A DNA stretch of 64,000 nucleotides. Source: a virus. This document shows positions 1 through 64,000 of this stretch, one piece after another. The stretch is from the IMG/VR virus record IMGVR_UViG_3300045988_012220, positions 32,001 through 96,000 of that record; one strand, written 5' to 3'. The translations under genes and the position numbers were made by a program. Under the pieces are notes generated by a model. The model ran no database searches, had not been told where the DNA came from, and saw only the letters and a list, made by a program, of their open reading frames with translations. Positions within the stretch are counted from its first letter, which is position 1. The number at the start of each line of letters is the position of its first letter.

Positions 1-633
1 GTGTTGTAGAAAACAAGATAGCTAATATTAAGCCTGCTACTAAAGAAGAGCTTGGTGCAGTAAAGGTTGGTGATGGTCTTAATGTTACTGATGGTACTAT
101 AAGTGTTGATACTACTGCTATAGGTGCTGGCAACTATGTTCCTTATGAAGCTTTTTCAAACAACACTTACTATTTACAGAATGGCATTGGTTTTGGCTAC
201 TAGAGGGCAGAATGTACATCCATAACTAATAGAGAGATATTTGTCAGAAGTAGTACTAAAAATCATATAAAAATTAATGGTAACTATCTGCTTTTTTCGA
301 ATGATGATGGCTCCACAATGAGTTTTAATAGCCAACGTGGTGAAATTGAAATAAACCGTAGTACTTCTAATGGAATCGAAAGTGCACTTAATATAAGCAA
401 ATCTGGTATATATATGTATGGTGTCGGAAAGAACCGTGTATTAACTGCCGATGCTAAAACTATAGATATAACCCAATATGCATTGAAGTCAGAACTCCCT
501 ACTGTTCCTACAAAGATTAGTCAGCTCTAGAATGATAGCGAGTTTATTGCTAAGTCAGTGTATGATGAAAAGATTGCAGCACTTGAAGCTCGTATTGCGG
601 CACTTGAAGCTAAACATGCAGAAGCTGTTTAAT
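1..633 (+). CDS. tail fibre protein, C-terminal part (5' end lies outside the window)
   Basis: Frame 3 is open from the window edge to TAA 631-633 if TAG 201-203 and 528-530 are sense. Contains the fibre-type repeat KEELGAVKVGDGLNVTDGTISVD and a C-terminal AALEARIAALEAK coiled coil. Confidence 0.7.
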
Positions 634-645
634 AAAATAAAAACT

Positions 646-669
646 AACGTTAAAAAAGATTTTAACGTT
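646..669 (+). terminator. hairpin after the fibre gene (AACGTTAAAA / TTTTAACGTT, loop AAGA)
   Basis: Perfect 10-bp inverted repeat starting 13 nt after the TAA stop. The downstream T tract is only short. Confidence 0.45.
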
Positions 670-884
670 TAAGCTAGGTCTTAATGGAAGCATGACGGGG
701 CTCGCTGCCCCGCCTAGCACAACAGATTCTACCACGCCTCCTTCCAAATGCGTACCAGGGTAGGACTTTTATCACTCCTAGGTGGAATATACTAGGACAC
801 GCGTAGCAATACGCTTATATTTAACGGGACTAGGATTAATCCAGTCCTAGTTCCATATTGTTTTACTTTTAAAACTTAAAGACT
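670..884 (+). other. structured CTAG-rich intergenic element (candidate ncRNA or regulatory leader)
   Basis: About 215 nt with no convincing ORF and locally GC-rich. Hairpins at 696-712 (CGGGGC/GCCCCG), 801-814 (GCGTA-GCAA-TACGC, a GNRA loop) and 827-847. CTAG occurs six times, with repeated TAGGAC/ACTAGGA motifs. Confidence 0.35.
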
Positions 885-1697
885 GTGGATACAATAGAGA
901 AAGTTTATTGTACAGGACACGACAATAACGACGCTTTAGTAGCCGCTTTGGCTTCTAAGAATAACTGTGATCCAATGGCTATGGCAGCCATGATGAATCA
1001 GAATGATTACATGAATAACCCATTTGCTTACCTTATCTGGATGATCTTCGCTATGCGTATGTGGAACAACCAGGATGGTAACAACCAGGGCAATACAATT
1101 CAGAGTCAGCTTGACGCAATGCGTTCGCAGATCGCTGATAATCAGAATAGTTCATTAGTAATGGATGCCATAAGAGGCAACGCTAACGCAATTACCCAGT
1201 TAGCCTCTAACCTGAATTGTGATTTCAACGCATTGAATAGTGCTATTTGCTGCGTTAAGTCTGGAATTCAGGAAGTAGCAGGTAATGTTAACTTCTCTGC
1301 AGAACGCGTTATTAACGCTATTAACCTCGGAGATGCTAATCTTACATCTGCATTGCAGAACTGCTGCTGCCAGACGCAATAGAACATTATCAAGATGGGC
1401 TACGAGAATCAACTTGGGCAGAAGGACATCGTTAACCAGATGCAGACAGGTTTCAGCTACACAAACGCAGGTTTGGAGAGAGCTGCAAGTAACCTTGGTT
1501 TCCAGATGAGTTAGATGGCTTGCGATCTTAAGACGAACGCAAACGCAAATACTCAGAGAATTGTAGATGTATTGAATAATCATTGGCAGTCAGATTTGCA
1601 GTAGAGATACAATGATGCACGTCTTGAATTATCACAGTAGAAACAGAATGCTACCCTTATAGCAGCACTTAAGACTACTGCAACAGCTACAGCTTAA
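885..1697 (+). CDS. hypothetical Asn/Gln/Cys-rich protein (270 aa)
   Basis: ORF 885-1382 continues in frame through TAG 1380, 1509, 1602 and 1638 to TAA 1695-1697. The start is uncertain: GTG 885 is the first possible start after an in-frame TAA at 870. Contains CC and CCC clusters (SAICCVK, NCCCQ). Confidence 0.6.
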
Positions 1698-1718
1698 TTA
1701 AGTTTTAAATTATATGTG

Positions 1719-1740
1719 AGGGCTCCTTCGGGAGCCTTTA
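1719..1740 (+). terminator. rho-independent-type terminator (GGCTCC-TTCG-GGAGCC + TTT)
   Basis: GC stem with a TTCG loop followed by T residues, 22 nt after the stop. Confidence 0.6.
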
Positions 1741-1760
1741 CATAATAAATATGACATAAT

Positions 1761-2264
1761 ATGGCATTTAAAGATGTAAAACAAAATTATTCAATTTACA
1801 TATTGAATAAACAGGATATATCTATTACCGATGGTAAGGTTATATCAGTTGGCTTTCCTCACATGGATTTGAATAACAAACCAACTATTGGTCAGTCTTA
1901 GATGGTTATCGATGTAACTATAGAGTCCAATGGTAAAACTGCGACATATACAATTCCAGAAAATCTTTCTGTTACATACGCAGGAGACATTGTGCTTTCT
2001 ACAGACAAACAAGGACTTATAGCAGAAGTTGAATCCATGAAGAATACTGCTGAAAAGATTCTTGAATCTGTTCCAAAGCAGAAAGAGGTTGTCGAAAAAG
2101 CAACATCTTTGCTATCTGATCTTAATCCAATATACAAGGAAAAGAAGGAGACTGAGTAGCGATTTGCTAAGATAGAAGAAACTATCAACAGAATGGAATC
2201 AACTGTAACTAACTTTATTAATTCGTTTCACAATGGACAAGGTAATAGTAATACGGCATAGTGA
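1761..2264 (+). CDS. hypothetical protein (167 aa)
   Basis: ATG 1761 is in frame with track ORF 1902-2159. TAG is read through at 1899, 2157 and 2259. The gene ends TAG-TGA (2259-2264). Confidence 0.65.
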
Positions 2265-2718
2265 TGAAGAATTGCCAAATACAAAGTATACTGCTAATGT
2301 GAAAAAGAACGAAGATGGCAGTTATACAGCTAGCCTAGATATTTCAAAGTAGAGCGATTACAAAGATTATGTAAATAAAAATGGATTACATTTTACAAAG
2401 TCGTTACAAGAATATGCTAGCAAATAGATGGTTAATTCAAATGGGTTAGAACATACATGGACTCCAGAACAGGTTCAAAATGTATGTAATGTTCTCAATT
2501 TAAAGATACCAAGTACATCAACAATATATGATGTTACATATACAGCAAACATGGCTTACGCTGATTTCTATCCAGAGCTGCTTACTGAACACTAGTGCGT
2601 TAAGTATGCAATGGCAGTTGCAAACGATGAAGATGGATATGAAGGAATATAGTTTTGTAGATGGGTTGCTGATGTGATGGCAAAGAATGAAAATATAGAT
2701 TGGGAGAAATTTAAGTAA
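2233..2718 (+). CDS. hypothetical protein (161 aa)
   Basis: ATG 2233 in frame 1 is open to TAA 2716-2718 with four in-frame TAG. It overlaps the previous gene by 32 nt. Confidence 0.5.
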
Positions 2719-2796
2719 TCTTTAACTGTGGCGTTTTAGACGTAGTCTTCAATGACACCACAGTACTATAATTAATAATAATTTAAACGAATTAAC

Positions 2797-5577
2797 ATGA
2801 CTGAATTACTATCATAGAATGATTAGGTTATCGAGAAGAAACCAAATCCAATCGAAGAGCTTAATACAACGATGGCTTAGTATTATTCTGTATTACATTC
2901 TAAGATTTATAATCACGAGAGTAATACTGATATACACGTAACTTCAGATGATAAAAACACCTGGAATAATAAAGCCAATTAGTCTGATTTAGAATCTGTT
3001 AAAGAATATGCTGATAGTTTAAAGTAGTCTTTAGATAAAGTTAAGCCAGATATAATTAAGGAAGTCGAGACTATGATAGATAATAGTAAAGACATTAATT
3101 TATCTGACTACGCCACAAAGGTTTATGTAGACGCTTAGATTGATGCGCTTAATATAAGTGATGACATTGCTACAAAAACATGGGTGTCAAATAACTTTGT
3201 AAACTCTACAAATTATCAAAGATTTGATTCTACAAAGTATTATACAAAAGATGAAATTGATAATAAAATTGCAGGAGCAAATGTAGATAACTATCAGATA
3301 ACGGAATTTAGTTTGGCTAATAACTATCTTAACCTTACATAGAACAACGGTATATCAACACAGGTAAAACTGTCTGATGTATCTGGTGGAGCAATAACTA
3401 GCGATAATTTGGATAGAAAGCTATAGGACTATTTAAAGATATCTGCTATAGGAAACATTACGTTTACTAGAGGAGGAAGAATAGTTACGACATGGAATCC
3501 TGCTGCAGAAAATGCCACCGTGGAACTTTCTGGAGGAAGTGGATCAGATTCTTAGAGTGGAGGATATTATAAACCATACTTTAAGAATTATCCGTCAGAT
3601 GACAGCTTACCTACATCACAATTACCTGTAGTTGGATAGGATCCAGTAAATGCAGGATGGAGCTCTGTTAACGTAAACCCAGAACAAGGATACTTTACAT
3701 GGGAGATATGGGTATACATTAAAACCGGTGGTGGCTTTGGTGATATCATTGGTCCAGTTTGTATTTCTGGAAAAGACGGAGACAATGGCTCAGATGCTAC
3801 TGGAAAAGAATATATATATCAGCTAAATAATAATCAACCTACAAAGCCAACAATAAAACCAGCGTGGGGCGATGTTCCAGCTGGGTGGACTGATAATCCT
3901 ACAGGTATAGATTCTACTCATCGTGCAGAATGGATGATGTATAGAACATAGGACCCAGATGGAGTTATAAGTGATTGGCTTCCAGCTAAGGGCCCTGTAA
4001 TTTGGGCTCATTGGGGTAAAGATGGAACAGATGGTGATGGTGTGCAATATATATTCTGTGCTTTAAAACCTGGTGAAACAACAGCTGTATTTACAGGCGT
4101 AAATGATCCTACATCGTGGACAAATGATTCTGGCTTTTAGAATGGAAAAGCTGGAGAATACATTAAACCAGGATCTAGATGGACAGATAACCCAATAGAT
4201 ATTAAAACAGCAGTTGGTTATGGTTAGGGATCAAGCTAGTATGTAAGCATAAGAAGATATAGAGGATCTACAGGAAGTGCTGAAGATAATGACGGAAAGT
4301 GGCTGACATATAGCGAGCCTAGCTTGTGGACATACATGGCAAAGGATGGAGAAAGCTCCTCCCAGACATTAAAAGGATCGCCTTTAAGAAATAGAGGTGT
4401 ATGGCAGACTGGTGTACAATATTTTGATGGTACAACCTAGTCTGATGGAGGATTGTTTTATTAGGACTTTGTATCATACACTCATTCTGTAGTAGCTGAT
4501 GGAGCATCTAAGAATGTTACAGATTTCTACGTTTGCAAAAAACAGTGTGCAAGTATTGTCCCTACAAATACTGATTATTGGGATAAGCTTAGTGATATGG
4601 GTCCAATATACACTGACGTCCTTGTCGCTATGAAAGCATACATAAAAGAGCTTACAGCAGAAGAAGTTATAATCACAGATAACGAGAACATCGTAGCTGG
4701 TATGACTTCTGGCAATTCTGACAAAGTTTCATCTCAGGGCAATGTGAGAATATGGGCCGGCACAAATGATAAAAATGCTAGCAATATAGCTGAAGCTCCA
4801 TTTACTGTTACAGATAAAGGTGTATTAACATGTAGAGGAAACTATGGGAATATTATATTAAAAGACGGTACGATTTATTTCATAGTCGGCGGAGTAGAAT
4901 ATAAGTTAGGTATAACTAATGGCAAGCCAGATTGGATTAATAGTGCTGGAGCTGATTCAGTTGAACAATGGTATACTAAGGTTGAAACAGAGCACAACGT
5001 TTCATTTAGCGCTATTGATTCTTTTAGCATTAAAGACAACATTTATTATACAAGTGGTACAATGTCAGATATGGTAAATGGTACATATTATAAACGCGCA
5101 TCAAAAATAACGTGTTTGTACAATATTAGCGAGGGTGTTGTATTTACATTTAAAGACACATTTGGAATAGATATATATATCAAAGCAACATTTTCTAATG
5201 GTATTAAAGCAGTAGAAGGTGCAGTTGCTATCAGTGGATATGCTACTACAACGTCTACACCTACTTAGGACATTCCTGGAAAAATAAATATAGATACAAC
5301 TAGCAAATAGTGGTGTTCTATAGAGAAAGAAAGCAAGGATAGTTTGCCAAGTATGTATTATACAAAGGATACTCCTGTAGGTAAATTACACGAAGCTAGT
5401 TATCGTTCAGTTGATGATAGAAATATTACATATGGAAGTGGTACAGAAGATGGTATATATGTAATAAAGCCAGCGCCAAAAGAAACTGTAAGCACAGATA
5501 GAAAAATATCAATATTTGTCGACGAGTCTTCTGAGTAGAATGTATTTAAACCAACAGTAACAACAGTATCATTATAA
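2797..5577 (+). CDS. tail fibre / spike protein (926 aa)
   Basis: ATG 2797 is in the same frame as track ORFs 4597-5268 and 5344-5538. Only TAG interrupts the frame and the stop is TAA 5575-5577. Contains fibre-like motifs such as WTDNPTGIDSTHRAEWMMYR and WGKDGTDGDG. Confidence 0.8.
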
Positions 5578-6086
5578 TGTTTGACATAGTACAGAATAAG
5601 ATACAGTTAAGTACAGAAGATTTAGCTATACCACCATTTAAAGACTTCTATAATAATGCAAAAGATAAGCAAGACGCATTAAAGAAGATAGAATTCATAG
5701 TGTGGAGATATAAATGGAATAGCCCATATGAGGCATACCCAGAGAAAGAGCGCACATGGAGAGTAGCTAAAGATGTACTTAATGATGAGAATTACAAACC
5801 TGATGACGTTGTAAAAGAATTAGCAAAAAGGTTTCAGGAGTTTCAAGAGACTCCTGCTACCCGCCTGCTTAAATCTTCTAAGAGCGCAGCAGAGGGCATT
5901 ATGAACACGATGGATAGCTATGCTGAAGAAGAGCTTGATATAGATACAGCTAAGAAGCTTTCTGCTATATTAAAAGATGTTAGCGGTATTATCAAGTCGT
6001 TAGACATGGCTACGAAGTAGGCAAAAGCAGAACAAGCAGAAACCGGTAGAGTCAAGGGTGGTGGCGTTATTGGTATGTACGAATAA
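5577..6086 (+). CDS. hypothetical protein immediately upstream of terL (small-terminase position), 169 aa
   Basis: The ATG overlaps the previous TAA (TAATG). One in-frame TAG at 6018. Stop is TAA 6084-6086. The function is suggested by position only. Confidence 0.7.
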
Positions 6087-6088
6087 TT

Positions 6089-8152
6089 ATGATAGACTTT
6101 AATTAGAAGCTCCATGATACTGATAAATTCAGATAGGCGGCTATCTTCTTTCAGCAACATGGATGTTATACCTTAGCTCCTAGAGGTACTACTGATTATA
6201 ATAAATATTGGGAGCAAGAGACAGATAGATGCCTTAACGGTTATACAGCTCCAGATGGAGAGGGTATAACTGGATACAACTACTTCTATCTAAATTATAG
6301 TCCAATCATGCGACTTAAGGAAGAAGAGTATACTGATAGAGAGGGTAACCTTAGAAAGAGAAGATAGCGTATACTTGAATTCCCTAGTTTTTGGGACTAT
6401 GATTACTATTATTTTTGCGCTATAGAACAAGCAGAGTTAGAAGGTAAACATATGGCTGTGCTTAAGTGTAGACAGAGAGGATACTCATTTAAGGGAGGAT
6501 CGATGCTAGTTAGAAACTATATGCTTATACCAGGCTCGAAGAACTTTGCTATAGCATCAGAGTAGAAATTCCTTATAGGTGATGGTTTGTTAACTAAAGC
6601 CTGGCAAATAATGGACTTCCTTGATAAACATACAGCGTGGGCTAAACAAAGACTTGTGTCTACACGTATGGAAAGAACATCAGGTTATAAGATTACCGAT
6701 GAGTTCGGTAAGTAGACTGAGCAAGGATACTTATCTAGCATAACAGGTATAACACTTAAGAACGACCCAGAGCGTGTGCGTGGTACTCGTGCTAAACTTG
6801 TACTATGGGAGGAGGGAGGTAAATTCCCTAGTCTTCTTGATGCATGGCGTATAGAACAACCTTCAGTAGAAACCGACGATGGTAAAGCGTTCGGATTGAT
6901 GATAGTTTTTGGAACTGGAGGTACCGAGGGATCGTCTTTCGAAGGATTGAAAGAATTGTTTTATAAACCTAAATCTTACAATGTTCTCAGCTTTCCTAAT
7001 ATATGGGATGAAGGTAGAGAGAGTACAGAATGCGGATTCTTTGTTCCAGCTTATTCAAACCTAGAATCATTCGATGATGATGGTAATTAGGTATATATGG
7101 ACAAGGATGGTAATAGCTACAAAGAGAAAGCTATAGAGAACCTTATAGATCAGAGGAATAAAGTAAAGGACGGTGGTGCTAGCTAGCAATCTATAGACCG
7201 TTTTATATCAGAGCGCCCTATAAAGCCAGCAGAGGCTGTATTGGAGCTTGGTAAGAACATATTCCCTAGAAAGTTATTGATGGACCAGCTAACAAGAATA
7301 AGGACCAATAAGAAGCTTCAAAGCATGAAGCATATAGTTGATCTAGAATGGGATGGGAATGGTCAGGTAAAGGCTACAGAAAAGCCTAGTGGGGATATAA
7401 CTAACTATCCTCTTAAGAAGGGCGATAAGCCTCATGGATCTGTAGTTATATGGGAGTACCCAGTAAAGGATCCGCCGCATGGTTTATATATAGGAGGATG
7501 TGACCCATATGACCACGATGATAGCTTCACAAACTCACTTGGTTCTACATTCATATTTAAGCGTGTGAGAGCTGGTGAAGCTTGGACAGATGTAATAGTA
7601 GCAGAATATTCTGGAAGACCAGATACAGCAGAAGAGTACTATGAGAATGTACGCAAGCTACTTACGTTCTACAATGCTAGATTATTATTTGAGAATGAAA
7701 GAAAAGGAATCTACCCTTACTTTACGAATAAACACTGCGATTACCTCCTGGCTGATTAGCCAGATAAAATCATATCTGAAGTCTTTAAAGACAGTAAAGT
7801 ACAAAGAAGAAAAGGATGTCACATGACCAAACAGATTAGGGCATATGGCGAAGGATTGATATTAGAGTGGCTATTAGATGAATTTGAAGAAGGTCACCCT
7901 AATGTAGAAAGAGTATACAGCGAACCTCTAATAGAAGAGCTTATAGAAAACGATGGTGTACGAAACGTAGACCGTGTTATAGCTTTATGTATGGTAATGA
8001 TATACAGAGAGGAGCTCTATTAGGTAAAGGTGTCGTCTGCAAAAGAACAAAACAAATAGGTTGAACTCTTCGAGATGCCGTTATTTAGCAAACAATGGTT
8101 TGAAGAAGATAGCAGCACAAGTGAAGACGGTATGCCGATATTCACATTTTAA
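6089..8152 (+). CDS. terL: terminase large subunit (687 aa)
   Basis: ATG 6089 is in frame with track ORFs 6776-7090, 7241-7759 and 7823-8023. Contains ATPase-like KCRQRGYSFKGG and KLVLWEEGG motifs plus a nuclease-region FGTGG. Stop is TAA 8150-8152. Confidence 0.9.
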
Positions 8153-8155
8153 TAC

Positions 8156-10639
8156 ATGGAAGATAACTTATACAATTCAGCTTTCCCCAGACAAAAGCTC
8201 CCTCTTTCAAAGAAAGGAAAGAAGTGGCAAGAAGACTGCGTTAACTATATTATAGGTGAAGGTAACGTAACGTCTGGAGGAAATAGTACATCATATTACG
8301 GAGAGCTGTAGACCTATTATAACTTATATAACAGCATCTTCGACGAGAAGGATTTTAAATCAATTACAAACCCATTCAAGGTCGAGGATGGTTTTCCTGC
8401 TACTCCTCACGACTTTAATATCATTAGACCTAAGGTAGATTTGCTTATAGGTGAGGAGACAAAGAGACCTCTTAATTTCAGAGTCATCAGAACTTCATAG
8501 GAGGCTACATCAGAAATGCAGGAGAAAGAGAAGTAGATGATTCTACAATACATAGAAGCAGCTATCACAGCCAGAATGAGTCCAGAAGAGGCCCAATAGT
8601 TTCAGGAGTAGCTACAGTCTGGAGAGGTTATGCCACCAGAGTAGATAGCTAAGTATATGGACAAAGACTATAAAGATATTGTAGAGAATACAGCGTATCA
8701 TACGCTTACATATCTGAGAGAGAAACTTGATCTTGACAATGAGTTTATCAAAGGCTGGAAAGATGGATTGATCTCAGGTAGAGAAATTTATTATGTTGGC
8801 GTACTTAATGCAGAGCCATATGTTGAAAGAGTTAATCCTATATACTTCTCTTATGACAAGAGCCCAGACTTGGAGTTTGTTGAGGATGGCTCATGGTGCT
8901 GTAGAAAGATGCGTATGCCTATTACTGAAGTATACGATAGATACTACGATAAGCTTGAAGAGAAAGATCTTGACAAGCTTGAGGAAATGATTGGTTCTAC
9001 TCCTGGTAGAAATCTTGGAGATAGAAGCCCTGTTGATATGGGTATACAATTACGCATATACGATAACCCTATATTCGAAGGAGCCGGTAAGTCCCTTGTA
9101 AACGTATGGCATTGTTGCTGGAAGTCTTTCAAGAAGATCTTCTACGTAACTACTACAGACGATGCAGGATAGCCTCAGATTAACATAGTTGATGAAACGT
9201 ATCAGCCTGTTGGTAATGAGATTAGTGTAGAACCAGATTGGATTGTAGAGGTATGGGAAGGATATAGAGCTGGTAGTGACTTGTACTTTGGTATACAGCC
9301 TATTGAATACCAGCACGTAAGTATTGATAACCCTAATAGCTAGAAGCTTCCTTATTGTGGAGCTATTTATAGTAACACAAATAGTAAGCCTAGATCATTG
9401 GTTAGTATTCTTAAGCCATTACAGTACATGTACATTGTATTGTGGTATAGACTTGAGTTAGCTATTGCTAGAGACAAGGGCAAGGTTGTTAATATGGATA
9501 TTACATAGATTCCTAAGTCTATGAATATTAGCCCTGCTAAGTGGATGCATTACTTGTCTAGCGTTGGCGTTAACTTCATTAACCCATACGAAGAAGGCTG
9601 GAATATCCCAGGAAGAGAAGGTGGTAAGCCTGCATAGTTCAATCAGATAACAGCTTTGGATCTTACAATGTCTAACGTCATAGCTGAGTATATACAGCTT
9701 ATGGACAAGATAGAGGAACTTGCTGGTACAATCTCTGGTATCACAGCACAGCGTGAAGGAGCTGTAAGTTCATCAGAAATGGTAGGCAATGTAGAGAGAT
9801 CAGTTGTACAGAGCTCCCATATTACAGAGCCATTATTCTGGGTTCACAACCAGTGTAAGCGAAGAGTACTTAACATGCTCCTTAATACAGCTAAGGGTGC
9901 TTGGGAAGAGACTGGCAAAAAGAAGCTCCAGTACATCTTTGACAATGGAGAAAGAGCATTCTTGGACATTACTCCTAAGTTCTACTATGAGGATATGGAT
10001 GTCTTTGTAAGTGATACATCTAAAGATCTTGAGAACATATAGAAGCTTCAGCAGCTTATACAGCCAGCTATGCAGAATGGTGCTAGCTTACTTGAAGCAG
10101 CAGAGATTCTTACAAACGATAACTTTAACATCATTAAGCAGAAGCTTAAGGATATGTAGACTAGACAGGAGCAGATGCAGCAACAGCAGCAAGAGGCAGA
10201 GGCTCAGCAGCAACAGCAGTTGCAGCAGATGCAGAATGAAGCTAAATAGCAGGAGCTTATGTTACAGGAAGCTCAGATGGATCTTCAGAGATATCAGATT
10301 GATCAAGATAATCAGACAAAGATAGCTGTAGCATAGATTAATGCTTATCGTGGAACTGAAGATATGGATCAAAACGATAATGGAGTACCCGACGTTGCAG
10401 AGCTTGGCAAACAGGCTCTTGAGCAGCAAAAGATTAATCAGGAGGCTTATAATAAGCGTTATGAAGCTAAGTAGAAGCGTGAGATAGAAGATTAGAAGAT
10501 CTAGCTTGAGAAGGATAAAATGAAGCATGAGACAGAGCTGTAGTCTCAAAAAGATAAAGCTGCGATGGAAAGGGAATAGCTTAAAGCTAGAACCGCCATC
10601 CGCAATAAAACGAATGCGGAAGCTGCTAGAGGTAAGTGA
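8156..10639 (+). CDS. portal protein (827 aa)
   Basis: ATG 8156 is in frame with ORFs 8657-9172 and 9656-10042. I counted about 19 in-frame TAG by hand. The C-terminus is a Gln-rich coiled coil. Stop is TGA 10637-10639. The gene sits directly after terL. Confidence 0.85.
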
Positions 10640-10641
10640 TT

Positions 10642-11664
10642 ATGAAGTTTGATAATAAGACATTTTAGCAGAAGTATGAGGCGTGGAAGAATGGCGCTGA
10701 TTACTGGAAGGATATTAGAGGAATAAACTTGGGTGGAGACGCCCAGGCTGAGGAACCTAGCCCAGAAGAGCAGTAGTAGATTGATTAGAATGTATAGTCT
10801 ATACTTAATGCTTATAATGAAGGTAAAGATGTTAATATAGCTGAAGATATTATTAAACCATTACCTTTTGATACTCCATTAAATGAAGAACATCCAATAC
10901 TGCACAAATACAAAGGAGGTAAAAATGATTCTATTAATACTTTTGTTAACAGAATGGGCCCTCTTGTAGGACAATAGTTAAATAGATACGGATATGGCGA
11001 TACTGCGTTTTACAATGTAATGCGTTAGCTTGCATATGAATCAAACTACGGAAGGTCAAGAGTCGCTAGACAATAGCATAATTATGGAGGAGTAGGATGG
11101 AACGGCAAGACTTACACTACATATAAGAGTGACGCAGATTTTGTTAAGGACTATGTGAGGCTTATGCATAATAGATACGGAGCTGCGCTTAGAGCCAAAT
11201 CTACATAGGATTATGCAAGAGCCCTCAAGCAGAAGGGATATTATACAGATTCTCTAGAGAATTATTCTAGAAACCTTCGAGGAATGGATAGTTTAGTAAA
11301 GGCGGCTCATTACCACAGGAATGCACATAAAGATGCTTACAATTATAATGTTAAGCTTGATGATCTTGTATAGGATTATGAAGACGCAAAGAATACTAGC
11401 CCTATAATTATTAATTCCCCTTCTACAAAGTAGCCTAGTACTGTCAGAGTAGATGTTCCAGCAACTTTACTTGGTCCTACTTAGGAAGAGATTAAGGCTT
11501 AGCAATAGCGCGATCTTGATAAGTATAAACAGTAGATGTATAATAATATAACATAGCCTTCACTTCCGAACATACTTGATCTACTTCCTTAGAATAACTT
11601 TGGTAAAGATTCTTATGGCTAGAAGTTCTGGTAGAGAAGAGGAAATAATCTTAAACTAATGTAA
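10642..11664 (+). CDS. virion protein with a glucosaminidase (FlgJ/PF01832-like) peptidoglycan hydrolase domain (340 aa)
   Basis: The segment LAYESNYGRSRVARQQHNYGGVGW...YARALKQKGYYTDSLENY resembles the glucosaminidase family signature. Includes tandem TAG-TAG at 10774-10779. Stop is TAA 11662-11664. Confidence 0.7.
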
Positions 11665-11666
11665 TT

Positions 11667-13559
11667 ATGACACAGATGGAAAGTCCTAAGCGAAAGATGC
11701 AGAAGAAGAATGACTATCAGCGTCATAAGCTCTTTCGTAAGATTAAACGTAGAAGAAAAGCATAGGCTGAAGCAGAATAGCAGGTAGCTGAGAAATAGCT
11801 TAGAAAGAAACTTAAACTTCCTAAGTTTGGTGATGGTAAAGAAATAAAATCAGATGCAGGTGCTCCTTTAGAAGTTAAAGACGGAATGCTTTACTACAAG
11901 GAGACAGGGGAGCCATTTTATAATGCTGGGTTACAGTTACCTGAAGTAGAAGTTGTCGGAGATAAATCAAAAGTTAATCCATGGGCTGCTGCTGGTAGGC
12001 ACAATACGTCTTCATATTGGGATCCTAATGGTGTTGTTCATGGTTTTGATAAATCAGTAGAAGCTGCAATAAAATATCCAGCAATGATTGCAGAACAAAA
12101 CGGATACGATACATCTGGATATTACGACAAGGTCAACAAGATCGGGAAAGCCATGACAGTTTTATCGCCGACTAGATGGATTGGAACTTTGCGCGGAACA
12201 GGAATGCCATGGGAAGAGAGCAATTAGGGACTTTATGGCGGTTATGGAGAAACTGGAAGAGCCGCAGATTAGTTGTTTGATATAATGATAGGATCTAAGA
12301 TCGGTGAAAAATTTTCTGATAAAATTTAGAGCACCAAAGAATTGCTTGAATTATCAAAAGAGAATCACAATCCATTTAATAACGCTTTCACTAGATCTGT
12401 GTTATATAGTTATCTTCCTCCTGCTTCTTATTCAGCAAAAAAACTTGTTGCTCCAGCTCTTGCGTGGCCATATTATGTTTTAAAAGGTAGTGCACCAGAT
12501 ATTAATAAAGCGTTTTGGACTTAGAATAATTTTGCTGGCAAAGCTCTTAAAAATGTTTTTGAAAAAGCATATAATGTAGATGGAGATGTTGCTTTATAGG
12601 CAAGAGCTAACGCATATAGGAGGTATTTGAAATTGCCGCAATCTGGAGACTATCGATTTACATAGTCTGCAGCTGATGGAACAAAATTAACCAATATAGA
12701 TGCTTTAAAACAATTAAAAGGAAAAGGCTATGGTGGTGGAGCTAGAGATATAGAAGTAGTTAACGCTGGAACACCATTCGTTGATAAAGACTTTATTACT
12801 AGTGCCGGTGGAAACGTATCTGTTTCAACTAAATTGTTAAATAAAAAGCCAATAGAAGGCATTATAAAAGTAAACGATACTTGGGATTTAATGCCTGGAT
12901 AGAGAATAAATAAAAAGATATCTAATTTCTTTAATGAGTACAGAACTAAGTCTATAAATAAATTTGGCACGAGATTAAAATCCAAATCAAAAGACTTTAT
13001 CGGATATAGAAATTAGGACTTATTTGATAGAATGGATTACCCAGACTGGATGACAATAAGTCAGAAAATAAAGCTATCAGACATCATAGATAAAGGTGGC
13101 GCTACTAGAACGGCTACAAATAATAGTGGGCTAAGAGGAATGCTTGGTAGATCTGGAATAAAACTTGGAGATTATTTGTAGAATTTCAATTATAAAAATA
13201 CAAATCTTTATAATTATTTGAATAATTTGGAGGTTGGTAAATATATTGGCGCAGAACCATTTGATATACAATACGATCTTCCGTTCCATATTTAGGATCA
13301 TAAAATAAACATTGGTCTTGGTAGAACTCCAACTCCACTAGAAAATAAGATATATCCACAGCTTTTGCAATTTCATAATTCCGGTAAAGATATACATATA
13401 AAGAAATCTAAGCGTGGCACATTTACCAAAGCGGCTAAACAACATGGTATGAGTGTATAGAGCTTTGCTAATAAGGTTCTAAAGAATCCAAGTAAGTATA
13501 GTTCAGCTATGAGAAAGAAAGCCAACTTTGCACATAATGCAGCTAGTTGGAAGCATTAA
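11667..13559 (+). CDS. hypothetical virion protein (630 aa)
   Basis: TAATTATG junction at the start. In frame with ORFs 11886-12227 and 12342-12524. Stop is TAA 13557-13559. The C-terminus is basic (KRGTFTKAAKQHGMSVQSFANKVL...). Confidence 0.75.
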
Positions 13560-13564
13560 ACATT

Positions 13565-13585
13565 ACACGGGTTCGACTCCCGTGT
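13565..13585 (+). terminator. hairpin ACACGGG-TTCGACT-CCCGTGT (tRNA T-arm-like) after the stop codon
   Basis: 7-bp stem with a 7-nt TTCGACT loop, 6 nt after TAA. There is no T tract and no complete tRNA can be folded around it. Confidence 0.4.
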
Positions 13586-13629
13586 AGCGTACAACAATTA
13601 AAAATATTAACTTAGTTATAATTTAAATT

Positions 13630-14826
13630 ATGGCAAGAAAGAAGAAAAATCCATTAGGTGATTTTGAGGACGCTTTGAGCTCTCTCGGGTTCGGTGGCCA
13701 GGAAGGTGGCGACAGCGTTACAGACATCGATAACCAGGATGTGGTTAATCAGGTGTTAGATGACCCTAATGATGATGTTGAAAATTTAGACAATCCAGAT
13801 GACGATAAGTCTTCTGAGGATAATAAAGATAATAAGAATGTAACTGACGATCCTAATGCTCATGATGATGAGACACAGATCCCAGATAATATTTTAAACA
13901 ATAATACGTCCGACACAACTACAGTTGACAACGAATAGGATGACGACGATGATGATAATGATCAGCAGACTGACACTGATGTCGTAGATCCTGGAGAGGC
14001 AGAACAGATTGGTGCCTTCTTTGACGCATTCGCTGAAGCTAACGGTTGGAGTGTTGATGCAGACGAGAAACCTAAGTCAGTTGAGGATCTCGTAGAGTAC
14101 ATCAAGGATGTCGTAGATGAGAATTCAACACCACAGTACGCCGATGATCGTATTGCTAAACTTGATCAGTACGTAAAGAATGGTGGTAAGTTTGAAGACT
14201 TCTATCAGATACAGCAGAAATCTATGTCTTATGACAGTATAGATTTGGAGGACGAATCTAATCAGAAAGCAGCTGTTCGTGAGTTCTACAGATTATAGGG
14301 TATGGACGACGAGCAGATTAGTCGCAAGATTGAGCGCTATGAAGATGCTGACATGCTGGAAGATGAAGCAGCTGATGCTGTTAATTATCTTAAGGCGTAC
14401 GAGCAGCAACAGCAAGAGTATATGGCTCAGCAACAGGAAGCTCATAGACAATAGCAGGAGCAGCAAGCTGCACAGTTCATGGACGACCTTACCTCTAGTA
14501 TCAATAGTCTTACTAATATTAGAGGTATTAATATCCCAAAGGAGGATAGAAAAGCGTTGTTCGATTATATTACAAGAACTGATGCAGACGGTTTAACAGA
14601 GTATCAAAAGGCTTTTAATAATAATCTTGTTAACAATTTGATAGAATCAGCCTACTTCACAATGAAGGGTGATGCTCTACTGGGCGAGGCACAGCGCAAT
14701 GGTCAGACATCTGCTGCGAGTAAACTTAGACAAATGCTCAAACATCAAACAAAAAATCATACATCATACAATGTTGGGCATGAAAAACAACCTCAGGCAT
14801 GGGATATCGCGTCAAAATACCTATGA
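13630..14826 (+). CDS. putative scaffolding protein (398 aa, acidic N-terminus)
   Basis: ORF 13630-13938 continues through three TAG into ORF 14479-14826 in the same frame. Asp-rich N-terminus, coiled-coil middle, and a position directly upstream of the capsid gene. Confidence 0.65.
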
Positions 14827-14844
14827 TGAGACAATTAACATATT

Positions 14845-16648
14845 ATGAATAATTCAAGTTCTTTATTAAATAATCTTCAGCTCTACCGTGGTAAGCGTTT
14901 TGCTGACTTGGTAGACGAAAACATGATTGCTAATGCAATGCTTACAAAGCCTCATGAAGTAGCAGGCTTGTTGTCATTGGTTTTTGGTACAAAGGATGAT
15001 GGTATTTCAACTACCATCGACTTGTTAACTGGTGGTCTTGGTTCAACCATGACTATCGAAAACAGAGAGTATGAGTGGTCTGTAATGATTGATGCTGACC
15101 ACGCTGTTAATATCCGCTACGCTAAGTGGAATGGTAAGGAGATTACTCCTAAGTCAATTACAGATGGTTTGACTCCAGGTATTAACAATACTCCTATTTA
15201 TCTTGGTCTTGAGGAGAAGTTCTTCGGACCTGGAGCAATCCTTGCATTTGATAACATCAACTTCCAGGTACGTGTAAACGGTACTCCATACCAGGATGGT
15301 AGCACATGGGTATATGAGACATATGTAGCAGAAGGCTTCCAGGGTTCTTATATCCCTTGTGAGTATTTGCTTCCAGGTCGTCAGGTAGACCGTATCGGTT
15401 CTGCATACGAGGAGTACAGTGATGAGGCAGATATCATCAACTATCAGACTCCATTTAAGATGCGTAATAGCTTGATGACTATGCGTCTTACTTACGATAT
15501 CACAGGTGATGCTTACTCTACAGTATTGGCTATCGCTTTGACTGATCCTGAGACAGGTAAGAAGTCTTATTTGTGGTCTGACTATCAGTATTGGAAGGCT
15601 CTTCGTGAGTGGAAGAAGAGAGAGGAGAAGCAGTTGCTGTTCGCTCACTCTAACCGTAATGCAGATGGTACTTACAATTTGAAGGGTACTAATGGTCGGT
15701 TCGTTCCAATCTCTGCAGGTTTGTTCGAGCAGATTGCTCCAGCTAATGTACGTTACTACACCAAGCTGACTACAGAGTTGTTCGAGGATTACTTGTTCGA
15801 CCTCTGCTATAACATTATCGGTACTAACGAGCGTAAGTTCGTTGCTTTGACTGGTGAGATGGGTTAACTTTATAGCTCCCTGTAGCAGTAATGTTACTTG
15901 AAAATCTATTTAATTTCTGGGAAGCCCAAACGTTTAAGTCGTGGGTAATCAGAAGCGAAGTCTCGAAAGAGAAACGTTCAACGACTATCCGAAAGGAGTA
16001 GGGTTCAAGCGAACCCGAAATGATAGACATCCTAATTGGGATGAAGATATAGTCTGATCTCATATGAAAGTATGAGGGCTTTTAATGATCGCAATAAAGC
16101 CAATCTGTAGTAGCGATACAGGTTAAACATAAATGATTAGAGAGTTCGATCGTATTTTGAAGGAGAAGGCAGCTAGCTTTAACATGATTGATACACACTT
16201 CATTACAGGTTCTGGTCAGGACTTGAAGTTGGGTGGTCAGTTCACAACTTACACTATGACCAATGGTATTGAGTTGACAGTTAAGCGTTGCGCTATGTTT
16301 GATAACATGGAGATGTTCCGTCAGCTTCATCCATTGACAGGTAAGCCATTGATGTCTTACACATTCTTGTTCGTTGACCTCGGTCGTCGTGACGGTCAGG
16401 CTAACATCGTTAAGGTATGTCGTAAGGGTCGTGAGTTCGTACAGTGGTGCACTGGTGGTTCTGTATTGCCAAATGGTTATGCAAACAACATCAACACTAT
16501 GCGTTCTAACAGCCGTGATGGTTACCAGGTACACTTCCTTGGTGAAGAGGGCATCATGTTGAGAAACCCATTGTCATGCGGTATCTTGTACTGTGATGCT
16601 GAAGACCAGGAGTCTATTGCAGTTGAGAACAGAGCAGCAGAGCTCTAA
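14845..16648 (+). CDS. major capsid protein, split by a group I intron (exons 14845-15864 and 16136-16648, 510 aa)
   Basis: Two TAG-free ORFs of 340 and 170 aa flank a structured 271-nt insert. They join in frame as ...LTGEMG|IREFDRIL.... A strong terminator follows. Position (scaffold upstream) and size fit a capsid protein. Confidence 0.8.
15865..16135 (+). ncRNA. group I self-splicing intron (ORF-less) in the capsid gene
   Basis: Carries the R element GTTCAACGACTA and the S element GAAGATATAGTC, giving P7 as GACTA/TAGTC. Has a GNRA hairpin TCTC-GAAA-GAGA and a P9-like hairpin CTCATA...TATGAG. The 5' exon ends in T and the intron ends in G. Removal restores the reading frame. Boundaries are good to within a few nt. 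Confidence 0.8.
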
Positions 16649-16675
16649 TTAATTAAATAATATACAATGTTCAAC

Positions 16676-16695
16676 CCCACCCAATTTAGGGTGGG
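16676..16695 (+). terminator. hairpin CCCACCC-AATTTA-GGGTGGG after the capsid gene
   Basis: 7-bp GC-rich stem starting 28 nt after TAA 16646-16648. Confidence 0.55.
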
Positions 16696-16727
16696 AGCTT
16701 GGCATTGCAACAACTAATTGAAAAATT

Positions 16728-17480
16728 ATGGTAGTTGAATTAAAAATCAGAAAGAAAAATCCCTGGGCTGGATTGTTAAAGTACAAGCATTGCTTCGATT
16801 ATATTGCACCTTACTTTACCAGATCTGGGTCGATATACACAGGTTTAACACCTGAGGACGAAAAGAAATTTGAAAAGGAGCTTGGCTATCCAGAAGGTCA
16901 TCTCGCTAAAAACTCCCCATTCTGGAATACATTCTGTGTTAAGGTTGGCTCTAAGAGCACAATCCTCGATGACTCATTCCCACGTTAGGCTATGATTATT
17001 AAGTTCCTTGAGGGACATAAGAGAGTAGCTACATCACTTGACAAGCTTAATGCCGGAAAGGATTACCTGCTTATTAATAGACAGGCTGAGGCTATTGAGA
17101 AGAATAAGATTAATAAGCTTCGTAGAGACGCTATTATTGCTTTTGGTAAGCTTTCTCTTGAAGAGATGCGTAAGTGTCTTAGATTGTTCGGCGTTAGCGC
17201 TGATACAATGTCTAATGAGCTTGTAGAGTCTACATTGTTCTCATTGGTTGATAAGCAGCCACAGAACTTCTTTACTAAGTGGGTTAACAACAAGACAAAG
17301 GAAACAGAGTTCTTGATCGAGAGTGCTATTGCTAAGGGTATTATCCGCAAGGATAGAACACAGTACTATTATGGTTCTGAGATGCTTGCAGACTCACTTG
17401 AGGATTGTATTGCATACTTAGACGCAAAGAAGAATCAAGACTTAAAGATCTCAATCATTAATCAGGTTGAGAATAAATAA
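16728..17480 (+). CDS. hypothetical protein (250 aa if TAG 16986 is sense)
   Basis: ORFs 16728-16988 and 16992-17480 share a frame and are separated by a single TAG. Stop is TAA. Confidence 0.65.
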
Positions 17481-17494
17481 TAAACTAACGACGT

Positions 17495-18211
17495 ATGACG
17501 CACAGTGATATTTATACTAAGTTTATGATTGAATATGACAAGGCAAATATAACTTCGTCATATCCGTCGCTAACTGAATATGAAATTGCAACAATATTAG
17601 ATAAAGCATACTTAGCTTTAATAGCTCAAAAATTAACAGGGAACAACCCAAGAAGATCTGCTTTTGAATCTGATGTTAAAGCAATTGAAGATTTAAGACC
17701 ACTAATAAAACAAGCTTTATTGCATGGAGAACATAGCAATGTTGTTACAAATGAATATATTTATTCATTAAACATACAAGATTATCTGTATTACGTTTCT
17801 AGTACAATATCATTAAATGCTAATAATAGTTCTATAGATGATCAGAAACATATAATTCAGTCAGTAGATCTCATATCTCACGACAATGCAAATAAGTTCA
17901 AGTCTACATCAACTAATTTACCTTGGGTTAAGAATCCTGTATGCTATATAAATGATAAGCTTATACACGTTTTAATTGACCCGTATGACGTTAAAAATAA
18001 CAAAGGTGATATGGTGTTAGGCTTAACATATATAAAGTCTCCTGCTAAATTTGTAAAAGGGACAAGTTTGGTTGATTTTGGAGATACTGAATTAGAGATA
18101 AACGACACCGTGGCTGAAGAGCTTGTTAATTTAGCAATTATAATGTCTACTGAGATTGTCGAATCCAGTAGATTATCTACTAAAACAAATACTAGACCAC
18201 TAGAATCATGA
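17495..18211 (+). CDS. hypothetical structural protein (238 aa, TAG-free)
   Basis: Intact ORF. The TGA stop overlaps the next ATG (ATGA). Confidence 0.8.
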   Translation: MTHSDIYTKFMIEYDKANITSSYPSLTEYEIATILDKAYLALIAQKLTGNNPRRSAFESDVKAIEDLRPLIKQALLHGEHSNVVTNEYIYSLNIQDYLYYVSSTISLNANNSSIDDQKHIIQSVDLISHDNANKFKSTSTNLPWVKNPVCYINDKLIHVLIDPYDVKNNKGDMVLGLTYIKSPAKFVKGTSLVDFGDTELEINDTVAEELVNLAIIMSTEIVESSRLSTKTNTRPLES

Positions 18212-18966
18212 CGCAAGAACAAACTAGAAAGCTTGGTATCGAGTTTGAAAGAAGGATAACAGAAATGTATCCACAGTTCGCAATACAAGACAAACTTGAT
18301 ACCGATACAATATATTCTTTTTTAAGTGAGTATCAATCCTAGTACGTCAAGACTTTATATGTAGCTGAAGGCTAGACACAAAGTGGTACTAGGCAAGATA
18401 ATAAAATTCACGACATACTGTCTAATCTTATTAGGCACGAAGATATCAAACCTTCAAATGAAGTAGATAACTGCTAGTTGGAGTTTAATCTACCTGCAGA
18501 TTATTCAATGTATATTACTTCATACAGTGTCGTAGATAGAACTTACAAAAGTAATAAAACCTTAAGTACGCCATTATATCTTGATAACGTAAATATTAAG
18601 CAGGATTTGGCTGTTAGGTTTTTAGATGTAGCCTATAATCAGAAAGGAGTTCTGTAGAAGCCATTGGTAGTATTAGACTAGAATAATCAAAATACCACAA
18701 TTAGACTTATACATGATACCTATACGCATGTATAGAACATAAACCTTACATACTATTGTTACCCATACGCATTCAATGTGATGAAGTTTAACGACTAGGA
18801 TAAATCAACTGGAGCTGTACATAGTTATTGCGAACTGCCTTATGGCTGTTTTGAAGATATTGTTTCTGGAGCTGTAGACATGTACATAACTTAGTATAAG
18901 TTCAGATTACAATTAGGTAGTAAACAACAATAGTAGAAACCACAACAAGAATAGGAGGATAAGTAA
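18208..18966 (+). CDS. hypothetical protein (252 aa)
   Basis: ATG 18208 is open to TAA 18964-18966 when about 11 TAG are read as sense. ATGA overlap upstream and TAATG overlap downstream. Confidence 0.65.
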
Positions 18967-19661
18967 TGATATATATAGACATATTGGTAAGTCTCGAAAG
19001 AGAAATTAATAAGTTTGACGACCCAGTACAGAAGCCTTCTACAGATGAATCTTTATTCTGGCTTAATTAGGCTGTAGCCAAGTTTGTTAAAACTAGGTTT
19101 AATGGAGATATCGTTCACGGTACATCATACGAATAGAATGAGAAGCGTAGAAGCGATTTAATTAAGCTGTATCAAACAATTAACTATCAAAGTGATAATA
19201 TGTAGGTAGATGAGTCAGAACCGTCTTACACTTCATATTACGCGCAATATCCTAGCGATTTTATGTTCGCTCTTAACGAAGATGTTGTTATATCTGATTT
19301 GCAAAACCACAATAAGATTAACACGTGTATGTTTGAGTGTACGCAGGATAGTTTTATGTATAGAATCAACAATAGTTTAACAGATTTCCATTATAGATAT
19401 CACAGAGCTAGACCATTAAGAATTCGTGTTAATGATGGATGTAAGCTATTGACTGATAAGCAGTACAAAATATATAAGTATTCTTTAGGTTATTTGCGCA
19501 AGCCTAAAGAGATAACCCTCGAAAAACCATATGATGAGTACAATGATTTCGAGGATATTATAATGCCTGAGATAATCAAAATAGCAGCACAGATGTATCT
19601 TGAAAACAAGAAAGATGAAAGATACAAAACTATTACTCAGGAAGTTAGTACTCAAGAATAA
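18966..19661 (+). CDS. hypothetical protein (231 aa)
   Basis: ATG 18966 follows AGGAGGATAAGTA and is in frame with ORF 19263-19661 through three TAG. Confidence 0.7.
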
Positions 19662-19744
19662 GATAAGAATAATTTTAACGTGGAAAGCCCAGCTGGTTAG
19701 GTCCAGTATAATTAATTAGGGTGAGTAGAAAAAATTAATATATT

Positions 19745-20869
19745 ATGATTACATATGTAAATACCGTATTGGTATCAAATAATGGTGGTGATACACTCGC
19801 TACAAAGGAAGAGCTTGCAGGCAAGCAGAAGAAGGGTGATCTCAAAGAGTTGGTTGGTAAGCTCGTATTTATGAATTGCGACCCAGCTGCTCAGGATGGT
19901 TCAAACATTGAGGATATTTATGCAGTTGATGAGAACTGTGATAGATTTAAGATTGGCGTTGTAACTAGTGATAGTTTCCAGAAGGCTGATAAGATGGGTA
20001 ATGTAACATATATTCCTGTTGTTAAGTGGTCAAATATTATTAACGCAGCAGACATTAAGTCTATTACAAAGCTCGACTACAAGGACGATACAGAGGATAC
20101 AATCTCAATTGACTTCTCTACAATTCCTGCAGAGACTTTAGATATCCTTTCAGCAGGTGGTTGCCCTGTAGTACTTCGTCTTACTTTTAAGGATATGCCT
20201 ATGCGCTATCGTAAGTGGACTGAGTCTTATAGCTACGTAACAATGCCTGGTGATGGTATTCAGAAGATTATGCAGGGTCTTGTTAAGGATATTGTACGTG
20301 CTTCAAAGCGTCAGCGTGTATACGCAAAGATCGATGGTACTAAGCTCGTTCTTGAGGCAATGAAGTACGATGATGATGAGCAGGCTGTAACAGAGAATGT
20401 TTATGCAAAGGTTCGCTTTGATGCAAATGCTTATTGGATGAATCCACAGGCTCCAGGTTGGGCAGCTAATAACAAGTATGATCTTGGTGTTAAGTTTGTT
20501 AAGCAGGAAGGTGTAACTTATCCTGCATCAGCAAAGCTTGTACGTGATCGCGAGCGTTCAGCATTTGATTATCAGGGTGTACTTCATCGTTGCTGCTGGT
20601 ATGATCCACAGCCTAACATGGTTACAAATATTGACAACCATTACGGGGGTATTACTATCGAGTTCGAGAACCAGTATCATACAGCTGATGATCTCTGGCG
20701 TAGAACAAAGCAGACAGTAGAAATTTATGCTTCTGACAACGGCACAGAAATTGGTGCCGCAGAGATTGGCAATGGCCTCTTGGCTAAATTGGGCAAGATG
20801 GTTGCTAATCGTCAGAACATCGCTAACCCAGTTAGCAATTCAACTGCGTACGACGGTACAAAGTATTAA
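19745..20869 (+). CDS. abundant-looking virion protein (374 aa, TAG-free)
   Basis: Intact ORF followed by the strongest terminator in the window. Codon usage resembles the capsid gene. The exact role is not recognised. Confidence 0.85.
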   Translation: MITYVNTVLVSNNGGDTLATKEELAGKQKKGDLKELVGKLVFMNCDPAAQDGSNIEDIYAVDENCDRFKIGVVTSDSFQKADKMGNVTYIPVVKWSNIINAADIKSITKLDYKDDTEDTISIDFSTIPAETLDILSAGGCPVVLRLTFKDMPMRYRKWTESYSYVTMPGDGIQKIMQGLVKDIVRASKRQRVYAKIDGTKLVLEAMKYDDDEQAVTENVYAKVRFDANAYWMNPQAPGWAANNKYDLGVKFVKQEGVTYPASAKLVRDRERSAFDYQGVLHRCCWYDPQPNMVTNIDNHYGGITIEFENQYHTADDLWRRTKQTVEIYASDNGTEIGAAEIGNGLLAKLGKMVANRQNIANPVSNSTAYDGTKY

Positions 20870-20877
20870 TTTAAATA

Positions 20878-20911
20878 CCGGGGTGGGGTTCTTACCCTAT
20901 CTCGGTTTTTT
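20878..20911 (+). terminator. rho-independent terminator
   Basis: 12-bp stem (CCGGGGTGGGGT / ACCCTATCTCGG, with G-T wobbles) followed by TTTTTT at 20906-20911. Confidence 0.75.
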
Positions 20912-20931
20912 GTTTTTAAACATATTATAAT

Positions 20932-22284
20932 ATGCAAAAGATTAGAATTGGAAACGATATTAGATTAAATCTAACTCTTCGTGGTCCTAGAACATACGAT
21001 TAGGCTAGTATTAAGAAATTAGCTTGTTATTTGATAAACACATCTGTAGCTGACTTTTATACCGGCGAGACATGCTGCAATGATCCACATATGTATGGTC
21101 ATCCTTGCTTTAATAGATGTGGCTGTCCTTCATATCATGTAGAGCCATGTTGTGGTAGACCATATCATCATGATTGCAGATTGAGTGGTAGAGGATGTAA
21201 TCCTTGTGCAGGAGCTCCTTGTATGCCACCTGCTTATTGTAAGCCATTTGATAGGGTGCTTGCTGGTTATGACGATAAGTTCTGTTATACAGCATACTCT
21301 AAGGTTCTTCCTAAGGCTAACAGTATTCAGTGCTATTTCCCTGCTAAAGATCAGCTTTTCTGCGGTGTATACAAGCTTGTAGTTGTAGCTGAGATGTATG
21401 AACCAGGTTGGGGTAAGACAGATCTTCATACATACACAATGGATTATGGTGAGGTACTTATGCTTGTAAATGACAATACTGGAGCAAGTGGCGATATTAC
21501 TCTTGATGTAGATAAGGATGATATTCTTAATAAGAATATTATTGACATAAGAGTAAAGACTCACGACTTGTATTTGTATGGTGGTAATCAGATTAGACTT
21601 GGCGAGCAGGATAAAAAAGACCATTATTATATCATAGAGGTAGAGCTTGAAAATGGTTCTGTACTCGAATACACTCCTGGTAATTGGCCTTACGAGAAAC
21701 TTCAGTTTGTTGCTACAAAGTCTAGTGTTATATCAATCGAGGAAGAGACTGGTATAATTAGAGCTATTAATCAGGAGAACACAAACAGTACTTACGTAAC
21801 TGTAAAAGCTAAGAACAATGATATTACAACTGGATTTAATGTAACTGTAGTTGGTGGAGACTATGATTATATTGGTTATCTCCCAGTTAGACCATTTGCA
21901 GCTAATGTAGAGGATGATACAGAAGTTGGCTTCAACAGAACAGATCAGTCATACGAAGACAAGAGTTAGGAGCATTATACAGCTATAGGCGTAGAGTCTG
22001 TTAATACAGACGATCTTAAGAGAGTTGACGATCTTACAAAACCAGTACAGGTAGAGAACACAAAAGATGGCCAGTACCTTTGGATTGTTACACGTAGACC
22101 TATTGCTTACGCTGCAAACATTACAGACAATGGTACAACTGATCTTAACTCAGCTATATATGTACCTCTTACAAAGTATCAGCAGAAGCTGAATGATAGT
22201 AAGTACTATTATTGCTGCCCTAACCCAATGAGCGCCAATACTAAGTCTGGTGGCGATATTTTCTATATTAAACTTGAAGCTTAA
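20932..22284 (+). CDS. virion protein with a Cys/His/Pro-rich insert and a Big_2-like Ig domain (450 aa)
   Basis: ATG 20932 is in frame with ORF 21031-21969 and continues past TAG 21967 to TAA 22282-22284. The segment SVISIEEETGIIRAINQENTNSTYVTVKAKNNDITTGFNVTVVG looks like a Big_2 domain. Confidence 0.75.
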
Positions 22285-22289
22285 TAATT

Positions 22290-23234
22290 ATGGAAGCAAA
22301 GAAAGAAGATATTAAAATATACGGTAAGCTTGTAAATGTTACCACAGAGAATGTTGTAGCTGATGCTGAGCAAATCTGGGATTCTTATTACAGAAAGAAC
22401 CAGACAGCTGTCAACAGATCTATGCGGGATGACTTTACAAAGTTTGCCAAGAATCCTACATTTGAATCTGCTGTATTTACAGGAGATTCTACATTCTAGG
22501 GCAACATGGCTGTAGAGAAGTCTCTTTCTGTAAAAGGTTCTTCAACATTCTAGAATTAGGCTACATTTAACGGCACTATTAGAGCTCATGGAACCCCTAA
22601 TGGTTTAGTTGTAGATCATAAGATCATTACAAACGATATTGAGGTTATGGGTACATTCCAGGCTCTTAATATTGATACAAACAATCTTGTAGTTCATAAC
22701 TTGTTAAAGGTGGAGAATGGAGGTTCATTCAGAGTTGATGGAGATACCATTCTTAATAACCTTTCAGTTAGTGGTACTCTTGATGTTCCTAATGCCACTA
22801 CAGCTAAATACGGAAGCGTTAGACTTGCTACATCGCCATCAGGTCAGGCTAGTACAGACGTTCTTACAGTAGGTCTTGTAAAGAATATGTTGCAGTATAT
22901 TCTTCCTGTATCATCGGAGAATAATATACTTATCTACAGTAATGGTAAATGGATTACATCTGCTATTGACTAGGTTATAAATAGTAATCCAACTATTAAC
23001 GAACATATTAAAAGCATTACCAAGAATACGTCTTATACAAAACAAGAGGTATATACCAAGGATGATGTTTACAATAAGACTGAAGTTACATAGCTGTTAC
23101 AAGATCTTAAAGAGTAGATCATTAGAGAGTGTAAGAGTAACTGTTTGTGGGAGGCTAGTGGAACAGAATACATTGTTCCTAAGGGTAATAAGAATATTAT
23201 TGTCAAAGCTGCTTATAAAAAAGCAACATCTTAA
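22290..23234 (+). CDS. tail fibre-like protein (314 aa)
   Basis: ORFs 22290-22499 and 22647-22973 share a frame. Contains the fibre motif TAKYGSVRLATSPSGQASTDVLTVGLVKNM. Stop is TAA 23232-23234. Confidence 0.75.
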
Positions 23235-23248
23235 TAAAGGAGGTATTT

Positions 23249-25069
23249 ATGGAAGAATCAAGTTATAAACATAATTATGAATACCTCTCTATTGAAGAGG
23301 CCAAGTCTATTGTAAACGGAACTTTTGTACAGGGCACAACAAATATCGGAGGAGAGCTTGTTACTAAATCCGATATTAACAAACTGCTTACTACTGCTGA
23401 TAAAAAATTAACATCTATAGTTCCTTCTACTGTTACAGATAATGAGTTCGTATGCTTCTTTGAATGTATTAGCAACGAATAGTTTCCAGATGATGTGGCA
23501 CACAGATGGATATAGGTTTCTCCAATACAGTTTACATTCCCAGCTGATGGTGGCTCTGTAAAGATAACTGGTTCGTACGGATTGACTGGAACACTTGGTA
23601 CGAGAAAAAAGGTTGGCGATATAAATGATACTATAACTGTTGAAAAGAACACAACAACATAGACTAAATCTGGTAGTAAAACATATTATTATAATAATAC
23701 TCCTGGTACAGCTCCGTCTGCTACAGTAACTTGGACTCAGGATGCACGTAGCGTGATAGCTCCAACTAGCGTTCATGTTACAAATATTATTCTTCAGGTT
23801 GGTTAGAACTAGCAGATACAATATGAAGTAACTCCATCTAATGCCGATGTTGATACATGCATATATGAAGTAACAAGTGGTTCAGACTATATTCATATAA
23901 CAGATGGTGTAGTTTATGCTGATGCTGTTGGAAAGGCAGATTGCAAAATAACTATAAATGGAACAATTGAATCTACATTTTAGGTAAACGTAATTAACGG
24001 TAATGTAGAAAGACATAATGGAGATGTATTTATTGTACAAACTCCTGGTGGTGGTGGTACTGTGCTTGTTGATTTTCATTCTCCAGAATATTGTGTAAAT
24101 CCATATACATATTCGCCTCAAAGTAGTAATTATATGGTATATGATAGTTTTTTTATTTCGGGCATTGATCATGGTGTATTCCATACAAAGTAGAATAGTA
24201 TTATAGATATTGACCAAATACGCAAAACATACAAATATATAAAAGATAGACCTTCATTAATAAAAGGTAAAACTATAGAGCAAGCATGTTCTATTAATGG
24301 TGGCCATTATGTATATATTTATCTGTACGCTGATTCGTGGTGGCTTGGTAAAATTAATACTGTACAAACTTTAAAATGTAGAGGTTATAAAAAATCTAGC
24401 AATTCTAGTATATCACTTGATGGCAATTGGCTAAAATTAAACGGATATACAGCTACTGGCGATATTAAAGATATAAATTATTTAGTATACGGAACAAATA
24501 TTGATTTTTTAACTTATAGTAATGTTAGCTATTCACCAACTTATGCTGACTCGAATCGTAATATTATATGTGATTATTTTAGTAAATGTGGAACATTATA
24601 TTCTTATCTATTGATAGATTTAGATTCTGATGACAAGATATCTGCGTTTGATTTTATATCGACTGATAACGGTTATATTGAAAAAGGATATAATGTAAAT
24701 AAAAACGATTGGGACAATATTAAAGAAATGACAGTTGATTATACTTAGAATAGTTTAGATACAACAGGAGATTATATAAAATTGAATATCACTATAAATA
24801 AAATAAACAATTCTACAGATATATCTAACTTAAGAGGTAATATGGTAGCATGGTGTTTTTCCGATGGATAGAGTAACGCAAAAGCAGCATTTTACGGAAC
24901 GGATTCCAATGGAGCATTCTTTAATATCACAGACGAATAGACACTTCCTTATACTACTCAAATAAATATACCTAAAAAAGATTTTAATAAAGTTTAGCTA
25001 TATTTATCAGCTCTCAATACAAATGATTCTTTAATTTATAGGTCAGCTCCTATAGAAATTACATTATAA
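23249..25069 (+). CDS. tail fibre / receptor-binding protein with a Big_2-like domain (606 aa)
   Basis: AAGGAGG lies 6 nt upstream of the ATG. ORF 23249-23482 extends through TAGs to TAA 25067-25069. The C-terminal half is AT-rich. Confidence 0.75.
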
Positions 25070-25323
25070 TGGAAGTACTTAGTAAAACTGGACTAGATAC
25101 GCTCTGGTCTAAAATAAAAGCTAAATTTGCTCTAATATCCGATCTCAATGCATTAACAACAAGGGTTTCTACCTTGGAGGCGTCATTAAAATCTTTAACA
25201 AAAACAGTTAATAATCTTCCTACAGCAGTAACTAATGATTAGAAGTATCTTCGTAAAGACCAAGATGATTCTACAAGTTATAATATAACAGCAAAAGGTG
25301 TTTATAAAGCTAAAACAGCATGA
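25069..25323 (+). CDS. small fibre-associated coiled-coil protein (84 aa)
   Basis: TAATG start. N-terminal GLDTLWSKIKAKF motif as seen in fibre proteins. One TAG. TGA stop overlaps the next ATG. Confidence 0.55.
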
Positions 25324-25766
25324 AGTTAACATTAAAGAGAATAGCTTTAAAACCAACATATACAATTGGTAAGCTATACATAGACGATAATTATTTCTGT
25401 GATACATTGGAGGATACCGTAAGAGACATTAATAAAGACGGTAAGTTTGATAACGGAGAGAAAAAGATTAAAGGTAAAACTGCTATTCCGTACGGTACGT
25501 ACGAGATAACAACAAATGTTGTTAGTCAGAGATTTAAAAATAGGGTATGGGCGAAGCCATACGGTGGCAAAATACCAAGATTAATAAATGTACCATCGTT
25601 TGATGGTGTACTTTTGCATCCAGGATCGTCATCCGCAGACACAAGCGGTTGCCTTCTTGTTGGGAAAAATACTATAGTTGGTAGATTAACCGACTCGTAG
25701 AAAACGTTTCACATGTTAATGCAAAAGATAAAAGATTAGAAGAATTTAATTATAGAAATAATTTAA
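25320..25766 (+). CDS. putative endolysin / cell-wall enzyme (DUF5675-like, 148 aa)
   Basis: TIGKLYIDDNYFCDTLED...KTAIPYGTYEI...VPSFDGVLLHPGSSSADTSGCLLVG matches my recollection of the DUF5675 family. Followed by membrane-protein genes. Two TAG lie near the 3' end. Confidence 0.6.
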
Positions 25767-25768
25767 TT

Positions 25769-26572
25769 ATGGAAAGCGGAGAAAAACTAGAAGAATGGAG
25801 AAAAAGAAAATCCTTATCCGACTTAATAAATAACAACAAATATCTATTTAACTCTTGGAGAGCTTTTAGATATACACAAAAAGGTAAAAGCATAGGTAAT
25901 GATCCTTCGTGGAATTCATTTTAGAATTTTTATAACGATATGCATGATAGTTATAAACCTGGTTTACAATTATCTAGATTAGATAAAACTAAGTGGTTTT
26001 GTAAAGACAATTGCACATGGTTAACTAGCGAAGAGAATAACCTGCTGAAAGGAAATTATATACGCATTAAATATAACGGAAAGTCTTTAACATTTAAAGA
26101 GTGGTCTGCAGAAATAGGTGTTCGCGCCAGTGCTATAAAAAACAGATATTTTAAACACAAAGATTGGTGTGTAAAAGATATTTTGTATGGCAAACGTAGC
26201 AAAAGAGGCGGCAAAAATGTTAAAGATTGGAGGGTGTCGTCTATGACAATTCGACAGAAGGCGTCTAAAATGATTTCTGCGTATAAACACAGAGATATGT
26301 ATAATGGCCTTACAGTGTGTGATATAGATATAGATTGGATGATTGAAAACATTATTAAAAAGCCGTGTGTCTATTGTGGCGACACTCACCGTGTAGGTTG
26401 TGATAGGATTGATAATCATTTTGGGCACACAAAAGATAATGTTGTTCCGTGTTGTTACGAATGCAATTGTGCTAGAAATAATAATTTCACGCATGAAGAA
26501 ATGCTTATTCTTGGTAAAGCTATAAAATAGATTAAAGAGCAACGTGAGCAAAATAACAGGAACATGGCGTGA
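25769..26572 (+). CDS. free-standing HNH homing endonuclease (267 aa; 253 aa if TAG 26528 terminates)
   Basis: HNH core CDRIDNHFGHTKDNVVPCCYECNCARNN, with upstream CxxC and a helix-turn-helix-like LTFKEWSAEIGVRASAIKNRY. In-frame TAG at 25922. AT-rich relative to its neighbours. Confidence 0.8.
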
Positions 26573-26834
26573 GAAAATTTAGTATACAACCGCATGTCTC
26601 GCGTTTTTAAGCGGTTAGGCTCTAACTTGGATATAGTATTTACAATAGGGCGAAATCTCCACAGGAGTACTAGGGTTTGTAGCCCAAACATTAGTTTATT
26701 CTGCTAGTATCTATGGAGTATCTATTTATATACAAGGCAAGTTTGGAGAAATGAGAACATATTTAAAAGAATATTTAACAAACAATGAAGCAGCTAATTC
26801 AAACAATAAAGAAGAACTACAAGCTGCTGCTTAA
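26544..26834 (+). CDS. candidate holin (96 aa, two predicted TM segments, charged C-terminus)
   Basis: Frame 3 is open from 26526 to TAA 26832-26834 if TAG 26580, 26616, 26634 and 26646 are sense. Hydrophobic YTTACLAFLSGQALTWIQYL and TGVLGFVAQTLVYSASIYGVSIYI are followed by a KE-rich tail. The only start candidate is GTG 26544. Confidence 0.4.
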
Positions 26835-27435
26835 CGCTGTTTTAGGGCTTCTGATGGCCTTTTGTTTAGCGTCTGGTATATTCTACCACAACAAAGCTAA
26901 TAGGCTCTCAGAAGAGCTTAAAATGGCTAATAACAACATCGAAGCCTATTAGGATGCCTTATATGGTGCCTAGTAGGCTTCTGGTGTTTTAAGACTAGAT
27001 GCAAATAAGCTGTCAGAATATAATGATAAGCTTGTATAGTAGATAGACTCTATTAGGAAGATACAGAAAGTCAAAAAGAACGAAATATAGGTAGCAGCAA
27101 CTCAAAAGTAGATATTAAACGTTAATAAAAGTAATGGGGTAGGGGGTGATATTATAACAATTATTAAAGACTCTACTTATAAAGATAGTCTATAGTACAA
27201 CCCTCTAACTAAAGTATACTATACAATCGGTAAAGATAGTGTTAATATTAAGCTTGATGTATAGAATACATAGTACCTCTATATTTATAAGCATAGAGAA
27301 TATAAGAATAAAAAGAACTTCTTTAAGAGACTTATAACATTTGATTGGAAAAAGAAAGATGTATATAAATACAAGATACATAATACAAACGATTTACTTA
27401 AAGAAGATAGTATTAAAATAATAGAAGCGATATGA
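26785..27435 (+). CDS. spanin-like type II membrane protein (N-terminal TM plus coiled coil, 216 aa)
   Basis: N-terminus is MKQLIQTIKKNYKLLLNAVLGLLMAFCLASGIFY, followed by a Q-rich coiled coil with many TAG. Stop is TGA 27433-27435, overlapping the next ATG. Confidence 0.55.
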
Positions 27436-28118
27436 ATTACTTTTCACTTAGAACATTAATAGATGATATTCTTCTTATTGTCCGCAATAACAACATAAGT
27501 GAAAGTGAGGATCTTTCAAGGGATTAGATAGCGTCTTGGATAATACAGTATAAGACTTATCTACAAAAGAAGAAAGAGGATCAAGATAAAGAAAACGACG
27601 AAGACGAACCAGATGATTCACTGTAGTCGACTGTTGGTCCTATTGAATTAATTGTAGATAAAACAGAAAAGAATATAGACTGTGAAGATTGTTGCTGTGA
27701 TATAATCAAGCGTACAAAAGATCAAATACATACAGTAAACAAGAGTACTGACGACATAGTTAGTGTATGTGATAAGAATGGTTGTGTTATACAGTATATG
27801 CATAAGCTTAGAAAGCATTATCATAACTTTAGAAGATACACTTATGCAGAACCTGTATGCTGGTTTGATGACGGTTATATTTATGTAGAAGGAGATGTTG
27901 ATTCAATAAACTCTGTATACATTACAGGATATATAGACGAATCTAAAACTGCTAATACAGAAGACGATATAACAATACCAGGTTGGATGATCCCTGACAT
28001 AAAGAAAGCTATACTTACAAATGAGCTTGCGTTTATGATTAAGAGACCTAGTGATGATAGTAATAATTCAACATTAGCTAGTGTAAAACCAAATGGTCCT
28101 CAAGATAAGGAAGAATAA
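27432..28118 (+). CDS. hypothetical structural protein (228 aa; possible head-tail adaptor by position)
   Basis: ATG 27432 is in frame with ORF 27798-28118 through two TAG. Confidence 0.7.
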
Positions 28119-28560
28119 AAAGAGTTATACGATCTCAGATATATATAGAGCGTATAATAAAATCAATGAGAACGTGCCATATTTGCGATATAAGCGCATA
28201 TTGGACGAGTTTAATAAAGTTGTAAAGGATGAGATTTTAGAGCGCTCACAGCTGTTTAAAATGCCTTATGGGCTTGGTAGTATATGTATAGTAAAATACA
28301 AGCCAAAGTCATATACACCTAAATCATTATCTGTAGATTACAAAACGTCTAGAGAAGAAGGTAAAAAGATATACCACTTAAACGAGCACTCTAATGGATA
28401 CAAATACAGATTATACTGGACAAAGATACCTAGAACGTTTCCAAAAAGATATATGTATCAGATACAGTTTGTAAGAGATAACAAAAGGCATCTAGCACAA
28501 CTTATATTCAATAAACAAGATTATATAAACATAAATGATATTCAAGTATACAAAATGTGA
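28093..28560 (+). CDS. small basic protein (155 aa; possible IHF/HU-like DNA-binding protein)
   Basis: Intact TAG-free ORF, Lys/Arg-rich. crAss-like structural modules are reported to contain an IHF-like gene near here. The assignment is tentative. Confidence 0.65.
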   Translation: MVLKIRKNKKSYTISDIYRAYNKINENVPYLRYKRILDEFNKVVKDEILERSQLFKMPYGLGSICIVKYKPKSYTPKSLSVDYKTSREEGKKIYHLNEHSNGYKYRLYWTKIPRTFPKRYMYQIQFVRDNKRHLAQLIFNKQDYININDIQVYKM

Positions 28561-28579
28561 ATCTGTTATAGCCAAGATA

Positions 28580-29398
28580 ATGGCTGATGCAGATATGTCG
28601 GAAAAGAATATTCGGGTCACAGATATACGTGAATGGATATTCGAAGCTGTTGAAAAGATAGGTGCACCAGTATAGTATGTATAGAAGGAATCCGGAGATG
28701 ATTGTGTTCCTGTATTTGAGATACATGAAAATCAAATACCTATACCAGATGATCTAGAATCTCTTACATCTGTAGCGTACTCATTAGATGGTACGAATTG
28801 GATGTAGGCAAGAAAGGATGAAAGTTCGTTTAAGCTAAAAGCAAACGCTCATAAGAATCCTAGCTATGATCCACAATAGCCACTTAGATAGCCTTTGATA
28901 ACACATAGATCTTAGTTGCTAGGTATTAATGGTTCAACAGCTGTACTAAACGTATTAAACAACAAAAATATTAATGAGCCAACATATTGGATTAAACCTG
29001 GCTGGATAGTATTTAACAAAGATAAGGGCTTTGTAAAGCTTTCGTATAAAGCAATTGCTACCGACGAAAGAGGTTATCCTCTTATCCCTGATTTAGCCTC
29101 ATATCAAGAAGCAATATACTGGTATGTAATGATGAAGCTTAGTTTTCCTAAGTTCTTAAAAGGATAGCTTGGCGGTAAAGTAAGATTTAGCTAGAATACT
29201 TATTTTTACATACAGCAGCAATGGAACTTCTACAGAAATCAGGCATATGCAGAAGCAATGATGCCTAATGAAAGTGAGATGTCTTCAATAAAGAACGAAT
29301 GGACAAAGCTTATTCCAGATTGGGATTCTGATGACACGCTGTTTAATAACGTTGGAAAGAGATAGTTAAACTTTAATGATTACTGCTATGGCTACTGA
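28580..29398 (+). CDS. hypothetical structural protein (272 aa)
   Basis: ATG 28580 is in frame with ORF 28916-29167. Stop is TGA 29396-29398. Confidence 0.6.
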
Positions 29399-32300
29399 TA
29401 ATAATACATTCGTAAATAGCTTTGTGACAGGAATAGATAGTGATAGCTCTTTAGATAGAGTAAAAAACACTAGTTACCTAGAAGCTAAGAACATTAGAGT
29501 GTTATCCTTTGATTCCGCAAACCAACACGGTTCTATTAAACCTATAAACGGAATAAAGTAGGTTGGATCGATAAAGGATGAAAAGGTAGAGAGAATATTG
29601 GCTACAGGAGCAGTACGAGATAGAGGTGTAATTATATACATATCAGAGAAGAGAGGTAAACCAGAGTTCTGTATATCCTGCTTTGATAATAAAATTGGAC
29701 AAGATAGTGATACAGACAACTCTGTAAATGAGATATAGACTATATCTAACATATTTAGATCAGAGTTGATAGATTGGCCTACAGATAGATCTAAGTGGCC
29801 TAAGAATGTATCTATTACGTTTAAGTATGAAGGTGACGATAATATTAAATTATATGTTGCTACTGGATTTAACCCTATAATGGTGTTTAACATAGCTAAA
29901 TTGTATAGCTACAACAATACATCATTCAATACAGTTTAGTCTTATCCAAAGATTATATTTCAGAAGCCTAAGTTTGTTAAGTATGTAGATGGAACCCTTA
30001 AGACATCTTATGTAAGCTACTCGTACTAGATATACAGTAATCACGGAGTATCTACTGATATTTCCCCAGCTTGTTAGTCTATACCTGTTATTAATGTTCC
30101 TTCAGACAGAACTGATGTGTTAGGAATAAAAACAGATTAGTTTGACAAGAAAACAAACTGCGGTGTTTAGATTCTTATTAAGCCAGAGACTGATTATTCT
30201 TTTCTTAACAGAATAAAGATATATAGAATCTCAGTACAGATTAATGGTTAGTTACCAACTATTGAGGTTATATACGATTCTGCATACGAGCCAAATAGAA
30301 ATGGAGATTTCTTTGTAAACGATACTGGTCAGCAAGCTCTGGATACTATAACAATAGAAGAGTACAACAGTATGTCTGGAGTACATATTATTCCAAAGGT
30401 TATAGAAAGTAAGGATAACATATTGTTCGCTGCAAACATACAAGAAAGATCAACCTTTATAGATACGGAACTTTTTAAGAAGTGGGATGCCAGATCATTT
30501 AGAGCTAATGGACAAGGATAGATAATATTACAAAATACGTCCGGAAATCAAAAGGTAACATACAAATGGTCTGAGCTTAATGAATTATCTATAAGTAATG
30601 GGTACATAGAAAAGGATTCTTATAACCCATACAACGATGTAAACAAACAGTATTATCTTAGTGATTCGTACTGTATATATGACAAAGATAATTTCTACGG
30701 AGGAACAGGAGTAAATGTTTCCTGGAGATTTACGGTTACATATATTCCTATTGATACTTGTAGTACTACTGGATCTAATGAGATTGGAACAATGTGGAAT
30801 GTCCTTAAGGTTAAGAATACGCAGGATAGACCAATTCTTTATTTCATTAACAAGGATGGGCTTTAGAAAGCCGATATCGAGATATCTACAGAAGAGGGTA
30901 GAATTAATAACTCGTGGGTAACAAAGTCCCTTAAACGAAACGAATTGTACAGATATGGTATTATATTGTACGATTCTACTGGAAGTCCTAGTCCTGTTAA
31001 ATGGATAGCAGATATTCGTACACCAAACCTGTATGATAAGTATTTTAATACATTTATATCTCACTACAATAATATGTATGATCTTGCATCTATTCCACTT
31101 GGTATTGCATTCAATGTTAAAAATTTGCCAGAAGGATGTACAGGATATGAGATTGTAAGATGCTAGAGAAGAGAGTAGGATATAGCTTCAATAGCGCAGG
31201 GTGTTATTAGTAAGCCAATAGTTGGATATAGTACACCTGAATGCCATAGGCCAGATAGAACTACATACTTCCCTACAGGATTACTTACAACAGCAATGGT
31301 GGCCCAAGGATCAATATTTAAGTATTTTACAGAGAATTATAATCCTGCTAACGATGGTAAAAAAGTAGATGCGATCCAAGCTGCTGGTAAAGTATGTGCA
31401 TCAAATTTTGGTAATACATAGATATTCTAGTTTGTATCAGCTGAAACAACTTATTAGCCAGAGTCTGTAAAGGTGCTTACAAATAACAAAGATTTCAAGT
31501 TAGAGCCCCTTAGATATATTTTTGGTCAAAGCGGAAAGTTCTAGAAAGAAAAGCATATTGGAAACAAATATTTCATGAGCCCTGGTATTTCAAATACCAA
31601 TATATATACAAAGCCAGATTAGACTAATGATGGTAAATCCTATGAATGGAAATACTATACTAATAAGAGTGGTGGCGGATACACTGATTACCAATACAAG
31701 TCTTCTCCATACATTCTTAAGATGCTTACAGCACATTTGAAAACAATGTACTACAAAGCTGATGTATCAGATAAGATGTGGACATGTTTAAGCCCTGGTA
31801 AGATAGATGAGAATATTAAGTATTCTGGATCTGATATGAACAAAATAGATGATAAGGTTTTTGCTTACATAAAACTGTATGAACAGGGATGTTCGTTAAG
31901 AACAAGGGTATGCGGGACAACTGATCATCTTATTGATTACGGCCCAAGCTCAATGGACGAGCATATTGATAACAATACAAAACTTGCTGATATCGATGAT
32001 ATATAGATAGCTTCTGAGTTAAAATGGAATGAAGTAATTAAAAGAACATTCCTAGAAAAAGGCTCAAATTCAGATGTTAAAGAAAATGGTAAATGGTGGC
32101 CAACAATAGAATATAACAATCATATAGATTCTGTAGGCAAATACTAGTTCTGCAATACTGTATTTTATGGATGTGATGGAGCTGTTATAGATAGAGGAGG
32201 AATTGAAGGAGATGATAACACAACAATTGCACACGATATGGTAGATGGTGCAGATTAGGGTGATGTTATAGGAGATGATAATCCCGGATATATCCTAAGA

Positions 32301-34037
32301 TTCCCATTTAGTACTGGAGGTAGATGCGCTTTGTTATCAATGAAAAATGATTGCGCAAATATGTTGTTCAATAGTATTATTGGAGCATAGTCTTATTATA
32401 AAAACGTTGATAATAATCTATAGGAATTCAATTCTTTTTCAAGTTACTACAAGGTCAACATTAATAGTATTCCAGGAACTGTGTTGTGCAATATAAGAAA
32501 AACAGTAACTCCATATGATGGGTGTACAGAGAAATCAATAACTGCTAGTACATATAGATCTGATGGTCAGTTCTTTACAAAAGAAAATGAATGGAATGCA
32601 GTATTCGATGGAGATACTTATATATCTGTACTTGATTACACATCAATGCATAAAGCTACTTGCAACTTCTTGAAAGGAAAGGATGATAGGGCTAGTAGAG
32701 ATTATAGTGATTATAGGTCACCTTCAATGATGCTTGGATATGCCATACCGGTAGAATCTAATATAAATTGCAGATTTGCATATGGCTACGAATTCTCAAA
32801 GAACTCTACAAATGAAGGGGCATCTATGATTTAGATTGAGCCTGCTAATGTAAACAATATGTATACTCAAACTGAGCCAGAATACTTGTTTAACACAACA
32901 TATGCTGCAGAAAACAATAGTAGAATTCACGCTGCTTTTGATACTACAAATATAGAAGACTTTAATAAGAATGTTGACTATATGTGTAGATATTCTATGT
33001 TAAAAGAAGACAATGAGCACATTGATAGCTGGACTAAGTTTTAGAGCTCAAACTATCTTGATGTAGATAGTAAGTATGGCAAAATAACTGGTTTGAGAAC
33101 ATATAAACAATGGCTTGTATTCTGGTAGCAGATGGCTACAGGCTTATTGTCTGTCAATGAAAGAGCTATAACAGATAGCACTAATGGAACACAGCTTATT
33201 CTTGGTACTGGTGGAGTGCTTAGTAGATATGATTATCTAGATCAAACAACTGGTATGCATAATGACGAGTTATGTGATACTTAGTCTAGTTCTACATTGT
33301 ACTGGTTTGATCACCATAATCAAGAGGTTAGATCATTTGATGGTTAGGGTGTATATCCTTTAAGTAAGGCGTTATAGGCTTAGAATATATTGTACAAGTA
33401 TTAGAATAAAGATTCTAATCCATCGTTATTCTTTGATAATAGAAACAACGAAGTTATATGCAAAGTAATTGGAGACGACTCATTTGTATATAATGAAGCT
33501 GCAAAAGCATTCCCTTCAATCTACACAATACCGTTTGATGGTTCTATACAGTTTAGCAATAAAACATTATTGGTAAAGAATATAAACGGAGATATAAAGA
33601 TTGCATAGTGGGATGCAGATAATAAATATACAACATCTTGGGAAGAGGAAATATTGCCAACATATATCAAGTATGTTGTAAATAGTGTTCCTACAGCGAC
33701 TAAAGTGTTTGATAATCAAGAGATAATTACACCTCAAGACGAGTTCTAGTATATCGATATAAAGGACGATAAGAAAGATAGAGATTCTTATTTCGGCTTA
33801 TCTAAACAATATAAATGGTCTACAGACTCTGGTATGAAGGCAGAGGATGACTTACATGGAAAGATAACTATAAGAGAGCATAATTATAGATATGCTATTC
33901 CTAGAGATACTAGAGCAAATGCTTATGGTTCAAGAATGAGAGGTAAATATCTTGTGTGCGAAATGTAGGATAATAAGCCAAATACTAATGTTGCTATACA
34001 GTATATATTAACTAAATTTAGAGCATCATGGATTTAA
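29376..34037 (+). CDS. large tail structural protein (1553 aa)
   Basis: Five track ORFs (29376, 30945, 31722, 32481, 32859) share one frame. I translated 29559-31740 by hand and found only TAG interruptions. Stop is TAA 34035-34037. Confidence 0.85.
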
Positions 34038-34945
34038 GATAGAGAAAAAGAATAAATAACGTTCCAAGATATAAAAGTGGAGCCGATCTTAACTAGAAAG
34101 TTGGATTCACTGGACAATCTTAGCAGGATGTAGCTAATGATTTAACTAGCATGATTGGTAGTAATGCTCCAGTTGGATCTGTTGTAGCTGGATCTGGTAG
34201 CAGTAGTCCATCTTTTAACATTGGATAGATGGCTCCTAGTAAATGGAACAATAATGGCGGACTAAACACTTCTTCTGCTGCTGGATCTATTATGGGTCAA
34301 GTAGGAAATGCTTTTGGTGGAGCGTTTGATTAGAGCTCTAAATTTACTAATGGCGCATCAAAATCTCTTGGCTAGTTCGGAGATCTTGCTTCGAAGATAC
34401 CAGGTCCATATGGATAGGCTATAGGGGGAGTATTTAAGCTTGCTTCAAACTATTCTGGAATGGCAAATTATAGTCACGATAGTTCCGAGATGATGAACTA
34501 GGCAGGAACAACAGAAAGTTCAATAAATGGTATAGGATACACAAGGCAGAATGTAACTGATACAAAAGCTGCTTATAATGATGTGTCAAAGACTGGTTTA
34601 AATAACACAATATCTAGTACTGGAACAGGTGCAGCTACAGGAGCAGCTATAGGCTCAATTATTCCTGGCTTAGGAACAGTAGCAGGAGGTATAATTGGAG
34701 GCATTATAGGTGGCATAGGAAGCTTATTTGGAGCAAGAAAAGCTAGAAGAAGATAGAATAGGATTGGAAGAAACGCCATAATATAGACTGATGTTATAAA
34801 TTCAGCTAATATGGCTTCAGCTGATACTATTGGATTAGAAAATAATTATTACGCAAATAATTATGACACAACTGGTGGTATTCTGTATGCCAATAGAGGA
34901 AAAGATTTAAAATTAAGAAAACGAATTAATAGAGCTAAGGTATGA
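34028..34945 (+). CDS. Gly/Ser-rich protein with a glycine-zipper membrane-like segment (305 aa)
   Basis: Hand translation is open from ATG 34028 to TGA 34943-34945 with about 10 TAG. Contains GAAIGSIIPGLGTVAGGIIGGIIGGIGSLFGARKARRR. Confidence 0.65.
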
Positions 34946-36822
34946 TAAAATAGAAAGTATGGACGCCTAACGGTTATTAGGTTGGTCCAACTAACAGTAT
35001 GGTAGGTAAAGGTGAGTCAATTATAGACTATACAAACGGTACCGGTACACTTGTAACTAAGGGAAAGGTTGGCGTAGATAATCAGCCTAGCTCTGTTAGA
35101 CAAGACGACAGAAATGTTATAGCTGGCAATGATATAGACTGGACTAACGGTGTGAAATTTTCACAACAGATAGCTCCTCTTACAGCTAAATTACAGATGT
35201 ATAATGACATTGAAAAGAAGGCTAATAAAAAACCTGGAATGAGCTCATTATCAAAGTAGACAATGTAGCTTCAAGCTGCCCAATTAGAGCGCGCTAAAGC
35301 CCCTATTTTGCAAGCTATGAAGAATATTACAGACAGATAGGAGAAGTAGCATTAGATCGAAGATTACGCTGCTTAGTTTAAGGCTAATTGTGGCAAAGAT
35401 AGATTCGCTAATGGAAAGAGCATGTGGGAAGGAGTGAAGGACTCTTTTAATAACTGGACTAAAGCTGGTAAAGGAAAAGTATCAAATGCTATGCTTGATA
35501 CAGGCTATATGATTCCTGCTGTTCTTGAAAAGCAAATGCTTAATCATTGGATGAAAGAAAATCCATTGATGCCAAACATTTATGCAGCAAATAGATATGG
35601 TTAGTCTGCTTTACAGACACTTAATAGATTGAGAGTTAATCCTTACAATTAGTTGTAGGCTCTTAATCAGAATGATAGAGCTGCATATTATAGAATGCAG
35701 TAGGATGGTGGATATACTGGAGGATAGAGACAGGCTGGTAGAGTAGCACTTGCTTTAGGTAATGCTAGAAATGTAGCAGATGTACTTAATAATACTGATT
35801 TACAAAATAATAAGTATAGACAAGATTGGGCTACTGCTGCATTAGCTGAAGGTAATCAAGATGCTGCTAGAAGACAAGCTGCCAACCAGTATGCATGGGA
35901 GGCTTATAATAGAGTACACGGTTCTAAAACTAAAGGTATAGAGACTCATTTATCAAATCTTGGTCTTATTGGTCAGAAGTGGTTGTCTCAACGTATTAAG
36001 AACAAGCAATACGGAGACATACTTGATATGTGCCAGTAGGATTTAGATAATAAGAATGCTGCTTTAAAAGCAATATACGGTATAGGAGCAGATGGTAACA
36101 AAGGTACAACTGGTAATACTGGCGACACAAACAACTCTACAGGAAGTGGTGCAAATAATTCGTATACAAGACCAACTGGATAGCCATACGAAATGAATAT
36201 GTACCAACGTAGCATTTAGCCGTAGGAAGATTGGCAGCAGAAAGCTATTTCTGACATCGGCAATTTACCTTTACCAAATTTACCATATTAGTATACAAAC
36301 TACTTAGACACCATAGATTGGAATAAGTATTTTGAAGCTTAGAAAAAATACAACAAAATTATTAAAGGTAACAATGGTATCCCCAAATCTTCTTAGTATA
36401 CGCATTATGACAGTTCCACTGCTACACCGAATAATTATTTGTCTAATTTAATACCGCAAATGATACCAAATTTACCAGATAGTAGTAAATATATGCAAAC
36501 GTACCAAAAGTACATGGGTATACCAATGGATCAATTAAGAAAAAATTACAACAAATATCTTGGCGGTGATCTTTTTGCAGAAAATTCTAAAGAGCCACTT
36601 GGATTTACTAGAACAAGTACACCTGGCAACAAAGATACGATATAGAGATACGGATTTCCAATTGATAGAGATCAAATGATTAGGGGTCTTCTGTTATATA
36701 ATAATAATTTTAAAGTTCCATCTTTAATTCCATTTTAGCCTAATGGAACAGGACAAAGTGATAGGTTACCTGGATTTTATATAAATAAGAGAAACAGAAC
36801 CAATTTTTATACAGGTATTTAA
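34942..36822 (+). CDS. hypothetical virion/cargo protein (626 aa)
   Basis: ATGA overlap at the start. In frame with ORFs 34999-35259, 35422-35604 and 36439-36645. Stop is TAA 36820-36822. Confidence 0.75.
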
Positions 36823-36824
36823 TT

Positions 36825-38276
36825 ATGATAGGAATGTATGACGAACCAGTAGCGGTCCCTATTATAGACCTACTGGACAGCAATATGATGTCGTAGTACA
36901 TCAGTGCTGCAAGAGAACAATATAACTAGGCTATACAGGACCAAAAAGAGTTTGCTAAGGAATTTGGTGATCTGTATAGTCCTAGTCCAGAGCTTAATAA
37001 AGCATATTACGATTAGACTAAGGGTAGGGTAAACAAAGCTATTGACTATATGTATTAGAATGGTATAGACCCTCTTAGATCAGCAGAAGGTAGAGCATAT
37101 ATAGCTAAGATTATTAGAGAAACTCCTTATGATAAGATCTCTAAATGGAAAACAGATGCTGATAATATGAAGACATTCTAGAAGGCTGCAGCATCAATGG
37201 TAGCAGAAGGAAAACTTACCCAAGATTAGCTTAATTGGCAAATGTAGAAATATGGGTTGGATTATGATAAATTTGACCCATATACATAGAATTGGAACAC
37301 TTTGGCACCTACAAAAATGGACACTCTCGAAGATCTTACAAAGATTCCATACAGCGTACTTAAACCAAGTAATCTTACATAGAAGCAAGTTGAATCTATG
37401 GGTTACAAGTATGATCCAAAGAATGATTATACAGGTATCACAGACTAGATGATTATTGATACAGCTGGCAAAGCTATTCCGTCTGTTATGTCTACGGCTG
37501 CTGGTGAATATTATTATGATAAAGCTAAACAGTAGTTACAGTAGGCTGGTGTAACTAATCCTACAGATGACTAGATTAAGCAGCAATTATAGGGTACTGT
37601 GGCACAACTTTGGGAAGGTAAGAAGAATATAGCATGGGATCCTAACAAGTATTCATTGCTCAACTATTAGAATATACTTGCTGATTAGCTTGATGCTAAG
37701 AAGTCTGCTAGAGACCTCGCTAGTCAAAAAGCACTTTTGGATTACAAGTATGCTGATGACGTTAGAAGATCTGTTAATAATATTGGCAGTAGTTCTTCTG
37801 GAAGTAATTATAAAACTATATTTGACACTGCTAGAGAATAGCCTTATACTCCAGTATCAACATCAATAGATGATCTTAGAGCTAATGGTGTAACGCTTGC
37901 AGACCCAGATGCTCGATGGGATGAATACACGTAGTCTCAGTCGTAGGGTGATAGCAATAATAAATAGACACAATCTACCAAATAGCAGATTATTACTGTT
38001 AATGATGGACAATATGTAGCTAGATCTGGAGCATTTAGAAAATTAAATGAAGGCAGGTCTAATAGAGTAAACTATGGACTTTATAAGAAACCTGGAAGAA
38101 AGATTACAGCAACGGTAACATCTGGTCCTACATATAACAAAAAGCTTGGTAAGTATTACATTAAAGCTAATGTTGTATCAGTAAACAATAATCAATCAGC
38201 TGGAACAGTTGGACAAACAATCTGGGTTGAAGTTAAACCTGGATATATAGGAAAAGCACCTAACAAAGCAAATTAA
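36825..38276 (+). CDS. hypothetical virion/cargo protein (483 aa)
   Basis: TAATTATG junction at the start. Hand translation is open to TAA 38274-38276 and very TAG-dense. Confidence 0.7.
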
Positions 38277-38283
38277 TTAAATT

Positions 38284-41200
38284 ATGGCAAATTACAATTT
38301 ACTTAAGTCCCCAGCAGAGGACTATTTTAGAGGGTAGGCTAAAAAATTTGGTACAACATTACCAAATCAACGCAAATCCGTTCCTAATAAAAGGACTTAG
38401 GCTAATGTACCAAGTTATATATCAAGACAATCTGGTTCAAGATTAGAATCTGATATAATGCCGCATGGAGATTGGTATAAGCCTAGTCAAAAATCTATTC
38501 AGAGATAGAAAAACGCTATAGCTGAATATGACTGGAATAAACATATTGACAGCTTATACAAGCAGCAAGAAAGATCAAATAGGCAAAAGATCGATGCTCA
38601 AGACGACTCGGAAGGCTTACTTTCTGACACAGAGAAAGAGAAGCAATCTAAACTCGAAGAAGATGCCCTTCATCAGGAATATTTAAAGAGTCCGCTGCAT
38701 GCAATATTCGGTTCTATGGGTTCTCCTTTGACCGGATCTTATGATGGTCTTGGAGAAACATTATTTAATATTGGATAGAGAGCTGGTCTGTTCTCTGCTT
38801 AGTCTAGCGATCTTGGAATAGAAAGCACAAAGGGTAAGATTGCTCTCGCGCAAACAGACCAAGCTAAAGCAGATGCGTGGGCTAAACGAGAGCGATTAAA
38901 AAGAGATTTAAAATCAAAAGAAGATCAGTGGAACTATCTTAAAGCTAATCCTAAAGCTTAGGTTAAAGGTGATGCGTGGAAGGATACATATCTTCTCGGA
39001 TAGGATCTTCTTAAGACTTACGATTAGTTATAGGATAAAGACCTTAATGAATTAGCAGACGCGTACAAAGCTACATGGATGAAAGATCACACATCTATGT
39101 GGGAAGGGTTCTAGGCTGCTGTAACAAAGATGTTCGCTTCTACAAATGATACATTTGATGGTACTGGTAGATCCAAAGAACAAATGGCTAAAGATTGGCT
39201 TGATAATTATAATAAATAGTTGTCTGATAGATTCGAGAAAGCTCATCAAGGAATGAGTTTGGATCAAAAAGAGATTGAAGCTAATCAATTTAAAGCTAAA
39301 CGCGAACAGGATCTCAAGGATTATAAAGAAACTCTTGATGACCAAATGCGTAGAGCTTCTAAATGGAAGAAGTTCTGGAACGTCAGCAAACATGCTGAGA
39401 ATCTTGCAAACATACATGCTAATGATGACCTTTTAACACCAGATTATTGGTTATGGAATTTACCGCAGCAAATGGGTTCTTCTTGGTCTTCAGACACAGG
39501 TAATATTGGTAATCTTATCACAACGGCTGGTACTATTGGTTCTTTTGCTTTAGGCGCAGCTGGACATCCAGAAGCTGGTTTTGCTTTGTACAACGCCGCT
39601 AATGCAGCAGCACTCCCATTTAACTTACAAGGTGCATAGGATGAGAACTACGCTGAAATTGCTCAGCGTTGGACATAGAACTACCAATAGAATCTCAACA
39701 AATACGAAGTATAGGAAGCGTTCGGTAAAGCTTAGGGTATTTCTGCATCATATAAAGACTTGCAGAAGCAATCTGTAAAGTTCGCGATATAGAATGGTAT
39801 GTCTAAAGATGATGCTGAAAAGAGGTATGATTTAAAAACGCAGCAAGGTAAAGAAAAAGTTCTCGGAGACTATTTGATGGGCATTACTAAGAGTAACGAC
39901 CAACGTTTGTCTAAAGCTAAGCTTGGCACCACAAAGGGTCTTGAGCAGTAGTTTATGATAGATAATGCTAGAACCATGGGTACTGAAGTTGTGCAAAATG
40001 TTATATCATACGTACAGCCTGGTAATAGTCTTTCTAATCTATATCGACAAGCTGTATATAAACTTCCAACAACCAAACTTGGTGCCAAACTTGCTACAAG
40101 TAAAGCTGGTAGACTTGTAATAGGAACAGACTACGCTCTTGCTGGTCTTAACGGAGCTGTTGAAAGTAAATTTGCACAGGCTGGGCAGTATATTAATTCT
40201 CTTACAAGTACAGCTGGCAAAACTGGAGCGAAGATTGGTTCTACAACAATGGATATTCTTGGTGGTGGTGTTCTTGGACACTATGTTGGTGCTGGAGTTG
40301 GTGCTGCCGCAGGAGAAGTTGCTAGAGGAGTAAAGGGGCTTGCAAAAGAAATTATGCCTCAGGCTCTTAAAGATGCTGGCGTAATGGCTGGAGAGGCTAT
40401 ATCCAAGAAAGCTGAAGCCTTAGCAACAATGGTTGGCGCTAAAACATTAAAAAGGAAATTGTTAAAGGCGGCAGTTAAAAACCCTAACACAATGACTGTT
40501 TTAAAGATGCTCAAAAAATACGGAATTAATACTGTTAGAAGCGGATTGATAGACAGAGCATCTGAGGGTAATGAAGAAATTGTACAGCAGTTGAATGCTA
40601 ATGCTGCTGAAGAATTTGCTAAGACATATGGATACGGATCAGCCGATTTGCTTAGTCTTGCGTTCCAGGATATGGCTTATAGTAAAGAGGTGTCAGACTT
40701 CTATAAAGGTATGTTCGGCCTTGGTGAGTCTGAGCTTTACAACGATATGGAGATGTTGTCGAACTGGCGAGGCGGTTTTGCTATGGGTGGTATGCACCCT
40801 ATGGTAGCCATGAACATTTATCACGCTGTTAACGACATTAAGAATACTGTACAAGTAAAAGACGCCATAATGCATAGTGCACTTCTTGATAGAGAACAAG
40901 GAAAGATGAATAGAGCTAGTAATGCTGTCATCTCAGACCAGATCTCTAAGGGAAGATATAATTAGTTAACTACAGAAATACAGTAGCTCAGAGAAGCTGA
41001 TTTGAAGCGAGAGAGACCGCGTTTCGGTGAACAATATTGGAATGACTTACAGTCTAATGTGGAACGTATTTCTGCTCTCGTAAACAATAAATAGATTGAG
41101 CAACAATATCGCCTTAAAGGTATCAACAAAGGCACAGAGCAATACAATGTAGCTATAGCTGATAGAGCTAATATCGAGCAATAGTTAGCTGCCAATAGAA

Positions 41201-44200
41201 AAGCTCAGTAGGAAGCTGAAGTTAGGCTTCAGTAGATTTACGGACAGTAGGGTTATCAAAACCAGGTAGAATAGGCTGTAAATAGGCAGGAATAGTCAAG
41301 AGATCCTATGCTGACTGCTATAAATGCAGCTACAGCAAAGACTAAGGCTATTGAGTCTTACGTTAACAGAAAGGTAGAAGAGTATAAGAAGTCTCTTGAT
41401 ACAGCAGCTTTACCTCAAGAAGAAGTAGAAAAATCAGTAGCAAAATATAAAGAGTCAATTAAAGATGAGGCTAACGAATATGGTGAAAGATTTGTAGAAA
41501 ATTCTTAGAAGGAAGAGCACACTAGGCACGTAAATAACTTCCAGAGAAATTCTGAAGCTCACAATAGAATGAAAGCATTGCTTACACTTAAGGCTAAGAT
41601 GAACTCTATTGATGATATATTTAAGTTTGCTCACGATAAGCTTGGATTAAAGACCGTTAGACCTGATGCTAAATTGCTGTCAGCAAATATAGATAAACAA
41701 ATTTCTCGTGCAAAGCAAAGTTTGGCTAAAGCTTATAAGAATTTTGACGAGAAGTCTACCGATGAACAGACATTGCAATTCTTGAACAACTTTAGCGAAT
41801 CTATTGGATTTAATGATAATGAGATCCAGGAGCTCGAACAAGCTAAGGCCATGTATACAGCTAATGAATCATTACTTAACTCTACATTATCAATTCATAC
41901 AGAAGGTGTTACACGTGATGATAATGGTAATCTTGAGTATAATCCAGATGAGCTTAGATATCAGAGAAAGCAGGCTGAGTTAAAGTAGAAGCTTGGTGAT
42001 AAATACAAGCCAGAAGAGCATACTAGAGCTGCAGCTAAAGATGGATCAAAGAGTAAGCTTAATGAACGTATCACAAAGATTATTGATGCAAATAAACAGA
42101 ATGAAAATATCGACTGGATGTTGTCTGATATATATTCTGGAGACGCTGTAACAAAGCTTACAGAGGATTACTAGAATGATATGCTTAAAGCTGCCGAGGA
42201 AGATATAAAAGACATTAATACTCAAGCCAAATAGGCTGTAGACCCAACAGAAACTTAGCAAAAGCATGTAGCTACTACAGAGGAATTACAGAAACATGCT
42301 GAAGAATATAAGCGTCGTAGAGATAAAGCTAGAGAGCATTATAGAAAGAAGCGTAAGGCTAGAAGGAATAAAGCAAGGGTATCATTCTTACTTGGTTTTG
42401 ATGAACTCGCAATGCAGTCATTCGATGGGCTTATGGAAAACGCAAAGGTTGGCTTCTATAAGTTTGAGTAGCTCTACAATGATATAAAAACTATTCTTCA
42501 AGAAGAGACTGGATAGGATGGTGGGCCTTCGGTATTAGCTTTAGCAAAGGCGATGTATATTCGTCATTATCTTACATCTACACGTAAAGAAAAGGAGAAT
42601 ATGAATACTCCTATAGATGTACAATCTTATGGAGCACAGGTTGCCACACATGCTTCTCAAGATACATCGTTCGATGGATATAGAAAGGCTTTAAAGCGTC
42701 AATAGAATAGAGCTATTATACATTGTTTTCACACAACAATAGCATACGACGATAATGGCGCTCTACATGTATTTGAAAATATAGACGAGATAGACAGACT
42801 TGAATATCAGTCTCATTATCCAGAAATTGAGGAAAATGTAAATATCTCTGATAAATAGTAGATACTTGGATATCTTGCAGATAATACAGATAGGTTTGGG
42901 AATCAAGATTATTCTGATATAATTGATACAATATTTTCTCAGCCAAACAAAGAAGAATTATTATAGGGATTTGCGCATTATTTGGCATCAATAGATACAA
43001 CTTATTTTAATTCTCAATCTATAAGAGATGGAGAAACTATTAGAGAGCTTGCACAGGCTATAATGTTAGGAAATGACGACAGTTTTGCCGATGCACTGTT
43101 AGATAATCCGAATGGATTAGAAGATGCTAAGCAGTACGTTAAATCTGTTAGAGACAGAATGTTAAACGGCGGTCAGTATAGAGTGCTTGATACAGATATT
43201 CCTATTTATGGGTATGATGACAAAGGCAGAGCTATACAATCATAGGCAGATATTGTCCTTGTTGATAATGATGGATAGCTGCTTGTTGTAGATGTCAGGT
43301 CTTCATTTAAACCAGATCTAAAAACCAGAATGCTTGGTAATTAGAAGTCCAACGGTCGAGCTAAAGAAACAATGATCCAGCAGGAATAGAGATAGCTTCA
43401 AAGGTTAAATTAGGTTCTTTATGATACATTTGGCTCTAATATTGAAGGTACATACGTAATGCCATTCTATTACGATAGAACATCACGCGGAATTGCAGCA
43501 GAGCCTGTATTTAAAGTAGAAATGCTTGATTTTAACAAGCCTGTAACACCTTATTACAATAAGTCTAATGAAGATATATCTAATGAAGTTGTTAAACCTT
43601 TGTAGGATAAAGTAAATGAATTAAAGGAAGATTATCAGTAGTTGCTTGATAGTATCACAGAAGCTGGCGACAAGAAATACTCAGATTCTCATGCATTGCT
43701 TGATACATACAATATCTTTAAAGAAGGGTCAAATAAGGATGAATTATTGCTTCAGATGAGAGATCTTCACTCAGCTATAGAATCTATCCAGAGCTTAAAA
43801 GAAGACGCTTAGATGCGCTTAAATTAGCTCCTGTAGCCTAAATAGCACGAGAACACTGTGCCAGAATTCTACCCAGAAGATGCTTTTGATCACGTTATTG
43901 TAGATGAGCAATATTAGGCTGGTCTTGATACAGTTCACGAAATCTGTAAGAAGCTTGATACGCTATTAAGTTCTATCACGGATCTTAACATTACGACAGC
44001 AGACGAACGAGCTCAAGTTAATGAACTCATTTACTCAATATATGATGCCTAGACAGCACTTGATCAATTCTACGGCAGCGATCAGTTTAAAGTTGGTGAC
44101 ACTCTTCCGGAGCAAAAACTTATAGCAGCTGCTATTAACAAGCTCGTAAACAATAGGATGATGTACGGAGATGCTGCAAATAAGGCTTTACAAATGTGGC

Positions 44201-47200
44201 AGTCTCAATTTGCATCCAATATTGGCAATCCTAGCTTTACTTATTTCAACAAGATTAAGTCATTTCTTGCTACATTTGATGGCGAGTTTATGAATAGCCT
44301 TGTTGGTAATAAGAGCTTATAGAGATTCTGGAGTACAGTTATAAATGACTAGCTTAAGTTCTTGGCTGATAATGCAAAGAATGTACAGAAGACTAACACA
44401 GCTCTTGATAATGCGCTTACTGATACTATTTATGATGCAGAAGACTTTATTAGAGAATATAATCAGAGATTCCCTGTGGATCCAAACATTGATGATATAC
44501 TTGATGCAAACAGCGCGTAGAGTATCAACATGATTGACGATCAATGGAGAGAACTGTATAGTGATACTACTAAGCACTTCCCTGCATTCAGAGCTAAACT
44601 TGATCCACATTACTTCTCTATAGCACTTGATCCGCATTTGATTTATCCAGACGCTTCTGGGAAATCTGGTAATGCTGAGCTTATATGGAGAAATAATGAA
44701 GTATAGCTTAAGCTTACAGACTCTAAGGGAAGAACGATCTTTATGACATTTGATCAAGGTAATGATGCTGGTCCTAGAGGTGTCGATCCAGTATATTTTG
44801 CTAGAAAGAAAGCTGCAGATTCTGTGTTTGTATAGAAAGTTAAGTATATGCTCGACTTTATGAAAACGCATCCAGGATACCATATAAGCATGAAATTAAG
44901 CCGTTCTAAGGGCTCAATTAAGAACGGTGGAGAATTATAGCCTGTAAGTAAATTCTTATTCGCAGGAACGCTTAATTAGCATGATTTGTACAATATTACA
45001 TGCGATGCTGGTAATAGAATAGGTTTCCTTAAGGCTACGCAAAACGTAAACACCGGTGACGTAACGAAGATGGTATATGGTGGTCCAGAGCTGTCAACTT
45101 TAATTAGCGGATTTGATCTTGAATATGTAAAACGTACAGCTATAACACAATCTGGTAATATCGTATACTTCTACGATACTGGTCAGACTGAGAAGACTGT
45201 AGATAATAGATGCATTGGCACACCATTAATATAGCCTAAGTTTACAGCTGGCCAAGGCGGTTAGGCTAATAAGATTGCAGACCTTATATGGTATAAGTGT
45301 TATCAAGGCTTAAATGAGTATCAAGGTTATTCTATAGATGATTTACTTAAGTAGGTTCTTTATATTAAGGCTGATAATAAAGTATTAAATGAGAAATATA
45401 ACTCAATAGAAGGTCTTGTTACATTAGATCCAGCTAACAAGAGAGTTATTATAGGCAATGTCATTTACCCTACATAGAACCCTAGTGTAGACTACGCTAA
45501 TATCTATAACGCGCTGTGTAATATGTATATGACAAAAGACGCCGCATTTGTTCAGTAGAACATGCAGCAGTATATATAGTCATCACATAATAGTGTATTA
45601 GCTAAGCTTAACGCACAATATGCATCAGACCCTAATCTTGATAAAGTGGAACTTCCAAATGGTCTTACGTTTACAAGAGAAGACTTTACTCACGACGGTA
45701 AGGGTACAACTGGTCTTGGTTATATGTTGCGCAACGGTTATTTAATGTCGTACGCAGCTAAGTTGGAGCCACCTACAGTATATGTAGACAACGTAGAGCT
45801 TGTGCAAGATCATCCGGACGAAAGTGCTCAGCAAGTGTCTAAAACAGTTGCTAAACAAGATGTTCAATAGCAACAAAAGTAGGCTGAAGACACATTTATG
45901 GCTTTGTTCTACGAACAAGATTTAAGTGAGTTTTATGGACAGAAAGAAAAACCTTCGTTTGCTAACGCTGTTGATGAGTGGGTTAGAAAAACCACTGGCA
46001 TTACTCCACAATGGGTTGAAAACGAGAGGTTATCTGACGTGGCCTACAAAAAGAATAGTGCAGTACTCGCTAAATGTACAGACGCTGTTATTCAAATATC
46101 TAATTCTGTTCCTTACACTATTGGATTCCACGAAGGATTCCACAGAGCGTTAGAACTACTTGTAGAGCCATCTATTAGAGAATAGATGTATTCAGCATAC
46201 AGAAAAGCTCACCCAGAAGCTGCCACAGAAAGAGACGTGGCTGAAGGTTTAGCTGACTTATTTGTTGATTATATGCTTGGCACAAAAGATGCTAACGCCA
46301 TAAAGAAACAAGGATGGATTAAGAGAAATGTAAAGAAAGTAGCTAACAGATTAAGCATCTTATGGCATTATAGAAACAATGCTAAAACAGTTCTTACTTT
46401 GTTCAATGATATCAAGTCTGGGAAATATGCAGATAAATAGGTAAGTAAAGAACAGTAGGATAGGTTTAAAAAGCTGTTTGGCGAAGACTTGCATTATGAA
46501 ATAAATGGACGCAAATTCGATCATATAGGATCAGCTGCCGAGAAAGAGCATATGGCTAGAGCTCTTGGATATATTATAGTAAAGTCAGCTAAAGATGCTA
46601 CGGATATATATGATGCTGTACATGACTCTTCTGAACTTCCTATCAAATATATACCAATGAGAGTTATAAATAACCTTATTGGCGAGCCTGGTTCTGTTAA
46701 GCCTGTTCTGAATGGATAGTATATGTCTGTGAATTCGGTTACTCCTACACAGCAAGCGTTTAGAGAAGTGTTTTACGAAGAGTTAAACGATAAAGGTAAC
46801 ATTGTATTCCCTAATTTCTCAGCTATATCAAAAGAGGTATAGAAGTATCTTACCGAAATAATGGATGCTTATGACGGCAAATATCAGCATGATGACGATT
46901 CTGAGACAAGTGACCAGGAAGAGAATGATTATGGAAAGTCTATCGAAAGATACGATAAATCTGCATTCGAGTTCAATAAACTTGATTCTGTAAGTAAACC
47001 AGTAAAAATGTTCTTTGCCACAATACCTTACTACAAGTTTAATGATAATGGCAAACTTACACTTGATATATCTAAGAATATATATGGTATTCCTACATTT
47101 ATGCCTATTAAGTAGGTATTTAATGTAATTGTTAGCAAATTACATGATGTTAAAACACCTTTAGACTTATTAAATAGACTACAAGAGCTGTCTACGTAGA

Positions 47201-50200
47201 ATCCTATGTACATGGCGATCTATTAGAAGTATAATGATCTATACAATTCTATATATACATTTAACGACGATGATTAGCTTGAAAAGATAGACTTCGATAA
47301 AGAGGCGTTTATGATACAGATATTTACAGCTATCAAGGGTCACGAGCATAACTTTATTATTGGTAGGTCTATACGCGATAAGAATGGAGGCGTAGAAGTT
47401 AAAATATCTGATGCAAACTTCGATAGAGACGCAAGAATGTACCCTAAGCTTTGGAATTCATTCTTATCTTCTGGCCAATCTGGCTTATTATAGAGATCAG
47501 TTGGGTAGAATGGACAATTACTTCTTTCTACAAAGTATAACACAAATAATACTTAGGTAGATATGCCTACAACTGTAGCAAGAAATGCATTTAGATTTAT
47601 ATCTCAATTTTTCTCTGATTTACAGTCGTAGATACTGAATGATTCTACTAGCGAATTTAAGATAAACGGAAGAATTAGAAGCGCAGCGTCTAATAGTGAT
47701 ATCGAAGTACTTAAGGATGATATATGTAAAGAATTTAATATGCTTGGCATAAACTTTACTAAAGAAATGCTCGACCATATGCTGTCTACAAAGTATAATG
47801 GTGTTGGTAGAGAGGCTCTTAAGAAATGGATTACATCAACAGGCGTGTCTAACATTAACAGTTTTATTGATGCCGTAGGTAAAGTTGTGCAAACTAATGG
47901 TTATACAACATAGAAGGCTATAGACTAGATATTTAAGACTGGTTTTGTTAGCGAATTAGGTAACTGGGCTGGAGCTTACATGAAGATTACTACAGATAAG
48001 ATGTCTAATGGTATGGATGGTACTAAGCTGTATAATGAGTCACAGAACAATAGCATTAGCAATACTACAGAGAATCTTAATAGCCACGATAAGAATAATA
48101 TGGTAGTAAGGACTATTTTGTAGTCTAGCTACAATATCATGAACAACAATGGTGTAAATATGGGTTCTATTGTAGCAAAGCAATTACAGAACGGAGAAGA
48201 TTTCAATATTAGTATTTATACTCCTATTGGCTTTAAGTCTGATAATCGCGGTGACAATGGCTCAAAATATAGTAATCTTGCAGAAGCCGAAGATTATATC
48301 AATAAGTTCGCAATGCTTTAGAACGGATACTGTATATTCCCAACACTTGCCGACAAAGGTACATATATGGTTCTTGGTGGTATAAATATCCCAGGAATGG
48401 AGTTTGGGCAGTCAGATAATGGTGTTTATACTGTATCTGGTGCTCCGAAGATGGTATTCTTAGATAGTACGCACTATTACTTACAGCCTAATCAATCTGT
48501 ATTAAACTAGTTTATTGACTATGCTTATACAGAGCGTGAAGCTATACTTGATTGTAGAGAACAACTTGGCTTACCTGTAGATAATCCTAAAGGTTTACCA
48601 GTACTTAATGATGAAGATAAGATAATGAATTATCACATCGGTAAGAAAGGGAAATAGCCTGGCGGTATTCAGTTTAAATCACTTACAACACTTAGAGTGT
48701 ATGAAGATGGATAGATTAAACGTTACGAAATAAGCAAGATGTCTCCTGATGAATAGCTTAAAACTCTTAATGAGCAATTCTTCGACAGATCTAGAGAAGA
48801 GCAAGAATAGATAATGTCATTAACTCTTTAGGAGCAATATGAGAACGAAGTAGATAAAGCTGTTAGTCTTGGCATTGTTTCAAAGGATGAAAAGCTTGGT
48901 TATCTTGGGCTTAATAACATTAACCTCAATCAGAGCCAAATAGACGCCGTAGAACGCACTTTGTACGCTCAGATGTATAAGGATCTCACAGATAAAGGAA
49001 TAACACCTAATACGCAAAATTTGCAGCGTACAGCACATAGTATGGCTATTACTGCTATATTACAAGATGCAACGAATAGAGCTATTATTTCATCTGAGGA
49101 AAGTTTGAGATTATATATCGGTAATCCTGGGTTCTTTAAGAATGTAGAAGATATTCAGAAACGTATTGGCGGTCTTGTATCTACTGGTGATGACAACGTT
49201 ACATCTTTGTCAAATTACGACGGATCAGATGGAGAGCTTTATAGATGTGCTGAAATATCAGATTATGAAGTAGCTTCAAATGCTGATATTATGAGCGAAC
49301 TTCAAGAGAAGATGCGCGATGGTGAGCTTAGAGAAATTTATGGAAACCGTTACGGATTTAAAGGTGTTGACGATTTAGATATCGGTGCAGTAAGAGCTAG
49401 ACTTGTAGATGACTTTGGTGAAGATGCTGTTAAGAAAATAGAAACAAGAGCTAATAACTTCTATGAAGCCTATACGTGCGGCATAAATGTAGCTGATGGT
49501 GCATCTTATATTACAGCTGATATGTGTAAAAGAATGCTTAGAGCTAGAGGTGCATTAACAAACGACGTAGCTAAGGCTATTAACATTCTAGAAAGCTCTA
49601 ATAAATACTCTTGGATGGACCAGAAAGATGCATATAAACTTATATATGATAAAGTAAATCTTGTAACAACCAAGTATACCGCTTATGGATTTAGGGACCA
49701 TACAACTAATGGGAAGAAGGTTTCTAACTTAGCTGTACCATACTACAATAAGTTTGCATTGTTCCCTATATTCGATTGTATAGCTACTGGTAAGCTTAAG
49801 AATGTGTATGATAAGATGAAGGAAAGTAAGGTTGATAATCTTCTTATGACGTCTGCCGTAAAGGTTGGTCTACAAGGTCATTCTGAGTTCGATGGTAATA
49901 CTATTAGCAAGCCGCTAAATGTTTATACACAGAGACTTTCTGCGCTCCGCAGGCAGCTTAATACAGACCCAGAGGAAGGTGATGTTGTAGCAGCTGGTAC
50001 ACAGATGATTAAGGTTTGCTTGTCTAGTTTGCGACTCGATAGAATGTATGGCGATATGACTGGAGAATAGCTTAGAGATAAGCTTATGGGCTCTATCAAT
50101 AAACTTTCTAAACTTGGTGTAGATAAGTTTAAAGACAGATTCTATTCTAATGGTATTATAGACCAAAAGAAGCTTAGCGAATATCTTATAGAACAACTTG

Positions 50201-53200
50201 GTACAAGAAATGCTAATAAGAATCTTATAGACGCTCTTACGTATAATCCATAGACATGCTCAATGAATGCGCCTATTGCGTCTACTGCTGATGCAAGTTG
50301 GATGGAGTCTATGCTTATATCTGCAGCTAATAAAGATATTATTGACATCATGACTCCTGGTAGCTCATTTATTCAGAGATCAGTCTTTGCTATAGAAGGT
50401 AAAAATGGCGAAGGTAATATATAGGGACAGGAGATCTATAATGGTAAGAGATTATAGATGATAAATAAAGAGGGCTCTATGGATGCAGTAATATCTATAG
50501 ATTACTTCCAGGATATTCTTCCGAAAAACTTGTCTTACAACGAGGCTAGACAATGGCTCTTGGATCATAATATAATTGGAGAAAGTGCTACATCTAATAC
50601 GATCGGTTATCGTATTCCTACACAGGCTCAGTCATCTATACATGCTTTACGTTTTGTAGATGTTGTACCTGCTGTCAAATCCACGGTAATACTTCCAACT
50701 GAGTTTACCAAGATCACTGGTTCGGATAAACTATATCAATGTTCAAACCAGTATAATATAAAAAACTCCTTTAATTGCTGGGAACTCCATATCAAGTGGA
50801 CAATCAGCAGCCAAGCCCATTATGGGAAGGTTCAACGACTATCGAAATCATAGTATAAGAGAAACACTTATACGAAGAAGAGAGTAGAGTACACGAAAGT
50901 GGAAATGGGGAGCTTTTAGTATATGGTAATAGTATACTAATTGAAGATATAGTCTGATCTCATTGGTAACAATGAGTTAACAAAAATGTTTGATATCGAC
51001 CATCTTTATTTAGCACGTTATAACGTTAATGAGAGTGGTGGTTATGAATTTGATCCAGAAAGTGCAGAAGGATTACAGAATAGTATTATCGAAAGCATTC
51101 TTACAGTACTTAAGGATAAAAAGTCACTTAACATCTTGTATAAGTCTATCGATAATGATACTGAGCTTGTAACAAGCATAGCTGATGAAATCCCAGAACA
51201 GGGTAATACGAAGAGTGTAGCATACAACTTTGGTACATTACATGAATAGGTTACTCGTAAAAATGACTACATTACAGGTAAGACTGGTATCGGTCCATTT
51301 GCGTTGAATGTAACAAACCATATTCTTACAACATTATATGGCGTTAAATTTAAAGAGTCTAGCTTTACACAAATAACAGGTATTACTGGTTTTGATTAGA
51401 TTCTTGACGAAGATAATAATCAGATTTCATCTTGGTTATCAGCATTTATTAATGCCCACGTAGATATTGTGAAAGATCCATATATATCTAAGCTTAATGT
51501 AAACGGATTTACGTACAATATGATTAACTTGCTTGCTAGAAATGGCAAGGGTAAACAAGGTCTTTATTTCTTGTGTTAGCCTATAATTAGAGAGATGGCT
51601 AAAGCTGATATAGATACTAAGTCTCAGTTTACTAGAGATCCTAAGGTATTTAGATCTGCTTTCGAAATGAGGGATAAGAGATTAGCTGAAATATTCCCTA
51701 GCGTTACCGGTAAGACAATAGACGATTAGTATATTAAAGATGCTACAGAACTAAATAAATCTAAAGGCGAACCTGCTAGAAGGGCTGAGATAGTGAACTC
51801 TGTACTCAACAATATGGATATGCTTTAGAAGATAGCTAAGAATCCGGATTTAGTCTATGCTTAGACAGAAGAGGGAGAAAAAGCTAGAGCTTTCTAGGTT
51901 AATTGCTACATAGCATGGAAGTGCCTTGAAAAGTATTCTAATGCATTAAATAGTTTGGTACAGTACACTAAGATTGACACTCGTAAACAGGGTAAGAATT
52001 TCCTTGAAATGCAAGCTTATCTTAGAGGTTATGAGAATCTTACAAACCCAGAAACTGATTAGCTGTTTGATATGGATTCTATCAACAATCTTATACATGG
52101 TACTTGGATTGAGCAGAAAACAAGAGACGCTATTCAAGAACCCATGAGAGTTATGGCTGGACAATCATTCTAGGGTACACCTTAGTTTATGGAGTAGCTT
52201 ATCAATTTATCCGACGACTTTAAGTATAAAACAAACGACAGAGAGTCTGATTTACTTAGAAATGCTAAGACTATGAAGAAAATATCATAGGCTGCTAGTA
52301 GTTAGATTAAGGCTAGATATGCTGTTAGATTAGCTAAATCTTTAGGTATTGATATTAAAGGTTTGTTCGACGGGAATGCTACAATATTTGACAGACTTAA
52401 TTCTATATAGGCTTGCATACAGAGAGATGCATATGGTTTAGGTAGATTAAAGGATAATTATCTATTATCGCATCTCGCTCCATATATTTAGGATTAGGAT
52501 GTTTTCGTAAATGGAAAACTTACCAATAAGCCTAAATTTATAAGTGTTATTAATAGTATGGATGAAAGTAAAATGTCTGCTGATATGTTTATAGAGTCTT
52601 GGGAAGAACTTCTCAATGACCAATAGGCTAATGTAAGAAGATTTGCAAATGATCTTATATTGTATGCAATGCTTACATCTGGTGACACAAAAGGCTTTAA
52701 TAAAATAGCCAAATACATTCCTATGAGTTGGCTTGAAGTTAGACACGATGAGAGCACCGTACCATTCTCTGATTATATTAGGGAACAACTTGAGGCTCCG
52801 GAAATTGATCACGATCTTATAGCTTAGAACAACTATATGGATAGCGATTTGGTGAGCAGGGCTACATTCAAAGATTACTATTATGCTTTCAATGCTTAGT
52901 ACTCTCCTGCTGTAATAATTAGTAAGGATTCTCACGAACACGACGCTTTGTATATATCAGTACGAAATGATGGAGCGGTATATAGTGATCCAACGTCGTA
53001 CACATTGTATAAAAAGGTTGGAGAAGCTATGATTAATGGATCCAAACGTGCTGTATATGCGTTATTACCTAAGAGGGGATGGTCCGATAGAGATGGTCTT
53101 AATATATACGAAGCAGGTGATATTAATCTTAGTGTAAATGGCATTCCTATGAGTCAAGAAGTCATTGAAAGTCAGCTTGATAAACTTATGACTTACTTGA

Positions 53201-54039
53201 GCCAGATGAAGCCAAATATTACTGACGAGTAGCGCAATAACTGGATGTCGTGGTTTAATTAGATGTATTACAATGCTAATTCAGAATATCCTACAATATC
53301 ACAAGCTGTAGAGCAGCAAAGCACACAAAGTGTTAGTAATATTAATCTTGATGGCAAAGGCCCTTCTGGATAGACTGTGTACATAAGCAAATAGTTATTC
53401 TATAAAGATTAGCCTCAACAACACCCAAATGTACAGTACGTGTTCACAGATAATGCTTAGTCTTATGCTAAGGCGCAAGGTTTACCTATGCAAGGTTTTG
53501 CTAATTATAACCCAGTATTAAATGTAAGTTCTGGCGCCACTGGTACAAATCAAGCTTGCATTAGAACTGGCAGCGACGGAAAGATTACACCTAACGCGTT
53601 TGGTCTTGTAGTAAAAGTTAATCAGCAAGATGCTTCTGGCAGATGGCTTGCTAAAGATGGTTGTTTCTAGGATAATCAAGGCGACATAATGGCGTTTAAG
53701 TCGTGGGTTAACCATATGCTTGCAAGAATAGATAGAAATAAGCCAATAGTATTCCCATCATAGATAGCTCTTGGTAAAGCAGCTTTGCCTAGAGAGGCTG
53801 CAGAATGGCTTAGTTTACAATTGCTGTCAAGATTTAACATAAAATCAACAGTTTAGGAAAACACTAAAACTGGTTATACTGGCTATGGATTGTCTATAGA
53901 AGGCGTTGTGGATGATAATTATGCTAACACACTAATTAAAGAAGAGTAGTAGAAGTAGGCTTTAGCATAGATTAATCTTACTAAGGAAGATATAGAAGAA
54001 GCTGAAAGAATTAGAAAACATTGCAAAGGAGGTAAATAA
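38284..54039 (+). CDS. giant multidomain protein containing a virion-type RNA polymerase (5164 aa after intron removal)
   Basis: 18 track ORFs from 39220 to 53488 all lie in frame 1. Hand translation is open from ATG 38284 to TAA 54037-54039 apart from TAG codons and the intron. HEGFH zincin motif at 46129-46143. Beta-prime-like GYRIPTQAQSS...ALRF...ITGSD|FDIDHLY. Confidence 0.8.
50728..50988 (+). ncRNA. group I self-splicing intron (ORF-less) inside the RNAP DFDID motif
   Basis: Carries GGTTCAACGACTATC (R) and GAAGATATAGTCTGATCTCAT (S/P9, a 21-nt block identical to the capsid intron). P9 hairpin CTCATTG-GTAA-CAATGAG. The 5' exon ends in T and the intron ends in G. An in-frame TAA lies inside the insert. 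Removal restores the frame and the motif. Confidence 0.85.
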
Positions 54040-57000
54040 TGAAAGAAATATGTCCTAATTTACATAATAAACAAGTAGCCAAAGAGTTTGGTGAATTAAA
54101 AGATTTGTTCGGTGAGGATACTGCGTATTTACTCTGGAGCAAAAATAATGGATATAGTATAGATAAGGCACCAAATGGCGCCGACTCTATATTATTTGGA
54201 GAGTTGCTGAACGTTACCAATGGAGATAGAATATAGGCTCTTATATTAAAAGCCAAAGTTTATTCAAACGAATTCCTTAACTGGTTTGGTGACTGGACAT
54301 CTGAAGATAAAGAAAACGTATCTAAAGTTGTAGATAAGAATGGAGAGCCGTAGGTTACATATCACACAGTAAGCCCCGACCACTATTCTAATTTTAAGAA
54401 GTTTGACACAAATATCGAGGGGTTTAAAACAGCTATATATCATACAGATAGTATAGAGATGTCTATATCATATAATAAATATAAAGCAGAGAATTACGAA
54501 GAAATCAAAGACTATGATATAAGTACATATAATACATATGTAGAAACAGCCAACAAGGAAATATTTGAAGCATTAAACGATATTAATAAAGATGATTTTT
54601 TAGACGAACGTAATTATGATTGGTTTCTAAAAAAGAAAGAAGAATTTTTATACTATATCAAAAACAAAGAACTAGGTAAAGCTGACGATATTCTTAAATC
54701 TTTTCGTGGTTTGCTAAAACAAAATAAAGAAACATTTGTTCTTATTGGCGACCCATTTAGTGACAAAGAACCTGATTTTGATACTTTTTATCAAACGAAG
54801 CTAGATGAATTAGAGCGGAGTTTTTATACTTTATATGATGCTGAGAAGAATTATAATCCTTATTATATAGAAAGAAAACTACAAACCCAAACATTCGATT
54901 ATACTAAAATTGATTTTCTTAATATAAAGAATCCAAAAATAATTGATGCTAAAGGAAATAATTGGAACCACATTCCTGTTGGAAATAACAAGATTTTATC
55001 AACTAGAGATTTAGAGAAGTCGTATATTACAACAAATTATTCTGATGCAGAAATAGCCGATTCTAGAGCAGAACTTTATATTAGATACAAAAATAAAGAT
55101 TTCTCTAAATTCAATCTATATGGTATTACTATTAGTATAAATAAAAACGGAGATGCTAATTTTTACACAAGAGACAATGTTATTACTATAAAAGGGTATT
55201 TGGACTTAGATACAAATCAGATAAAGTAGGAATATTAGAAAAACAACATATATTTTTATAATCAGGATTTTCATCGCGATGGCGTTATTATTAATAATGT
55301 TACTGATTACGGATCTCCAGTTGGGGAGTTATTACCACATACGGTATACGAATGCATTGATAATTCTCAAGTGAAATCCGCATTTAACAATGGACAGTTT
55401 GCTAATCCAGATGACATGTATGCATCTTCTCAAGGAGAATCCAATATGGGCGCATCCTCTAGATTATCTAATATTCCTAGTAAAGGGGATATATCTATAT
55501 TGTAGCAGTATTTAAAGTCTCATAAAAGCGGTGTATCTAGTACAGCTTTAAAGCTTGTAATGACTGCTGTAAATAGATACTTTAATGATAAATAGACTGG
55601 AGTTACATACGAAATAGTAGATAACCTTCCTGGCGGAGAAGCAGCACATTATGATAGAGTTAACAAGGTTATTCGTATAAATAAGAATGCAAACTTTAGA
55701 AATGAAAGCAAATCTACTGCACCTGAAGTATAGACTATTGTTCACGAAATGCTTCATGCTGTTACAGAGTATGCGATTAGTAACGATTCTAGGATAAGGA
55801 AATCATTTACAGACCTCTACTAGAAAACAAAGAAAGTTCTTGGGAAAGATGCGTAGGACTACGGTTTGAATGATGTATATGAATTTGTAGCAGAACTTAG
55901 CAATGCGCAATTTGTAGAAAAACTAAAGTCTATACAATATAATCGTAAACAAACGCTGTTTGAAAAGATTAAACAGACTATAAAGAAAATATATTCTTAG
56001 ATATTTACAAGCTATAAAGACTTTATTGGTTCAGATAATGTGTACGAAGCTGCTGTTAACGATTTGTTTACAGTTATGTCTCACAACGAATAGAAGGAAG
56101 ACAATATAACTGATAAAGAAGCTAAAGACAGATTAGCTTCAATACAAGCTTCTGAAGACAAGGTTAATCAGATACATCATAGAATAACTGAGCTTTTCCA
56201 AGGGTTGTATAAGGACTATAAAAAATAGCTTAATAAGGGTGCCAATAGACAGCGTAGAGAAGACTAGGTGTGGTCTACAATATAGGAACTTAAGTCACAG
56301 GAAAAGAAAGAGTCTTCAAGAATAGCTATACAATCTGCTTTAAAAACTATTGGTGTGTTCGCAAGAGATCCAATTAATAATACTATTTTGCAGGCTCGTA
56401 GAGATACTATTTTAGGCTTCTTGTAGGAATGCTAGAAGAATAATTTCGATAGCCTCACAGCTGAATAGATACACGATATGAAGTCTAATATTATAGACTT
56501 CTACAACGATCTTGTCAAAACATTGTCTGATAACTAGATGGATCTGGATGCTAGAGATCAAGCTGACGTCGATACGCTTAATGCCACTGTAAGACAGATT
56601 AATCAATTATGGAAAGATGCTGCACAAATTGTAGCAGACAAAATAGTCGATGAAAATGTAGATAAATACATCAATGAATCTGAAGAAGAGAAGAATAAGA
56701 TAAAGACTGTAGCTAAAGACTGGCTTCATAAGAATGATATGTATGGAGACGAATCTAAACTTACATTATTCTTTAATTACTCTAGATAGAACAGTCCTAT
56801 TATTCGCCAAGCGTTCTAGATGATATAGGATGCTGATCAGTAGACTAGAAAAGAGTCTCTACCGGTTATGTAGTAGATAGCAAAAGCTTTTGATAAAGCT
56901 AATTCCATCATAGATGATCTTACTCCAGGAAACTGGTAGACGATGTTGATGGAAAGGTATACAGACGGTCCTAAGAAAGGAGAGTTTACAGGCTTGTTTA

Positions 57001-60000
57001 GATCAGCTGTTAATAGAGGTTAGTTTAAACAAGACTAGGAAAATTTTAAAGAGAAGCTTAATAATGAATGGCAAGACAAATATGGTTATTTCTATTACAA
57101 AGATCCTATTACTGGAGAGACTTTAAGAAGTGATACAGAGTCATCAGTAGAAGAAGAGCAATGGATCGGAGATCAAGAACCAAACTATGTAACATATCAA
57201 AGAAGATACGAGGAATGGCTGTGTGATCATGCACATAGAAGATATTCTAAGACATACTTTATGGAGCGCCTTAGTAAACCTTACGACCCAAAGACTAGAA
57301 CTGGTCACGGTCTGTCTCCAAGAACGCTTTCTAGACAGCAATATATACAAGATCAACTTAACTATTTATTATAGAAATGTTCAGATAAGCAGACTGGTTT
57401 ATCTTACCCAGAAAAGCTTAATCCGCACGATTATCAGAAACTGTAGATGTGGAAGGATGCTTTACAAGATTTGGGTAATCCATTTGATCAAGAAGGCAAC
57501 CTCAAAGAAGGCGATGAGTTACAAACAGCCCTTGAGATACAGTCTTGGAATAACTGGTTAGCTAAACAAACAGACTATTCTACAGATTTTGAGGAGTTTG
57601 ATAAAGAGTATCAGAATATATTGAATTAGATTAAAGCAGGAGAAAAAACTGCATAGGACCTATATAAGTTTATTGATGCTAATTCAGAATATGGTATAAA
57701 TCCAGAATACCTCGAATATATCTTTGATAAAAACAAATCCGCTAAAGAAAGTCTATAGAGAATGTTCTAGAACTCAATGAAGAAGCTTATTAAAACAAAG
57801 AATGGCTTTGTTAAAGATTTCAGTAATGTAATCTTCTCTGAACAGCCTGATGGTACGGTAAAAGTTCCAGATATGTGGTTCTATTCAAGATCTGCCGATA
57901 TCAAAAATAATGAAGAGAACAATGCTACTGGTATAGACCCAGAAGAATTTAGAGACGCTTTTGATATTAGAGAAGTTCCTTATACAGATCCTTCTGGAAT
58001 GCAATTAGCTAAAGATGGTGTAACAAAATTTGATCCACGTAATAATCCAAATGGCGTAGAGCCTATGTCGTGGTTTGAATATATACTTAAACAGTACACG
58101 GATGCAGCTCTTGATGGCAGAATGCCTAGATATGTATCGCTCGATGGTAAAATAGCGATAGACTTCTCTACACTTGGTGGCAATCGGTAGTCGGTAGAGA
58201 GATGGATAGCTGAGAATATTCTTATGTATACAAAAACATGGGAAGGTAAGGATGGTTCTATGAAATCTAAGCAAGTTCCACTTACAATATTCTCTCAGAT
58301 AATTCCTAGACACGCTACATTTGGAAATAACTAGCCTACATCTAGATATATTCCTAAAGGTCGTTTTACAACAAAGAAAGGATCTTTTGGCTCTTCTATA
58401 TACGACGACAAGTTCTACGATGGTGATAGAAGTGGTTTGTAGCCAGACTTTGATAAGTATGGAGATAAGGATTTTGTTAAGTTTATATAGAAGGGTGACG
58501 CTAGAGCCTAGTATTACAATCTTCTTGTACAAACTATGGAATAGCAATGGGATAAGCTTGGACTTGATCCATCGTATAATAGATTTAAACTTCCGCAGAT
58601 GGAGGGAACTTCTGATATGAAGAGATCTAGAGCTTTTGGTAGCCCTAAAAAGTTCATTAAGAATAAACTTCAAAACGCAACTGGTGCTACGTCTGATGAT
58701 ACAAATATGAGAGACGAAGGTGATTTTGTACAGCGTAATGGTAAGTGGGTTCTTAAGACTGCGCCAACACGCTTTATAAACGAAATGGAAGACCCTTCAA
58801 TGATTAGCTCAGATTTAGCTTACACTGTTGGCATGTTTGTAAATATGGCTAACAACTTTGTAAATAAGTCTAAAGTACAAGCTAAGCTTGAGACATTGGG
58901 ATATAACTTGTCTGATGAAACAAGAGATTCTGAACATCAAGGAACTGGTACTAGATAGCAAGAACGATATGCCAAGATGTTAAAACAATTGTTTTATGAG
59001 TCTAGAGAAACGAACGATAATCCTGGAGAAAAGCCTTCGAAAAAAGCTATCGCAGCAGCAAAACTTGTAAATAAGACTAGGGGTGCTTCAGCTTATCTTA
59101 TGCTTGCAGCTAACATACCTTCAATGTTTGTTGGTGTATGGGACTCTTTCACACAGATGCCAGCACAAGCTGCTAGAAATGATCAATTTGGTTTTAGAGA
59201 CCTTATAAAAGCATACCTTTATACAGGATTTGATCTTATGAAGGCTTTAGCTAATATTGGTAACCCTATAGCTAATTGTAAAGCTGTAGCTATGATGTAG
59301 AAAGATGGTCTCGTTAGAACAAATGATGAGACATTTAAAGACATTTATCGCAATAGAATTACAAAGGCTTTAAAGCAATCAGCTACAGGAGGTTATACAA
59401 TGGGCGATTATATGATGAACATGCTCGCACAAAGAGCTACATATAATGCCAAGAAATACTATCCAGGAAACACTGTTGTTAAAGAAGGTTTTTATACAAA
59501 GGCTGAGTTCGATAGATTAATGGTAAATAGTGGTCTTACATAGAAAGAGATTAATAGGGAATGGAAAGATAACCATGGAGAATCTATGTGGAATGCTTAC
59601 TATTTCGATCATGGTATAGCAAAGATTAAACCATCGTATACTAATGCCTAGATGTAGGACAGTAAGTTATCTGCTACCATACAGCAAACTATGGCATTGC
59701 TTAATGGTAACTCGCCAAAGAATGATCAATCAGCTGTTAGTAACAATGTCTTGCATAAATTCTTCTTCTTAATGCGTAACTTCTTTATACGTAGAGCAGA
59801 ACATTGGTTTGCAGGATATACTTCAGATAACGTTGTAAGAGAGATTGAATAGATAAAAGAAACTATGCAAAGAGGTGGTACAACAACCATTAAAACTAAA
59901 ACTGTTCGTAAACCTCTAACAAATGAGTAGAAAGCACAGAGATGCATGTATGACTATAGTACTGGTGAAGCTAATCCAGCTGTATTAGTAAATCTTATGA

Positions 60001-60731
60001 GAGGAGCGCATACTCAGCTTAAATGGTTTAACCAGCAGATGTTTAATCGTCAAGCCACTATTACAGATCCGGTTAAATTTAACAAAAATGAAGTAAAATC
60101 TCTTAGAGAGTTTTTGACATGGGGGCTTTGTCTAGCATTACTTTCTGTAGGATGGATGGCGTTTCATAGATATGTATAGGACGATACAAAAGATCTTAAA
60201 CCTAAGACTTATGAAGACTCTTTGCCTACTGTAAAGAACTTTATAGACTAGAAGGTTTACCTCAGACTTATAGACCAGTGTATGTTCAGAACTATTGACT
60301 CACAATTTCAGTTGTACAATGTTTATTAGTTTGTAGATATGGTTAAATCCGCAACAACTGTAACATCTGCTGTAGAGAAATTCACGGAAGTACCTACAGC
60401 TATTGCTGATGCAGCCGGATTAACAGGAAATAATCCAACCGACATTATTTCGTCTGACTCAAAGTATAAATACTTCCCACGTTGGCAAAGATCTTTAATG
60501 ACAGCCTCTGGAGTCCTTAACAATATACAAACATGGGGCTCCAGTAGAGGTAACGATAAAGTAGGTAGATGGTACTTTGACAACACAGTGACAGGTACCG
60601 TGTTTAAGATGGGTGGATATACATGGAAAGGTGGCGAAGAAAAGAAATCTAGTTCTGGTAATGTGTTTAAAATGGCTCCAATGTAGCCGATGCCAAAAAT
60701 GGCACCTATGGCACCAATGCCTGGATTTTAA
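54039..60731 (+). CDS. second giant virion/cargo protein with a zincin HExxH motif (2230 aa)
   Basis: AAGGAGG lies upstream of a TAATG start. Nine track ORFs (54039 to 60339) share frame 3. HEMLH at 55743-55757. Stop is TAA 60729-60731. Confidence 0.8.
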
Positions 60732-60773
60732 ACGCGTACTAAAACATTTCACATAAACCAAACCAAACAAAAT

Positions 60774-60806
60774 AGGGGAGCAATACCGATAAGGTACTGT
60801 TCCCCT
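60774..60806. terminator. bidirectional hairpin terminator between the convergent arms
   Basis: AGGGGAGCAATACC-GATAA-GGTACTGTTCCCCT with an A-run upstream and a T-run downstream. It lies between the + stop at 60731 and the - stop at 60813. Confidence 0.6.
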
Positions 60807-60812
60807 TTGTTG

Positions 60813-61277
60813 TTATATAAGGTTTTCTAAAAAGAGTGGAGCCTCGTCTGCCAACGGCATAGCGTAATCCGTTTCTACAGACAAGGTGCTATTACATAGC
60901 AATAATCTTCCTATATCTGAAGTAAGACCCCAAAACTGCAAAATTCGAGTCCTTTCTTCTAGAGTCGGAGAGATTACTCCATCTTTCATCTTACATATCG
61001 ATGGCGTCATACTAAGCTTGTACACCATATATGGTATATTATTGCACCGTTTAGTATAAACGCCTTTAAAACTAGGTGATTTAATAAAACGTCGTGCTCT
61101 ATCTATAGATAAAGCATTCCGTACATCGTCGTTAACAACGAAGTAGATGCTACGATAATCCCCCGGATTGTCAGGGTCATACGTATAGATATCTATAAAC
61201 CCTGATTTTTCAGAGAAGTCATCTAGCTTAATATCGTTCATAATCAAAGGCATTGCTACCTTTGCAAATTTACTCAT
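60813..61277 (-). CDS. hypothetical protein (154 aa)
   Basis: Intact ORF with a TAA stop. Its ATG overlaps the upstream TGA (ATGA). Confidence 0.8.
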   Translation of the reverse strand: MSKFAKVAMPLIMNDIKLDDFSEKSGFIDIYTYDPDNPGDYRSIYFVVNDDVRNALSIDRARRFIKSPSFKGVYTKRCNNIPYMVYKLSMTPSICKMKDGVISPTLEERTRILQFWGLTSDIGRLLLCNSTLSVETDYAMPLADEAPLFLENLI

Positions 61278-62314
61278 AGGTTTAAAGTTTCGCTACCGTC
61301 TCCAGTGTAATAATCATAGCTATGGTCCCATTTATCTGTTCCCAAATGCCATAAATACACTCTCATGAAATCATGTATCGTTACACCTCTAGAAGTAACT
61401 TGTGGAGTAGCTAATCTGAATACTCTTATCTCGTTACTACCTGTTGTATCGATAGCTACGATATAGAATTCAAATCTCCATTTGTTAATTTCACCATTAC
61501 TTAATTCTAACACATTAGTCAGATACCAATATACTGCTTCCTGATAAAAACACAACTGCCTACAGTAATCAAATTCTTTCATACTGTCTTCAAAGTGCCA
61601 TAACTTAGCTGTAGTTTTGATATCCATAATTGTACACGTTCTTGTATCAAAGTTAAATGTACAACTATCAAGCAATGATTTGCACGCAATAGAAGTATAA
61701 GCTCCGTGATTTAGTTCATCTACAATCCAGTAATCCCAGTTTATCTGGAATTCGTGGTATATCTGAACATTTTTATAATCACCAGCCCTTTGTACTAGTC
61801 GGTTTGCTAACTTATGCTCTTCAACATTATGCTGAATCTTCATAAGCTGGTCTAAGTCATACTGAGATATAAGTATCTTCTTAGACTTAATAGCTTCGAT
61901 ATAATCCTTATACTCTACGCTTATTTTAAGCGCTTCTGAGAGGATTTTATCTTCGCTCTTTCCAACTATACTATAAGACTTGCGATAGGCCTCTGAGAGC
62001 TGTTTATTTAGCTCTATTTCAACGGTATTTATTAAGTTTTCGCAGAACTTTTGTGCTTGCGCACTTTTAGGCTTATCGCCATCGAACAGAACGTAATCAT
62101 TCCAGAACTGATCTGGTTGAAGCAGGAACTCGTGTATCATTGTTCCTTTACGTAACTGTGGCAAATCTAAGCCTTTCTCTTTACCATCTAACATATTACG
62201 AAAATAGGTCGGCCCTTTATTCAAGAACCAGCCTATCGCACTATTACTAATGCGCGTATTATCTTCGTAGTATGGAATGTCGTATTCTGGTATTTTGTAC
62301 TCTGGTGTTTTCAT
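61274..62314 (-). CDS. PD-(D/E)XK exonuclease (RecE/exonuclease VIII, DUF3799-like), 346 aa
   Basis: Start taken at MKTPEYK (TAATG overlap with the upstream gene), not at the track's extended start. Motifs GTMIHEFLL, MDIKTT (D-x-K) and CFYQEAVYWY (QxxxY). Confidence 0.75.
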   Translation of the reverse strand: MKTPEYKIPEYDIPYYEDNTRISNSAIGWFLNKGPTYFRNMLDGKEKGLDLPQLRKGTMIHEFLLQPDQFWNDYVLFDGDKPKSAQAQKFCENLINTVEIELNKQLSEAYRKSYSIVGKSEDKILSEALKISVEYKDYIEAIKSKKILISQYDLDQLMKIQHNVEEHKLANRLVQRAGDYKNVQIYHEFQINWDYWIVDELNHGAYTSIACKSLLDSCTFNFDTRTCTIMDIKTTAKLWHFEDSMKEFDYCRQLCFYQEAVYWYLTNVLELSNGEINKWRFEFYIVAIDTTGSNEIRVFRLATPQVTSRGVTIHDFMRVYLWHLGTDKWDHSYDYYTGDGSETLNL

Positions 62315-63204
62315 TAGCATCCTGCACAACAACCACAACAACAATCATCTGAAGCTGCTTTCTTCTTAACATTCTTCAGACAGTTATCTTTACAAGAGCG
62401 AGCATGAGGCTTTATGGCACCTTTTGAAGAAAGGTTCATATCCTCAAACAACTCTTCGAATGTCGTAGTAGGATAGTTATTAGCTTCCTTTACGAAAGAA
62501 ACAATGTTATCAAAACTACATACCTCGAAGTTGTCCTTAATAAAGTCTGTTAAAGACTTTACTTCTTTCTTGTCGTTAAGCTTATCATTCAATACCTCCA
62601 TTATAAGAGATGGAGACATCTCGTCAAACTCACGCCAATAACGTATACGAGAACAACGATCTATCAGATATTCTGATATCTCACTGTCATCGTTACAGGT
62701 AAACAAAATCATATGCTTACCCTTGGTATCAGATCCATCCAATACCTGCAACAAGAAAGAGTCGTCGTAATCCGCAAGAACTTTATCAAGCTCGTCAAAC
62801 AAGAAGCAAACACTTGTGTCACCGAACTTCTCTACAAGATTTCGAAGGATATGTGGACGTATATTTTTGTCTATGTTCACGATCGGAAGACCGCTCTTAT
62901 TGGCAATCATCTTAGCCATTACTGTCTTTCCTGATCCCTTTAATCCTGCGAGCATTACACCAGTAAATCCGCCTTCAGACAGATTATAGCTATTAATAAC
63001 TTTGTCTATGAAACGTTCGTCACGTTGTGTACAATATACCTTAGAAGGTAAAGATAATTCACCAGACTCTTCAAGTGTTATGGCATCTGTGAAACGATCT
63101 ACAATAACATTATAAACCATTCCTGGTGTCAAATCACACTCAAGTCCTTCTGTGTTAAACTTAAAGTTTACGCTCTTACCTACTTTCAAAAATTTCTTTT
63201 CCAT
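62314..63204 (-). CDS. AAA-type ATPase with a C-terminal cysteine cluster (296 aa)
   Basis: Walker A GLKGSGKT and Walker B CFLFDELD. Start taken at ATG 63204 (MEKKFLK). Tail is ...SDDCCCGCCAGC followed by TAA. Confidence 0.85.
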   Translation of the reverse strand: MEKKFLKVGKSVNFKFNTEGLECDLTPGMVYNVIVDRFTDAITLEESGELSLPSKVYCTQRDERFIDKVINSYNLSEGGFTGVMLAGLKGSGKTVMAKMIANKSGLPIVNIDKNIRPHILRNLVEKFGDTSVCFLFDELDKVLADYDDSFLLQVLDGSDTKGKHMILFTCNDDSEISEYLIDRCSRIRYWREFDEMSPSLIMEVLNDKLNDKKEVKSLTDFIKDNFEVCSFDNIVSFVKEANNYPTTTFEELFEDMNLSSKGAIKPHARSCKDNCLKNVKKKAASDDCCCGCCAGC

Positions 63205-63224
63205 ATTTACTGATATTATAATAC

Positions 63225-63611
63225 TCAAATATTGGTTTTTATCTCTTCTATCATCTCGTCTACCTGTTTATGGTTACGGACAAGATAACATTTCATTTTA
63301 CTTCGATGTCGCTTAAGATAATGCTTAAACAATTTCCATCTAAGTGGGAACGAATCTCCCATAAGGCCTTTACATTCTACTACAAACCCTTTTCCTATGA
63401 AGTCAGGTAGATATGTTAAAGGTCTTATTTTTTCGCCTAAATACTCGAACTTATCCAGTAATACGAAATGCTTTGGCTCATATTTAACTGGTATTCCAGC
63501 TTTCATAAAAGCTTCATAAGTATAGCATTCGAGTTTGCTCCTAAAATGGAGGCCATACTTATCGACTTTAGTCGCATTTCGCACCCTGCCTTTAGATTTC
63601 TTGCCTATCAT
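63225..63611 (-). CDS. DUF1064-like restriction-fold endonuclease (possible junction resolvase), 128 aa
   Basis: FRSKLECYTYEAF...YLPDFIGKGFVVECKG...LRWKLFK matches the DUF1064 pattern as I recall it. TGA stop. Confidence 0.7.
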   Translation of the reverse strand: MIGKKSKGRVRNATKVDKYGLHFRSKLECYTYEAFMKAGIPVKYEPKHFVLLDKFEYLGEKIRPLTYLPDFIGKGFVVECKGLMGDSFPLRWKLFKHYLKRHRSKMKCYLVRNHKQVDEMIEEIKTNI

Positions 63612-63906
63612 AATAAAAATTCTTTCCCCTTATCTTGGATACAGAAGTTTTATTAAAATAGACAATTTCGCCGTCAGTTACTTTTTGTTCACCTTCATGA
63701 TGGACACATGCACATATACATCCATCATCACTATAACTATCCCAGATAGTCATTTGCAATTTATTTGGAAGACAAATGCGCATAAATCCACCTTTGCTAA
63801 GGTGAATTTTCTTAGTCAGCTTCTTTGTAAGCCATTTATGCAATAGAGGAGACATTACTGCACCTCCCAGCACACCAAGCAGGCATCCTATTACTACATC
63901 AATCAT
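63592..63906 (-). CDS. small membrane-anchored Cys/His-containing protein (104 aa)
   Basis: N-terminal hydrophobic MIDVVIGCLLGVLGGAVMSPLL, followed by GCICACVHHEGE. Overlaps its neighbours at both ends. Confidence 0.6.
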   Translation of the reverse strand: MIDVVIGCLLGVLGGAVMSPLLHKWLTKKLTKKIHLSKGGFMRICLPNKLQMTIWDSYSDDGCICACVHHEGEQKVTDGEIVYFNKTSVSKIRGKNFYYDRQEI

Positions 63907-64000
63907 ATTTCTGTAACGTTTTTGTTAACCAGTCTTTCATGGTGCTAAATCCGTTGTCACGAACAGCATCTGATAGATCTTTGGCTTTAAATTTCTTATT
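63899..64000 (-). CDS. 3' end of a - strand gene (partial)
   Basis: Open frame running in from the window edge, ending ...KDWLTKTLQKYD with TGA 63901-63899, overlapping the next ATG. Too short to characterise. Confidence 0.35.
   Translation of the reverse strand, partial: NKKFKAKDLSDAVRDNGFSTMKDWLTKTLQKYD

What the first reader, a model, noticed from the sequence alone, without database searches (positions are those of the whole stretch)
1..60731. The whole + strand arm is decodable only if TAG is a sense codon, while the opposite arm fits the standard code
Every + strand gene in the track is broken only at TAG, and the fragments stay in one frame. Examples are 18 fragments in frame 1 between 39220 and 53488, nine in frame 3 between 54039 and 60339, and five between 29376 and 32859. 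Every reconstructed gene ends in TAA or TGA, often with TAATG or ATGA coupling to the next start. Tandem TAG-TAG pairs (10774-10779 and 53947-53952) argue for full reassignment rather than leaky readthrough. TAG sits inside Gln-rich runs (portal 10140-10560), which points to Gln. The five complete - strand ORFs (60813-63906) contain no TAG and stop at TAA or TGA. TAG-to-Gln recoding of late genes has been described for some crAss-like phages, so the phenomenon is known. The sharp arm-by-arm partition is directly visible here.
Basis: partly seen in the sequence, partly recalled or inferred. Interest (0 to 1): 0.8.

Follow-up and report, generated by a model that had tools for sequence, protein, structure and literature searches.

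The report
Amber-recoded late arm of a crAss-like phage
This is 64 kb of a gut crAss-like phage whose structural, lysis and virion-cargo genes read the stop codon TAG as glutamine while its replication genes avoid TAG; the effect is real and strong, but it is already published for this phage group.

Summary
With TAG as a sense codon, the + strand from 1 to 60731 resolves into about 35 abutting genes that cover 97.6% of the arm. They hold 420 in-frame TAGs in 19,750 codons and no in-frame TAA or TGA. Under the standard code the coverage is 45.7%. The five - strand ORFs hold no TAG.

TAG most likely encodes glutamine. Against a 92%-identical relative, TAG exchanges almost only with CAG and CAA. 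In seven standard-code Crassvirales homologues, the TAG columns of TerL and portal fit Gln best.

The window belongs to Crassvirales, family Suoliviridae, subfamily Oafivirinae, close to Burzaovirus faecalis cr124_1. The RefSeq record of cr124_1 already reads TAG through and carries a tRNA(CUA).

Late-gene TAG-to-Gln recoding, its block-wise layout, the TAG preference of lysis genes and mass-spectrometry proof are all published. The finding is therefore already known.

Three corrections apply:
- Two breaks are group I introns, not TAGs. One is in the capsid gene and one is in a gene of about 5,150 codons.
- Five + strand ORFs, including the capsid gene, contain no TAG.
- Within the window the - arm is only TAG-free. 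Evidence that TAG acts as a stop there comes from the relative.

One side lead: the suppressor tRNA locus of this lineage is non-canonical and linked to an HNH gene.

The parts
1..60731 (+). Late-gene arm in which TAG is a sense codon. It holds about 35 abutting genes with 420 in-frame TAGs (2.1% of codons, more than CAA 324 or CAG 348).
6089..8152 (+). Large terminase subunit, 687 aa, 10 in-frame TAGs.
   Evidence: RefSeq annotation of the 96.8%-identical cr124_1 gene. The alignment to 12 Crassvirales TerL proteins runs through all 10 TAGs.
8156..10639 (+). Portal protein, 827 aa, 19 in-frame TAGs, nine of them in the Gln/Glu-rich C-terminal tail.
10642..11664 (+). Endolysin-like (glucosaminidase) gene, the most TAG-rich in the window. 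TAG supplies 19 of its 27 Gln-type codons. It includes the in-frame TAGTAG at 10774-10779.
   Evidence: Pfam PF01832 on the identical gene; PHROG endolysin
13630..14826 (+). 398-aa acidic, Gln-rich head-module protein that is TAG-poor (3 of 36 Gln-type codons).
14845..15864 (+). Major capsid protein exon 1 (Crass_capsid profile positions 2-333). It has no TAG and no CAA, only CAG.
15865..16135 (+). Group I intron that splits the capsid gene. The Rfam match is 15855-16076; the 3' boundary comes from the alignment to the uninterrupted cr124_1 gene. It is absent from cr124_1.
16136..16648 (+). Major capsid protein exon 2 (profile positions 334-495), no TAG.
19745..20869 (+). 374-aa gene with no TAG and no CAA (14 CAG). 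It has the same codon bias as the capsid gene.
26785..27435 (+). Rz-like spanin candidate that is TAG-rich (10 of 14 Gln-type codons).
29376..34037 (+). 1,553-aa virion protein gene with 33 in-frame TAGs. Its cr124_1 counterpart is annotated 'virion structural protein'.
38284..50690 (+). Exon 1 of a giant gene of about 5,150 codons, with 94 in-frame TAGs. In relatives this gene carries AAA_30, UvrD_C_2, DUF7831 and NADAR domains.
50691..50976 (+). Group I intron inside the giant gene. The TAA at 50938-50940 lies within it. The cr124_1 gp01 coding sequence is continuous across this point.
50977..54039 (+). Exon 2 of the giant gene, with 32 in-frame TAGs, including the TAGTAG at 53947-53952.
54039..60731 (+). 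2,230-aa gene with 50 in-frame TAGs; the last gene of the + arm.
60732..60812 (.). Convergent intergenic spacer where the two arms meet. It holds the inverted repeat GGGGAGCA...TGTTCCCC followed by a T-rich tract. GC skew changes sign here.
   Evidence: direct reading. The consensus terminator scan did not call the repeat.
60813..63906 (-). Five complete - strand ORFs of the replication module, including an AAA ATPase and a DUF1064 protein. They hold 0 TAG in 1,034 codons and stop at TAA or TGA.
   Evidence: A 9.9 kb extension in a contig 99.99% identical to window 53592-64000 (L022) has no sense TAG in 15 genes.

Best explanation
The window is about two thirds of a 102 kb crAss-like phage genome (Crassvirales, Suoliviridae, Oafivirinae, close to Burzaovirus).

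On the + arm sit the genes for packaging, head, tail and lysis, together with the giant virion-cargo genes. These genes are written in genetic code 15, in which TAG is decoded as glutamine by a phage-encoded amber suppressor tRNA (anticodon CUA). That tRNA lies just upstream of the window, at the start of the same arm.

The converging - arm carries replication genes and avoids TAG, so the unmodified host ribosome can translate it.

Inferred sequence of events:
1. After infection, only TAG-free genes yield full-length protein.
2. Once the suppressor tRNA accumulates and is charged with Gln, presumably by the host GlnRS, the TAG-containing late genes become translatable.
3. Lysis genes are the most TAG-dense and are therefore the most tightly gated.
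4. The most abundantly needed virion proteins (capsid and 19745-20869) avoid TAG.

What is shown here: the recoding, its extent, Gln as the best-fitting residue, the partition, and the tRNA(CUA) in relatives. What is inferred: the timing, the charging enzyme, and how host RF1 is outcompeted.
For: - Coding frames hold 420 TAG but 0 TAA or TGA, while off-frames hold hundreds of each.
- Coverage rises from 45.7% to 97.6%.
- Only TAG-sense restores long ORFs.
- Codon-level alignment to cr124_1: window TAG pairs with TAG 76 times, CAG 19 and CAA 8, and with every other codon 3 times or fewer. In the reverse direction, cr124_1 TAG pairs with CAG 30 times and CAA 7 times.
- At the 29 TerL and portal TAG columns, seven standard-code homologues show Q 34, K 33, E 25 and no W or Y. 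Gln has the best log-likelihood, ahead of Glu by 26 and Lys by 33. For the nearer relatives the gap to the next residue is 103.
- cr124_1 has a tRNA(CUA) with a U1-A72 pair at 47896-47967, annotated tRNA-Gln.
- The recoded relatives cr4_1, cr114_1 and cr60_1 have a tRNA(CUA) near TerL. The standard-code relatives cr10_1 and cr1_1 do not, and they use TAG as the portal stop codon.
- 17 of 28 loci of this lineage have a canonical tRNA(CUA) next to the dUTPase gene.
- The - arm holds 0 TAG in 1,034 codons in the window, and no sense TAG in 3,850 codons of the L022 contig (99.99% identical over window 53592-64000).
- Seven - arm CDSs of cr124_1 carry their only in-frame TAG within 0-23 codons of the annotated end, which marks true TAG stops.
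- TAG share is high in the endolysin (19/27) and spanin (10/14) genes and zero in the capsid gene (0/16). Heterogeneity across genes has p = 1e-9. This matches the published lysis-gene preference.
- Mass spectrometry has shown TAG to Q in two other crAss-like phages.
Against: - No tRNA of any kind lies in the window or in the 3.9 kb upstream of it in the contig that is 100% identical to window 1-18152 (L003).
- At the syntenic site, that contig has an HNH gene and only the 3' half of the canonical suppressor tRNA.
- The candidate replacement tRNA seen in close relatives is not recognised by ARAGORN or by the Rfam tRNA model.
- Lys and Glu are nearly as frequent as Gln at TAG columns of distant homologues.
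- No release-factor gene or other anti-RF1 function was found. The near-complete decoding that a gene with 126 TAGs needs is therefore unexplained.
- There are no expression, proteomic or host data for this phage.
Confidence: 0.93

Rival explanations
1. TAG is still a stop codon and is only leakily read through (programmed readthrough). Most ribosomes terminate and a minority make longer products.
For: Host RF1 is presumably present. No RF-related gene was found in the window or in cr124_1. The most highly expressed genes avoid TAG, which suggests TAG decoding is not cost-free.
Against: The giant gene holds 126 in-frame TAGs. At 95% readthrough per codon the full-length yield would be about 0.2%, and even at 99% it would be only about 28% (arithmetic). 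TAG is the commonest Gln-type codon of the arm. Two tandem TAGs are in frame. TAG occurs throughout essential genes such as TerL and portal. TAG behaves as a synonymous Gln codon between relatives.
Confidence: 0.03
2. TAG is fully reassigned, but to another amino acid such as Glu, Lys, Trp, Tyr, Leu, Ser or pyrrolysine.
For: At TAG columns of distant standard-code homologues, K (33) and E (25) are almost as common as Q (34). ARAGORN labels every CUA tRNA 'Pyl' by convention.
Against: The log-likelihood favours Gln over Glu by 26 units and over Lys by 33. Between close relatives TAG swaps with CAG 49 times and CAA 15 times, but with AAG, GAG, TGG, TAT, TAC and TCG three times or fewer each and with TTG never. 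No W or Y appears at any TAG column. TAG sits inside poly-Gln runs. Published mass spectrometry shows Q in related phages.
Confidence: 0.03
3. The TAGs are not translated as such. They reflect a degraded or defective genome, an assembly or sequencing artefact, or UAG-to-CAG editing of the mRNA.
For: None specific. This is only the formal possibility that DNA-level stop codons are corrected or irrelevant.
Against: Independent assemblies from other samples are 100% (L003) and 99.99% (L022) identical. Thousands of near-identical TerL genes exist in public data. 76 of 128 aligned TAG positions are conserved in a genome 8% diverged. Only one of the three stop codons is affected, and only on one arm. 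A matching tRNA(CUA) is conserved in relatives.
Confidence: 0.01

Closest known systems
[quoted passage not shown] 2021, PMC7886860; Borges et al., bioRxiv 10.1101/2021.08.26.457843; Peters et al. 2022, PMC9523058; Mgcod, bioRxiv 10.1101/2022.06.29.495998)
   Same: TAG is read as Gln. Recoding is restricted to the block of late structural and lysis genes, while the replication genes stay compatible with the standard code. A suppressor tRNA(CUA) is present. [quoted passage not shown] Group I introns lie in conserved genes.
   Different: Nothing essential differs. In this particular lineage the canonical suppressor tRNA gene is replaced or disrupted by a cassette holding a non-canonical tRNA(CUA) and an HNH gene. 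I did not find that arrangement described in the passages I read.
Burzaovirus faecalis, uncultured phage cr124_1 (NC_055899.1)
   Same: About 92% nucleotide identity over the terminase-to-capsid region. Gene order is the same. TAG usage is the same, with 391 TAG in 19,967 + strand codons as annotated. The two arms have the same convergent and divergent layout.
   Different: cr124_1 has an uninterrupted capsid gene and giant gene, with no introns at these sites. It has a canonical tRNA(CUA) next to the dUTPase gene. Tail and cargo genes (window about 37-60 kb) are too diverged to align at the nucleotide level.
TGA-to-Trp (code 4) recoded phages (Agate and Jade clades, some Zeta crAss-like phages) and TAG-recoded Lak megaphages
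   Same: The logic is the same: a stop codon is reassigned in the late and lysis modules of a phage that infects a standard-code host, supported by a phage suppressor tRNA.
   Different: The codon and amino acid differ (code 4). Some of those phages also encode RF1 or RF2, or an aminoacyl-tRNA synthetase. None was found here.
Bacterial amber suppressor tRNA-Gln (E. coli supE type); from my own knowledge
   Same: It is a CUA-anticodon tRNA charged with Gln. The cr124_1 tRNA has the weak U1-A72 pair typical of tRNA-Gln.
   Different: supE gives partial suppression in a cell that still uses TAG as a stop. Here decoding must be nearly complete and is part of a programmed, phage-encoded switch.

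Membership tests
Phage genetic code 15 (TAG to Gln) recoding | Coding density rises markedly (published criterion: more than 5-10%) when TAG is treated as sense | tested here: met
   45.7% rises to 97.6% on the + arm. The longest ORF rises from 412 to 4,219 aa.
Phage genetic code 15 (TAG to Gln) recoding | In-frame TAGs inside conserved hallmark genes (TerL, portal, capsid), with homology continuing across them | tested here: met
   TerL has 10 TAGs and portal has 19, and both alignments run through all of them. The capsid gene itself has none.
Phage genetic code 15 (TAG to Gln) recoding | TAG positions correspond to Gln in homologues | tested here: met
   Gln has the best log-likelihood. TAG exchanges with CAG and CAA dominate between close relatives.
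Phage genetic code 15 (TAG to Gln) recoding | Phage-encoded suppressor tRNA with anticodon CUA | tested here: inconclusive
   None lies in the window or in the 3.9 kb upstream. A canonical one is present in cr124_1 and in 17 of 28 loci of the lineage. In the window's sub-lineage only a non-canonical cloverleaf with CUA is seen, which ARAGORN and Rfam do not call. The roughly 135 nt of the window's own genome that would hold it could not be fetched.
Phage genetic code 15 (TAG to Gln) recoding | Recoding confined to late, structural and lysis genes, with early and replication genes compatible with the standard code | tested here: met
   420 TAG on the + arm against 0 in the - arm ORFs. The - arm extension is TAG-free. 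Early or late timing is inferred from gene content and was not measured.
Phage genetic code 15 (TAG to Gln) recoding | Peptides with Gln at TAG positions | not testable with these tools
   Shown by LC-MS/MS for two other crAss-like phages, not for this one.
Crassvirales / Suoliviridae / Oafivirinae | crAss-type capsid, TerL and portal genes, and the genome layout of the order | tested here: met
   Pfam Crass_capsid at 459 and 211 bits on the two exons. TerL is 96.8% identical to cr124_1 and 80-83% identical to other Oafivirinae. Synteny with NC_055899.1 holds.
Burzaovirus faecalis (species) | Species-level nucleotide identity over the genome (about 95%; ICTV convention, from my own knowledge) | tested here: not met
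   Identity is 92% over 82% of a 9.9 kb query. Large parts of the arm do not align at the nucleotide level. The window is a related species, or possibly a related genus.

The most novel reading that the evidence does not exclude
In this abundant sub-lineage the amber suppressor may be a structurally non-canonical tRNA(CUA). It forms a perfect cloverleaf, but it lacks the D-loop GG and the T-loop T-Psi-C motif and has a U.U mismatch at positions 1 and 72. ARAGORN and the Rfam tRNA model both miss it. It travels with an HNH homing-endonuclease gene that has displaced the canonical allele and left that allele's 3' half behind. This would give a concrete explanation for recoded phages that appear to have no suppressor tRNA. 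In addition, TAG has both meanings within the - arm of the relatives: it is a stop in at least seven genes and Gln in one conserved 156-aa gene. That would make the code switch temporal and gene-specific rather than strand-specific.
Probability: 0.45. Interest if true: 0.5.

Novelty: already known. Interest (0 to 1): 0.25.

Why it matters
For annotation, the point is practical. Read with code 11, this arm breaks into hundreds of fragments and loses nearly all functional calls. Read with code 15, it gives a normal crAss-like late module.

Biologically, the window is a clean example of a virus that uses a genetic code different from its host's as a translational gate on late and lysis genes. That principle, its restriction to late genes, the TAG preference of lysis genes and the Gln identity have been published since 2021-2022, and the nearest RefSeq genome is already annotated accordingly.

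Two open questions remain:
- How is TAG decoded almost completely against host RF1? One gene needs 126 consecutive successful decodings.
- What is the functional suppressor in sub-lineages whose canonical tRNA(CUA) gene is disrupted?

Tried and rejected
1. The search for homologous proteins with TerL (TAG given as X) returned only near-identical proteins that had already been translated with Q at the TAG positions. That is not independent evidence. I replaced it with DNA-level comparison to annotated standard-code Crassvirales.

2. I tried several routes to the window genome's own suppressor locus:
   - L003 and L004 stop about 135 nt short of it.
   - Exact-pattern scans of IMG/VR and JGI found nothing.
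   - The dUTPase cluster representative led to a different arrangement, L007.

3. I tested the HNH-bearing segment at the tRNA locus as a group I intron. There was no Rfam match even at E <= 10 on 596 nt. The 'split tRNA with intron' reading is therefore weakened, and the stand-alone copy in L051 weakens it further.

4. I looked for covariation in the non-canonical tRNA. Only six nearly identical copies exist in IMG/VR, so no test was possible.

5. A tblastn search with the GGQ motif for a release-factor gene found none. Its sensitivity is limited to that conserved domain.

6. TGA or TAA reassignment was rejected.

7. The consensus terminator scan did not call the inverted repeat in the convergent spacer.
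Full report
**1. The observation**

The window has 36% G+C. Under the standard bacterial code the + strand has no ORF longer than 412 aa. Treating TAG as sense gives ORFs of up to 4,219 aa. Treating TGA or TAA as sense gives nothing longer than 422 and 457 aa.

The TAG-sense ORFs abut or overlap by a few bases and tile positions 1-60731. After correcting for two introns I count 35 genes and 19,750 codons.
- In the coding frame there are 420 TAG, 0 TAA and 0 TGA.
- In the two other frames there are 449 and 513 TAG, 497 and 1,363 TAA, and 221 and 882 TGA.

So TAG is not depleted in the coding frame, while the other two stop codons are excluded from it.

Coverage of the arm rises from 45.7% (all code-11 ORFs of at least 60 aa) to 97.6%. 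The longest TAA/TGA-free run in 50 shuffles of the arm is 205 codons. Of the code-11 fragments that lie in frame inside these genes, 56 of 65 end at TAG.

- Both TAGTAG pairs are in frame.
- The TAGs lie inside the Gln-rich tail of the portal protein.
- TAATG and ATGA overlaps link about nine gene pairs.
- The fragment counts match to within one.
- The five - strand ORFs at 60813-63906 hold no TAG in 1,034 codons and end in TAA or TGA. They hold 22 Gln codons, and TAG makes up 0.386 of Gln-type codons on the + arm. The chance of zero TAG is therefore 2e-5.

**2. What the sequence is**

Megablast places the window next to 'uncultured phage cr124_1' (NC_055899.1). This is Burzaovirus faecalis, in Crassvirales, Suoliviridae, Oafivirinae. 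Identity is 92% over the terminase-to-capsid region. TerL is 96.8% identical at the protein level.

An ENA contig of 102,161 bp (L003) is 100% identical to window 1-18152. A Logan contig (L022) is 99.99% identical to window 53592-64000. The sequence is therefore reproducible across samples.

Gene content:
- The + arm carries TerL, portal, an endolysin-like gene, the crAss capsid gene, tail genes, a spanin-like gene and giant virion-cargo genes.
- The - arm carries replication functions: an AAA ATPase and a DUF1064 protein in the window, then DnaB-type helicase and a RecA-like AAA_24 protein further on.

GC skew changes sign at the convergent junction near 60.7 kb.

**3. Which amino acid TAG encodes**

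I ran two independent tests.

(a) Codon-level alignment with cr124_1.
- Window TAG aligns to TAG 76 times, CAG 19 times and CAA 8 times, and to every other codon 3 times or fewer.
- cr124_1 TAG aligns to window CAG 30 times and CAA 7 times.
- The other single-step neighbours of TAG (AAG, GAG, TGG, TAT, TAC, TCG) are seen three times or fewer each, and TTG never.
- TAG therefore behaves as a synonymous Gln codon.

(b) Comparison with standard-code homologues. I fetched the TerL and portal genes of 12 Crassvirales and one related Flavobacterium phage. Seven of them have no in-frame TAG, and three of those use TAG as the portal stop codon.
- At the 29 window TAG columns these seven show Q 34, K 33, E 25, N 10 and gap 12, and never W or Y.
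- I scored each candidate residue with substitution frequencies taken from the same alignments. Gln is best, followed by Glu (-26 log-likelihood units) and Lys (-33).
- For the nearer, recoded relatives the gap to the next-best residue is 103 units. These observations are not phylogenetically independent, so the numbers rank the candidates and are not probabilities.
- No TAG column coincides with a protein end.

**4. The decoding agent**

The window holds no tRNA. cr124_1 has a tRNA with anticodon CUA at 47896-47967 on the + strand, just upstream of the dUTPase gene near the start of the + arm. The record annotates it as tRNA-Gln, and it has a U1-A72 pair.

Other recoded Suoliviridae (cr4_1, cr114_1, cr60_1) also carry a tRNA(CUA) close to TerL. 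The standard-code cr10_1 and cr1_1 do not. Among 28 IMG/VR loci of this lineage, 17 have the canonical tRNA(CUA) next to the dUTPase gene.

No release-factor GGQ domain is encoded in the window or in cr124_1.

**5. Full reassignment, not leakiness**

This is an inference. The giant gene has 126 in-frame TAGs. Full-length yield would be about 0.2% at 95% readthrough per codon, and only about 28% at 99%. Decoding must therefore be close to that of an ordinary sense codon. TAG is also the commonest Gln-type codon of the arm: 424 against 324 CAA and 348 CAG.

**6.

(i) Two interruptions are group I introns, not TAGs.
- Rfam matches 15855-16076 at 93 bits and 50691-50976 at 87 bits.
- The first splits the capsid gene exactly between Crass_capsid profile positions 333 and 334. 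It is absent from the 511-aa cr124_1 gene.
- The second splits a gene of about 5,150 codons. The cr124_1 gp01 coding sequence is continuous across that junction.
- The TAA codons at 15865 and 50938 are intronic.

(ii) TAG use varies strongly between genes (chi-square 108.6, 34 df, p = 1e-9).
- It is highest in the endolysin-like gene (19 of 27 Gln-type codons) and the Rz-like spanin candidate (10 of 14).
- It is zero in the capsid gene (0 of 16, all CAG) and in 19745-20869 (0 of 14, all CAG).
- It is low in 13630-14826 (3 of 36).
- It also suggests that the most abundantly needed virion proteins avoid the recoded codon.

(iii) In the window, and in the 9.9 kb - arm extension of the L022 contig, the - arm is simply TAG-free.
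- The extension has 15 genes and 3,850 codons. Its stops are 12 TAA and 3 TGA.
- Its single 'in-frame' TAG lies in a tRNA-Val that a gene call overlaps.
- These genes fit both codes, so nothing in the window itself shows TAG acting as a stop.
- That evidence comes from cr124_1. Its code-15 annotation leaves 14 in-frame TAGs in - strand CDSs. In seven CDSs they sit 0-23 codons from the annotated end, once as TAGTAG. That is the signature of true TAG stops that were read through by the annotation.

(iv) The partition is not perfectly strand-wise across the whole genome. The second gene of the - arm in cr124_1 (44749-45219, 156 aa) has six dispersed in-frame TAGs. Five of them are conserved in a related genome (L070), with TAG/CAG swaps at other positions. 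This lies outside the window.

**7. Mechanism**

Shown here: the recoding, its extent, Gln as the best-fitting residue, the partition between arms, and the presence of a tRNA(CUA) in relatives.

Inferred from published models:
- TAG-free genes are translated by the naive host.
- The suppressor tRNA is made and charged with Gln, presumably by host GlnRS. It is established for E. coli that CUA-anticodon tRNAs tend to be accepted by GlnRS (from my own knowledge).
- Late genes then become translatable, and the lysis genes are gated most tightly.

How RF1 is outcompeted is unknown.

**8. Side lead: the suppressor locus of this sub-lineage**

In L003, the contig identical to window 1-18152, the site that holds the tRNA in cr124_1 instead holds an HNH endonuclease ORF. 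It is followed by only the 3' half of the canonical tRNA, TAGTCTGGGTTCGAATCCTAGTGGGGTAA.

Relatives with an HNH about 90% identical (L008, L032-L036, L046, L048, L054, L070, L072) have a 74-nt sequence upstream of the HNH gene. Its minimum-free-energy fold is a perfect cloverleaf with anticodon CUA, at -24.5 kcal/mol. Its D-loop lacks GG, its T-loop is AUGGACA, and positions 1 and 72 are U.U. ARAGORN and the Rfam tRNA model do not call it.

There are two readings:
- (A) It is a complete non-canonical suppressor tRNA, followed by a free-standing HNH gene and the leftover 3' half of the displaced canonical allele.
- (B) It is a tRNA gene split in the variable loop, which would need splicing. Joining the halves in silico gives a tRNA that ARAGORN calls.

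Reading A is favoured on three grounds:
- The same 74-nt element stands alone in L051, a TAG-recoded genome, directly upstream of the dUTPase gene with no HNH and no remnant.
- No group I signature is present.
- Divergence from cr124_1 is confined to the part upstream of the HNH gene.

Reading B is not excluded. The remnant's acceptor bases stay able to pair with the 5' end in all variants.

Five further loci, of the L007 type with a different 300-aa HNH, show no recognisable tRNA(CUA) at all, although the downstream genes are recoded. Both Yutin et al. and Borges et al. noted that many recoded phages lack a detectable suppressor, and they guessed at non-canonical tRNAs. This locus may be a concrete case. 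It lies outside the window, and I could not retrieve the roughly 135 nt of the window's own genome that would settle it.

**9. Comparison with what is known, and verdict**

The published record already covers the phenomenon:
- Yutin et al. [quoted passage not shown] They also reported suppressor tRNAs and introns in these phages.
- Borges et al. (bioRxiv 10.1101/2021.08.26.457843) described the single alternatively coded structural and lysis unit in crAss-like phages, and the TAG preference of lysis genes.
- Mgcod (bioRxiv 10.1101/2022.06.29.495998) formalised the block-wise dual coding.
- Peters et al. 2022 (PMC9523058) showed TAG to Q by LC-MS/MS in two crAss-like phages, with no recoded peptides from the standard-code region.
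- The nearest RefSeq genome is annotated with TAG read through.

The finding is therefore a correct and well-observed instance of a known phenomenon. Its novelty is 'already known' and its interest is low to moderate. The residual interest lies in the non-canonical suppressor locus and in the unexplained efficiency of TAG decoding.

Noticed in passing
window 15855-16135: A group I intron (Rfam, 93 bits) splits the major capsid gene between Crass_capsid profile positions 333 and 334. The relative cr124_1 has an uninterrupted 511-aa gene.
   Followed up: yes
window 50691-50976: A group I intron (Rfam, 87 bits) lies inside a giant gene of about 5,150 codons (38284-54039). The cr124_1 gp01 coding sequence is continuous across the junction. 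The exact splice sites were not determined.
   Followed up: partly
L003 1-436 (same genome, about 3.5-3.9 kb upstream of window position 1); L008 2472-3045; L032-L036; L046-L072: The suppressor tRNA locus of this sub-lineage holds three elements in order: a 74-nt perfect cloverleaf with anticodon CUA but non-canonical D- and T-loops (missed by ARAGORN and Rfam), an HNH endonuclease ORF, and the orphan 3' half of the canonical tRNA(CUA). The cloverleaf stands alone in L051 (3899-3972). It is unresolved whether this is a complete non-canonical tRNA plus a homing cassette, or a split tRNA.
   Followed up: partly
L007 1398-2610; L049, L064, L065, L069, L071: A third arrangement occurs at the same locus. 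It has a different HNH ORF of about 300 aa and no recognisable tRNA(CUA), although the downstream genes hold in-frame TAGs. The suppressor of these genomes is unidentified.
   Followed up: no
L008 2007-2080; L007 1113-1186; L034 2784-2858; several of L047-L069: tRNA-like genes lie next to the tRNA-Met and tRNA(CUA) genes. Their anticodon loops are not 7 nt long; ARAGORN reports anticodons such as 'tgaa', 'taaa', 'ca' and 'aa'. Their function is unknown.
   Followed up: no
L001 (cr124_1) 44749-45219, - strand; L070 71-544, - strand: A conserved 156-aa gene on the otherwise TAG-avoiding - arm carries 6-7 in-frame TAGs. Five positions are conserved and others show TAG/CAG swaps. It has no PHROG match. 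The recoding is therefore not strictly strand-wise.
   Followed up: partly
L001 (cr124_1) - strand CDSs 30779-32335, 33318-33806, 36435-36932, 39969-40259, 41758-42009, 42415-43047, 43471-43644: The RefSeq code-15 annotation probably over-extends seven early genes past their true TAG stops. The in-frame TAGs lie 0-23 codons from the annotated end, one of them as TAGTAG.
   Followed up: partly
window 14845-16648, 19745-20869, 13630-14826: The capsid gene and two neighbouring head-module genes avoid both TAG and CAA and use CAG almost exclusively. This is a codon bias typical of highly expressed genes inside the recoded arm.
   Followed up: partly
L011 (Bohxovirus sp. 'endotrachealis', PV686213.1) 3001-7560: The GenBank annotation of this relative cuts TerL and portal into many short 'hypothetical proteins', evidently because code 11 was used. 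My rough frames also showed 5-6 non-TAG stops per gene. I did not check whether those are coordinate or indel effects.
   Followed up: no
L003 385-390; L032-L036 about 3385: The HNH ORF at the tRNA locus ends at TAG in some genomes and has CAG at the same codon in others. TAG is therefore probably read as Gln there too, and the ORF would run on into the tRNA remnant.
   Followed up: no

What the first reader, a model, noticed from the sequence alone, without database searches (positions are those of the whole stretch)
15865..16135. Group I intron splitting the major capsid protein gene
Two TAG-free ORFs (340 aa ending ...LTGEMG, and 170 aa beginning IREFDRIL) are separated by 271 nt. The upstream ORF stops at TAA 15865, and another TAA sits directly before the track's artefactual ATG at 16133. 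The insert carries GTTCAACGACTATCC and GAAGATATAGTCTGATCTCAT, a TCTC-GAAA-GAGA hairpin and a CTCATA...TATGAG hairpin. The 5' exon ends in T and the intron ends in G. A possible short P1 pairs GGGT with GCTC at intron position +11. Production of the most abundant virion protein would then be gated by splicing.
Basis: partly seen in the sequence, partly recalled or inferred. Interest (0 to 1): 0.8.

Follow-up and report, generated by a model that had tools for sequence, protein, structure and literature searches.

The report
Self-splicing intron in crAss-like capsid gene
The 271 bases that split the major capsid protein gene of this crAss-like gut phage are a real group I self-splicing intron with no gene of its own, but such introns in capsid genes of this phage group were already reported in 2021, so it is well proven rather than surprising.

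Summary
Window 15865-16135 (271 nt) is a group I intron: Rfam RF00028 scores 93.2 bits against a cut-off of 50. Near-identical capsid genes of crAss-like phages cr7_1 and cr124_1 (Burzaovirus, Suoliviridae) lack exactly these 271 nt. Joining 15864 to 16136 gives a gap-free 510-aa capsid protein (...LTGEMG|IREFDRIL...; Pfam Crass_capsid, 690 bits).

I mapped all the helices: P1 with a U.G pair at the 5' splice site, P2-P9, P7.1/P7.2 (subgroup IA type), P9.1/P9.2, a 5-bp P10, and the terminal G at 16135. Across 12 independent same-site copies, 99.9% of pair cells stay paired and six pairs show compensatory double changes.

The intron has no ORF. It is present or absent among otherwise recombining genomes. 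It is tightly linked to synonymous exon changes at +3, +4 and +6, which create P10, and at +15 and +21.

Splicing is obligatory for capsid production. Nothing shows that it is regulated, so "gating" is unsupported.

Yutin et al. 2021 already reported group I introns in capsid genes of this (Delta) group. This is therefore a new, ORF-less member of a known kind.

A second group I intron (50728-50988) splits the virion RNA polymerase gene inside its DxDxD catalytic motif.

The parts
14845..15864 (+). Major capsid protein exon 1 (codons 1-340, ...LTGEMG). It contains no TAG codon.
   Evidence: ORF list. Pfam PF23898 Crass_capsid on the joined product. 96% nt / 99% aa identity to cr7_1 and cr124_1 'major head protein'.
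15865..16135 (+). Group I intron, 271 nt, without an ORF, subgroup IA-like. It begins with an in-frame TAA and ends with the terminal G.
   Evidence: Rfam RF00028 93.2 bits. Exactly these bases are absent from intron-less alleles. Stops in all frames. The same 271-nt insert occurs in 11 other assemblies.
16136..16648 (+). Major capsid protein exon 2 (codons 341-510, IREFDRIL..., stop TAA 16646-16648).
15861..15878 (+). P1. Exon GGGU (15861-15864) plus intron UA (15865-15866) pair with the internal guide UAGCUC (15873-15878). The U15864.G15875 wobble marks the 5' splice site.
   Evidence: Rfam alignment. MFE fold. All 6 pairs are invariant in 12 copies.
15868..15872 (+). Guide-sequence strand of P10 (CUUUA). 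It pairs with exon 2 bases +3 to +7 (UAGAG, 16138-16142).
   Evidence: Read from the sequence; 5/5 pairs in all 12 copies. Three of the five pairs are made by the intron-linked synonymous changes at +3, +4 and +6.
15882..15897 (+). P2 hairpin, GUAGC/GUUAC.
15905..15910 (+). P3 5' strand UCUAUU. It pairs with GAUAGA at 16022-16027 and forms a pseudoknot with P7.
   Evidence: 6/6 pairs with seven different sequences in nine related introns..
15915..15977 (+). P4-P5-P6 domain. P4 is UUCUGG/UCAGAA (15915-20 / 15949-54). P5 is CCCA/UGGG (15925-28 / 15942-45). P6 is GCG/CGU (15955-57 / 15975-77). P6a is UCUC-GAAA-GAGA (15961-15972).
15983..16054 (+). Catalytic core. P7 is GACUA (15983-87) with UAGUC (16050-54). 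P7.1 is UCC-GAAA-GGA (15988-97). P7.2 is GGGUUC-AAGC-GAACCC (16001-16). The P3 3' strand is at 16022-27. P8 is CAUCCU/GGGAUG (16028-43).
   Evidence: Compensatory changes occur in P7.2 and P8.
16059..16124 (+). Peripheral 3' domain. P9 is CUCAUAU-GAAA-GUAUGAG (16059-76). P9.1 is GGCUUU/AAAGCC (16077-82 / 16096-101). P9.2 is AAUCUGUA/UACAGGUU (16102-09 / 16117-24).
   Evidence: Compensatory double changes occur in P9.1 (1) and P9.2 (2).
16135..16135 (+). Terminal G (omega G), the last base of the intron.
   Evidence: Exact deletion boundary in intron-less alleles. Invariant in 12 copies.
50728..50988 (+). Second, related group I intron (261 nt, no complete ORF of its own). It is not part of the finding. 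It splits the virion RNA polymerase gene between TGSD and FDID.
   Evidence: Rfam 87.1 bits. cr124_1 has a contiguous TGSDFDID. Homology to phi14:2 gp66 RNA polymerase, PDB 6VR4.

Best explanation
Window 15865-16135 is an ORF-less group I (subgroup IA-like) ribozyme intron. It sits between codons 340 and 341 of the major capsid protein gene of a Burzaovirus-like crAss phage (Suoliviridae, the 'Delta' group).

Proposed mechanism:
1. The gene is transcribed as one pre-mRNA. A ribosome reading unspliced RNA stops at the TAA that forms the first three bases of the intron.
2. The intron folds into the P1-P9.2 architecture.
3. An external guanosine bound in P7 attacks after U15864, which is held in the U.G wobble of P1.
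4. P10 (intron 15868-15872 with exon 16138-16142) then aligns the 3' exon.
5. The free 3'-OH of exon 1 attacks after the terminal G16135.
6. This ligates GGT|ATT and produces mRNA for a 510-aa capsid protein.

Shown here: the ribozyme architecture, its conservation with compensatory changes, the exact boundaries and the intact joined reading frame.

Inferred from the established chemistry of group I introns: the catalytic steps and self-splicing itself.

The element is best seen as a selfish or near-neutral passenger that is obligatorily spliced, not as a regulator. It is polymorphic (present or absent) in natural populations and travels with a short tract of flanking exon sequence.
For: - **Model match.** RF00028 matches full length (model positions 1-253) at 93.2 bits against a cut-off of 50.
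- **Exact boundaries.** cr7_1 and cr124_1 capsid genes are 96% nt / 99% aa identical and lack exactly these 271 nt. The site ATGGGT|AT (GEMG|IREF) is the same in all 77 intron-less alleles in which the motif was located.
- **Intact product.** The joined product matches Pfam Crass_capsid at 689.9 bits in one stretch. It aligns ungapped across the junction with phiCrAss001 gp32, PDB 7QOF.
- **Independent fold.** The unconstrained MFE fold recovers P1, P2, P4-P9.2, z = -2.9.
- **Same-site copies.** Across 12 copies from independent assemblies, 99.9% of 800 pair cells are paired, against 34-48% when partners are slid. Six pairs carry compensatory double changes, against 0 in the slid controls and 0/500 shuffles. 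Every stem substitution keeps pairing and the rest fall in loops, including GAAA to GAGA in P9.
- **Related introns.** In nine related introns P3 keeps 6/6 pairs with seven different sequences, and P6, P7.2, P8 and P9 refold with different sequences.
- **Exon linkage.** The only near-fixed differences between 11 intron-bearing and 18 intron-less alleles over 1533 nt lie at -54, +3, +4, +6, +15 and +21. The changes at +3, +4 and +6 turn three P10 mismatches into pairs.
- **Abundance.** The allele is common: the exact exon-2 ORF occurs on 64 contigs and the exact exon-1 ORF on 54. An essential gene could not persist this widely if the intron did not splice.
Against: There is no direct evidence of splicing: no RNA reads, no RT-PCR and no junction peptide. 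P1 has only four exon base pairs (GGGU/GCUC), two of them wobbles, so in vivo splicing may need help, for example from translation or chaperones. The intron has no homing endonuclease gene, and no NUMOD4/HNH-type homologue occurs in the 64-kb window, so how it spreads is not shown.
Confidence: 0.93

Rival explanations
1. The intron is a regulatory gate. The phage uses conditional splicing (dependent on GTP, folding, translation or a protein cofactor) to time or dose capsid protein production.
For: Splicing is obligatory for the full-length protein. The in-frame TAA at the first intron codon truncates any unspliced translation product. The capsid gene is unusual among late genes in having no recoded TAG codon, so its expression does not depend on the suppressor system.
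Against: Closely related phages (96% nt identity in this gene) lack the intron, as do most alleles. The 'gate' is therefore dispensable. All four combinations of this intron and a second capsid-gene intron exist, which is typical of selfish presence/absence polymorphism. No sensor-like extra domain is present, only standard IA helices. A related intron sits in the RNA polymerase gene, which fits spread of a selfish element into conserved sites.
Confidence: 0.06
2. The intron is currently mobile. It spreads between co-infecting phages by homing driven by an endonuclease supplied in trans (for example the NUMOD4/HNH enzyme of the upstream capsid-gene intron in relatives, or a free-standing one) and drags a short co-conversion tract with it. 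This concerns how it spreads and is compatible with the best explanation of what it is.
For: Linked exon markers are confined to -54..+21 around the insertion site, while the rest of the gene is shuffled between intron-plus and intron-minus alleles. The same intron with the +3, +4, +6 and +15 markers occurs in a lineage whose exons are only 88-89% identical, yet the intron differs at only about 7% of positions. HNH-bearing introns of the same family occur about 630 nt upstream in some relatives.
Against: No endonuclease gene lies in or next to the intron, and none of that type occurs in the window. The marker pattern is equally explained by a single old insertion followed by homologous recombination, plus selection for P10 pairing. 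Lower intron divergence can reflect structural constraint.
Confidence: 0.3
3. There is no splicing. The capsid protein is made as two separate polypeptides (340 aa and 171 aa, the second starting at ATG 16133) that assemble non-covalently. Alternatively the gene is a pseudogene or an assembly artefact.
For: Gene callers and GenBank records annotate the two pieces as separate proteins. An ATG lies at 16133.
Against: The spacer is a full-length, structurally conserved ribozyme with compensatory changes, which a passive spacer would not maintain. The break falls in the GEMG|IREF motif, identical in all 77 intron-less alleles where it was located, and inside a continuous stretch of the solved capsid protein. 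The ATG is formed by the last three intron bases, including the terminal G. The same structure appears in at least 12 independent assemblies, which excludes an artefact. The exons stay 99% identical in protein, which excludes a pseudogene.
Confidence: 0.02

Closest known systems
Group I introns in major capsid protein genes of Delta-group (Suoliviridae) crAss-like phages (Yutin et al. 2021, PMC7886860; review PMC10136315)
   Same: Same phage group, same host gene and same intron class. [quoted passage not shown] The public genome cr131_1 has its 'major head protein' split by an HNH endonuclease gene.
   Different: Those introns were found through their endonuclease domains. This one has no ORF, so that approach would miss it. 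It sits at codon 340|341, whereas the HNH-bearing intron of relatives sits near codons 128-133. Public records annotate its two exons as separate proteins.
Classical phage subgroup IA group I introns: SPO1-like Bacillus phage DNA polymerase introns, Staphylococcus phage introns, T4 td/nrdB/nrdD (the T4 and Twort comparisons rest on my own knowledge)
   Same: 70-75% nucleotide identity over the core (intron positions ~22-212) to introns in phiNIT1/SPG24-type Bacillus phages and in Staphylococcus phages. It shares the IA hallmarks: P7.1/P7.2 between P7 and P3', P9.1/P9.2 extensions, and an in-frame stop right after the 5' splice site.
   Different: The host gene is a capsid protein rather than a DNA or nucleotide metabolism gene. 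There is no endonuclease ORF in any loop. The host phage belongs to Crassvirales and uses TAG recoding.
Short ORF-less group I introns of gut 'Jug' jumbo phages of Bacteroides/Phocaeicola (PMC12880540)
   Same: Same habitat and probable host phylum. Small ORF-less introns (~206 nt on average) interrupt essential phage genes, and splicing of many was confirmed by metatranscriptome reads. Contigs of 134-288 kb in IMG/VR carry introns that share an exact 28-mer of this intron's core.
   Different: Different phage lineage and genome size. The Jug introns are reported in terL, nrdD and DNA polymerase genes. Identity to the closest IMG/VR relatives is only ~80% over the core.
The second intron of the same genome (window 50728-50988)
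   Same: Same family: 87.1 bits to RF00028, an identical 22-nt stretch TGAAGATATAGTCTGATCTCAT, the same ...AAAUG 3' end and no complete ORF of its own.
   Different: It has a different guide sequence and insertion site (virion RNA polymerase, TGSD|FDID). It has a longer P7.1/P7.2 region, no P9.1/P9.2, and a much longer P1 (11 of 12 pairs) and P10 (7 bp).

Membership tests
Group I catalytic intron (Rfam RF00028) | Conserved core secondary structure and sequence (P3-P8, J6/7, J8/7) scoring above the curated threshold | tested here: met
   93.2 bits against a gathering score of 50. Model positions 1-253 matched, E = 1e-22 over the whole window.
Group I catalytic intron (Rfam RF00028) | P1 helix between the end of the 5' exon and an internal guide sequence, with a U.G wobble at the 5' splice site | tested here: met
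   GGGU|UA pairs with UAGCUC, and U15864.G15875 is the wobble. The pairs are invariant in 12 copies.
Group I catalytic intron (Rfam RF00028) | Terminal guanosine (omega G) at the 3' end, and a P10 pairing that aligns the 3' exon | tested here: met
   G16135 is the last base missing from intron-less alleles. P10 is CUUUA/UAGAG, 5 bp, in all 12 copies.
Group I catalytic intron (Rfam RF00028) | P3/P7 pseudoknot forming the guanosine-binding core | tested here: met
   P7 GACUA/UAGUC and P3 UCUAUU/GAUAGA are both fully paired. P3 co-varies in nine related introns. The G-binding pair itself is inferred by homology only.
Group I catalytic intron (Rfam RF00028) | Helices maintained by compensatory substitutions | tested here: met
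   Six pairs with changes on both sides in P7.2, P8, P9.1 and P9.2. None in the slid controls and 0/500 shuffles.
Group I catalytic intron (Rfam RF00028) | Precise excision restores an intact host reading frame | tested here: met
   Removing 15865-16135 gives a 510-aa protein that is collinear with intron-less homologues.
Group I catalytic intron (Rfam RF00028) | Guanosine-dependent self-splicing activity | not testable with these tools
   Needs an in vitro splicing assay or RNA junction reads.
Subgroup IA of group I introns (Michel and Westhof classification; criterion from my own knowledge) | Extra hairpins P7.1 and P7.2 between the 5' strand of P7 and the 3' strand of P3 | tested here: met
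   UCC-GAAA-GGA and GGGUUC-AAGC-GAACCC occupy that position. They appear as a 31-nt insertion relative to the Rfam consensus, are folded, and P7.2 shows a compensatory change. Subgroup-specific covariance models were not available.
Mobile (homing) group I intron | An intron-encoded homing endonuclease ORF | tested here: not met
   Stops in all three frames of the 271 nt. No NUMOD4/HNH-type homologue in the window.
Crassvirales major capsid protein (Pfam PF23898, HK97 fold) | Full-length match of the spliced product to the family model and to a solved member | tested here: met
   689.9 bits, residues 6-495 against model positions 2-495 of 496. phiCrAss001 gp32 (PDB 7QOF), E = 2.4e-30, ungapped across the junction.

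The most novel reading that the evidence does not exclude
The capsid gene is one of the few late genes here free of recoded TAG codons and also carries an obligatorily spliced ribozyme. Splicing, which depends on folding and GTP, could therefore act as a checkpoint that times capsid synthesis independently of the suppressor-tRNA code switch. A weaker variant is that the ORF-less intron is actively homing in trans among gut Burzaovirus populations and drags a co-conversion tract of 21-54 nt.
Probability: 0.05. Interest if true: 0.6.

Novelty: new member of a known kind. Interest (0 to 1): 0.22.

Why it matters
The main value is practical. This common allele of the capsid gene, in a widespread human-gut phage group, is annotated in public records as two unrelated fragments (340 aa 'hypothetical protein' and 171 aa 'major capsid protein'). 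ORF-less introns like this one are invisible to searches that rely on endonuclease domains. Recognising them corrects gene models, capsid-based phylogenies and marker-gene counts for crAss-like phages.

Biologically the locus is a clean natural data set for studying intron-exon co-adaptation and intron turnover in an uncultured phage population. It combines presence/absence polymorphism, a short linked exon tract and three synonymous changes that build P10. It does not change what is known about group I introns or about crAss-like phages.

Tried and rejected
- **Rfam on four relatives.** An Rfam gathering scan of capsid loci cr272_1, cr130_1, cr131_1 and Bohxovirus found nothing. The HNH-bearing capsid-gene intron of cr131_1 is not detected by the model, presumably because of its large ORF insertion. 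Absence of an Rfam hit there is therefore not evidence of absence.
- **IMG/VR capsid search.** The 80 loci kept from the capsid search were all intron-less at this site, and the exact 28-mer core search found no crAss capsid locus. The intron-bearing allele had to be found by exact look-up of the artefactual 171-aa ORF.
- **Spliced-junction scan.** The spliced-junction haplotype ATGGGTATTAGAGAGTTCGATCGTATT had no hit in JGI metagenome contigs. I found neither spliced-RNA-derived contigs nor precise-loss alleles carrying the full linked haplotype.
- **Intron 2 by megablast.** Megablast of the second intron region gave only a 122-nt piece. Its boundaries had to be set by tblastx against cr124_1.
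- **Pfam on the RNA polymerase region.** No hit. Identity came from PDB 6VR4.
- **tRNA scan.** No suppressor tRNA lies in the window.
- **MAFFT alignment of nine related introns.** It was out of register in P3, P8 and P9, so I analysed helices by anchored segments instead.
- **Rfam's P1 for intron 2.** I considered it and rejected it. It starts 37 nt too early, and the protein junction and a better P1 place the 5' splice site after 50727.
- **Own covariance model.** I did not build one. The same-site alignment plus explicit pair counting answered the question.
Full report
**1.

ORF 14845-15867 encodes 340 aa ending LTGEMG and stops at TAA 15865-15867. A TAA at 16130-16132 directly precedes ATG 16133. 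From 16136 the frame reads IREFDRIL... to TAA 16646-16648. The 271-nt spacer has stops in all three frames.

**2. It is a group I intron.**

A scan of the whole window against Rfam finds RF00028 at 15855-16076. The score is 93.2 bits against a gathering score of 50, E = 1e-22, with the full model matched. A permissive E-value scan adds no other family. The Rfam model ends at P9. The remaining 59 nt up to 16135 fold into two further hairpins, P9.1 and P9.2.

**3. The boundaries are exact.**

The window is a crAss-like phage close to Burzaovirus (cr124_1 and cr7_1; Suoliviridae, Oafivirinae), at 91-92% nt identity over the structural block. Their 'major head protein' genes are 96% identical in DNA and 99% in protein. 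They lack exactly 15865-16135: the alignment runs ...GAGATGGGT | ATCCGTGAG....

The joined 510-aa product has three further lines of support:
- It matches Pfam PF23898 (Crass_capsid) at 689.9 bits in a single stretch.
- It aligns without a gap across the junction to the solved phiCrAss001 capsid protein gp32, PDB 7QOF.
- In all 77 intron-less IMG/VR alleles where the motif was located, the site ATGGGT|AT, protein GEMG|IREF, is the same.

**4. Anatomy (window coordinates).**

| Element | Sequence | Coordinates |
|---|---|---|
| P1 | GGGU\|UA with UAGCUC; U15864.G15875 wobble at the 5' splice site | 15861-15866 / 15873-15878 |
| P10 | CUUUA with UAGAG | 15868-72 / 16138-42 |
| P2 | GUAGC/GUUAC | 15882-86 / 15893-97 |
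| P3 | UCUAUU/GAUAGA | 15905-10 / 16022-27 |
| P4 | UUCUGG/UCAGAA | 15915-20 / 15949-54 |
| P5 | CCCA/UGGG | 15925-28 / 15942-45 |
| P6 | GCG/CGU | 15955-57 / 15975-77 |
| P6a | UCUC-GAAA-GAGA | 15961-15972 |
| P7 | GACUA/UAGUC | 15983-87 / 16050-54 |
| P7.1 | UCC-GAAA-GGA | 15988-97 |
| P7.2 | GGGUUC-AAGC-GAACCC | 16001-16 |
| P8 | CAUCCU/GGGAUG | 16028-33 / 16038-43 |
| P9 | CUCAUAU-GAAA-GUAUGAG | 16059-76 |
| P9.1 | GGCUUU/AAAGCC | 16077-82 / 16096-101 |
| P9.2 | AAUCUGUA/UACAGGUU | 16102-09 / 16117-24 |
| Terminal G | G | 16135 |

An unconstrained MFE fold recovers all of these except the P3 pseudoknot and P10 (z = -2.9). P7.1 and P7.2, lying between P7 and P3', are the hallmark of subgroup IA; that criterion comes from my own knowledge of the Michel-Westhof scheme. 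By distant blastn the core is 70-75% identical to introns of SPO1-like Bacillus phages (in DNA polymerase genes) and of Staphylococcus phages.

**5. The structure is under selection.**

An exact look-up of the artefactual 171-aa ORF (MIREF...) finds it in 114 blocks of the assembly collection. Ten loci were fetched, and all carry the same 271-nt insert at the same site. Their 2-7 substitutions either keep pairing (P3, P7.2, P8, P9.2) or fall in loops or a joining region. One of the loop changes is GAAA to GAGA in the P9 tetraloop.

A more distant copy (L110) sits in exons only 88-89% identical to the Burzaovirus alleles. It adds true compensatory changes.

I counted my 80-pair structure, including the pseudoknot and P10, on the 12 same-site copies:
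- 99.9% of cells are paired, against 34-48% when the 3' partners are slid by 1-3 columns.
- Six pairs have changes on both sides: one in P7.2, two in P8, one in P9.1 and two in P9.2.
- None occur in the slid controls, and 0 of 500 shuffles reach the observed value.

Eight related introns were compared, seven from other, larger phages in IMG/VR plus intron 2 of this window. The IMG/VR introns share the exact 28-mer GTTCAACGACTATCCGAAAGGAGTAGGG. All nine introns keep P3 at 6/6 pairs with seven different sequences. They refold P6, P7.2, P8 and P9 with different sequences.

**6. Population genetics around the site.**

I compared 11 intron-bearing and 18 closely related intron-less alleles over the 1533-nt coding sequence. 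The only near-fixed differences lie at -54, +3, +4, +6, +15 and +21 from the junction. Between-group divergence peaks in the 100-nt window that contains the junction: 0.085 between groups, against about 0.03 within groups.

The three changes at +3, +4 and +6 (ATC CGT to ATT AGA, both Ile-Arg) convert three P10 mismatches into pairs. This is read from the sequence and agrees.

This is the signature of an intron that moves, or is retained, with a very short flanking tract in an otherwise freely recombining gene. It also suggests exon-intron co-adaptation. It does not tell homing apart from one old insertion followed by recombination.

A few intron-less alleles (L082, L030, L031) also have ATTAGAGAG. 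The full linked haplotype without the intron was not found in JGI metagenome contigs.

**7. Mobility.**

The intron has no ORF. Some relatives carry a second, HNH/NUMOD4-bearing intron of the same family near codons 128-133 of the capsid gene. These are L104-L107, L077-L080 and cr131_1, where it is annotated 'HNH endonuclease' between two 'major head protein' CDS. All four combinations of the two introns occur. No homologue of that endonuclease is in this window. Trans-homing is therefore possible but not shown.

**8. How it works.**

Shown:
- the ribozyme architecture
- selection on that architecture
- the exact boundaries
- the intact joined frame
- the abundance of the allele; the exact exon ORFs occur on 54 and 64 contigs, which an essential gene could not sustain without splicing

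Inferred from established group I chemistry:
- guanosine attack after U15864
- P10 alignment of the 3' exon
- attack of the exon-1 3'-OH after G16135

The TAA at the first intron codon stops ribosomes before they enter the core.

'Gating' is true only in the sense that splicing is required. Near-identical phages do without the intron, no sensor domain is present, and a sister intron sits in another essential gene. The simplest reading is a selfish, efficiently spliced passenger.

**9. Comparison with the literature.**

- Yutin et al. [quoted passage not shown] They identified these introns through endonuclease domains.
- The 2023 Crassvirales review repeats this (PMC10136315).
- Short ORF-less group I introns, with splicing confirmed by metatranscriptomes, are described in gut Jug jumbo phages (PMC12880540).

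The kind, the host gene and the phage group are therefore already known. What is new is modest: this specific ORF-less intron at codon 340|341, which public records annotate as two separate proteins, and the linked P10-building exon changes.

**10. Verdict.**

The novelty rating is 'new member of a known kind' and the interest is low to moderate (0.22).

Noticed in passing
window 50728-50988 (+): A second group I intron (Rfam 87.1 bits, 261 nt, no complete ORF of its own) splits the giant virion RNA polymerase gene (38281-54039; homologue of phi14:2 gp66, PDB 6VR4). The split lies exactly inside the catalytic motif TGSD|FDID (DxDxD), and cr124_1 has the motif uninterrupted. By hand its P1 is ACUGGUUCGGAU/GUUCAAACCAGU (11 of 12 pairs, U.G at the splice site) and its P10 is UUGAUAU/AUAUCAA. 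Rfam's own alignment starts 37 nt too early. A review mentions unexplained disruptions within DxDxD in Zeta-group RNA polymerases, and introns like this could explain some of them.
   Followed up: yes
window, whole; e.g. 2782-13559, 29370-60731: TAG is read through (recoded) in the late and virion genes. ORFs of at least 150 aa cover 21.7 kb with the standard code but 70.4 kb if TAG is a sense codon. The rate is about 2.3 TAG per 100 codons. No tRNA gene lies in the window.
   Followed up: partly
window 14845-16648, also 19739-20869 and 17489-18211: The capsid gene has 0 TAG and 0 CAA but 16 CAG codons. About 11.5 TAG would be expected at the average rate, so P(0) is about 1e-5. A few other presumably highly expressed structural genes are TAG-free too. 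This suggests selection against recoded codons in the most abundant proteins.
   Followed up: partly
L104-L107 (about 1215-2111), L077-L080, L005 (cr131_1, 1027-1852): Relatives carry a different capsid-gene intron near codons 128-133 that encodes a NUMOD4/HNH endonuclease. Its 3' part is 79% identical to the core of the 271-nt intron. All four combinations of the two introns exist among genomes. The Rfam gathering scan misses this intron in cr131_1 (L005), the one such locus that was scanned.
   Followed up: partly
L082, L030, L031 (capsid gene, junction site): Three intron-less alleles carry the intron-associated exon sequence ATTAGAGAG right at the empty site. They could be precise intron losses or the kind of allele the intron first entered.
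   Followed up: no
window 16089-16092 and 16113-16116: UCGC in the P9.1 loop is complementary to GCGA in the P9.2 loop, a possible loop-loop (kissing) contact. The only variation seen among the 12 copies is C to U, which keeps a G.U pair, so this is untested.
   Followed up: no
window 16043-16064 and 50943-50964: The two introns share an identical 22-nt stretch, TGAAGATATAGTCTGATCTCAT (J8/7, P7 3' strand and the start of P9). Both end in ...AAAUG, so each creates a spurious ATG start for the downstream exon.
   Followed up: no
L109 (cr124_1 22-7902), L001/L002: Public annotation of relatives looks unreliable. The virion RNA polymerase gene is labelled 'DNA helicase'. The genes flanking the capsid gene are labelled 'RecX regulatory protein' and 'RecA protein', although they sit in the head-morphogenesis block.
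   Followed up: no
L110 (ERZ1034687 contig, 431-701): The same intron at the same site occurs in a lineage whose capsid exons are only 88-89% identical to Burzaovirus alleles, yet the intron differs at only about 7% of positions. This is compatible with either horizontal transfer or strong structural constraint.
   Followed up: partly

What the first reader, a model, noticed from the sequence alone, without database searches (positions are those of the whole stretch)
38284..54039. A 15.8-kb single reading frame encoding a 5164-aa multidomain cargo/RNAP protein
Read with TAG as sense, and with the intron removed, there is no TAA or TGA in frame 1 from ATG 38284 to TAA 54037. The product combines coiled-coil N-terminal regions and Gly/Ala-rich glycine-zipper-like segments (about 40230-40330, GGGVLGHYVGAGVGAAAGEVARG). 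It also has a zincin HEGFH motif (46129-46143), the DFDID RNAP barrel (about 50600-51000) and a C-terminal domain of unknown type (about 53400-53800). In described crAss-like phages these functions are usually spread over several large genes. Here they appear fused, which implies either a polyprotein processed by its own zincin domain or one extremely large ejected protein.
Basis: partly seen in the sequence, partly recalled or inferred. Interest (0 to 1): 0.7.

Follow-up and report, generated by a model that had tools for sequence, protein, structure and literature searches.

The report
Giant fused crAss-phage virion RNA polymerase gene
This is a real 15.8-kb gene of a gut crAss-like phage, readable only if TAG means glutamine and a self-splicing intron is removed, and it encodes a 583-kDa virion RNA polymerase fused to its partner protein, an arrangement that is already annotated as the norm in this phage family.

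Summary
From ATG 38284 to TAA 54037 the frame has 126 TAG codons and no TGA. Its only internal TAA (50938) lies inside a group I intron (50728-50988). Splicing restores TKITGSD|FDIDHLYLAR, identical to intron-less relatives, and gives a 5164-aa, 583-kDa product. TAG reads as glutamine.

The window is a Crassvirales phage of the family Suoliviridae. The protein is made of four parts:
- a module like crAss001 gp47, with Gly/Ala-rich segments, a degenerate RecB-like motif and a zincin-like site (H2616, E2617, H2620, E2654);
- an acidic linker;
- a virion RNA polymerase collinear with phi14:2 gp66 and crAss001 gp50;
- a divergent C-terminal domain resembling DUF7831.

The fusion is not new. RefSeq annotates single genes of 4272-6386 aa in every Suoliviridae genome I checked that holds the gene whole and uninterrupted. 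A profile search found more than 100 representative proteins of 3000-6939 aa. Published work already proposes a "huge polyprotein".

Whether the protein is cleaved cannot be decided from sequence. The zincin assignment rests on conserved motifs only. Verdict: a real feature and a new member of a known kind, of modest interest.

The parts
38284..50727 (+). Exon 1 of the giant gene (aa 1-4148). It starts at the first ATG after the upstream stop and ends with GAT (D4148, first Asp of DFDID).
   Evidence: No TAA or TGA in frame. Collinear with cr130_1 gp79 over aa 335-4942 at 34% identity.
50728..50988 (+). Group I intron of 261 nt with no endonuclease gene. It holds the in-frame TAA at 50938 and sits inside the catalytic DFDID codons.
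   Evidence: Rfam RF00028 87.1 bits. P1 pairs 11 of 12, P10 pairs 7 of 7, last base is G50988. cr131_1 has a homologous intron carrying an endonuclease gene at the same site.
50989..54039 (+). Exon 2 (aa 4149-5164 plus the TAA stop at 54037-54039).
   Evidence: cr131_1 gp48 aligns from its residue 2 to aa 4149.
39496..40392 (+). Region holding two Gly/Ala-rich, weakly hydrophobic segments that look like glycine zippers: aa 405-454 (39496-39645) and aa 644-703 (40213-40392).
   Evidence: Comparable segments lie near the N-termini of crAss001 gp47 (94-135), phi14:2 gp67 (209-239) and the Suoliviridae giants tested, cr130_1, cr272_1 and cr114_1.
42859..43527 (+). Region homologous to crAss001 gp47 residues 1637-1879 (aa 1526-1748). 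It contains a RecB-like PD-(D/E)xK motif at aa 1656-1679 (43249-43320), here with Lys replaced by Arg (DVRSS).
   Evidence: Profile of six giants against gp47, domain E 5.9e-08 in a 12-sequence search. Motif survey.
45952..46440 (+). Zincin-like domain (aa 2557-2719): HEGFH at 46129-46143 and the candidate third ligand E2654 at 46243-46245. Homologue of crAss001 gp47 residues 2095-2294 (HEAFH at 2157).
   Evidence: 44 bits, domain E 1.1e-15. H2616, E2617, H2620 and E2654 are the only invariant columns among 30 diverse homologues.
46879..46941 (+). Acidic linker of variable length (aa 2866-2886, KYQHDDDSETSDQEENDYGKS) between the gp47-like module and the polymerase module. It is a candidate hinge or cleavage region.
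   Evidence: Alignment gaps and variability. The hinge or cleavage role is an inference.
46945..53199 (+). Virion RNA polymerase module (aa about 2888-4885, interrupted by the intron). The catalytic DFDID is aa 4148-4152 (50725-50727 plus 50989-51000).
   Evidence: Profile against phi14:2 gp66, E 3.3e-46, collinear with gp66 222-2053. Against crAss001 gp50, E 5.3e-26, collinear with 286-2363. BLASTP to gp66 gives 1e-13. The matched gp66 ranges include its connector, bridge helix and trigger loop as defined.
53362..53919 (+). C-terminal domain (aa 4940-5125), a divergent relative of DUF7831. Its function is unknown.
   Evidence: Pfam PF25176 only 16.6 bits, E 0.0074, partial match. hhalign against the DUF7831 segments of cr130/131/272: 73% probability, E 3e-5. 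AF2 model pLDDT 70, pTM 0.72. The top five Foldseek hits in BFVD are DUF7831 proteins. No PDB match.
53920..54041 (+). C-terminal tail ending ...ERIRKHCKGGK. Its last codons (AAAGGAGGTAAATAATG) carry a Shine-Dalgarno sequence, and the stop overlaps the start of the next gene.
   Evidence: The tail is conserved in cr130_1 (HCKGGK), cr131_1 (YCKGGN) and cr272_1 (HCKN).
54039..60731 (+). Next gene (2230 aa). It is a separate protein of the phi14:2 gp65 type and carries the zincin motif described in the literature (HEMLH, 55743-55757). It belongs to the same transcription block but is not fused.
   Evidence: (BLASTP to gp65, 2.5e-09).

Best explanation
This is the virion RNA polymerase gene of a TAG-recoded crAss-like phage of the family Suoliviridae (nearest subfamily Oafivirinae).

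Expression needs two unusual steps.
1. All 126 in-frame TAG codons must be read as glutamine. The first is codon 18, so nothing useful is made without recoding. Because 0.99^126 is only 0.28, the reassignment must be nearly complete.
2. A 261-nt group I intron must be spliced out of the mRNA to rejoin the codons of the catalytic DFDID motif. Unspliced mRNA would run into a stop after 70 intron-encoded codons and would encode a polymerase with only the first Asp of DFDID.

The product is one 5164-aa (583 kDa) chain with four parts:
- a module like crAss001 gp47 (aa 1 to about 2860), with Gly/Ala-rich segments, a degenerate RecB-like nuclease motif and a zincin-like H-E-x-x-H...E site;
- an acidic linker;
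- a polymerase homologous to phi14:2 gp66 and crAss001 gp50;
- a DUF7831-like C-terminal domain.

By homology with gp66, gp47 and gp50, which were found in virions by mass spectrometry, the protein is made late. It would then be packed into the capsid as cargo, ejected into the host and used to transcribe the early phage genes.

My preferred reading, at about even odds, is that it acts as a covalently linked gp47-polymerase unit, which fixes a 1:1 ratio and joint packaging. In that reading the zincin-like domain does something other than cut the fusion. Shown here: the reading frame, the splice junction, TAG = Gln, the module homologies and the conservation of the fusion. Inferred: packaging, ejection, timing and the absence of processing.
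For: Open frame and statistics.

Intron and exact junction.

TAG = Gln. Residues opposite the window's TAG codons in relatives are Gln or TAG in 20% of cases, against a 4.3% background. In fragments called under the standard code that are 95% identical (P0008, P0009), the aligned TAG positions read Q in 12 of 13 cases by my count from the alignment. Metaproteomic support for crAss-like phages is in PMC9523058.

Family placement and conserved fusion. P0132, 5215 aa, aligns over aa 120-5164 at 43% identity.

Module map.

No strong Shine-Dalgarno site lies inside the gene, whereas one sits exactly at the next gene's start.

Synteny is the same as in cr130_1, with an exonuclease and an ATPase on the opposite strand downstream.

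Virion presence of the homologues and polymerase activity of gp66: bioRxiv 10.1101/2020.03.07.982082 and PMC10172136.

The HExxH domain is conserved in the unfused crAss001 gp47, so it does not exist only to cut a fusion.
Against: - No suppressor tRNA lies in the 64-kb window. The agent of recoding has not been seen, though part of the genome is outside the window.
- There are no expression, splicing or proteomic data for this phage.
- Packaging and ejection are inferred from relatives with only 22-27% identity in the polymerase core.
- The acidic linker next to a zincin-like domain is also what a self-processing polyprotein would look like.
- The published opinion is that such fusions are 'likely cleaved'.
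Confidence: 0.8

Rival explanations
1. Self-processing polyprotein. The 583-kDa precursor is cut, in the capsid or after ejection, at or near the acidic linker (aa 2866-2886) by its own zincin-like domain. This would release a gp47-like protein and a free polymerase, which might also be activated by removal of an inhibitory N-terminal part.
For: The H-E-x-x-H...E site is the only invariant feature of the domain across 30 diverse homologues. It lies directly upstream of a variable acidic linker at the module boundary. In crAss001 and phi14:2 the two modules are separate proteins. Drobysheva et al. propose cleavage and note that gp66 may need proteolysis to free its cleft. The weak profile hits in the PDB are mostly zinc proteases: FtsH and Zmp1/PPEP-1, the latter with both motif elements aligned.
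Against: The same domain is conserved at the C-terminus of the unfused crAss001 gp47, so it has a role independent of any fusion. There is no significant match to any peptidase family (Pfam; PDB E >= 0.13). The structure model was unusable at pLDDT 42. Other giant virion polymerases (the N4-type enzymes, about 3400-3500 residues; abstracts listed) are described as single proteins.
Confidence: 0.3
2. Some TAG codons act as real or partial stops. The locus would then yield a nested set of truncated products, or several proteins by re-initiation, rather than one chain.
For: No suppressor tRNA was found in the window. With 126 TAG codons, even small termination rates would strongly reduce the full-length yield (arithmetic).
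Against: Homology to relatives runs without a break across the TAG codons. TAG aligns with Gln. TAG makes up 39% of the Gln codons, at a density typical of a sense codon. There is no strong Shine-Dalgarno site and no conserved gene boundary inside the gene. Every Suoliviridae relative checked is recoded in the same way. The first TAG is codon 18, so termination would abolish the product altogether.
Confidence: 0.07
3. The long frame is an artefact: an assembly chimera or a decaying pseudogene.
For: None was found, apart from the unusual length and the internal stop.
Against: The frame is collinear with independent genomes from macaque, pig and human samples. The catalytic motifs are intact. 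The internal stop is explained by a canonical intron that is excised precisely.
Confidence: 0.02

Closest known systems
Giant RNA-polymerase proteins of Suoliviridae (delta-group crAss-like phages), e.g. cr130_1 YP_010113266.1 (5801 aa) and cr272_1 YP_010113476.1 (6386 aa)
   Same: They share the same gene position, TAG recoding and module order: Gly/Ala-rich N-terminus, HE[AG][FW]H about 1500 aa upstream of TGSDFDID, then the polymerase, then a C-terminal tail ending ...HCKGGK, followed by a gp65-like gene of about 2000 aa. The proteins are collinear at 32-34% identity over about 2700-4600 aa.
   Different: Identity is only about a third overall (57% to the nearest metagenomic representative). 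The C-terminal accessory part here is a single divergent DUF7831-like domain, where those relatives have DprA-like + NADAR + DUF7831 (plus DUF1848 in cr272_1). This genome carries an intron without an endonuclease gene in the DFDID codons. cr130_1 and cr272_1 have no intron there, and cr131_1 has the version with an endonuclease gene.
phi14:2 gp66 and crAss001 gp50, the virion RNA polymerase of crAss-like phages (structure and activity in Drobysheva et al.)
   Same: Both have the DFDID catalytic motif with Ile at the fourth position. Profile homology is collinear through the connector, bridge helix and trigger-loop regions. Both sit at the end of the late gene block.
   Different: Those enzymes are stand-alone proteins of 2180 and 2412 aa. 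Here the polymerase is the C-terminal 45% of a chain that also holds the gp47-like module and an extra C-terminal domain. Sequence identity is 22-27% in the core.
crAss001 gp47 (262.5 kDa 'RNA polymerase-associated' cargo protein)
   Same: Both have an N-terminal Gly/Ala-rich segment, a RecB-like D...D-x-K motif region and a C-terminal HEAFH...AEG zincin-like domain.
   Different: gp47 is a separate gene on the opposite strand from the polymerase gene. The window's module has about 800 extra residues between the two conserved regions, and the Lys of the nuclease motif is replaced by Arg.
Giant virion RNA polymerases of N4-like phages (about 3400-3500 aa) and the polymerase fused to the tape-measure protein of Thermus phage P23-45 (5002 aa)
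   Same: In both, one very large polypeptide combines a polymerase with ejection or structural functions, is packed in the virion and is delivered to start early transcription (abstracts listed).
   Different: The folds and lineages are unrelated. N4 has a T7-like single-subunit enzyme, and P23-45 has a two-barrel enzyme at the N-terminus of a tape-measure protein. No sequence homology to either was tested or expected.

Membership tests
crAss-like virion RNA polymerase (phi14:2 gp66 / crAss001 gp50 family) | Catalytic DFD[IV]D motif | tested here: met
   After splicing the motif reads TGSDFDIDH at aa 4145-4153, identical to cr130_1 and cr272_1. Ile at position 4, as described for all crAss-like enzymes.
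crAss-like virion RNA polymerase (phi14:2 gp66 / crAss001 gp50 family) | Collinear homology across the core (connector, bridge helix, trigger loop) | tested here: met
   A profile of six giants against gp66 gives E 3.3e-46. Its segments cover gp66 1111-1252 (1.9e-13) and 1318-1693 (5.5e-40). Against gp50 E is 5.3e-26. The gp66 element ranges are given.
crAss-like virion RNA polymerase (phi14:2 gp66 / crAss001 gp50 family) | Two double-psi beta-barrel folds in one chain | not tested
This feature is inferred only from homology to gp66.
crAss-like virion RNA polymerase (phi14:2 gp66 / crAss001 gp50 family) | Packaged in the virion, ejected, and transcribes early genes | not testable with these tools
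   Known for phi14:2 gp66. crAss001 gp47, gp49 and gp50 were found in virions by mass spectrometry.
Suoliviridae fused gp47-like/polymerase giant protein | One ORF of more than 4000 aa with HExxH about 1500 aa upstream of DFDxD, followed by a separate gp65-like gene | tested here: met
   HEGFH is at aa 2616 and DFDID at aa 4148. The same spacing is seen in cr130_1, cr272_1, cr114_1 and cr125_1. 73 of 108 giant representatives hold both an HExxH and a D[FY]DxD motif, with this spacing in those listed. The gp65-like gene follows.
Zincin (gluzincin-type) metallopeptidase | HExxH motif conserved in homologues | tested here: met
   H2616, E2617 and H2620 are invariant in 30 sequences down to 21% identity.
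Zincin (gluzincin-type) metallopeptidase | Third metal ligand (Glu) on a downstream helix | tested here: inconclusive
   E2654 (VAEGLAD) is invariant and lies 34 residues after the second His. In the weak alignment it lines up with the AEFFAES segment of Zmp1/PPEP-1. That it binds metal is not shown.
Zincin (gluzincin-type) metallopeptidase | Significant sequence or profile match to a known peptidase family | tested here: not met
   No Pfam peptidase hit. In the PDB profile search the best protease hits have E 0.13-0.56. hhalign against the gp65-type zincin region gives 53% probability.
Zincin (gluzincin-type) metallopeptidase | Zincin fold | tested here: inconclusive
   The AF2 model of the 93%-identical proxy P0001 has mean pLDDT 41.9 and is unusable.
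Group I intron | Match to the covariance model above the curated threshold | tested here: met
   RF00028 scores 87.1 bits against 50 and matches the full model length.
Group I intron | P1 with a U.G pair at the 5' splice site, terminal G, P10, and excision that restores the host gene | tested here: met
   P1 pairs 11 of 12 with U50727 opposite G. P10 pairs 7 of 7. The last base is G50988. The junction equals the intron-less homologues.
Group I intron | Self-splicing activity | not testable with these tools
   This needs in vitro transcription and splicing, or RT-PCR.
Genetic code 15 (TAG = Gln) phage | In-frame TAG in conserved genes, aligned with Gln in homologues | tested here: met
   126 TAG codons in this gene and TAG in nearly all + strand ORFs. 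Gln or TAG lies opposite them in 20% of cases against 4.3% background. 12 of 13 align to Q in near-identical fragments called under the standard code, by my count from the alignment.
Genetic code 15 (TAG = Gln) phage | Suppressor tRNA (anticodon CUA) encoded by the phage | tested here: inconclusive
   ARAGORN finds no tRNA in the 64-kb window. Relatives' genomes are 95-101 kb, so part of this genome is unseen.
DUF7831 (PF25176) | Pfam gathering score | tested here: not met
   16.6 bits against 27, partial match to profile positions 4-30.
DUF7831 (PF25176) | Profile-profile and fold similarity | tested here: inconclusive
   hhalign gives 73% probability, E 3e-5. The top five Foldseek BFVD hits are DUF7831 proteins with TM 0.34-0.66. 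However, the alignment used to build the model contained DUF7831 members, which biases the model towards that fold.

The most novel reading that the evidence does not exclude
The zincin-like domain at the end of the gp47-like module would be an active protease that cuts the 583-kDa chain at the adjacent acidic linker, or removes the polymerase's inhibitory N-terminal part, only after ejection. The phage would then deliver a latent polymerase that switches itself on inside the host. Production of an active enzyme would also depend on near-complete TAG recoding and on splicing of an intron lodged in the catalytic codons.
Probability: 0.2. Interest if true: 0.6.

Novelty: new member of a known kind. 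Interest (0 to 1): 0.28.

Why it matters
The gene is a clear worked example of three layered expression requirements in one phage gene. These are stop-codon recoding at 126 sites, ribozyme splicing inside an active-site motif, and translation of a 583-kDa chain. It also gives a precise module map linking the fused Suoliviridae protein to the separately encoded gp47 and gp50 of crAss001.

Three practical points follow.
- Standard-code gene callers shatter this gene, and RefSeq splits the cr131_1 homologue at the intron.
- The need to read 126 TAG codons sets a demanding lower bound on recoding efficiency.
- The invariant H-E-x-x-H...E site offers a testable handle on the open question of how crAss-like virion polymerases are activated.

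None of this changes the known picture of crAss-like phages.

Tried and rejected
- Pfam and PHROGs scans of the whole protein in three tiles gave nothing useful. A sequence search of aa 1801-5164 against the PDB gave nothing.
- A megablast of the locus against GenBank phages gave one trivial 122-nt hit, so no near-identical genome is in that collection.
- A homologue search with the protein failed twice: the full length exceeded the size limit, and aa 1-4930 timed out.
I used the near-identical proxies P0001 and P0008 instead.
- The zincin-region model was too poor to search with, at pLDDT 42.
- The C-terminal domain model found nothing in the PDB (best E 0.47).
- The N-terminal tile aa 335-914 hit only the three closest relatives. 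A profile search found no reliable match of the first 1500 aa to crAss001 gp45/gp46 or phi14:2 gp67-gp69. I treat the weak gp45 hit (E 0.4) as compositional.
- Rfam placed the P1 helix and the 3' end slightly wrong (50691-50976). An alternative splice at 50700|50977, which is also in frame, was considered. It was rejected because it would give MFDID and would not match the intron-less homologues.
- A crude heptad test did not support extensive coiled coils.
Full report
**1. The observation**

Frame 1 from 38284 to 54039 holds 5252 codons. It has many TAG codons, no TGA, one internal TAA at 50938 and the terminal TAA at 54037. When only TAA and TGA count as stops, the whole + strand of the window resolves into long ORFs. 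These include 38281-50940 and 50941-54039 in the same frame, followed by 54036-60731.

Rfam finds a group I intron at 50691-50976 (87.1 bits, gathering score 50), and this stretch contains the stray TAA. After removal of 50728-50988 the CDS has 5164 sense codons, 126 TAG and no internal TAA or TGA. The other two frames carry 169 and 614 TAA+TGA. The chance of such an open frame by base composition is about 10^-130.

**2. The splice junction**

The Rfam alignment places P1 and the 3' end slightly wrong. The 3' end of exon 1, ACUGGUUCGGAU (50716-50727), pairs with intron 50741-50752 at 11 of 12 positions, and U50727 lies opposite G. Exon 2 bases 50990-50996 pair 7 of 7 with intron 50733-50739, which forms P10. 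The intron ends with G50988.

The spliced product reads TKITGSD|FDIDHLYLAR. The intron-less relatives cr130_1 and cr272_1 read TKITGSDFDIDHLYLA[ST].

cr131_1 carries a homologous intron at the same site, and it begins with almost the same sequence. That copy holds a 242-aa endonuclease-like ORF. RefSeq therefore splits the cr131_1 gene into gp50, gp49 and gp48, and the reconstructed product is 5735 aa.

**3. TAG is glutamine**

In alignments with six relatives, the residues opposite the window's TAG codons are Gln or TAG in 84 of 423 cases (20%). The background is 4.3%. The next most common residues are E, K, N and D.

Two fragments called under the standard code are 92-95% identical to the C-terminus (P0008, P0009). 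By my count from the alignment, the 13 aligned TAG positions read Q in 12 cases.

TAG supplies 39% of the Gln codons of the gene. Metaproteomics has shown TAG = Gln in crAss-like phages (PMC9523058).

No tRNA is encoded in the window, so the agent of recoding has not been seen. The opposite-strand exonuclease and ATPase genes and a few + strand genes are free of TAG. This fits the known split between genes read in the standard code and late genes read in the recoded one.

**4. What phage this is, and whether the fusion is new**

A tblastn search with the polymerase region finds 137 phage records, all crAss-like. The best are cr130_1 (56% identity), cr131_1 and cr272_1, which belong to Suoliviridae, subfamily Oafivirinae.

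| Genome | Annotated homologue |
|---|---|
| cr272_1 | 6386 aa, single CDS |
| cr130_1 | 5801 aa, single CDS |
| cr125_1 | 4502 aa, single CDS |
| cr114_1 | 4272 aa, single CDS |

In all four, the homologue is recoded with TAG and is followed by a second large gene of about 1600-2300 aa. Oppositely oriented exonuclease and ATPase genes lie downstream. The window has the same layout. The giant aligns collinearly with cr130_1 gp79 over aa 335-4942 at 34% identity.

A profile of the HExxH region was searched against 1.84 billion representative proteins. It found 775 hits at E <= 0.001. Of the best 149, 108 are at least 3000 aa long, 40 are at least 5000 aa and the longest is 6939 aa. The nearest are P0130 and P0131 (57% identity) and the full-length P0132 (5215 aa, 43% identity over aa 120-5164).

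The literature already covers this. A review speaks of polymerase genes 'up to ~6000 aa' as a hallmark of these phages (PMC10136315). [quoted passage not shown] The fusion is therefore known.

**5. Module map**

A profile built from six giants was searched against the proteins of the cultured phages.

| Giant (aa) | Match | Support |
|---|---|---|
| 2888-4885 | phi14:2 gp66 222-2053, collinear | E 3.3e-46; includes 1111-1252 and 1318-1693, which cover the connector, DFDID, bridge helix and trigger loop defined |
| 2888-4885 | crAss001 gp50 286-2363 | E 5.3e-26 |
| 1526-1748 | crAss001 gp47 1637-1879 | domain E 5.9e-08 |
| 2557-2719 | crAss001 gp47 2095-2294 | 44 bits |

These E-values are for a 12-sequence search.

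The next ORF (54039-60731) matches phi14:2 gp65 around its HEIMH motif. Its relatives in cr114_1 match crAss001 gp49.

Gly/Ala-rich segments lie near the N-termini of gp47, of phi14:2 gp67 and of the Suoliviridae giants tested.

So the giant corresponds to a gp47-like module followed by the polymerase, and gp65/gp49 remains a separate gene. An acidic linker of variable length (aa 2866-2886) lies at the module boundary.

**6. The zincin claim**

HE[AG][FW]H is conserved in the five Suoliviridae relatives that hold this part of the gene (cr124_1 is cut by the linearisation of its record) and in crAss001 gp47 (HEAFH at 2157). Among 30 diverse homologues, down to 21% identity, the only invariant columns are H2616, E2617, H2620 and E2654. 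That is the pattern expected of a gluzincin site.

The supporting tests were weak or negative:
- Pfam gives no peptidase family.
- The PDB profile search gives only sub-threshold hits (E 0.13-0.56). Most are zinc proteases: FtsH, and Zmp1/PPEP-1 with both motif elements aligned.
- hhalign against the gp65-type zincin region gives 53% probability.
- The AF2 model has pLDDT 42 and is unusable.

The domain is best called zincin-like: plausible but unproven. It is not the zincin of the literature, which sits in the next gene. Its presence in the unfused gp47 means that it does not by itself argue for self-processing of the fusion.

**7. The C-terminal domain**

Close homologues are rare: three proteins, two of them near-identical. 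The conserved motifs Y[VI]FT[DE]N, TNQAxIRT and NAFG resemble those of the DUF7831 modules in the tails of cr130_1, cr131_1 and cr272_1. Those tails also carry DprA-like and NADAR domains.

- hhalign gives 73% probability.
- Pfam scores below threshold.
- An AF2 model (pLDDT 70, pTM 0.72) has no PDB neighbour.
- Its best neighbours in BFVD are DUF7831 proteins of phages and giant viruses. The alignment used for the model included DUF7831 members, which biases this result.

The function is unknown. The final residues ...HCKGGK are conserved among Oafivirinae. Their codons overlap an AGGAGGT Shine-Dalgarno site for the next gene, whose ATG overlaps the TAA. No strong Shine-Dalgarno site lies anywhere inside the giant gene.

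**8. How it most likely works**

The gene is expressed late, under recoding, and only after splicing. The product is then packed as capsid cargo, ejected, and used to transcribe the early genes, as shown for phi14:2 gp66.

Reading 126 TAG codons requires per-codon efficiency above about 99% for a useful yield. Unspliced mRNA would run into a stop after 70 intron-encoded codons and would encode a polymerase with only the first Asp of DFDID.

Cleavage and an intact giant remain open alternatives. I lean slightly towards the intact giant.

**9. Verdict**

It is an already recognised type, so I class it as a new member of a known kind, of modest interest.

Noticed in passing
window 14839-16076: A second group I intron (15855-16076, Rfam 93.2 bits) interrupts the major head protein gene. 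The TAG-free ORF 14839-15864 matches only positions 5-334 of the 495-position major head protein profile. The rest of the gene must lie downstream of the intron.
   Followed up: partly
window 50725-51000; proteins P0130-P0277; L002 15900-16830: The DFDID catalytic codons are a hot spot for insertions in this protein family. 29 of 36 giant representatives that lack the motif end within about 90 residues after TGSD|, TGSDF| or TGSDFD|, which points to at least three neighbouring insertion points. Several begin with the same intron-encoded reading (KLYQCSNQYNIKN) as the window. RefSeq splits the cr131_1 gene at this intron into gp50, gp49 and gp48.
   Followed up: partly
window 43249-43320 (aa 1656-1679): The gp47-like module holds a RecB-like PD-(D/E)xK nuclease motif. 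Of the 34 family members where the motif pattern was found, 25 read ...IIDFKTS and crAss001 gp47 reads DVKTS. This phage and its closest relatives have DVRSS, and other near relatives have further non-Lys residues, so the nuclease may be inactive in this clade.
   Followed up: partly
window 54026-54041: The last codons of the giant gene (AAA GGA GGT AAA TAA) form an AGGAGGT Shine-Dalgarno site 5 nt upstream of the next gene's ATG, and that ATG overlaps the stop (TAATG). The conserved C-terminal peptide ...HCKGGK may therefore be under a double constraint. Strong sites of this kind also precede the starts at 10925, 18966 and 23249, but none lies inside the giant gene.
   Followed up: partly
window 54039-60731 (HEMLH at 55743-55757): The downstream 2230-aa gene carries the gp65-type zincin motif (HEMLH ... 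YEFVAELSN). This is the zincin described in the literature. The transcription block therefore encodes two different HExxH domains, which are only weakly similar to each other (hhalign 53%).
   Followed up: partly
loci L001 (cr130_1), L002 (cr131_1), L003 (cr272_1): C-terminal tails of the giant proteins: The C-terminal tails of the giant proteins are a variable accessory region. In cr130_1, cr131_1 and cr272_1 Pfam finds NADAR and DUF7831, with a weak DprA-like hit and DUF1848 in cr272_1; cr130_1 is annotated DprA-like. The window has only a divergent DUF7831-like domain. cr114_1, cr125_1 and cr124_1 have no recognisable domain. This suggests swappable payload domains delivered together with the polymerase.
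   Followed up: partly
window 1-64000: TAG use is uneven. Nearly all + strand late ORFs contain TAG, up to 126 in one gene. The head protein exon, ORFs 17489-18211 and 19739-20869, and the opposite-strand exonuclease (61277-62344) and ATPase (62317-63267) genes have none. No tRNA gene is present in the window.
   Followed up: partly
window 29370-34037: This ORF of about 1555 aa upstream of the block matches the crAss001 muzzle protein gp44 (phmmer 3.5e-14). The three ORFs between it and the giant gene (34016-38276) therefore sit where crAss001 encodes its cargo proteins gp45 and gp46. No sequence similarity to those two was tested directly.
   Followed up: no

What the first reader, a model, noticed from the sequence alone, without database searches (positions are those of the whole stretch)
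50728..50988. Group I intron inserted inside the catalytic DxDxD motif of the virion RNA polymerase
The 5164-aa ORF carries a segment that resembles the bacterial beta-prime double-psi beta-barrel (NRAPTLH...NADFDGD). Here it reads GYRIPTQAQSS...ALRF...ITGSD, then a 261-nt insert, then FDIDHLY. The insert contains an in-frame TAA, so it cannot be translated through. It has the group I R and S elements (GTTCAACGACTA and AAGATATAGTC, pairing as P7) and a GNRA-capped P9 hairpin. It follows a T and ends in G. Removing it restores GSDFDID. The polymerase that transcribes the phage genes would therefore depend on RNA self-splicing, and its first catalytic Asp is encoded on a different exon from the other two.
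Basis: partly seen in the sequence, partly recalled or inferred. Interest (0 to 1): 0.85.

Follow-up and report, generated by a model that had tools for sequence, protein, structure and literature searches.

The report
Group I intron splitting crAss-phage RNA polymerase
A 261-base self-splicing-type (group I) intron really does sit inside the catalytic Asp-x-Asp-x-Asp motif of this gut phage's giant virion RNA polymerase gene. It is an ordinary mobile phage intron of a well-known kind, and copies already sit unannotated in public crAss-like genomes.

Summary
Window 50728-50988 (261 nt) scores 87 bits against Rfam RF00028 (threshold 50; E 8e-21). It has a U.G-terminated P1, P10, P3-P9, P7.1/P7.2, a GNRA-capped P9 and a terminal G. 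Removing it gives ...ITGSD|FDIDHLY..., the sequence found in near-identical intron-less relatives and in the solved crAss-like RNAP (6VR4).

The host is a TAG-recoded Suoliviridae-like crAss phage; the spliced gene encodes 5164 aa.

The same intron occupies the same site in 12 IMG/VR contigs and in RefSeq cr131_1. It occurs either as this ORF-less form or as a ~900-nt form carrying a LAGLIDADG homing endonuclease. At least 473 related RNAP stretches have the site empty.

Among nine variants, 99.8% of structure cells pair and 15 pairs show compensatory changes. The guide sequence co-varies with the exon in four RNAP lineages. All intron-bearing alleles use GAU for the first Asp, while intron-less ones mostly use GAC.

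Best reading: a homing-type group I intron, here without its endonuclease, that must be spliced out to make an active polymerase. Splicing itself is untested.

This is a new member of a known kind. crAss Delta/Zeta phages are known to be intron-rich, and PhiPA3 and AR9 carry group I introns in RNAP genes. Interest is modest.

The parts
38284..50727 (+). Exon 1 of the virion RNA polymerase gene (TAG read as sense). Ends ...ITGSD, and the last base, U of GAU, is the 5' splice site.
   Evidence: alignment to 6VR4; empty-site alleles
50728..50988 (+). Group I intron, 261 nt, with no ORF of 80 aa or more.
   Evidence: Rfam RF00028 87.1 bits; boundaries from the empty site; no ORF
50989..54039 (+). 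Exon 2 of the RNAP gene, starting FDIDHLY (second and third catalytic Asp), through the stop codon.
50716..50727 (+). P1 5' strand (exon ACUGGUUCGGAU).
   Evidence: Pairs with 50741-50752 at 11 of 12 positions, with U50727.G50741 wobble
50741..50752 (+). Internal guide sequence, P1 3' strand (GUUCAAACCAGU).
   Evidence: co-varies with the exon in L149, L146 and L148
50733..50739 (+). P10 5' strand (AUAUCAA) in the P1 loop. Pairs with 3'-exon bases 50990-50996 (UUGAUAU).
50766..50771 (+). P3 5' strand (CUCCUU). Partner GGGGAG at 50907-50912.
   Evidence: 5 of 6 pairs show compensatory double changes among variants
50776..50809 (+). P4 (UGCUGG/UCAGCA) enclosing P5 (UCCAU..GUGGA, 50786-50800).
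50810..50831 (+). P6/P6a (GCC..CCC-loop-GGG..GGU).
50837..50841 (+). P7 5' strand (GACUA, within R element 50830-50841). Partner UAGUC at 50950-50954 within S element 50944-50954.
50853..50901 (+). Peripheral hairpins P7.1 (50853-50873) and P7.2 (50892-50901, GAAA loop). This is the position where related copies carry the LAGLIDADG ORF.
50916..50940 (+). P8 hairpin. Contains the only in-frame TAA (50938-50940).
   Evidence: 4 compensated pairs; stops listed
50959..50976 (+). P9 hairpin with GUAA (GNRA) loop.
   Evidence: 4 compensated pairs
50988..50988 (+). Terminal (omega) G, the 3' splice site.

Best explanation
Window 50728-50988 is a group I intron of the phage IA-like type, with P7.1/P7.2 between P7 and P3'. 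It is inserted between the first Asp codon and the FDID codons of the DFDID metal-binding motif of a crAss-like (Suoliviridae-type, TAG-recoded) virion RNA polymerase gene.

Inferred mechanism:
1. In the pre-mRNA, the exon end ACUGGUUCGGAU pairs with the intron guide sequence GUUCAAACCAGU (P1, with U.G at the splice site).
2. An external guanosine bound in P7 attacks after U50727.
3. The terminal G50988 then enters the same site, and P10 (AUAUCAA/UUGAUAU) aligns the 3' exon.
4. The exons are ligated to GAU|UUU, restoring GSDFDID and a 5164-aa polymerase that is packaged in virions.

The element belongs to a site-specific mobile family. Relatives carry a LAGLIDADG homing endonuclease ORF in the P7.1/P7.2 region, and this copy has none. 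It is therefore most likely a passenger kept because only exact RNA excision preserves the catalytic motif.

Shown: intron identity, exact boundaries, structure conservation, presence/absence polymorphism, host-gene identity.
Inferred: that splicing happens in vivo, that it is autocatalytic, and that spread was by endonuclease homing.
For: - Covariance model: Rfam RF00028 87.1 bits, E 7.6e-21.
- Fold: the unconstrained MFE recovers P1, P3-P6, P7.1, P7.2, P8 and P9, z -2.8.
- Boundaries: empty-site alleles in 95-97% identical RNAPs read GGTTCGGAT|TTTGATAT.
- Host gene: the spliced protein aligns to 6VR4 across TGSDFDID.
- Distribution: the same-site intron is in 12 IMG/VR contigs plus cr131_1, as 261-nt ORF-less or 895-972-nt LAGLIDADG_2 forms (Pfam 4e-22). 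At least 473 related stretches are uninterrupted.
- Covariation: 99.8% of cells pair versus 25-40% when partners are slid; 15 pairs have double changes; 0 of 500 shuffles reach the observed values for percent paired, pairs and cells with double changes, and the covariation score.
- Exon co-variation: P1 and P10 co-vary with the exon sequence in L149, L146, L148 and the +3-shifted L139.
- Codon bias: intron-bearing alleles always have GAU at the splice site, whereas 71 of 85 intron-less alleles have GAC.
- Family: the core is 77-86% identical to Twort, AR9/PBS1 and phiKZ-like phage group I introns.
Against: - There is no transcript, RT-PCR or peptide evidence for the ligated junction.
- This copy has no endonuclease or maturase ORF, so any protein help would have to come in trans.
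- With TAG read as sense, the exon-1 frame stays open 70 codons into the ribozyme core, up to TAA 50938. This could let ribosomes disturb folding.
- P1 has one C.A mismatch in this allele.
- The covariation set is only nine fairly close sequences, so the shuffle statistics overstate independence.
- The intron ends in an in-frame AUG, so a two-polypeptide reading cannot be formally excluded.
Confidence: 0.9

Rival explanations
1. The intron is dead or unspliced, and the polymerase is made as two polypeptides. One would be about 4219 aa, ending in 70 intron-encoded residues. The second would start at the ATG formed by the last three intron bases (50986-50988). Alternatively the gene is a pseudogene.
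For: - An in-frame ATG immediately precedes exon 2.
- RefSeq annotates the cr131_1 homologue as separate CDSs, with exon 2 starting at that ATG.
- No RNA evidence is available.
Against: - All core helices and the R/S elements are intact.
- 15 base pairs are maintained by compensatory changes.
- The guide sequence tracks exon changes in four lineages.
- GAU is fixed at the splice site in intron-bearing alleles only.
- These patterns are expected only if splicing is under selection.
- A chain break inside the Mg-binding DFDID loop, which is contiguous in 6VR4, would be hard to tolerate. This last point is inference.
Confidence: 0.05
2. The insert is translated: an intein, a lineage-specific insertion, or a translational bypass.
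For: Its length is a multiple of three (261 nt) and it is in frame with both exons.
Against: - It contains an in-frame TAA (50938-40), which is used as a true stop elsewhere in the window.
- The related long forms are 895-972 nt; the cr131_1 copy (911 nt) is not a multiple of three.
- 31 of 37 close RNAP loci lack any insertion.
- The strong RNA-structure signal is not expected of a coding insertion.
Confidence: 0.01
3. It is an assembly or chimera artefact of this contig.
For: None specific. The window is of unknown origin.
Against: The same 261-nt form at the same position is in three independent IMG/VR contigs (L047/L132, L058, L093/L122). The ORF-bearing form is in nine more contigs and in a RefSeq genome.
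Confidence: 0.01

Closest known systems
Same-site intron in RefSeq crAssphage cr131_1 (NC_055902.1, about 60203-61113) and IMG/VR relatives
   Same: It has the identical insertion point (ITGSD|FDID). The first 112 nt and last 49 nt are nearly identical to the window's, and P1, P10, P4-P7 and P9 are the same.
   Different: - The cr131_1 copy is 911 nt and carries a LAGLIDADG_2 endonuclease ORF after the P7 5' strand. The ORF's 3' end overlaps P3', P8 and P7'.
- Its P3 and P8 sequences differ but are compensated.
- The record annotates three separate CDSs and no intron.
Group I introns of crAss-like Delta and Zeta phages (Yutin et al. 2021, PMC7886860)
   Same: It is in the same phage group and has the same TAG recoding. 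That paper reports introns in core genes, and its Fig. 3 legend notes an intron-encoded LAGLIDADG in the transcription gene block. The window's second intron, in the major head protein gene, matches the listed Delta-group pattern.
   Different: - The paper detected introns through endonuclease domains, so ORF-less copies like this one would not be seen.
- RNAP is not in its list of Delta-group intron hosts.
- Disruptions inside DxDxD were reported only for Zeta phages and were left unexplained.
PhiPA3 gp210 intron in a virion RNAP subunit gene (Birkholz et al. 2024, PMC11620839)
   Same: It is a group I intron carrying a homing endonuclease. It interrupts a virion-packaged RNA polymerase gene directly next to conserved Asp residues, and intron-minus relatives are targets.
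   Different: - PhiPA3 is a multisubunit-RNAP jumbo phage, and the site is in the beta-like subunit, not the DxDxD of the beta-prime-like barrel.
- Its endonuclease is HNH (nicking), not LAGLIDADG.
- Function in phage-phage competition was shown there and is untested here.
Classical phage group I introns (Twort, AR9/PBS1, phiKZ-like)
   Same: - The core (intron nt about 35-120, P3-P7) is 77-86% identical by blastn.
- The AR9 match lies under an annotated RNA polymerase beta subunit gene.
- P7.1/P7.2 between P7 and P3' is the IA-type layout. Assigning T4 td, nrdB and sunY and the Twort introns to subgroup IA2 is from my own knowledge; T4 was not compared here.
   Different: - The host genes and insertion sites differ.
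- This copy has no P2 stem.
- Self-splicing is experimentally shown for T4 and Twort introns (own knowledge) but not for this family.

Membership tests
Group I intron (Rfam RF00028) | Covariance-model score above the curated gathering threshold | tested here: met
   87.1 bits versus 50, E 7.6e-21, full model 1-253
Group I intron (Rfam RF00028) | P1 formed by the 5' exon end and an internal guide sequence, with U.G wobble at the 5' splice site | tested here: met
   50716-27 pairs with 50741-52 at 11 of 12 positions, with U50727.G50741. It is conserved and co-varies in 7 loci.
Group I intron (Rfam RF00028) | Conserved core P3-P9 with the P3/P7 pseudoknot, supported by covariation | tested here: met
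   61 pairs, 99.8% of cells paired, 15 pairs with double changes, slid controls 25-40%. The MFE recovers the nested helices.
Group I intron (Rfam RF00028) | Terminal G (omega G) at the 3' splice site and P10 pairing with the 3' exon | tested here: met
   G50988. P10 pairs 50733-39 with 50990-96 (7 bp) and co-varies in L148.
Group I intron (Rfam RF00028) | Exact excision restores the host reading frame and sequence | tested here: met
   Intron-less alleles L108-L112 match the window minus 50728-50988. The 6VR4 alignment is contiguous.
Group I intron (Rfam RF00028) | Guanosine-dependent autocatalytic splicing | not testable with these tools
   Needs in-vitro transcription and splicing, or RNA data.
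Subgroup IA (IA2-like phage introns) | Extra P7.1/P7.2 helices between P7 and P3' | tested here: inconclusive
   Two hairpins at 50853-73 and 50892-901 are predicted. No subgroup-specific model was available, there is no P2, and P7.1 shows almost no variation among the four ORF-less copies.
Mobile (homing) group I intron with LAGLIDADG endonuclease | Intron-encoded homing endonuclease ORF | tested here: not met
   The window intron has no ORF of 80 aa or more. Nine related same-site copies do have one (PF03161, 4e-22).
Mobile (homing) group I intron with LAGLIDADG endonuclease | Presence/absence polymorphism at one site among close relatives | tested here: met
   Empty, ORF-less and ORF-bearing alleles occur in RNAPs with the same local sequence (TVILPTEFTKITGSD).
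Mobile (homing) group I intron with LAGLIDADG endonuclease | Endonuclease cleaves the intron-less site | not testable with these tools
   Needs a biochemical assay.
crAss-like virion RNA polymerase (phi14:2 gp66 type), as the host gene | Sequence homology including the DFDID catalytic motif | tested here: met
   phmmer versus PDB 6VR4, E 1.1e-19, aligned through TGSDFDID. Crassvirales homologues.
crAss-like virion RNA polymerase (phi14:2 gp66 type), as the host gene | Packaged in virions and transcribes early genes | not testable with these tools
   Taken from the literature on phi14:2 as summarised in PMC7886860.
Intein | In-frame translated insert with a Hint domain | tested here: not met
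   There is an in-frame TAA at 50938-40, and the strong RNA-structure signal argues against a coding insert. No Hint-domain scan of the insert translation was run.

The most novel reading that the evidence does not exclude
ORF-less group I introns of this family cannot be seen by the endonuclease-domain screens used so far. They may account for part of the unexplained RNAP ORF breaks 'within the DxDxD motif' reported for Zeta crAss-like phages. The DFDID site would then be a recurrent homing hot spot: two insertion points 3 nt apart were seen here. Its LAGLIDADG endonuclease might act as an interference weapon between co-infecting crAss-like phages, as PhiPA3 gp210 does.
Probability: 0.2. Interest if true: 0.55.

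Novelty: new member of a known kind. Interest (0 to 1): 0.3.

Why it matters
- **Annotation.** Gene callers split the polymerase at this point. In RefSeq cr131_1 it becomes three CDSs, and homologues are named 'DNA helicase', 'DprA-like' or 'nuclear pore complex protein-like'.
- **Intron counts.** Surveys of crAss-like phages that rely on endonuclease domains will miss ORF-less copies and so under-count introns.
- **Model case.** Empty, ORF-bearing and ORF-less alleles of one site occur in near-identical genomes, at the catalytic centre of the enzyme that starts infection. That makes it a clean natural example of the homing-intron life cycle in abundant human gut phages.
- **What it does not change.** It does not alter how group I introns or crAss polymerases are thought to work.

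Tried and rejected
- **ORF listing.** Standard-code (table 11) ORF listing showed no giant ORF. TAG recoding explains this.
- **Suppressor tRNA.** No tRNA gene was found in the window, so TAG=Gln rests on homologue alignment (for example PTqAQSS in L082) and on the literature.
- **Rfam on cr131_1.** The gathering-threshold scan of six annotated relatives found nothing, even though cr131_1 has the intron. The endonuclease ORF splits the model. The intron was recognised from the translated read-through and later by weak split hits in similar loci.
- **Short form as a deletion of the long form.** This was rejected as a simple story. Global alignment to L030 matches only the first 112 nt and last 49 nt. 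A 23-nt P7.2-P3' stretch is shared with the ORF-bearing L145, so ORF loss from an L145-like ancestor remains plausible.
- **Reaching Zeta-group loci.** The profile-based locus search used only the contiguous pattern G[SG]DFDID. It therefore could not find further interrupted or Zeta-group alleles, and served only as a denominator.
- **Yutin et al. supplements.** The files held as text carry no table of intron positions.
- **AR9 paper.** The AR9 genome paper is not held in the library.
- **Rivals.** Intein, translated-insert and assembly-artefact readings were considered and rejected; see the rival explanations.

Full report
**1. What is in the sequence**

Under the standard bacterial code the region has only short ORFs. 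If TAG is read as sense, the + strand resolves into long genes. These include 38281..50940 and 50941..54039 in the same frame, separated by a single TAA at 50938-50940.

From ATG 38284, with 50728-50988 removed, the gene encodes 5164 aa and uses 126 in-frame TAG codons. Exon 1 ends ATC ACT GGT TCG GAT (ITGSD). The insert starts AAACTATATC and ends AAAAATG. Exon 2 starts TTT GAT ATC GAC (FDID).

**2. Is it a group I intron?**

Rfam RF00028 matches 50691-50976 at 87.1 bits (gathering score 50, E 7.6e-21). The only other hit in the window, even at E<=0.1, is a second group I intron at 15855-16076.

I assigned these helices by hand:
- P1: exon 50716-27 with guide 50741-52, 11 of 12 pairs, U50727.G50741 wobble.
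- P10: 50733-39 with exon 50990-96.
- P3: 50766-71 with 50907-12.
- P4, P5 and P6.
- P7: 50837-41 with 50950-54.
- P7.1, P7.2, P8 and P9.

An unconstrained MFE fold of 50716-50998 recovers every nested helix of this set (-64.1 kcal/mol, z -2.8).

**3. Exact boundaries from empty sites**

Five IMG/VR contigs (L108-L112) encode RNAPs 95-97% identical to the window's over 329 aa, and their match length is exactly 987 nt. Their DNA reads ACTGGTTCGGAT|TTTGATATAGAC, with about 90% identity in the 2 kb on either side. That is the window sequence minus 50728-50988.

Of 37 related loci, 31 are uninterrupted at GSDFDID or GADFDID. The spliced protein aligns to the solved crAss-like virion RNAP, PDB 6VR4 (phi14:2 gp66, E 1.1e-19), straight through IGYRIPNQGQSS...TGSDFDIDKMY. 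tblastn finds single-piece alignments across the junction in many Crassvirales genomes. The best is cr130_1 (Suoliviridae) at 67% identity.

**4. A site-specific intron family**

RefSeq cr131_1 (NC_055902.1) reads ...ITGSD then RQYQCSNQYNIKN..., compared with KLYQCSNQYNIKN... in the window. At the DNA level it has a 911-nt intron at the identical position. That intron carries a 242-aa LAGLIDADG_2 homing endonuclease (Pfam 4.3e-22; PHROG 11023) inserted after the P7 5' strand. The record annotates three separate CDSs.

A pattern joining the S element to FDID codons finds 12 IMG/VR contigs with a same-site intron:
- Three contigs have the 261-nt ORF-less form (L047, L058, L093).
- Nine contigs have an 895-972-nt ORF-bearing form.
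- Three of the ORF-bearing contigs sit in very different RNAPs: L149, phi14:2-like ...TKTGSD|FDIDKMY; L146, ...LLSGSD|FDIDKLY; and L148, ...KTGGD|FDIDKLN.

At least 473 related IMG/VR stretches have an uninterrupted G[SG]DFDID, so occupancy is a few percent at most.

L139 and L140 carry a related ORF-bearing intron shifted 3 nt downstream (GSDF|DID), with its own matching P1 and P10.

**5. Evidence that the structure, and so splicing, is under selection**

- *Pair counts.* Across nine distinct same-site cores, 99.8% of 514 cells form standard pairs, against 25-40% when partners are slid.
- *Compensatory changes.* 15 pairs carry compensatory double changes (P3 5, P6a 2, P8 4, P9 4). None of 500 shuffles reaches the observed values for percent paired, pairs and cells with double changes, or the covariation score. 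The sequences are related, so these numbers are indicative rather than probabilities.
- *Guide sequence follows the exon.* The pairs are GGUUCGGAU/GUUCAAACC (window), GGCUCUGAU/GUUUGAGCC (L149), GGUAGUGAU/GUUUCUACC (L146) and GGGGAU/GUUCCC (L148). The U.G wobble is always at the Asp third position, and P10 tracks the 3' exon in L148.
- *Codon at the splice site.* Every intron-bearing allele has GAU for the first Asp, while 71 of 85 distinct intron-less alleles have GAC.

**6. Most likely mechanism**

This is standard group I chemistry and is inferred here. P1 docks, and an external guanosine in the P7 pocket cleaves after U50727. G50988 replaces it, P10 aligns the 3' exon, and the exons ligate to GAU|UUU.

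The polymerase is a virion component that transcribes early genes. That is known for phi14:2, as summarised in PMC7886860. Each phage generation would therefore need this splice to package an active enzyme.

The window copy has no ORF, so it cannot home by itself. Its first 112 nt and last 49 nt are almost identical to the ORF-bearing L030 allele, but the middle is unrelated. A 23-nt P7.2-P3' stretch is shared with the ORF-bearing L145. This fits ORF loss plus recombination within a mosaic family, and is inference.

**7. Comparison with what is known**

- *crAss-like phages.* Yutin et al. 2021 describe Delta and Zeta crAss-like phages as dense in group I introns and inteins. They detected these through endonuclease domains. 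[quoted passage not shown] They also report unexplained breaks inside the RNAP DxDxD motif in Zeta phages. A 2023 review repeats this.
- *Literature search.* I found no paper describing this particular intron.
- *PhiPA3.* A group I intron with an HNH endonuclease interrupts a virion RNAP subunit gene right after two conserved Asp residues. It confers a competitive advantage (PMC11620839).
- *Sequence relatives.* The intron core is 77-86% identical to group I introns of Twort, AR9/PBS1 and phiKZ-like phages. The AR9 match lies under an annotated RNAP beta subunit gene.
- *General rule.* Insertion of homing introns at catalytic residues of essential genes is the expected pattern (review PMC12908238).

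**8. Verdict**

This is a new, well-documented member of a known kind, already present but unannotated in public genomes. Its interest is mainly practical: it affects annotation and shows that intron surveys under-count ORF-less copies. It also points to a testable idea about the Zeta-group DxDxD breaks. Splicing itself remains to be shown experimentally.

Noticed in passing
window 15865-16135 (+): A second group I intron (Rfam 93.2 bits, 271 nt) splits the major head protein gene exactly: PHROG 11589 profile positions 5-334 before it and 335-492 after it. It is about 68% identical to the RNAP intron and also ends in AAAUG, followed by the exon.
   Followed up: partly
window 1-60731 (+) versus 60813-63906 (-): The + strand late and transcription genes are open only with TAG read as sense; the RNAP alone has 126 in-frame TAGs. 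A block of overlapping minus-strand ORFs at 60813-63611 is open under the standard code. No suppressor tRNA lies in the window.
   Followed up: partly
L139 1625-2503 and L140 (IMG/VR 3300045988_025212 and _015832): A related LAGLIDADG-bearing intron is inserted 3 nt further downstream (GSDF|DID), with its own P1 (CGACUUU/GGAGUCG) and P10. The DFDID coding site therefore has at least two insertion points.
   Followed up: partly
window 50728-50940: In the ORF-less form the exon-1 frame runs 70 codons into the ribozyme core before TAA 50938, if TAG is read as sense. The first in-frame TAG is at 50851. The ORF-bearing forms have TAA right after the P7 5' strand (GACUAA). Ribosome entry into the intron might affect folding.
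   Followed up: no
window 50986-50988; L003 2589-2591: Both window introns and all same-site relatives end in AUG in frame with the next exon. Gene callers therefore start a separate ORF there, as with cr131_1 gp48. I do not know whether this AUG has any role.
   Followed up: no
NC_055899.1, NC_055901.1, NC_055892.1, NC_055900.1 and other RefSeq crAss genomes: The giant virion RNAP genes are annotated with misleading products: 'DNA helicase', 'DprA-like DNA recombination-mediator protein', 'nuclear pore complex protein-like protein', 'exonuclease V'.
   Followed up: no
L007-L107 (IMG/VR): The 20-mer GTGGACAATCAGCAGCCAAG (P5'-P4'-P6) occurs in 101 viral stretches from many unrelated phage contigs. 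One near-identical intron copy recurs in dozens of contigs with the same 5' flank (GATTGAAACTTTTTGTAGTCGCC...). Its host gene was not examined.
   Followed up: no
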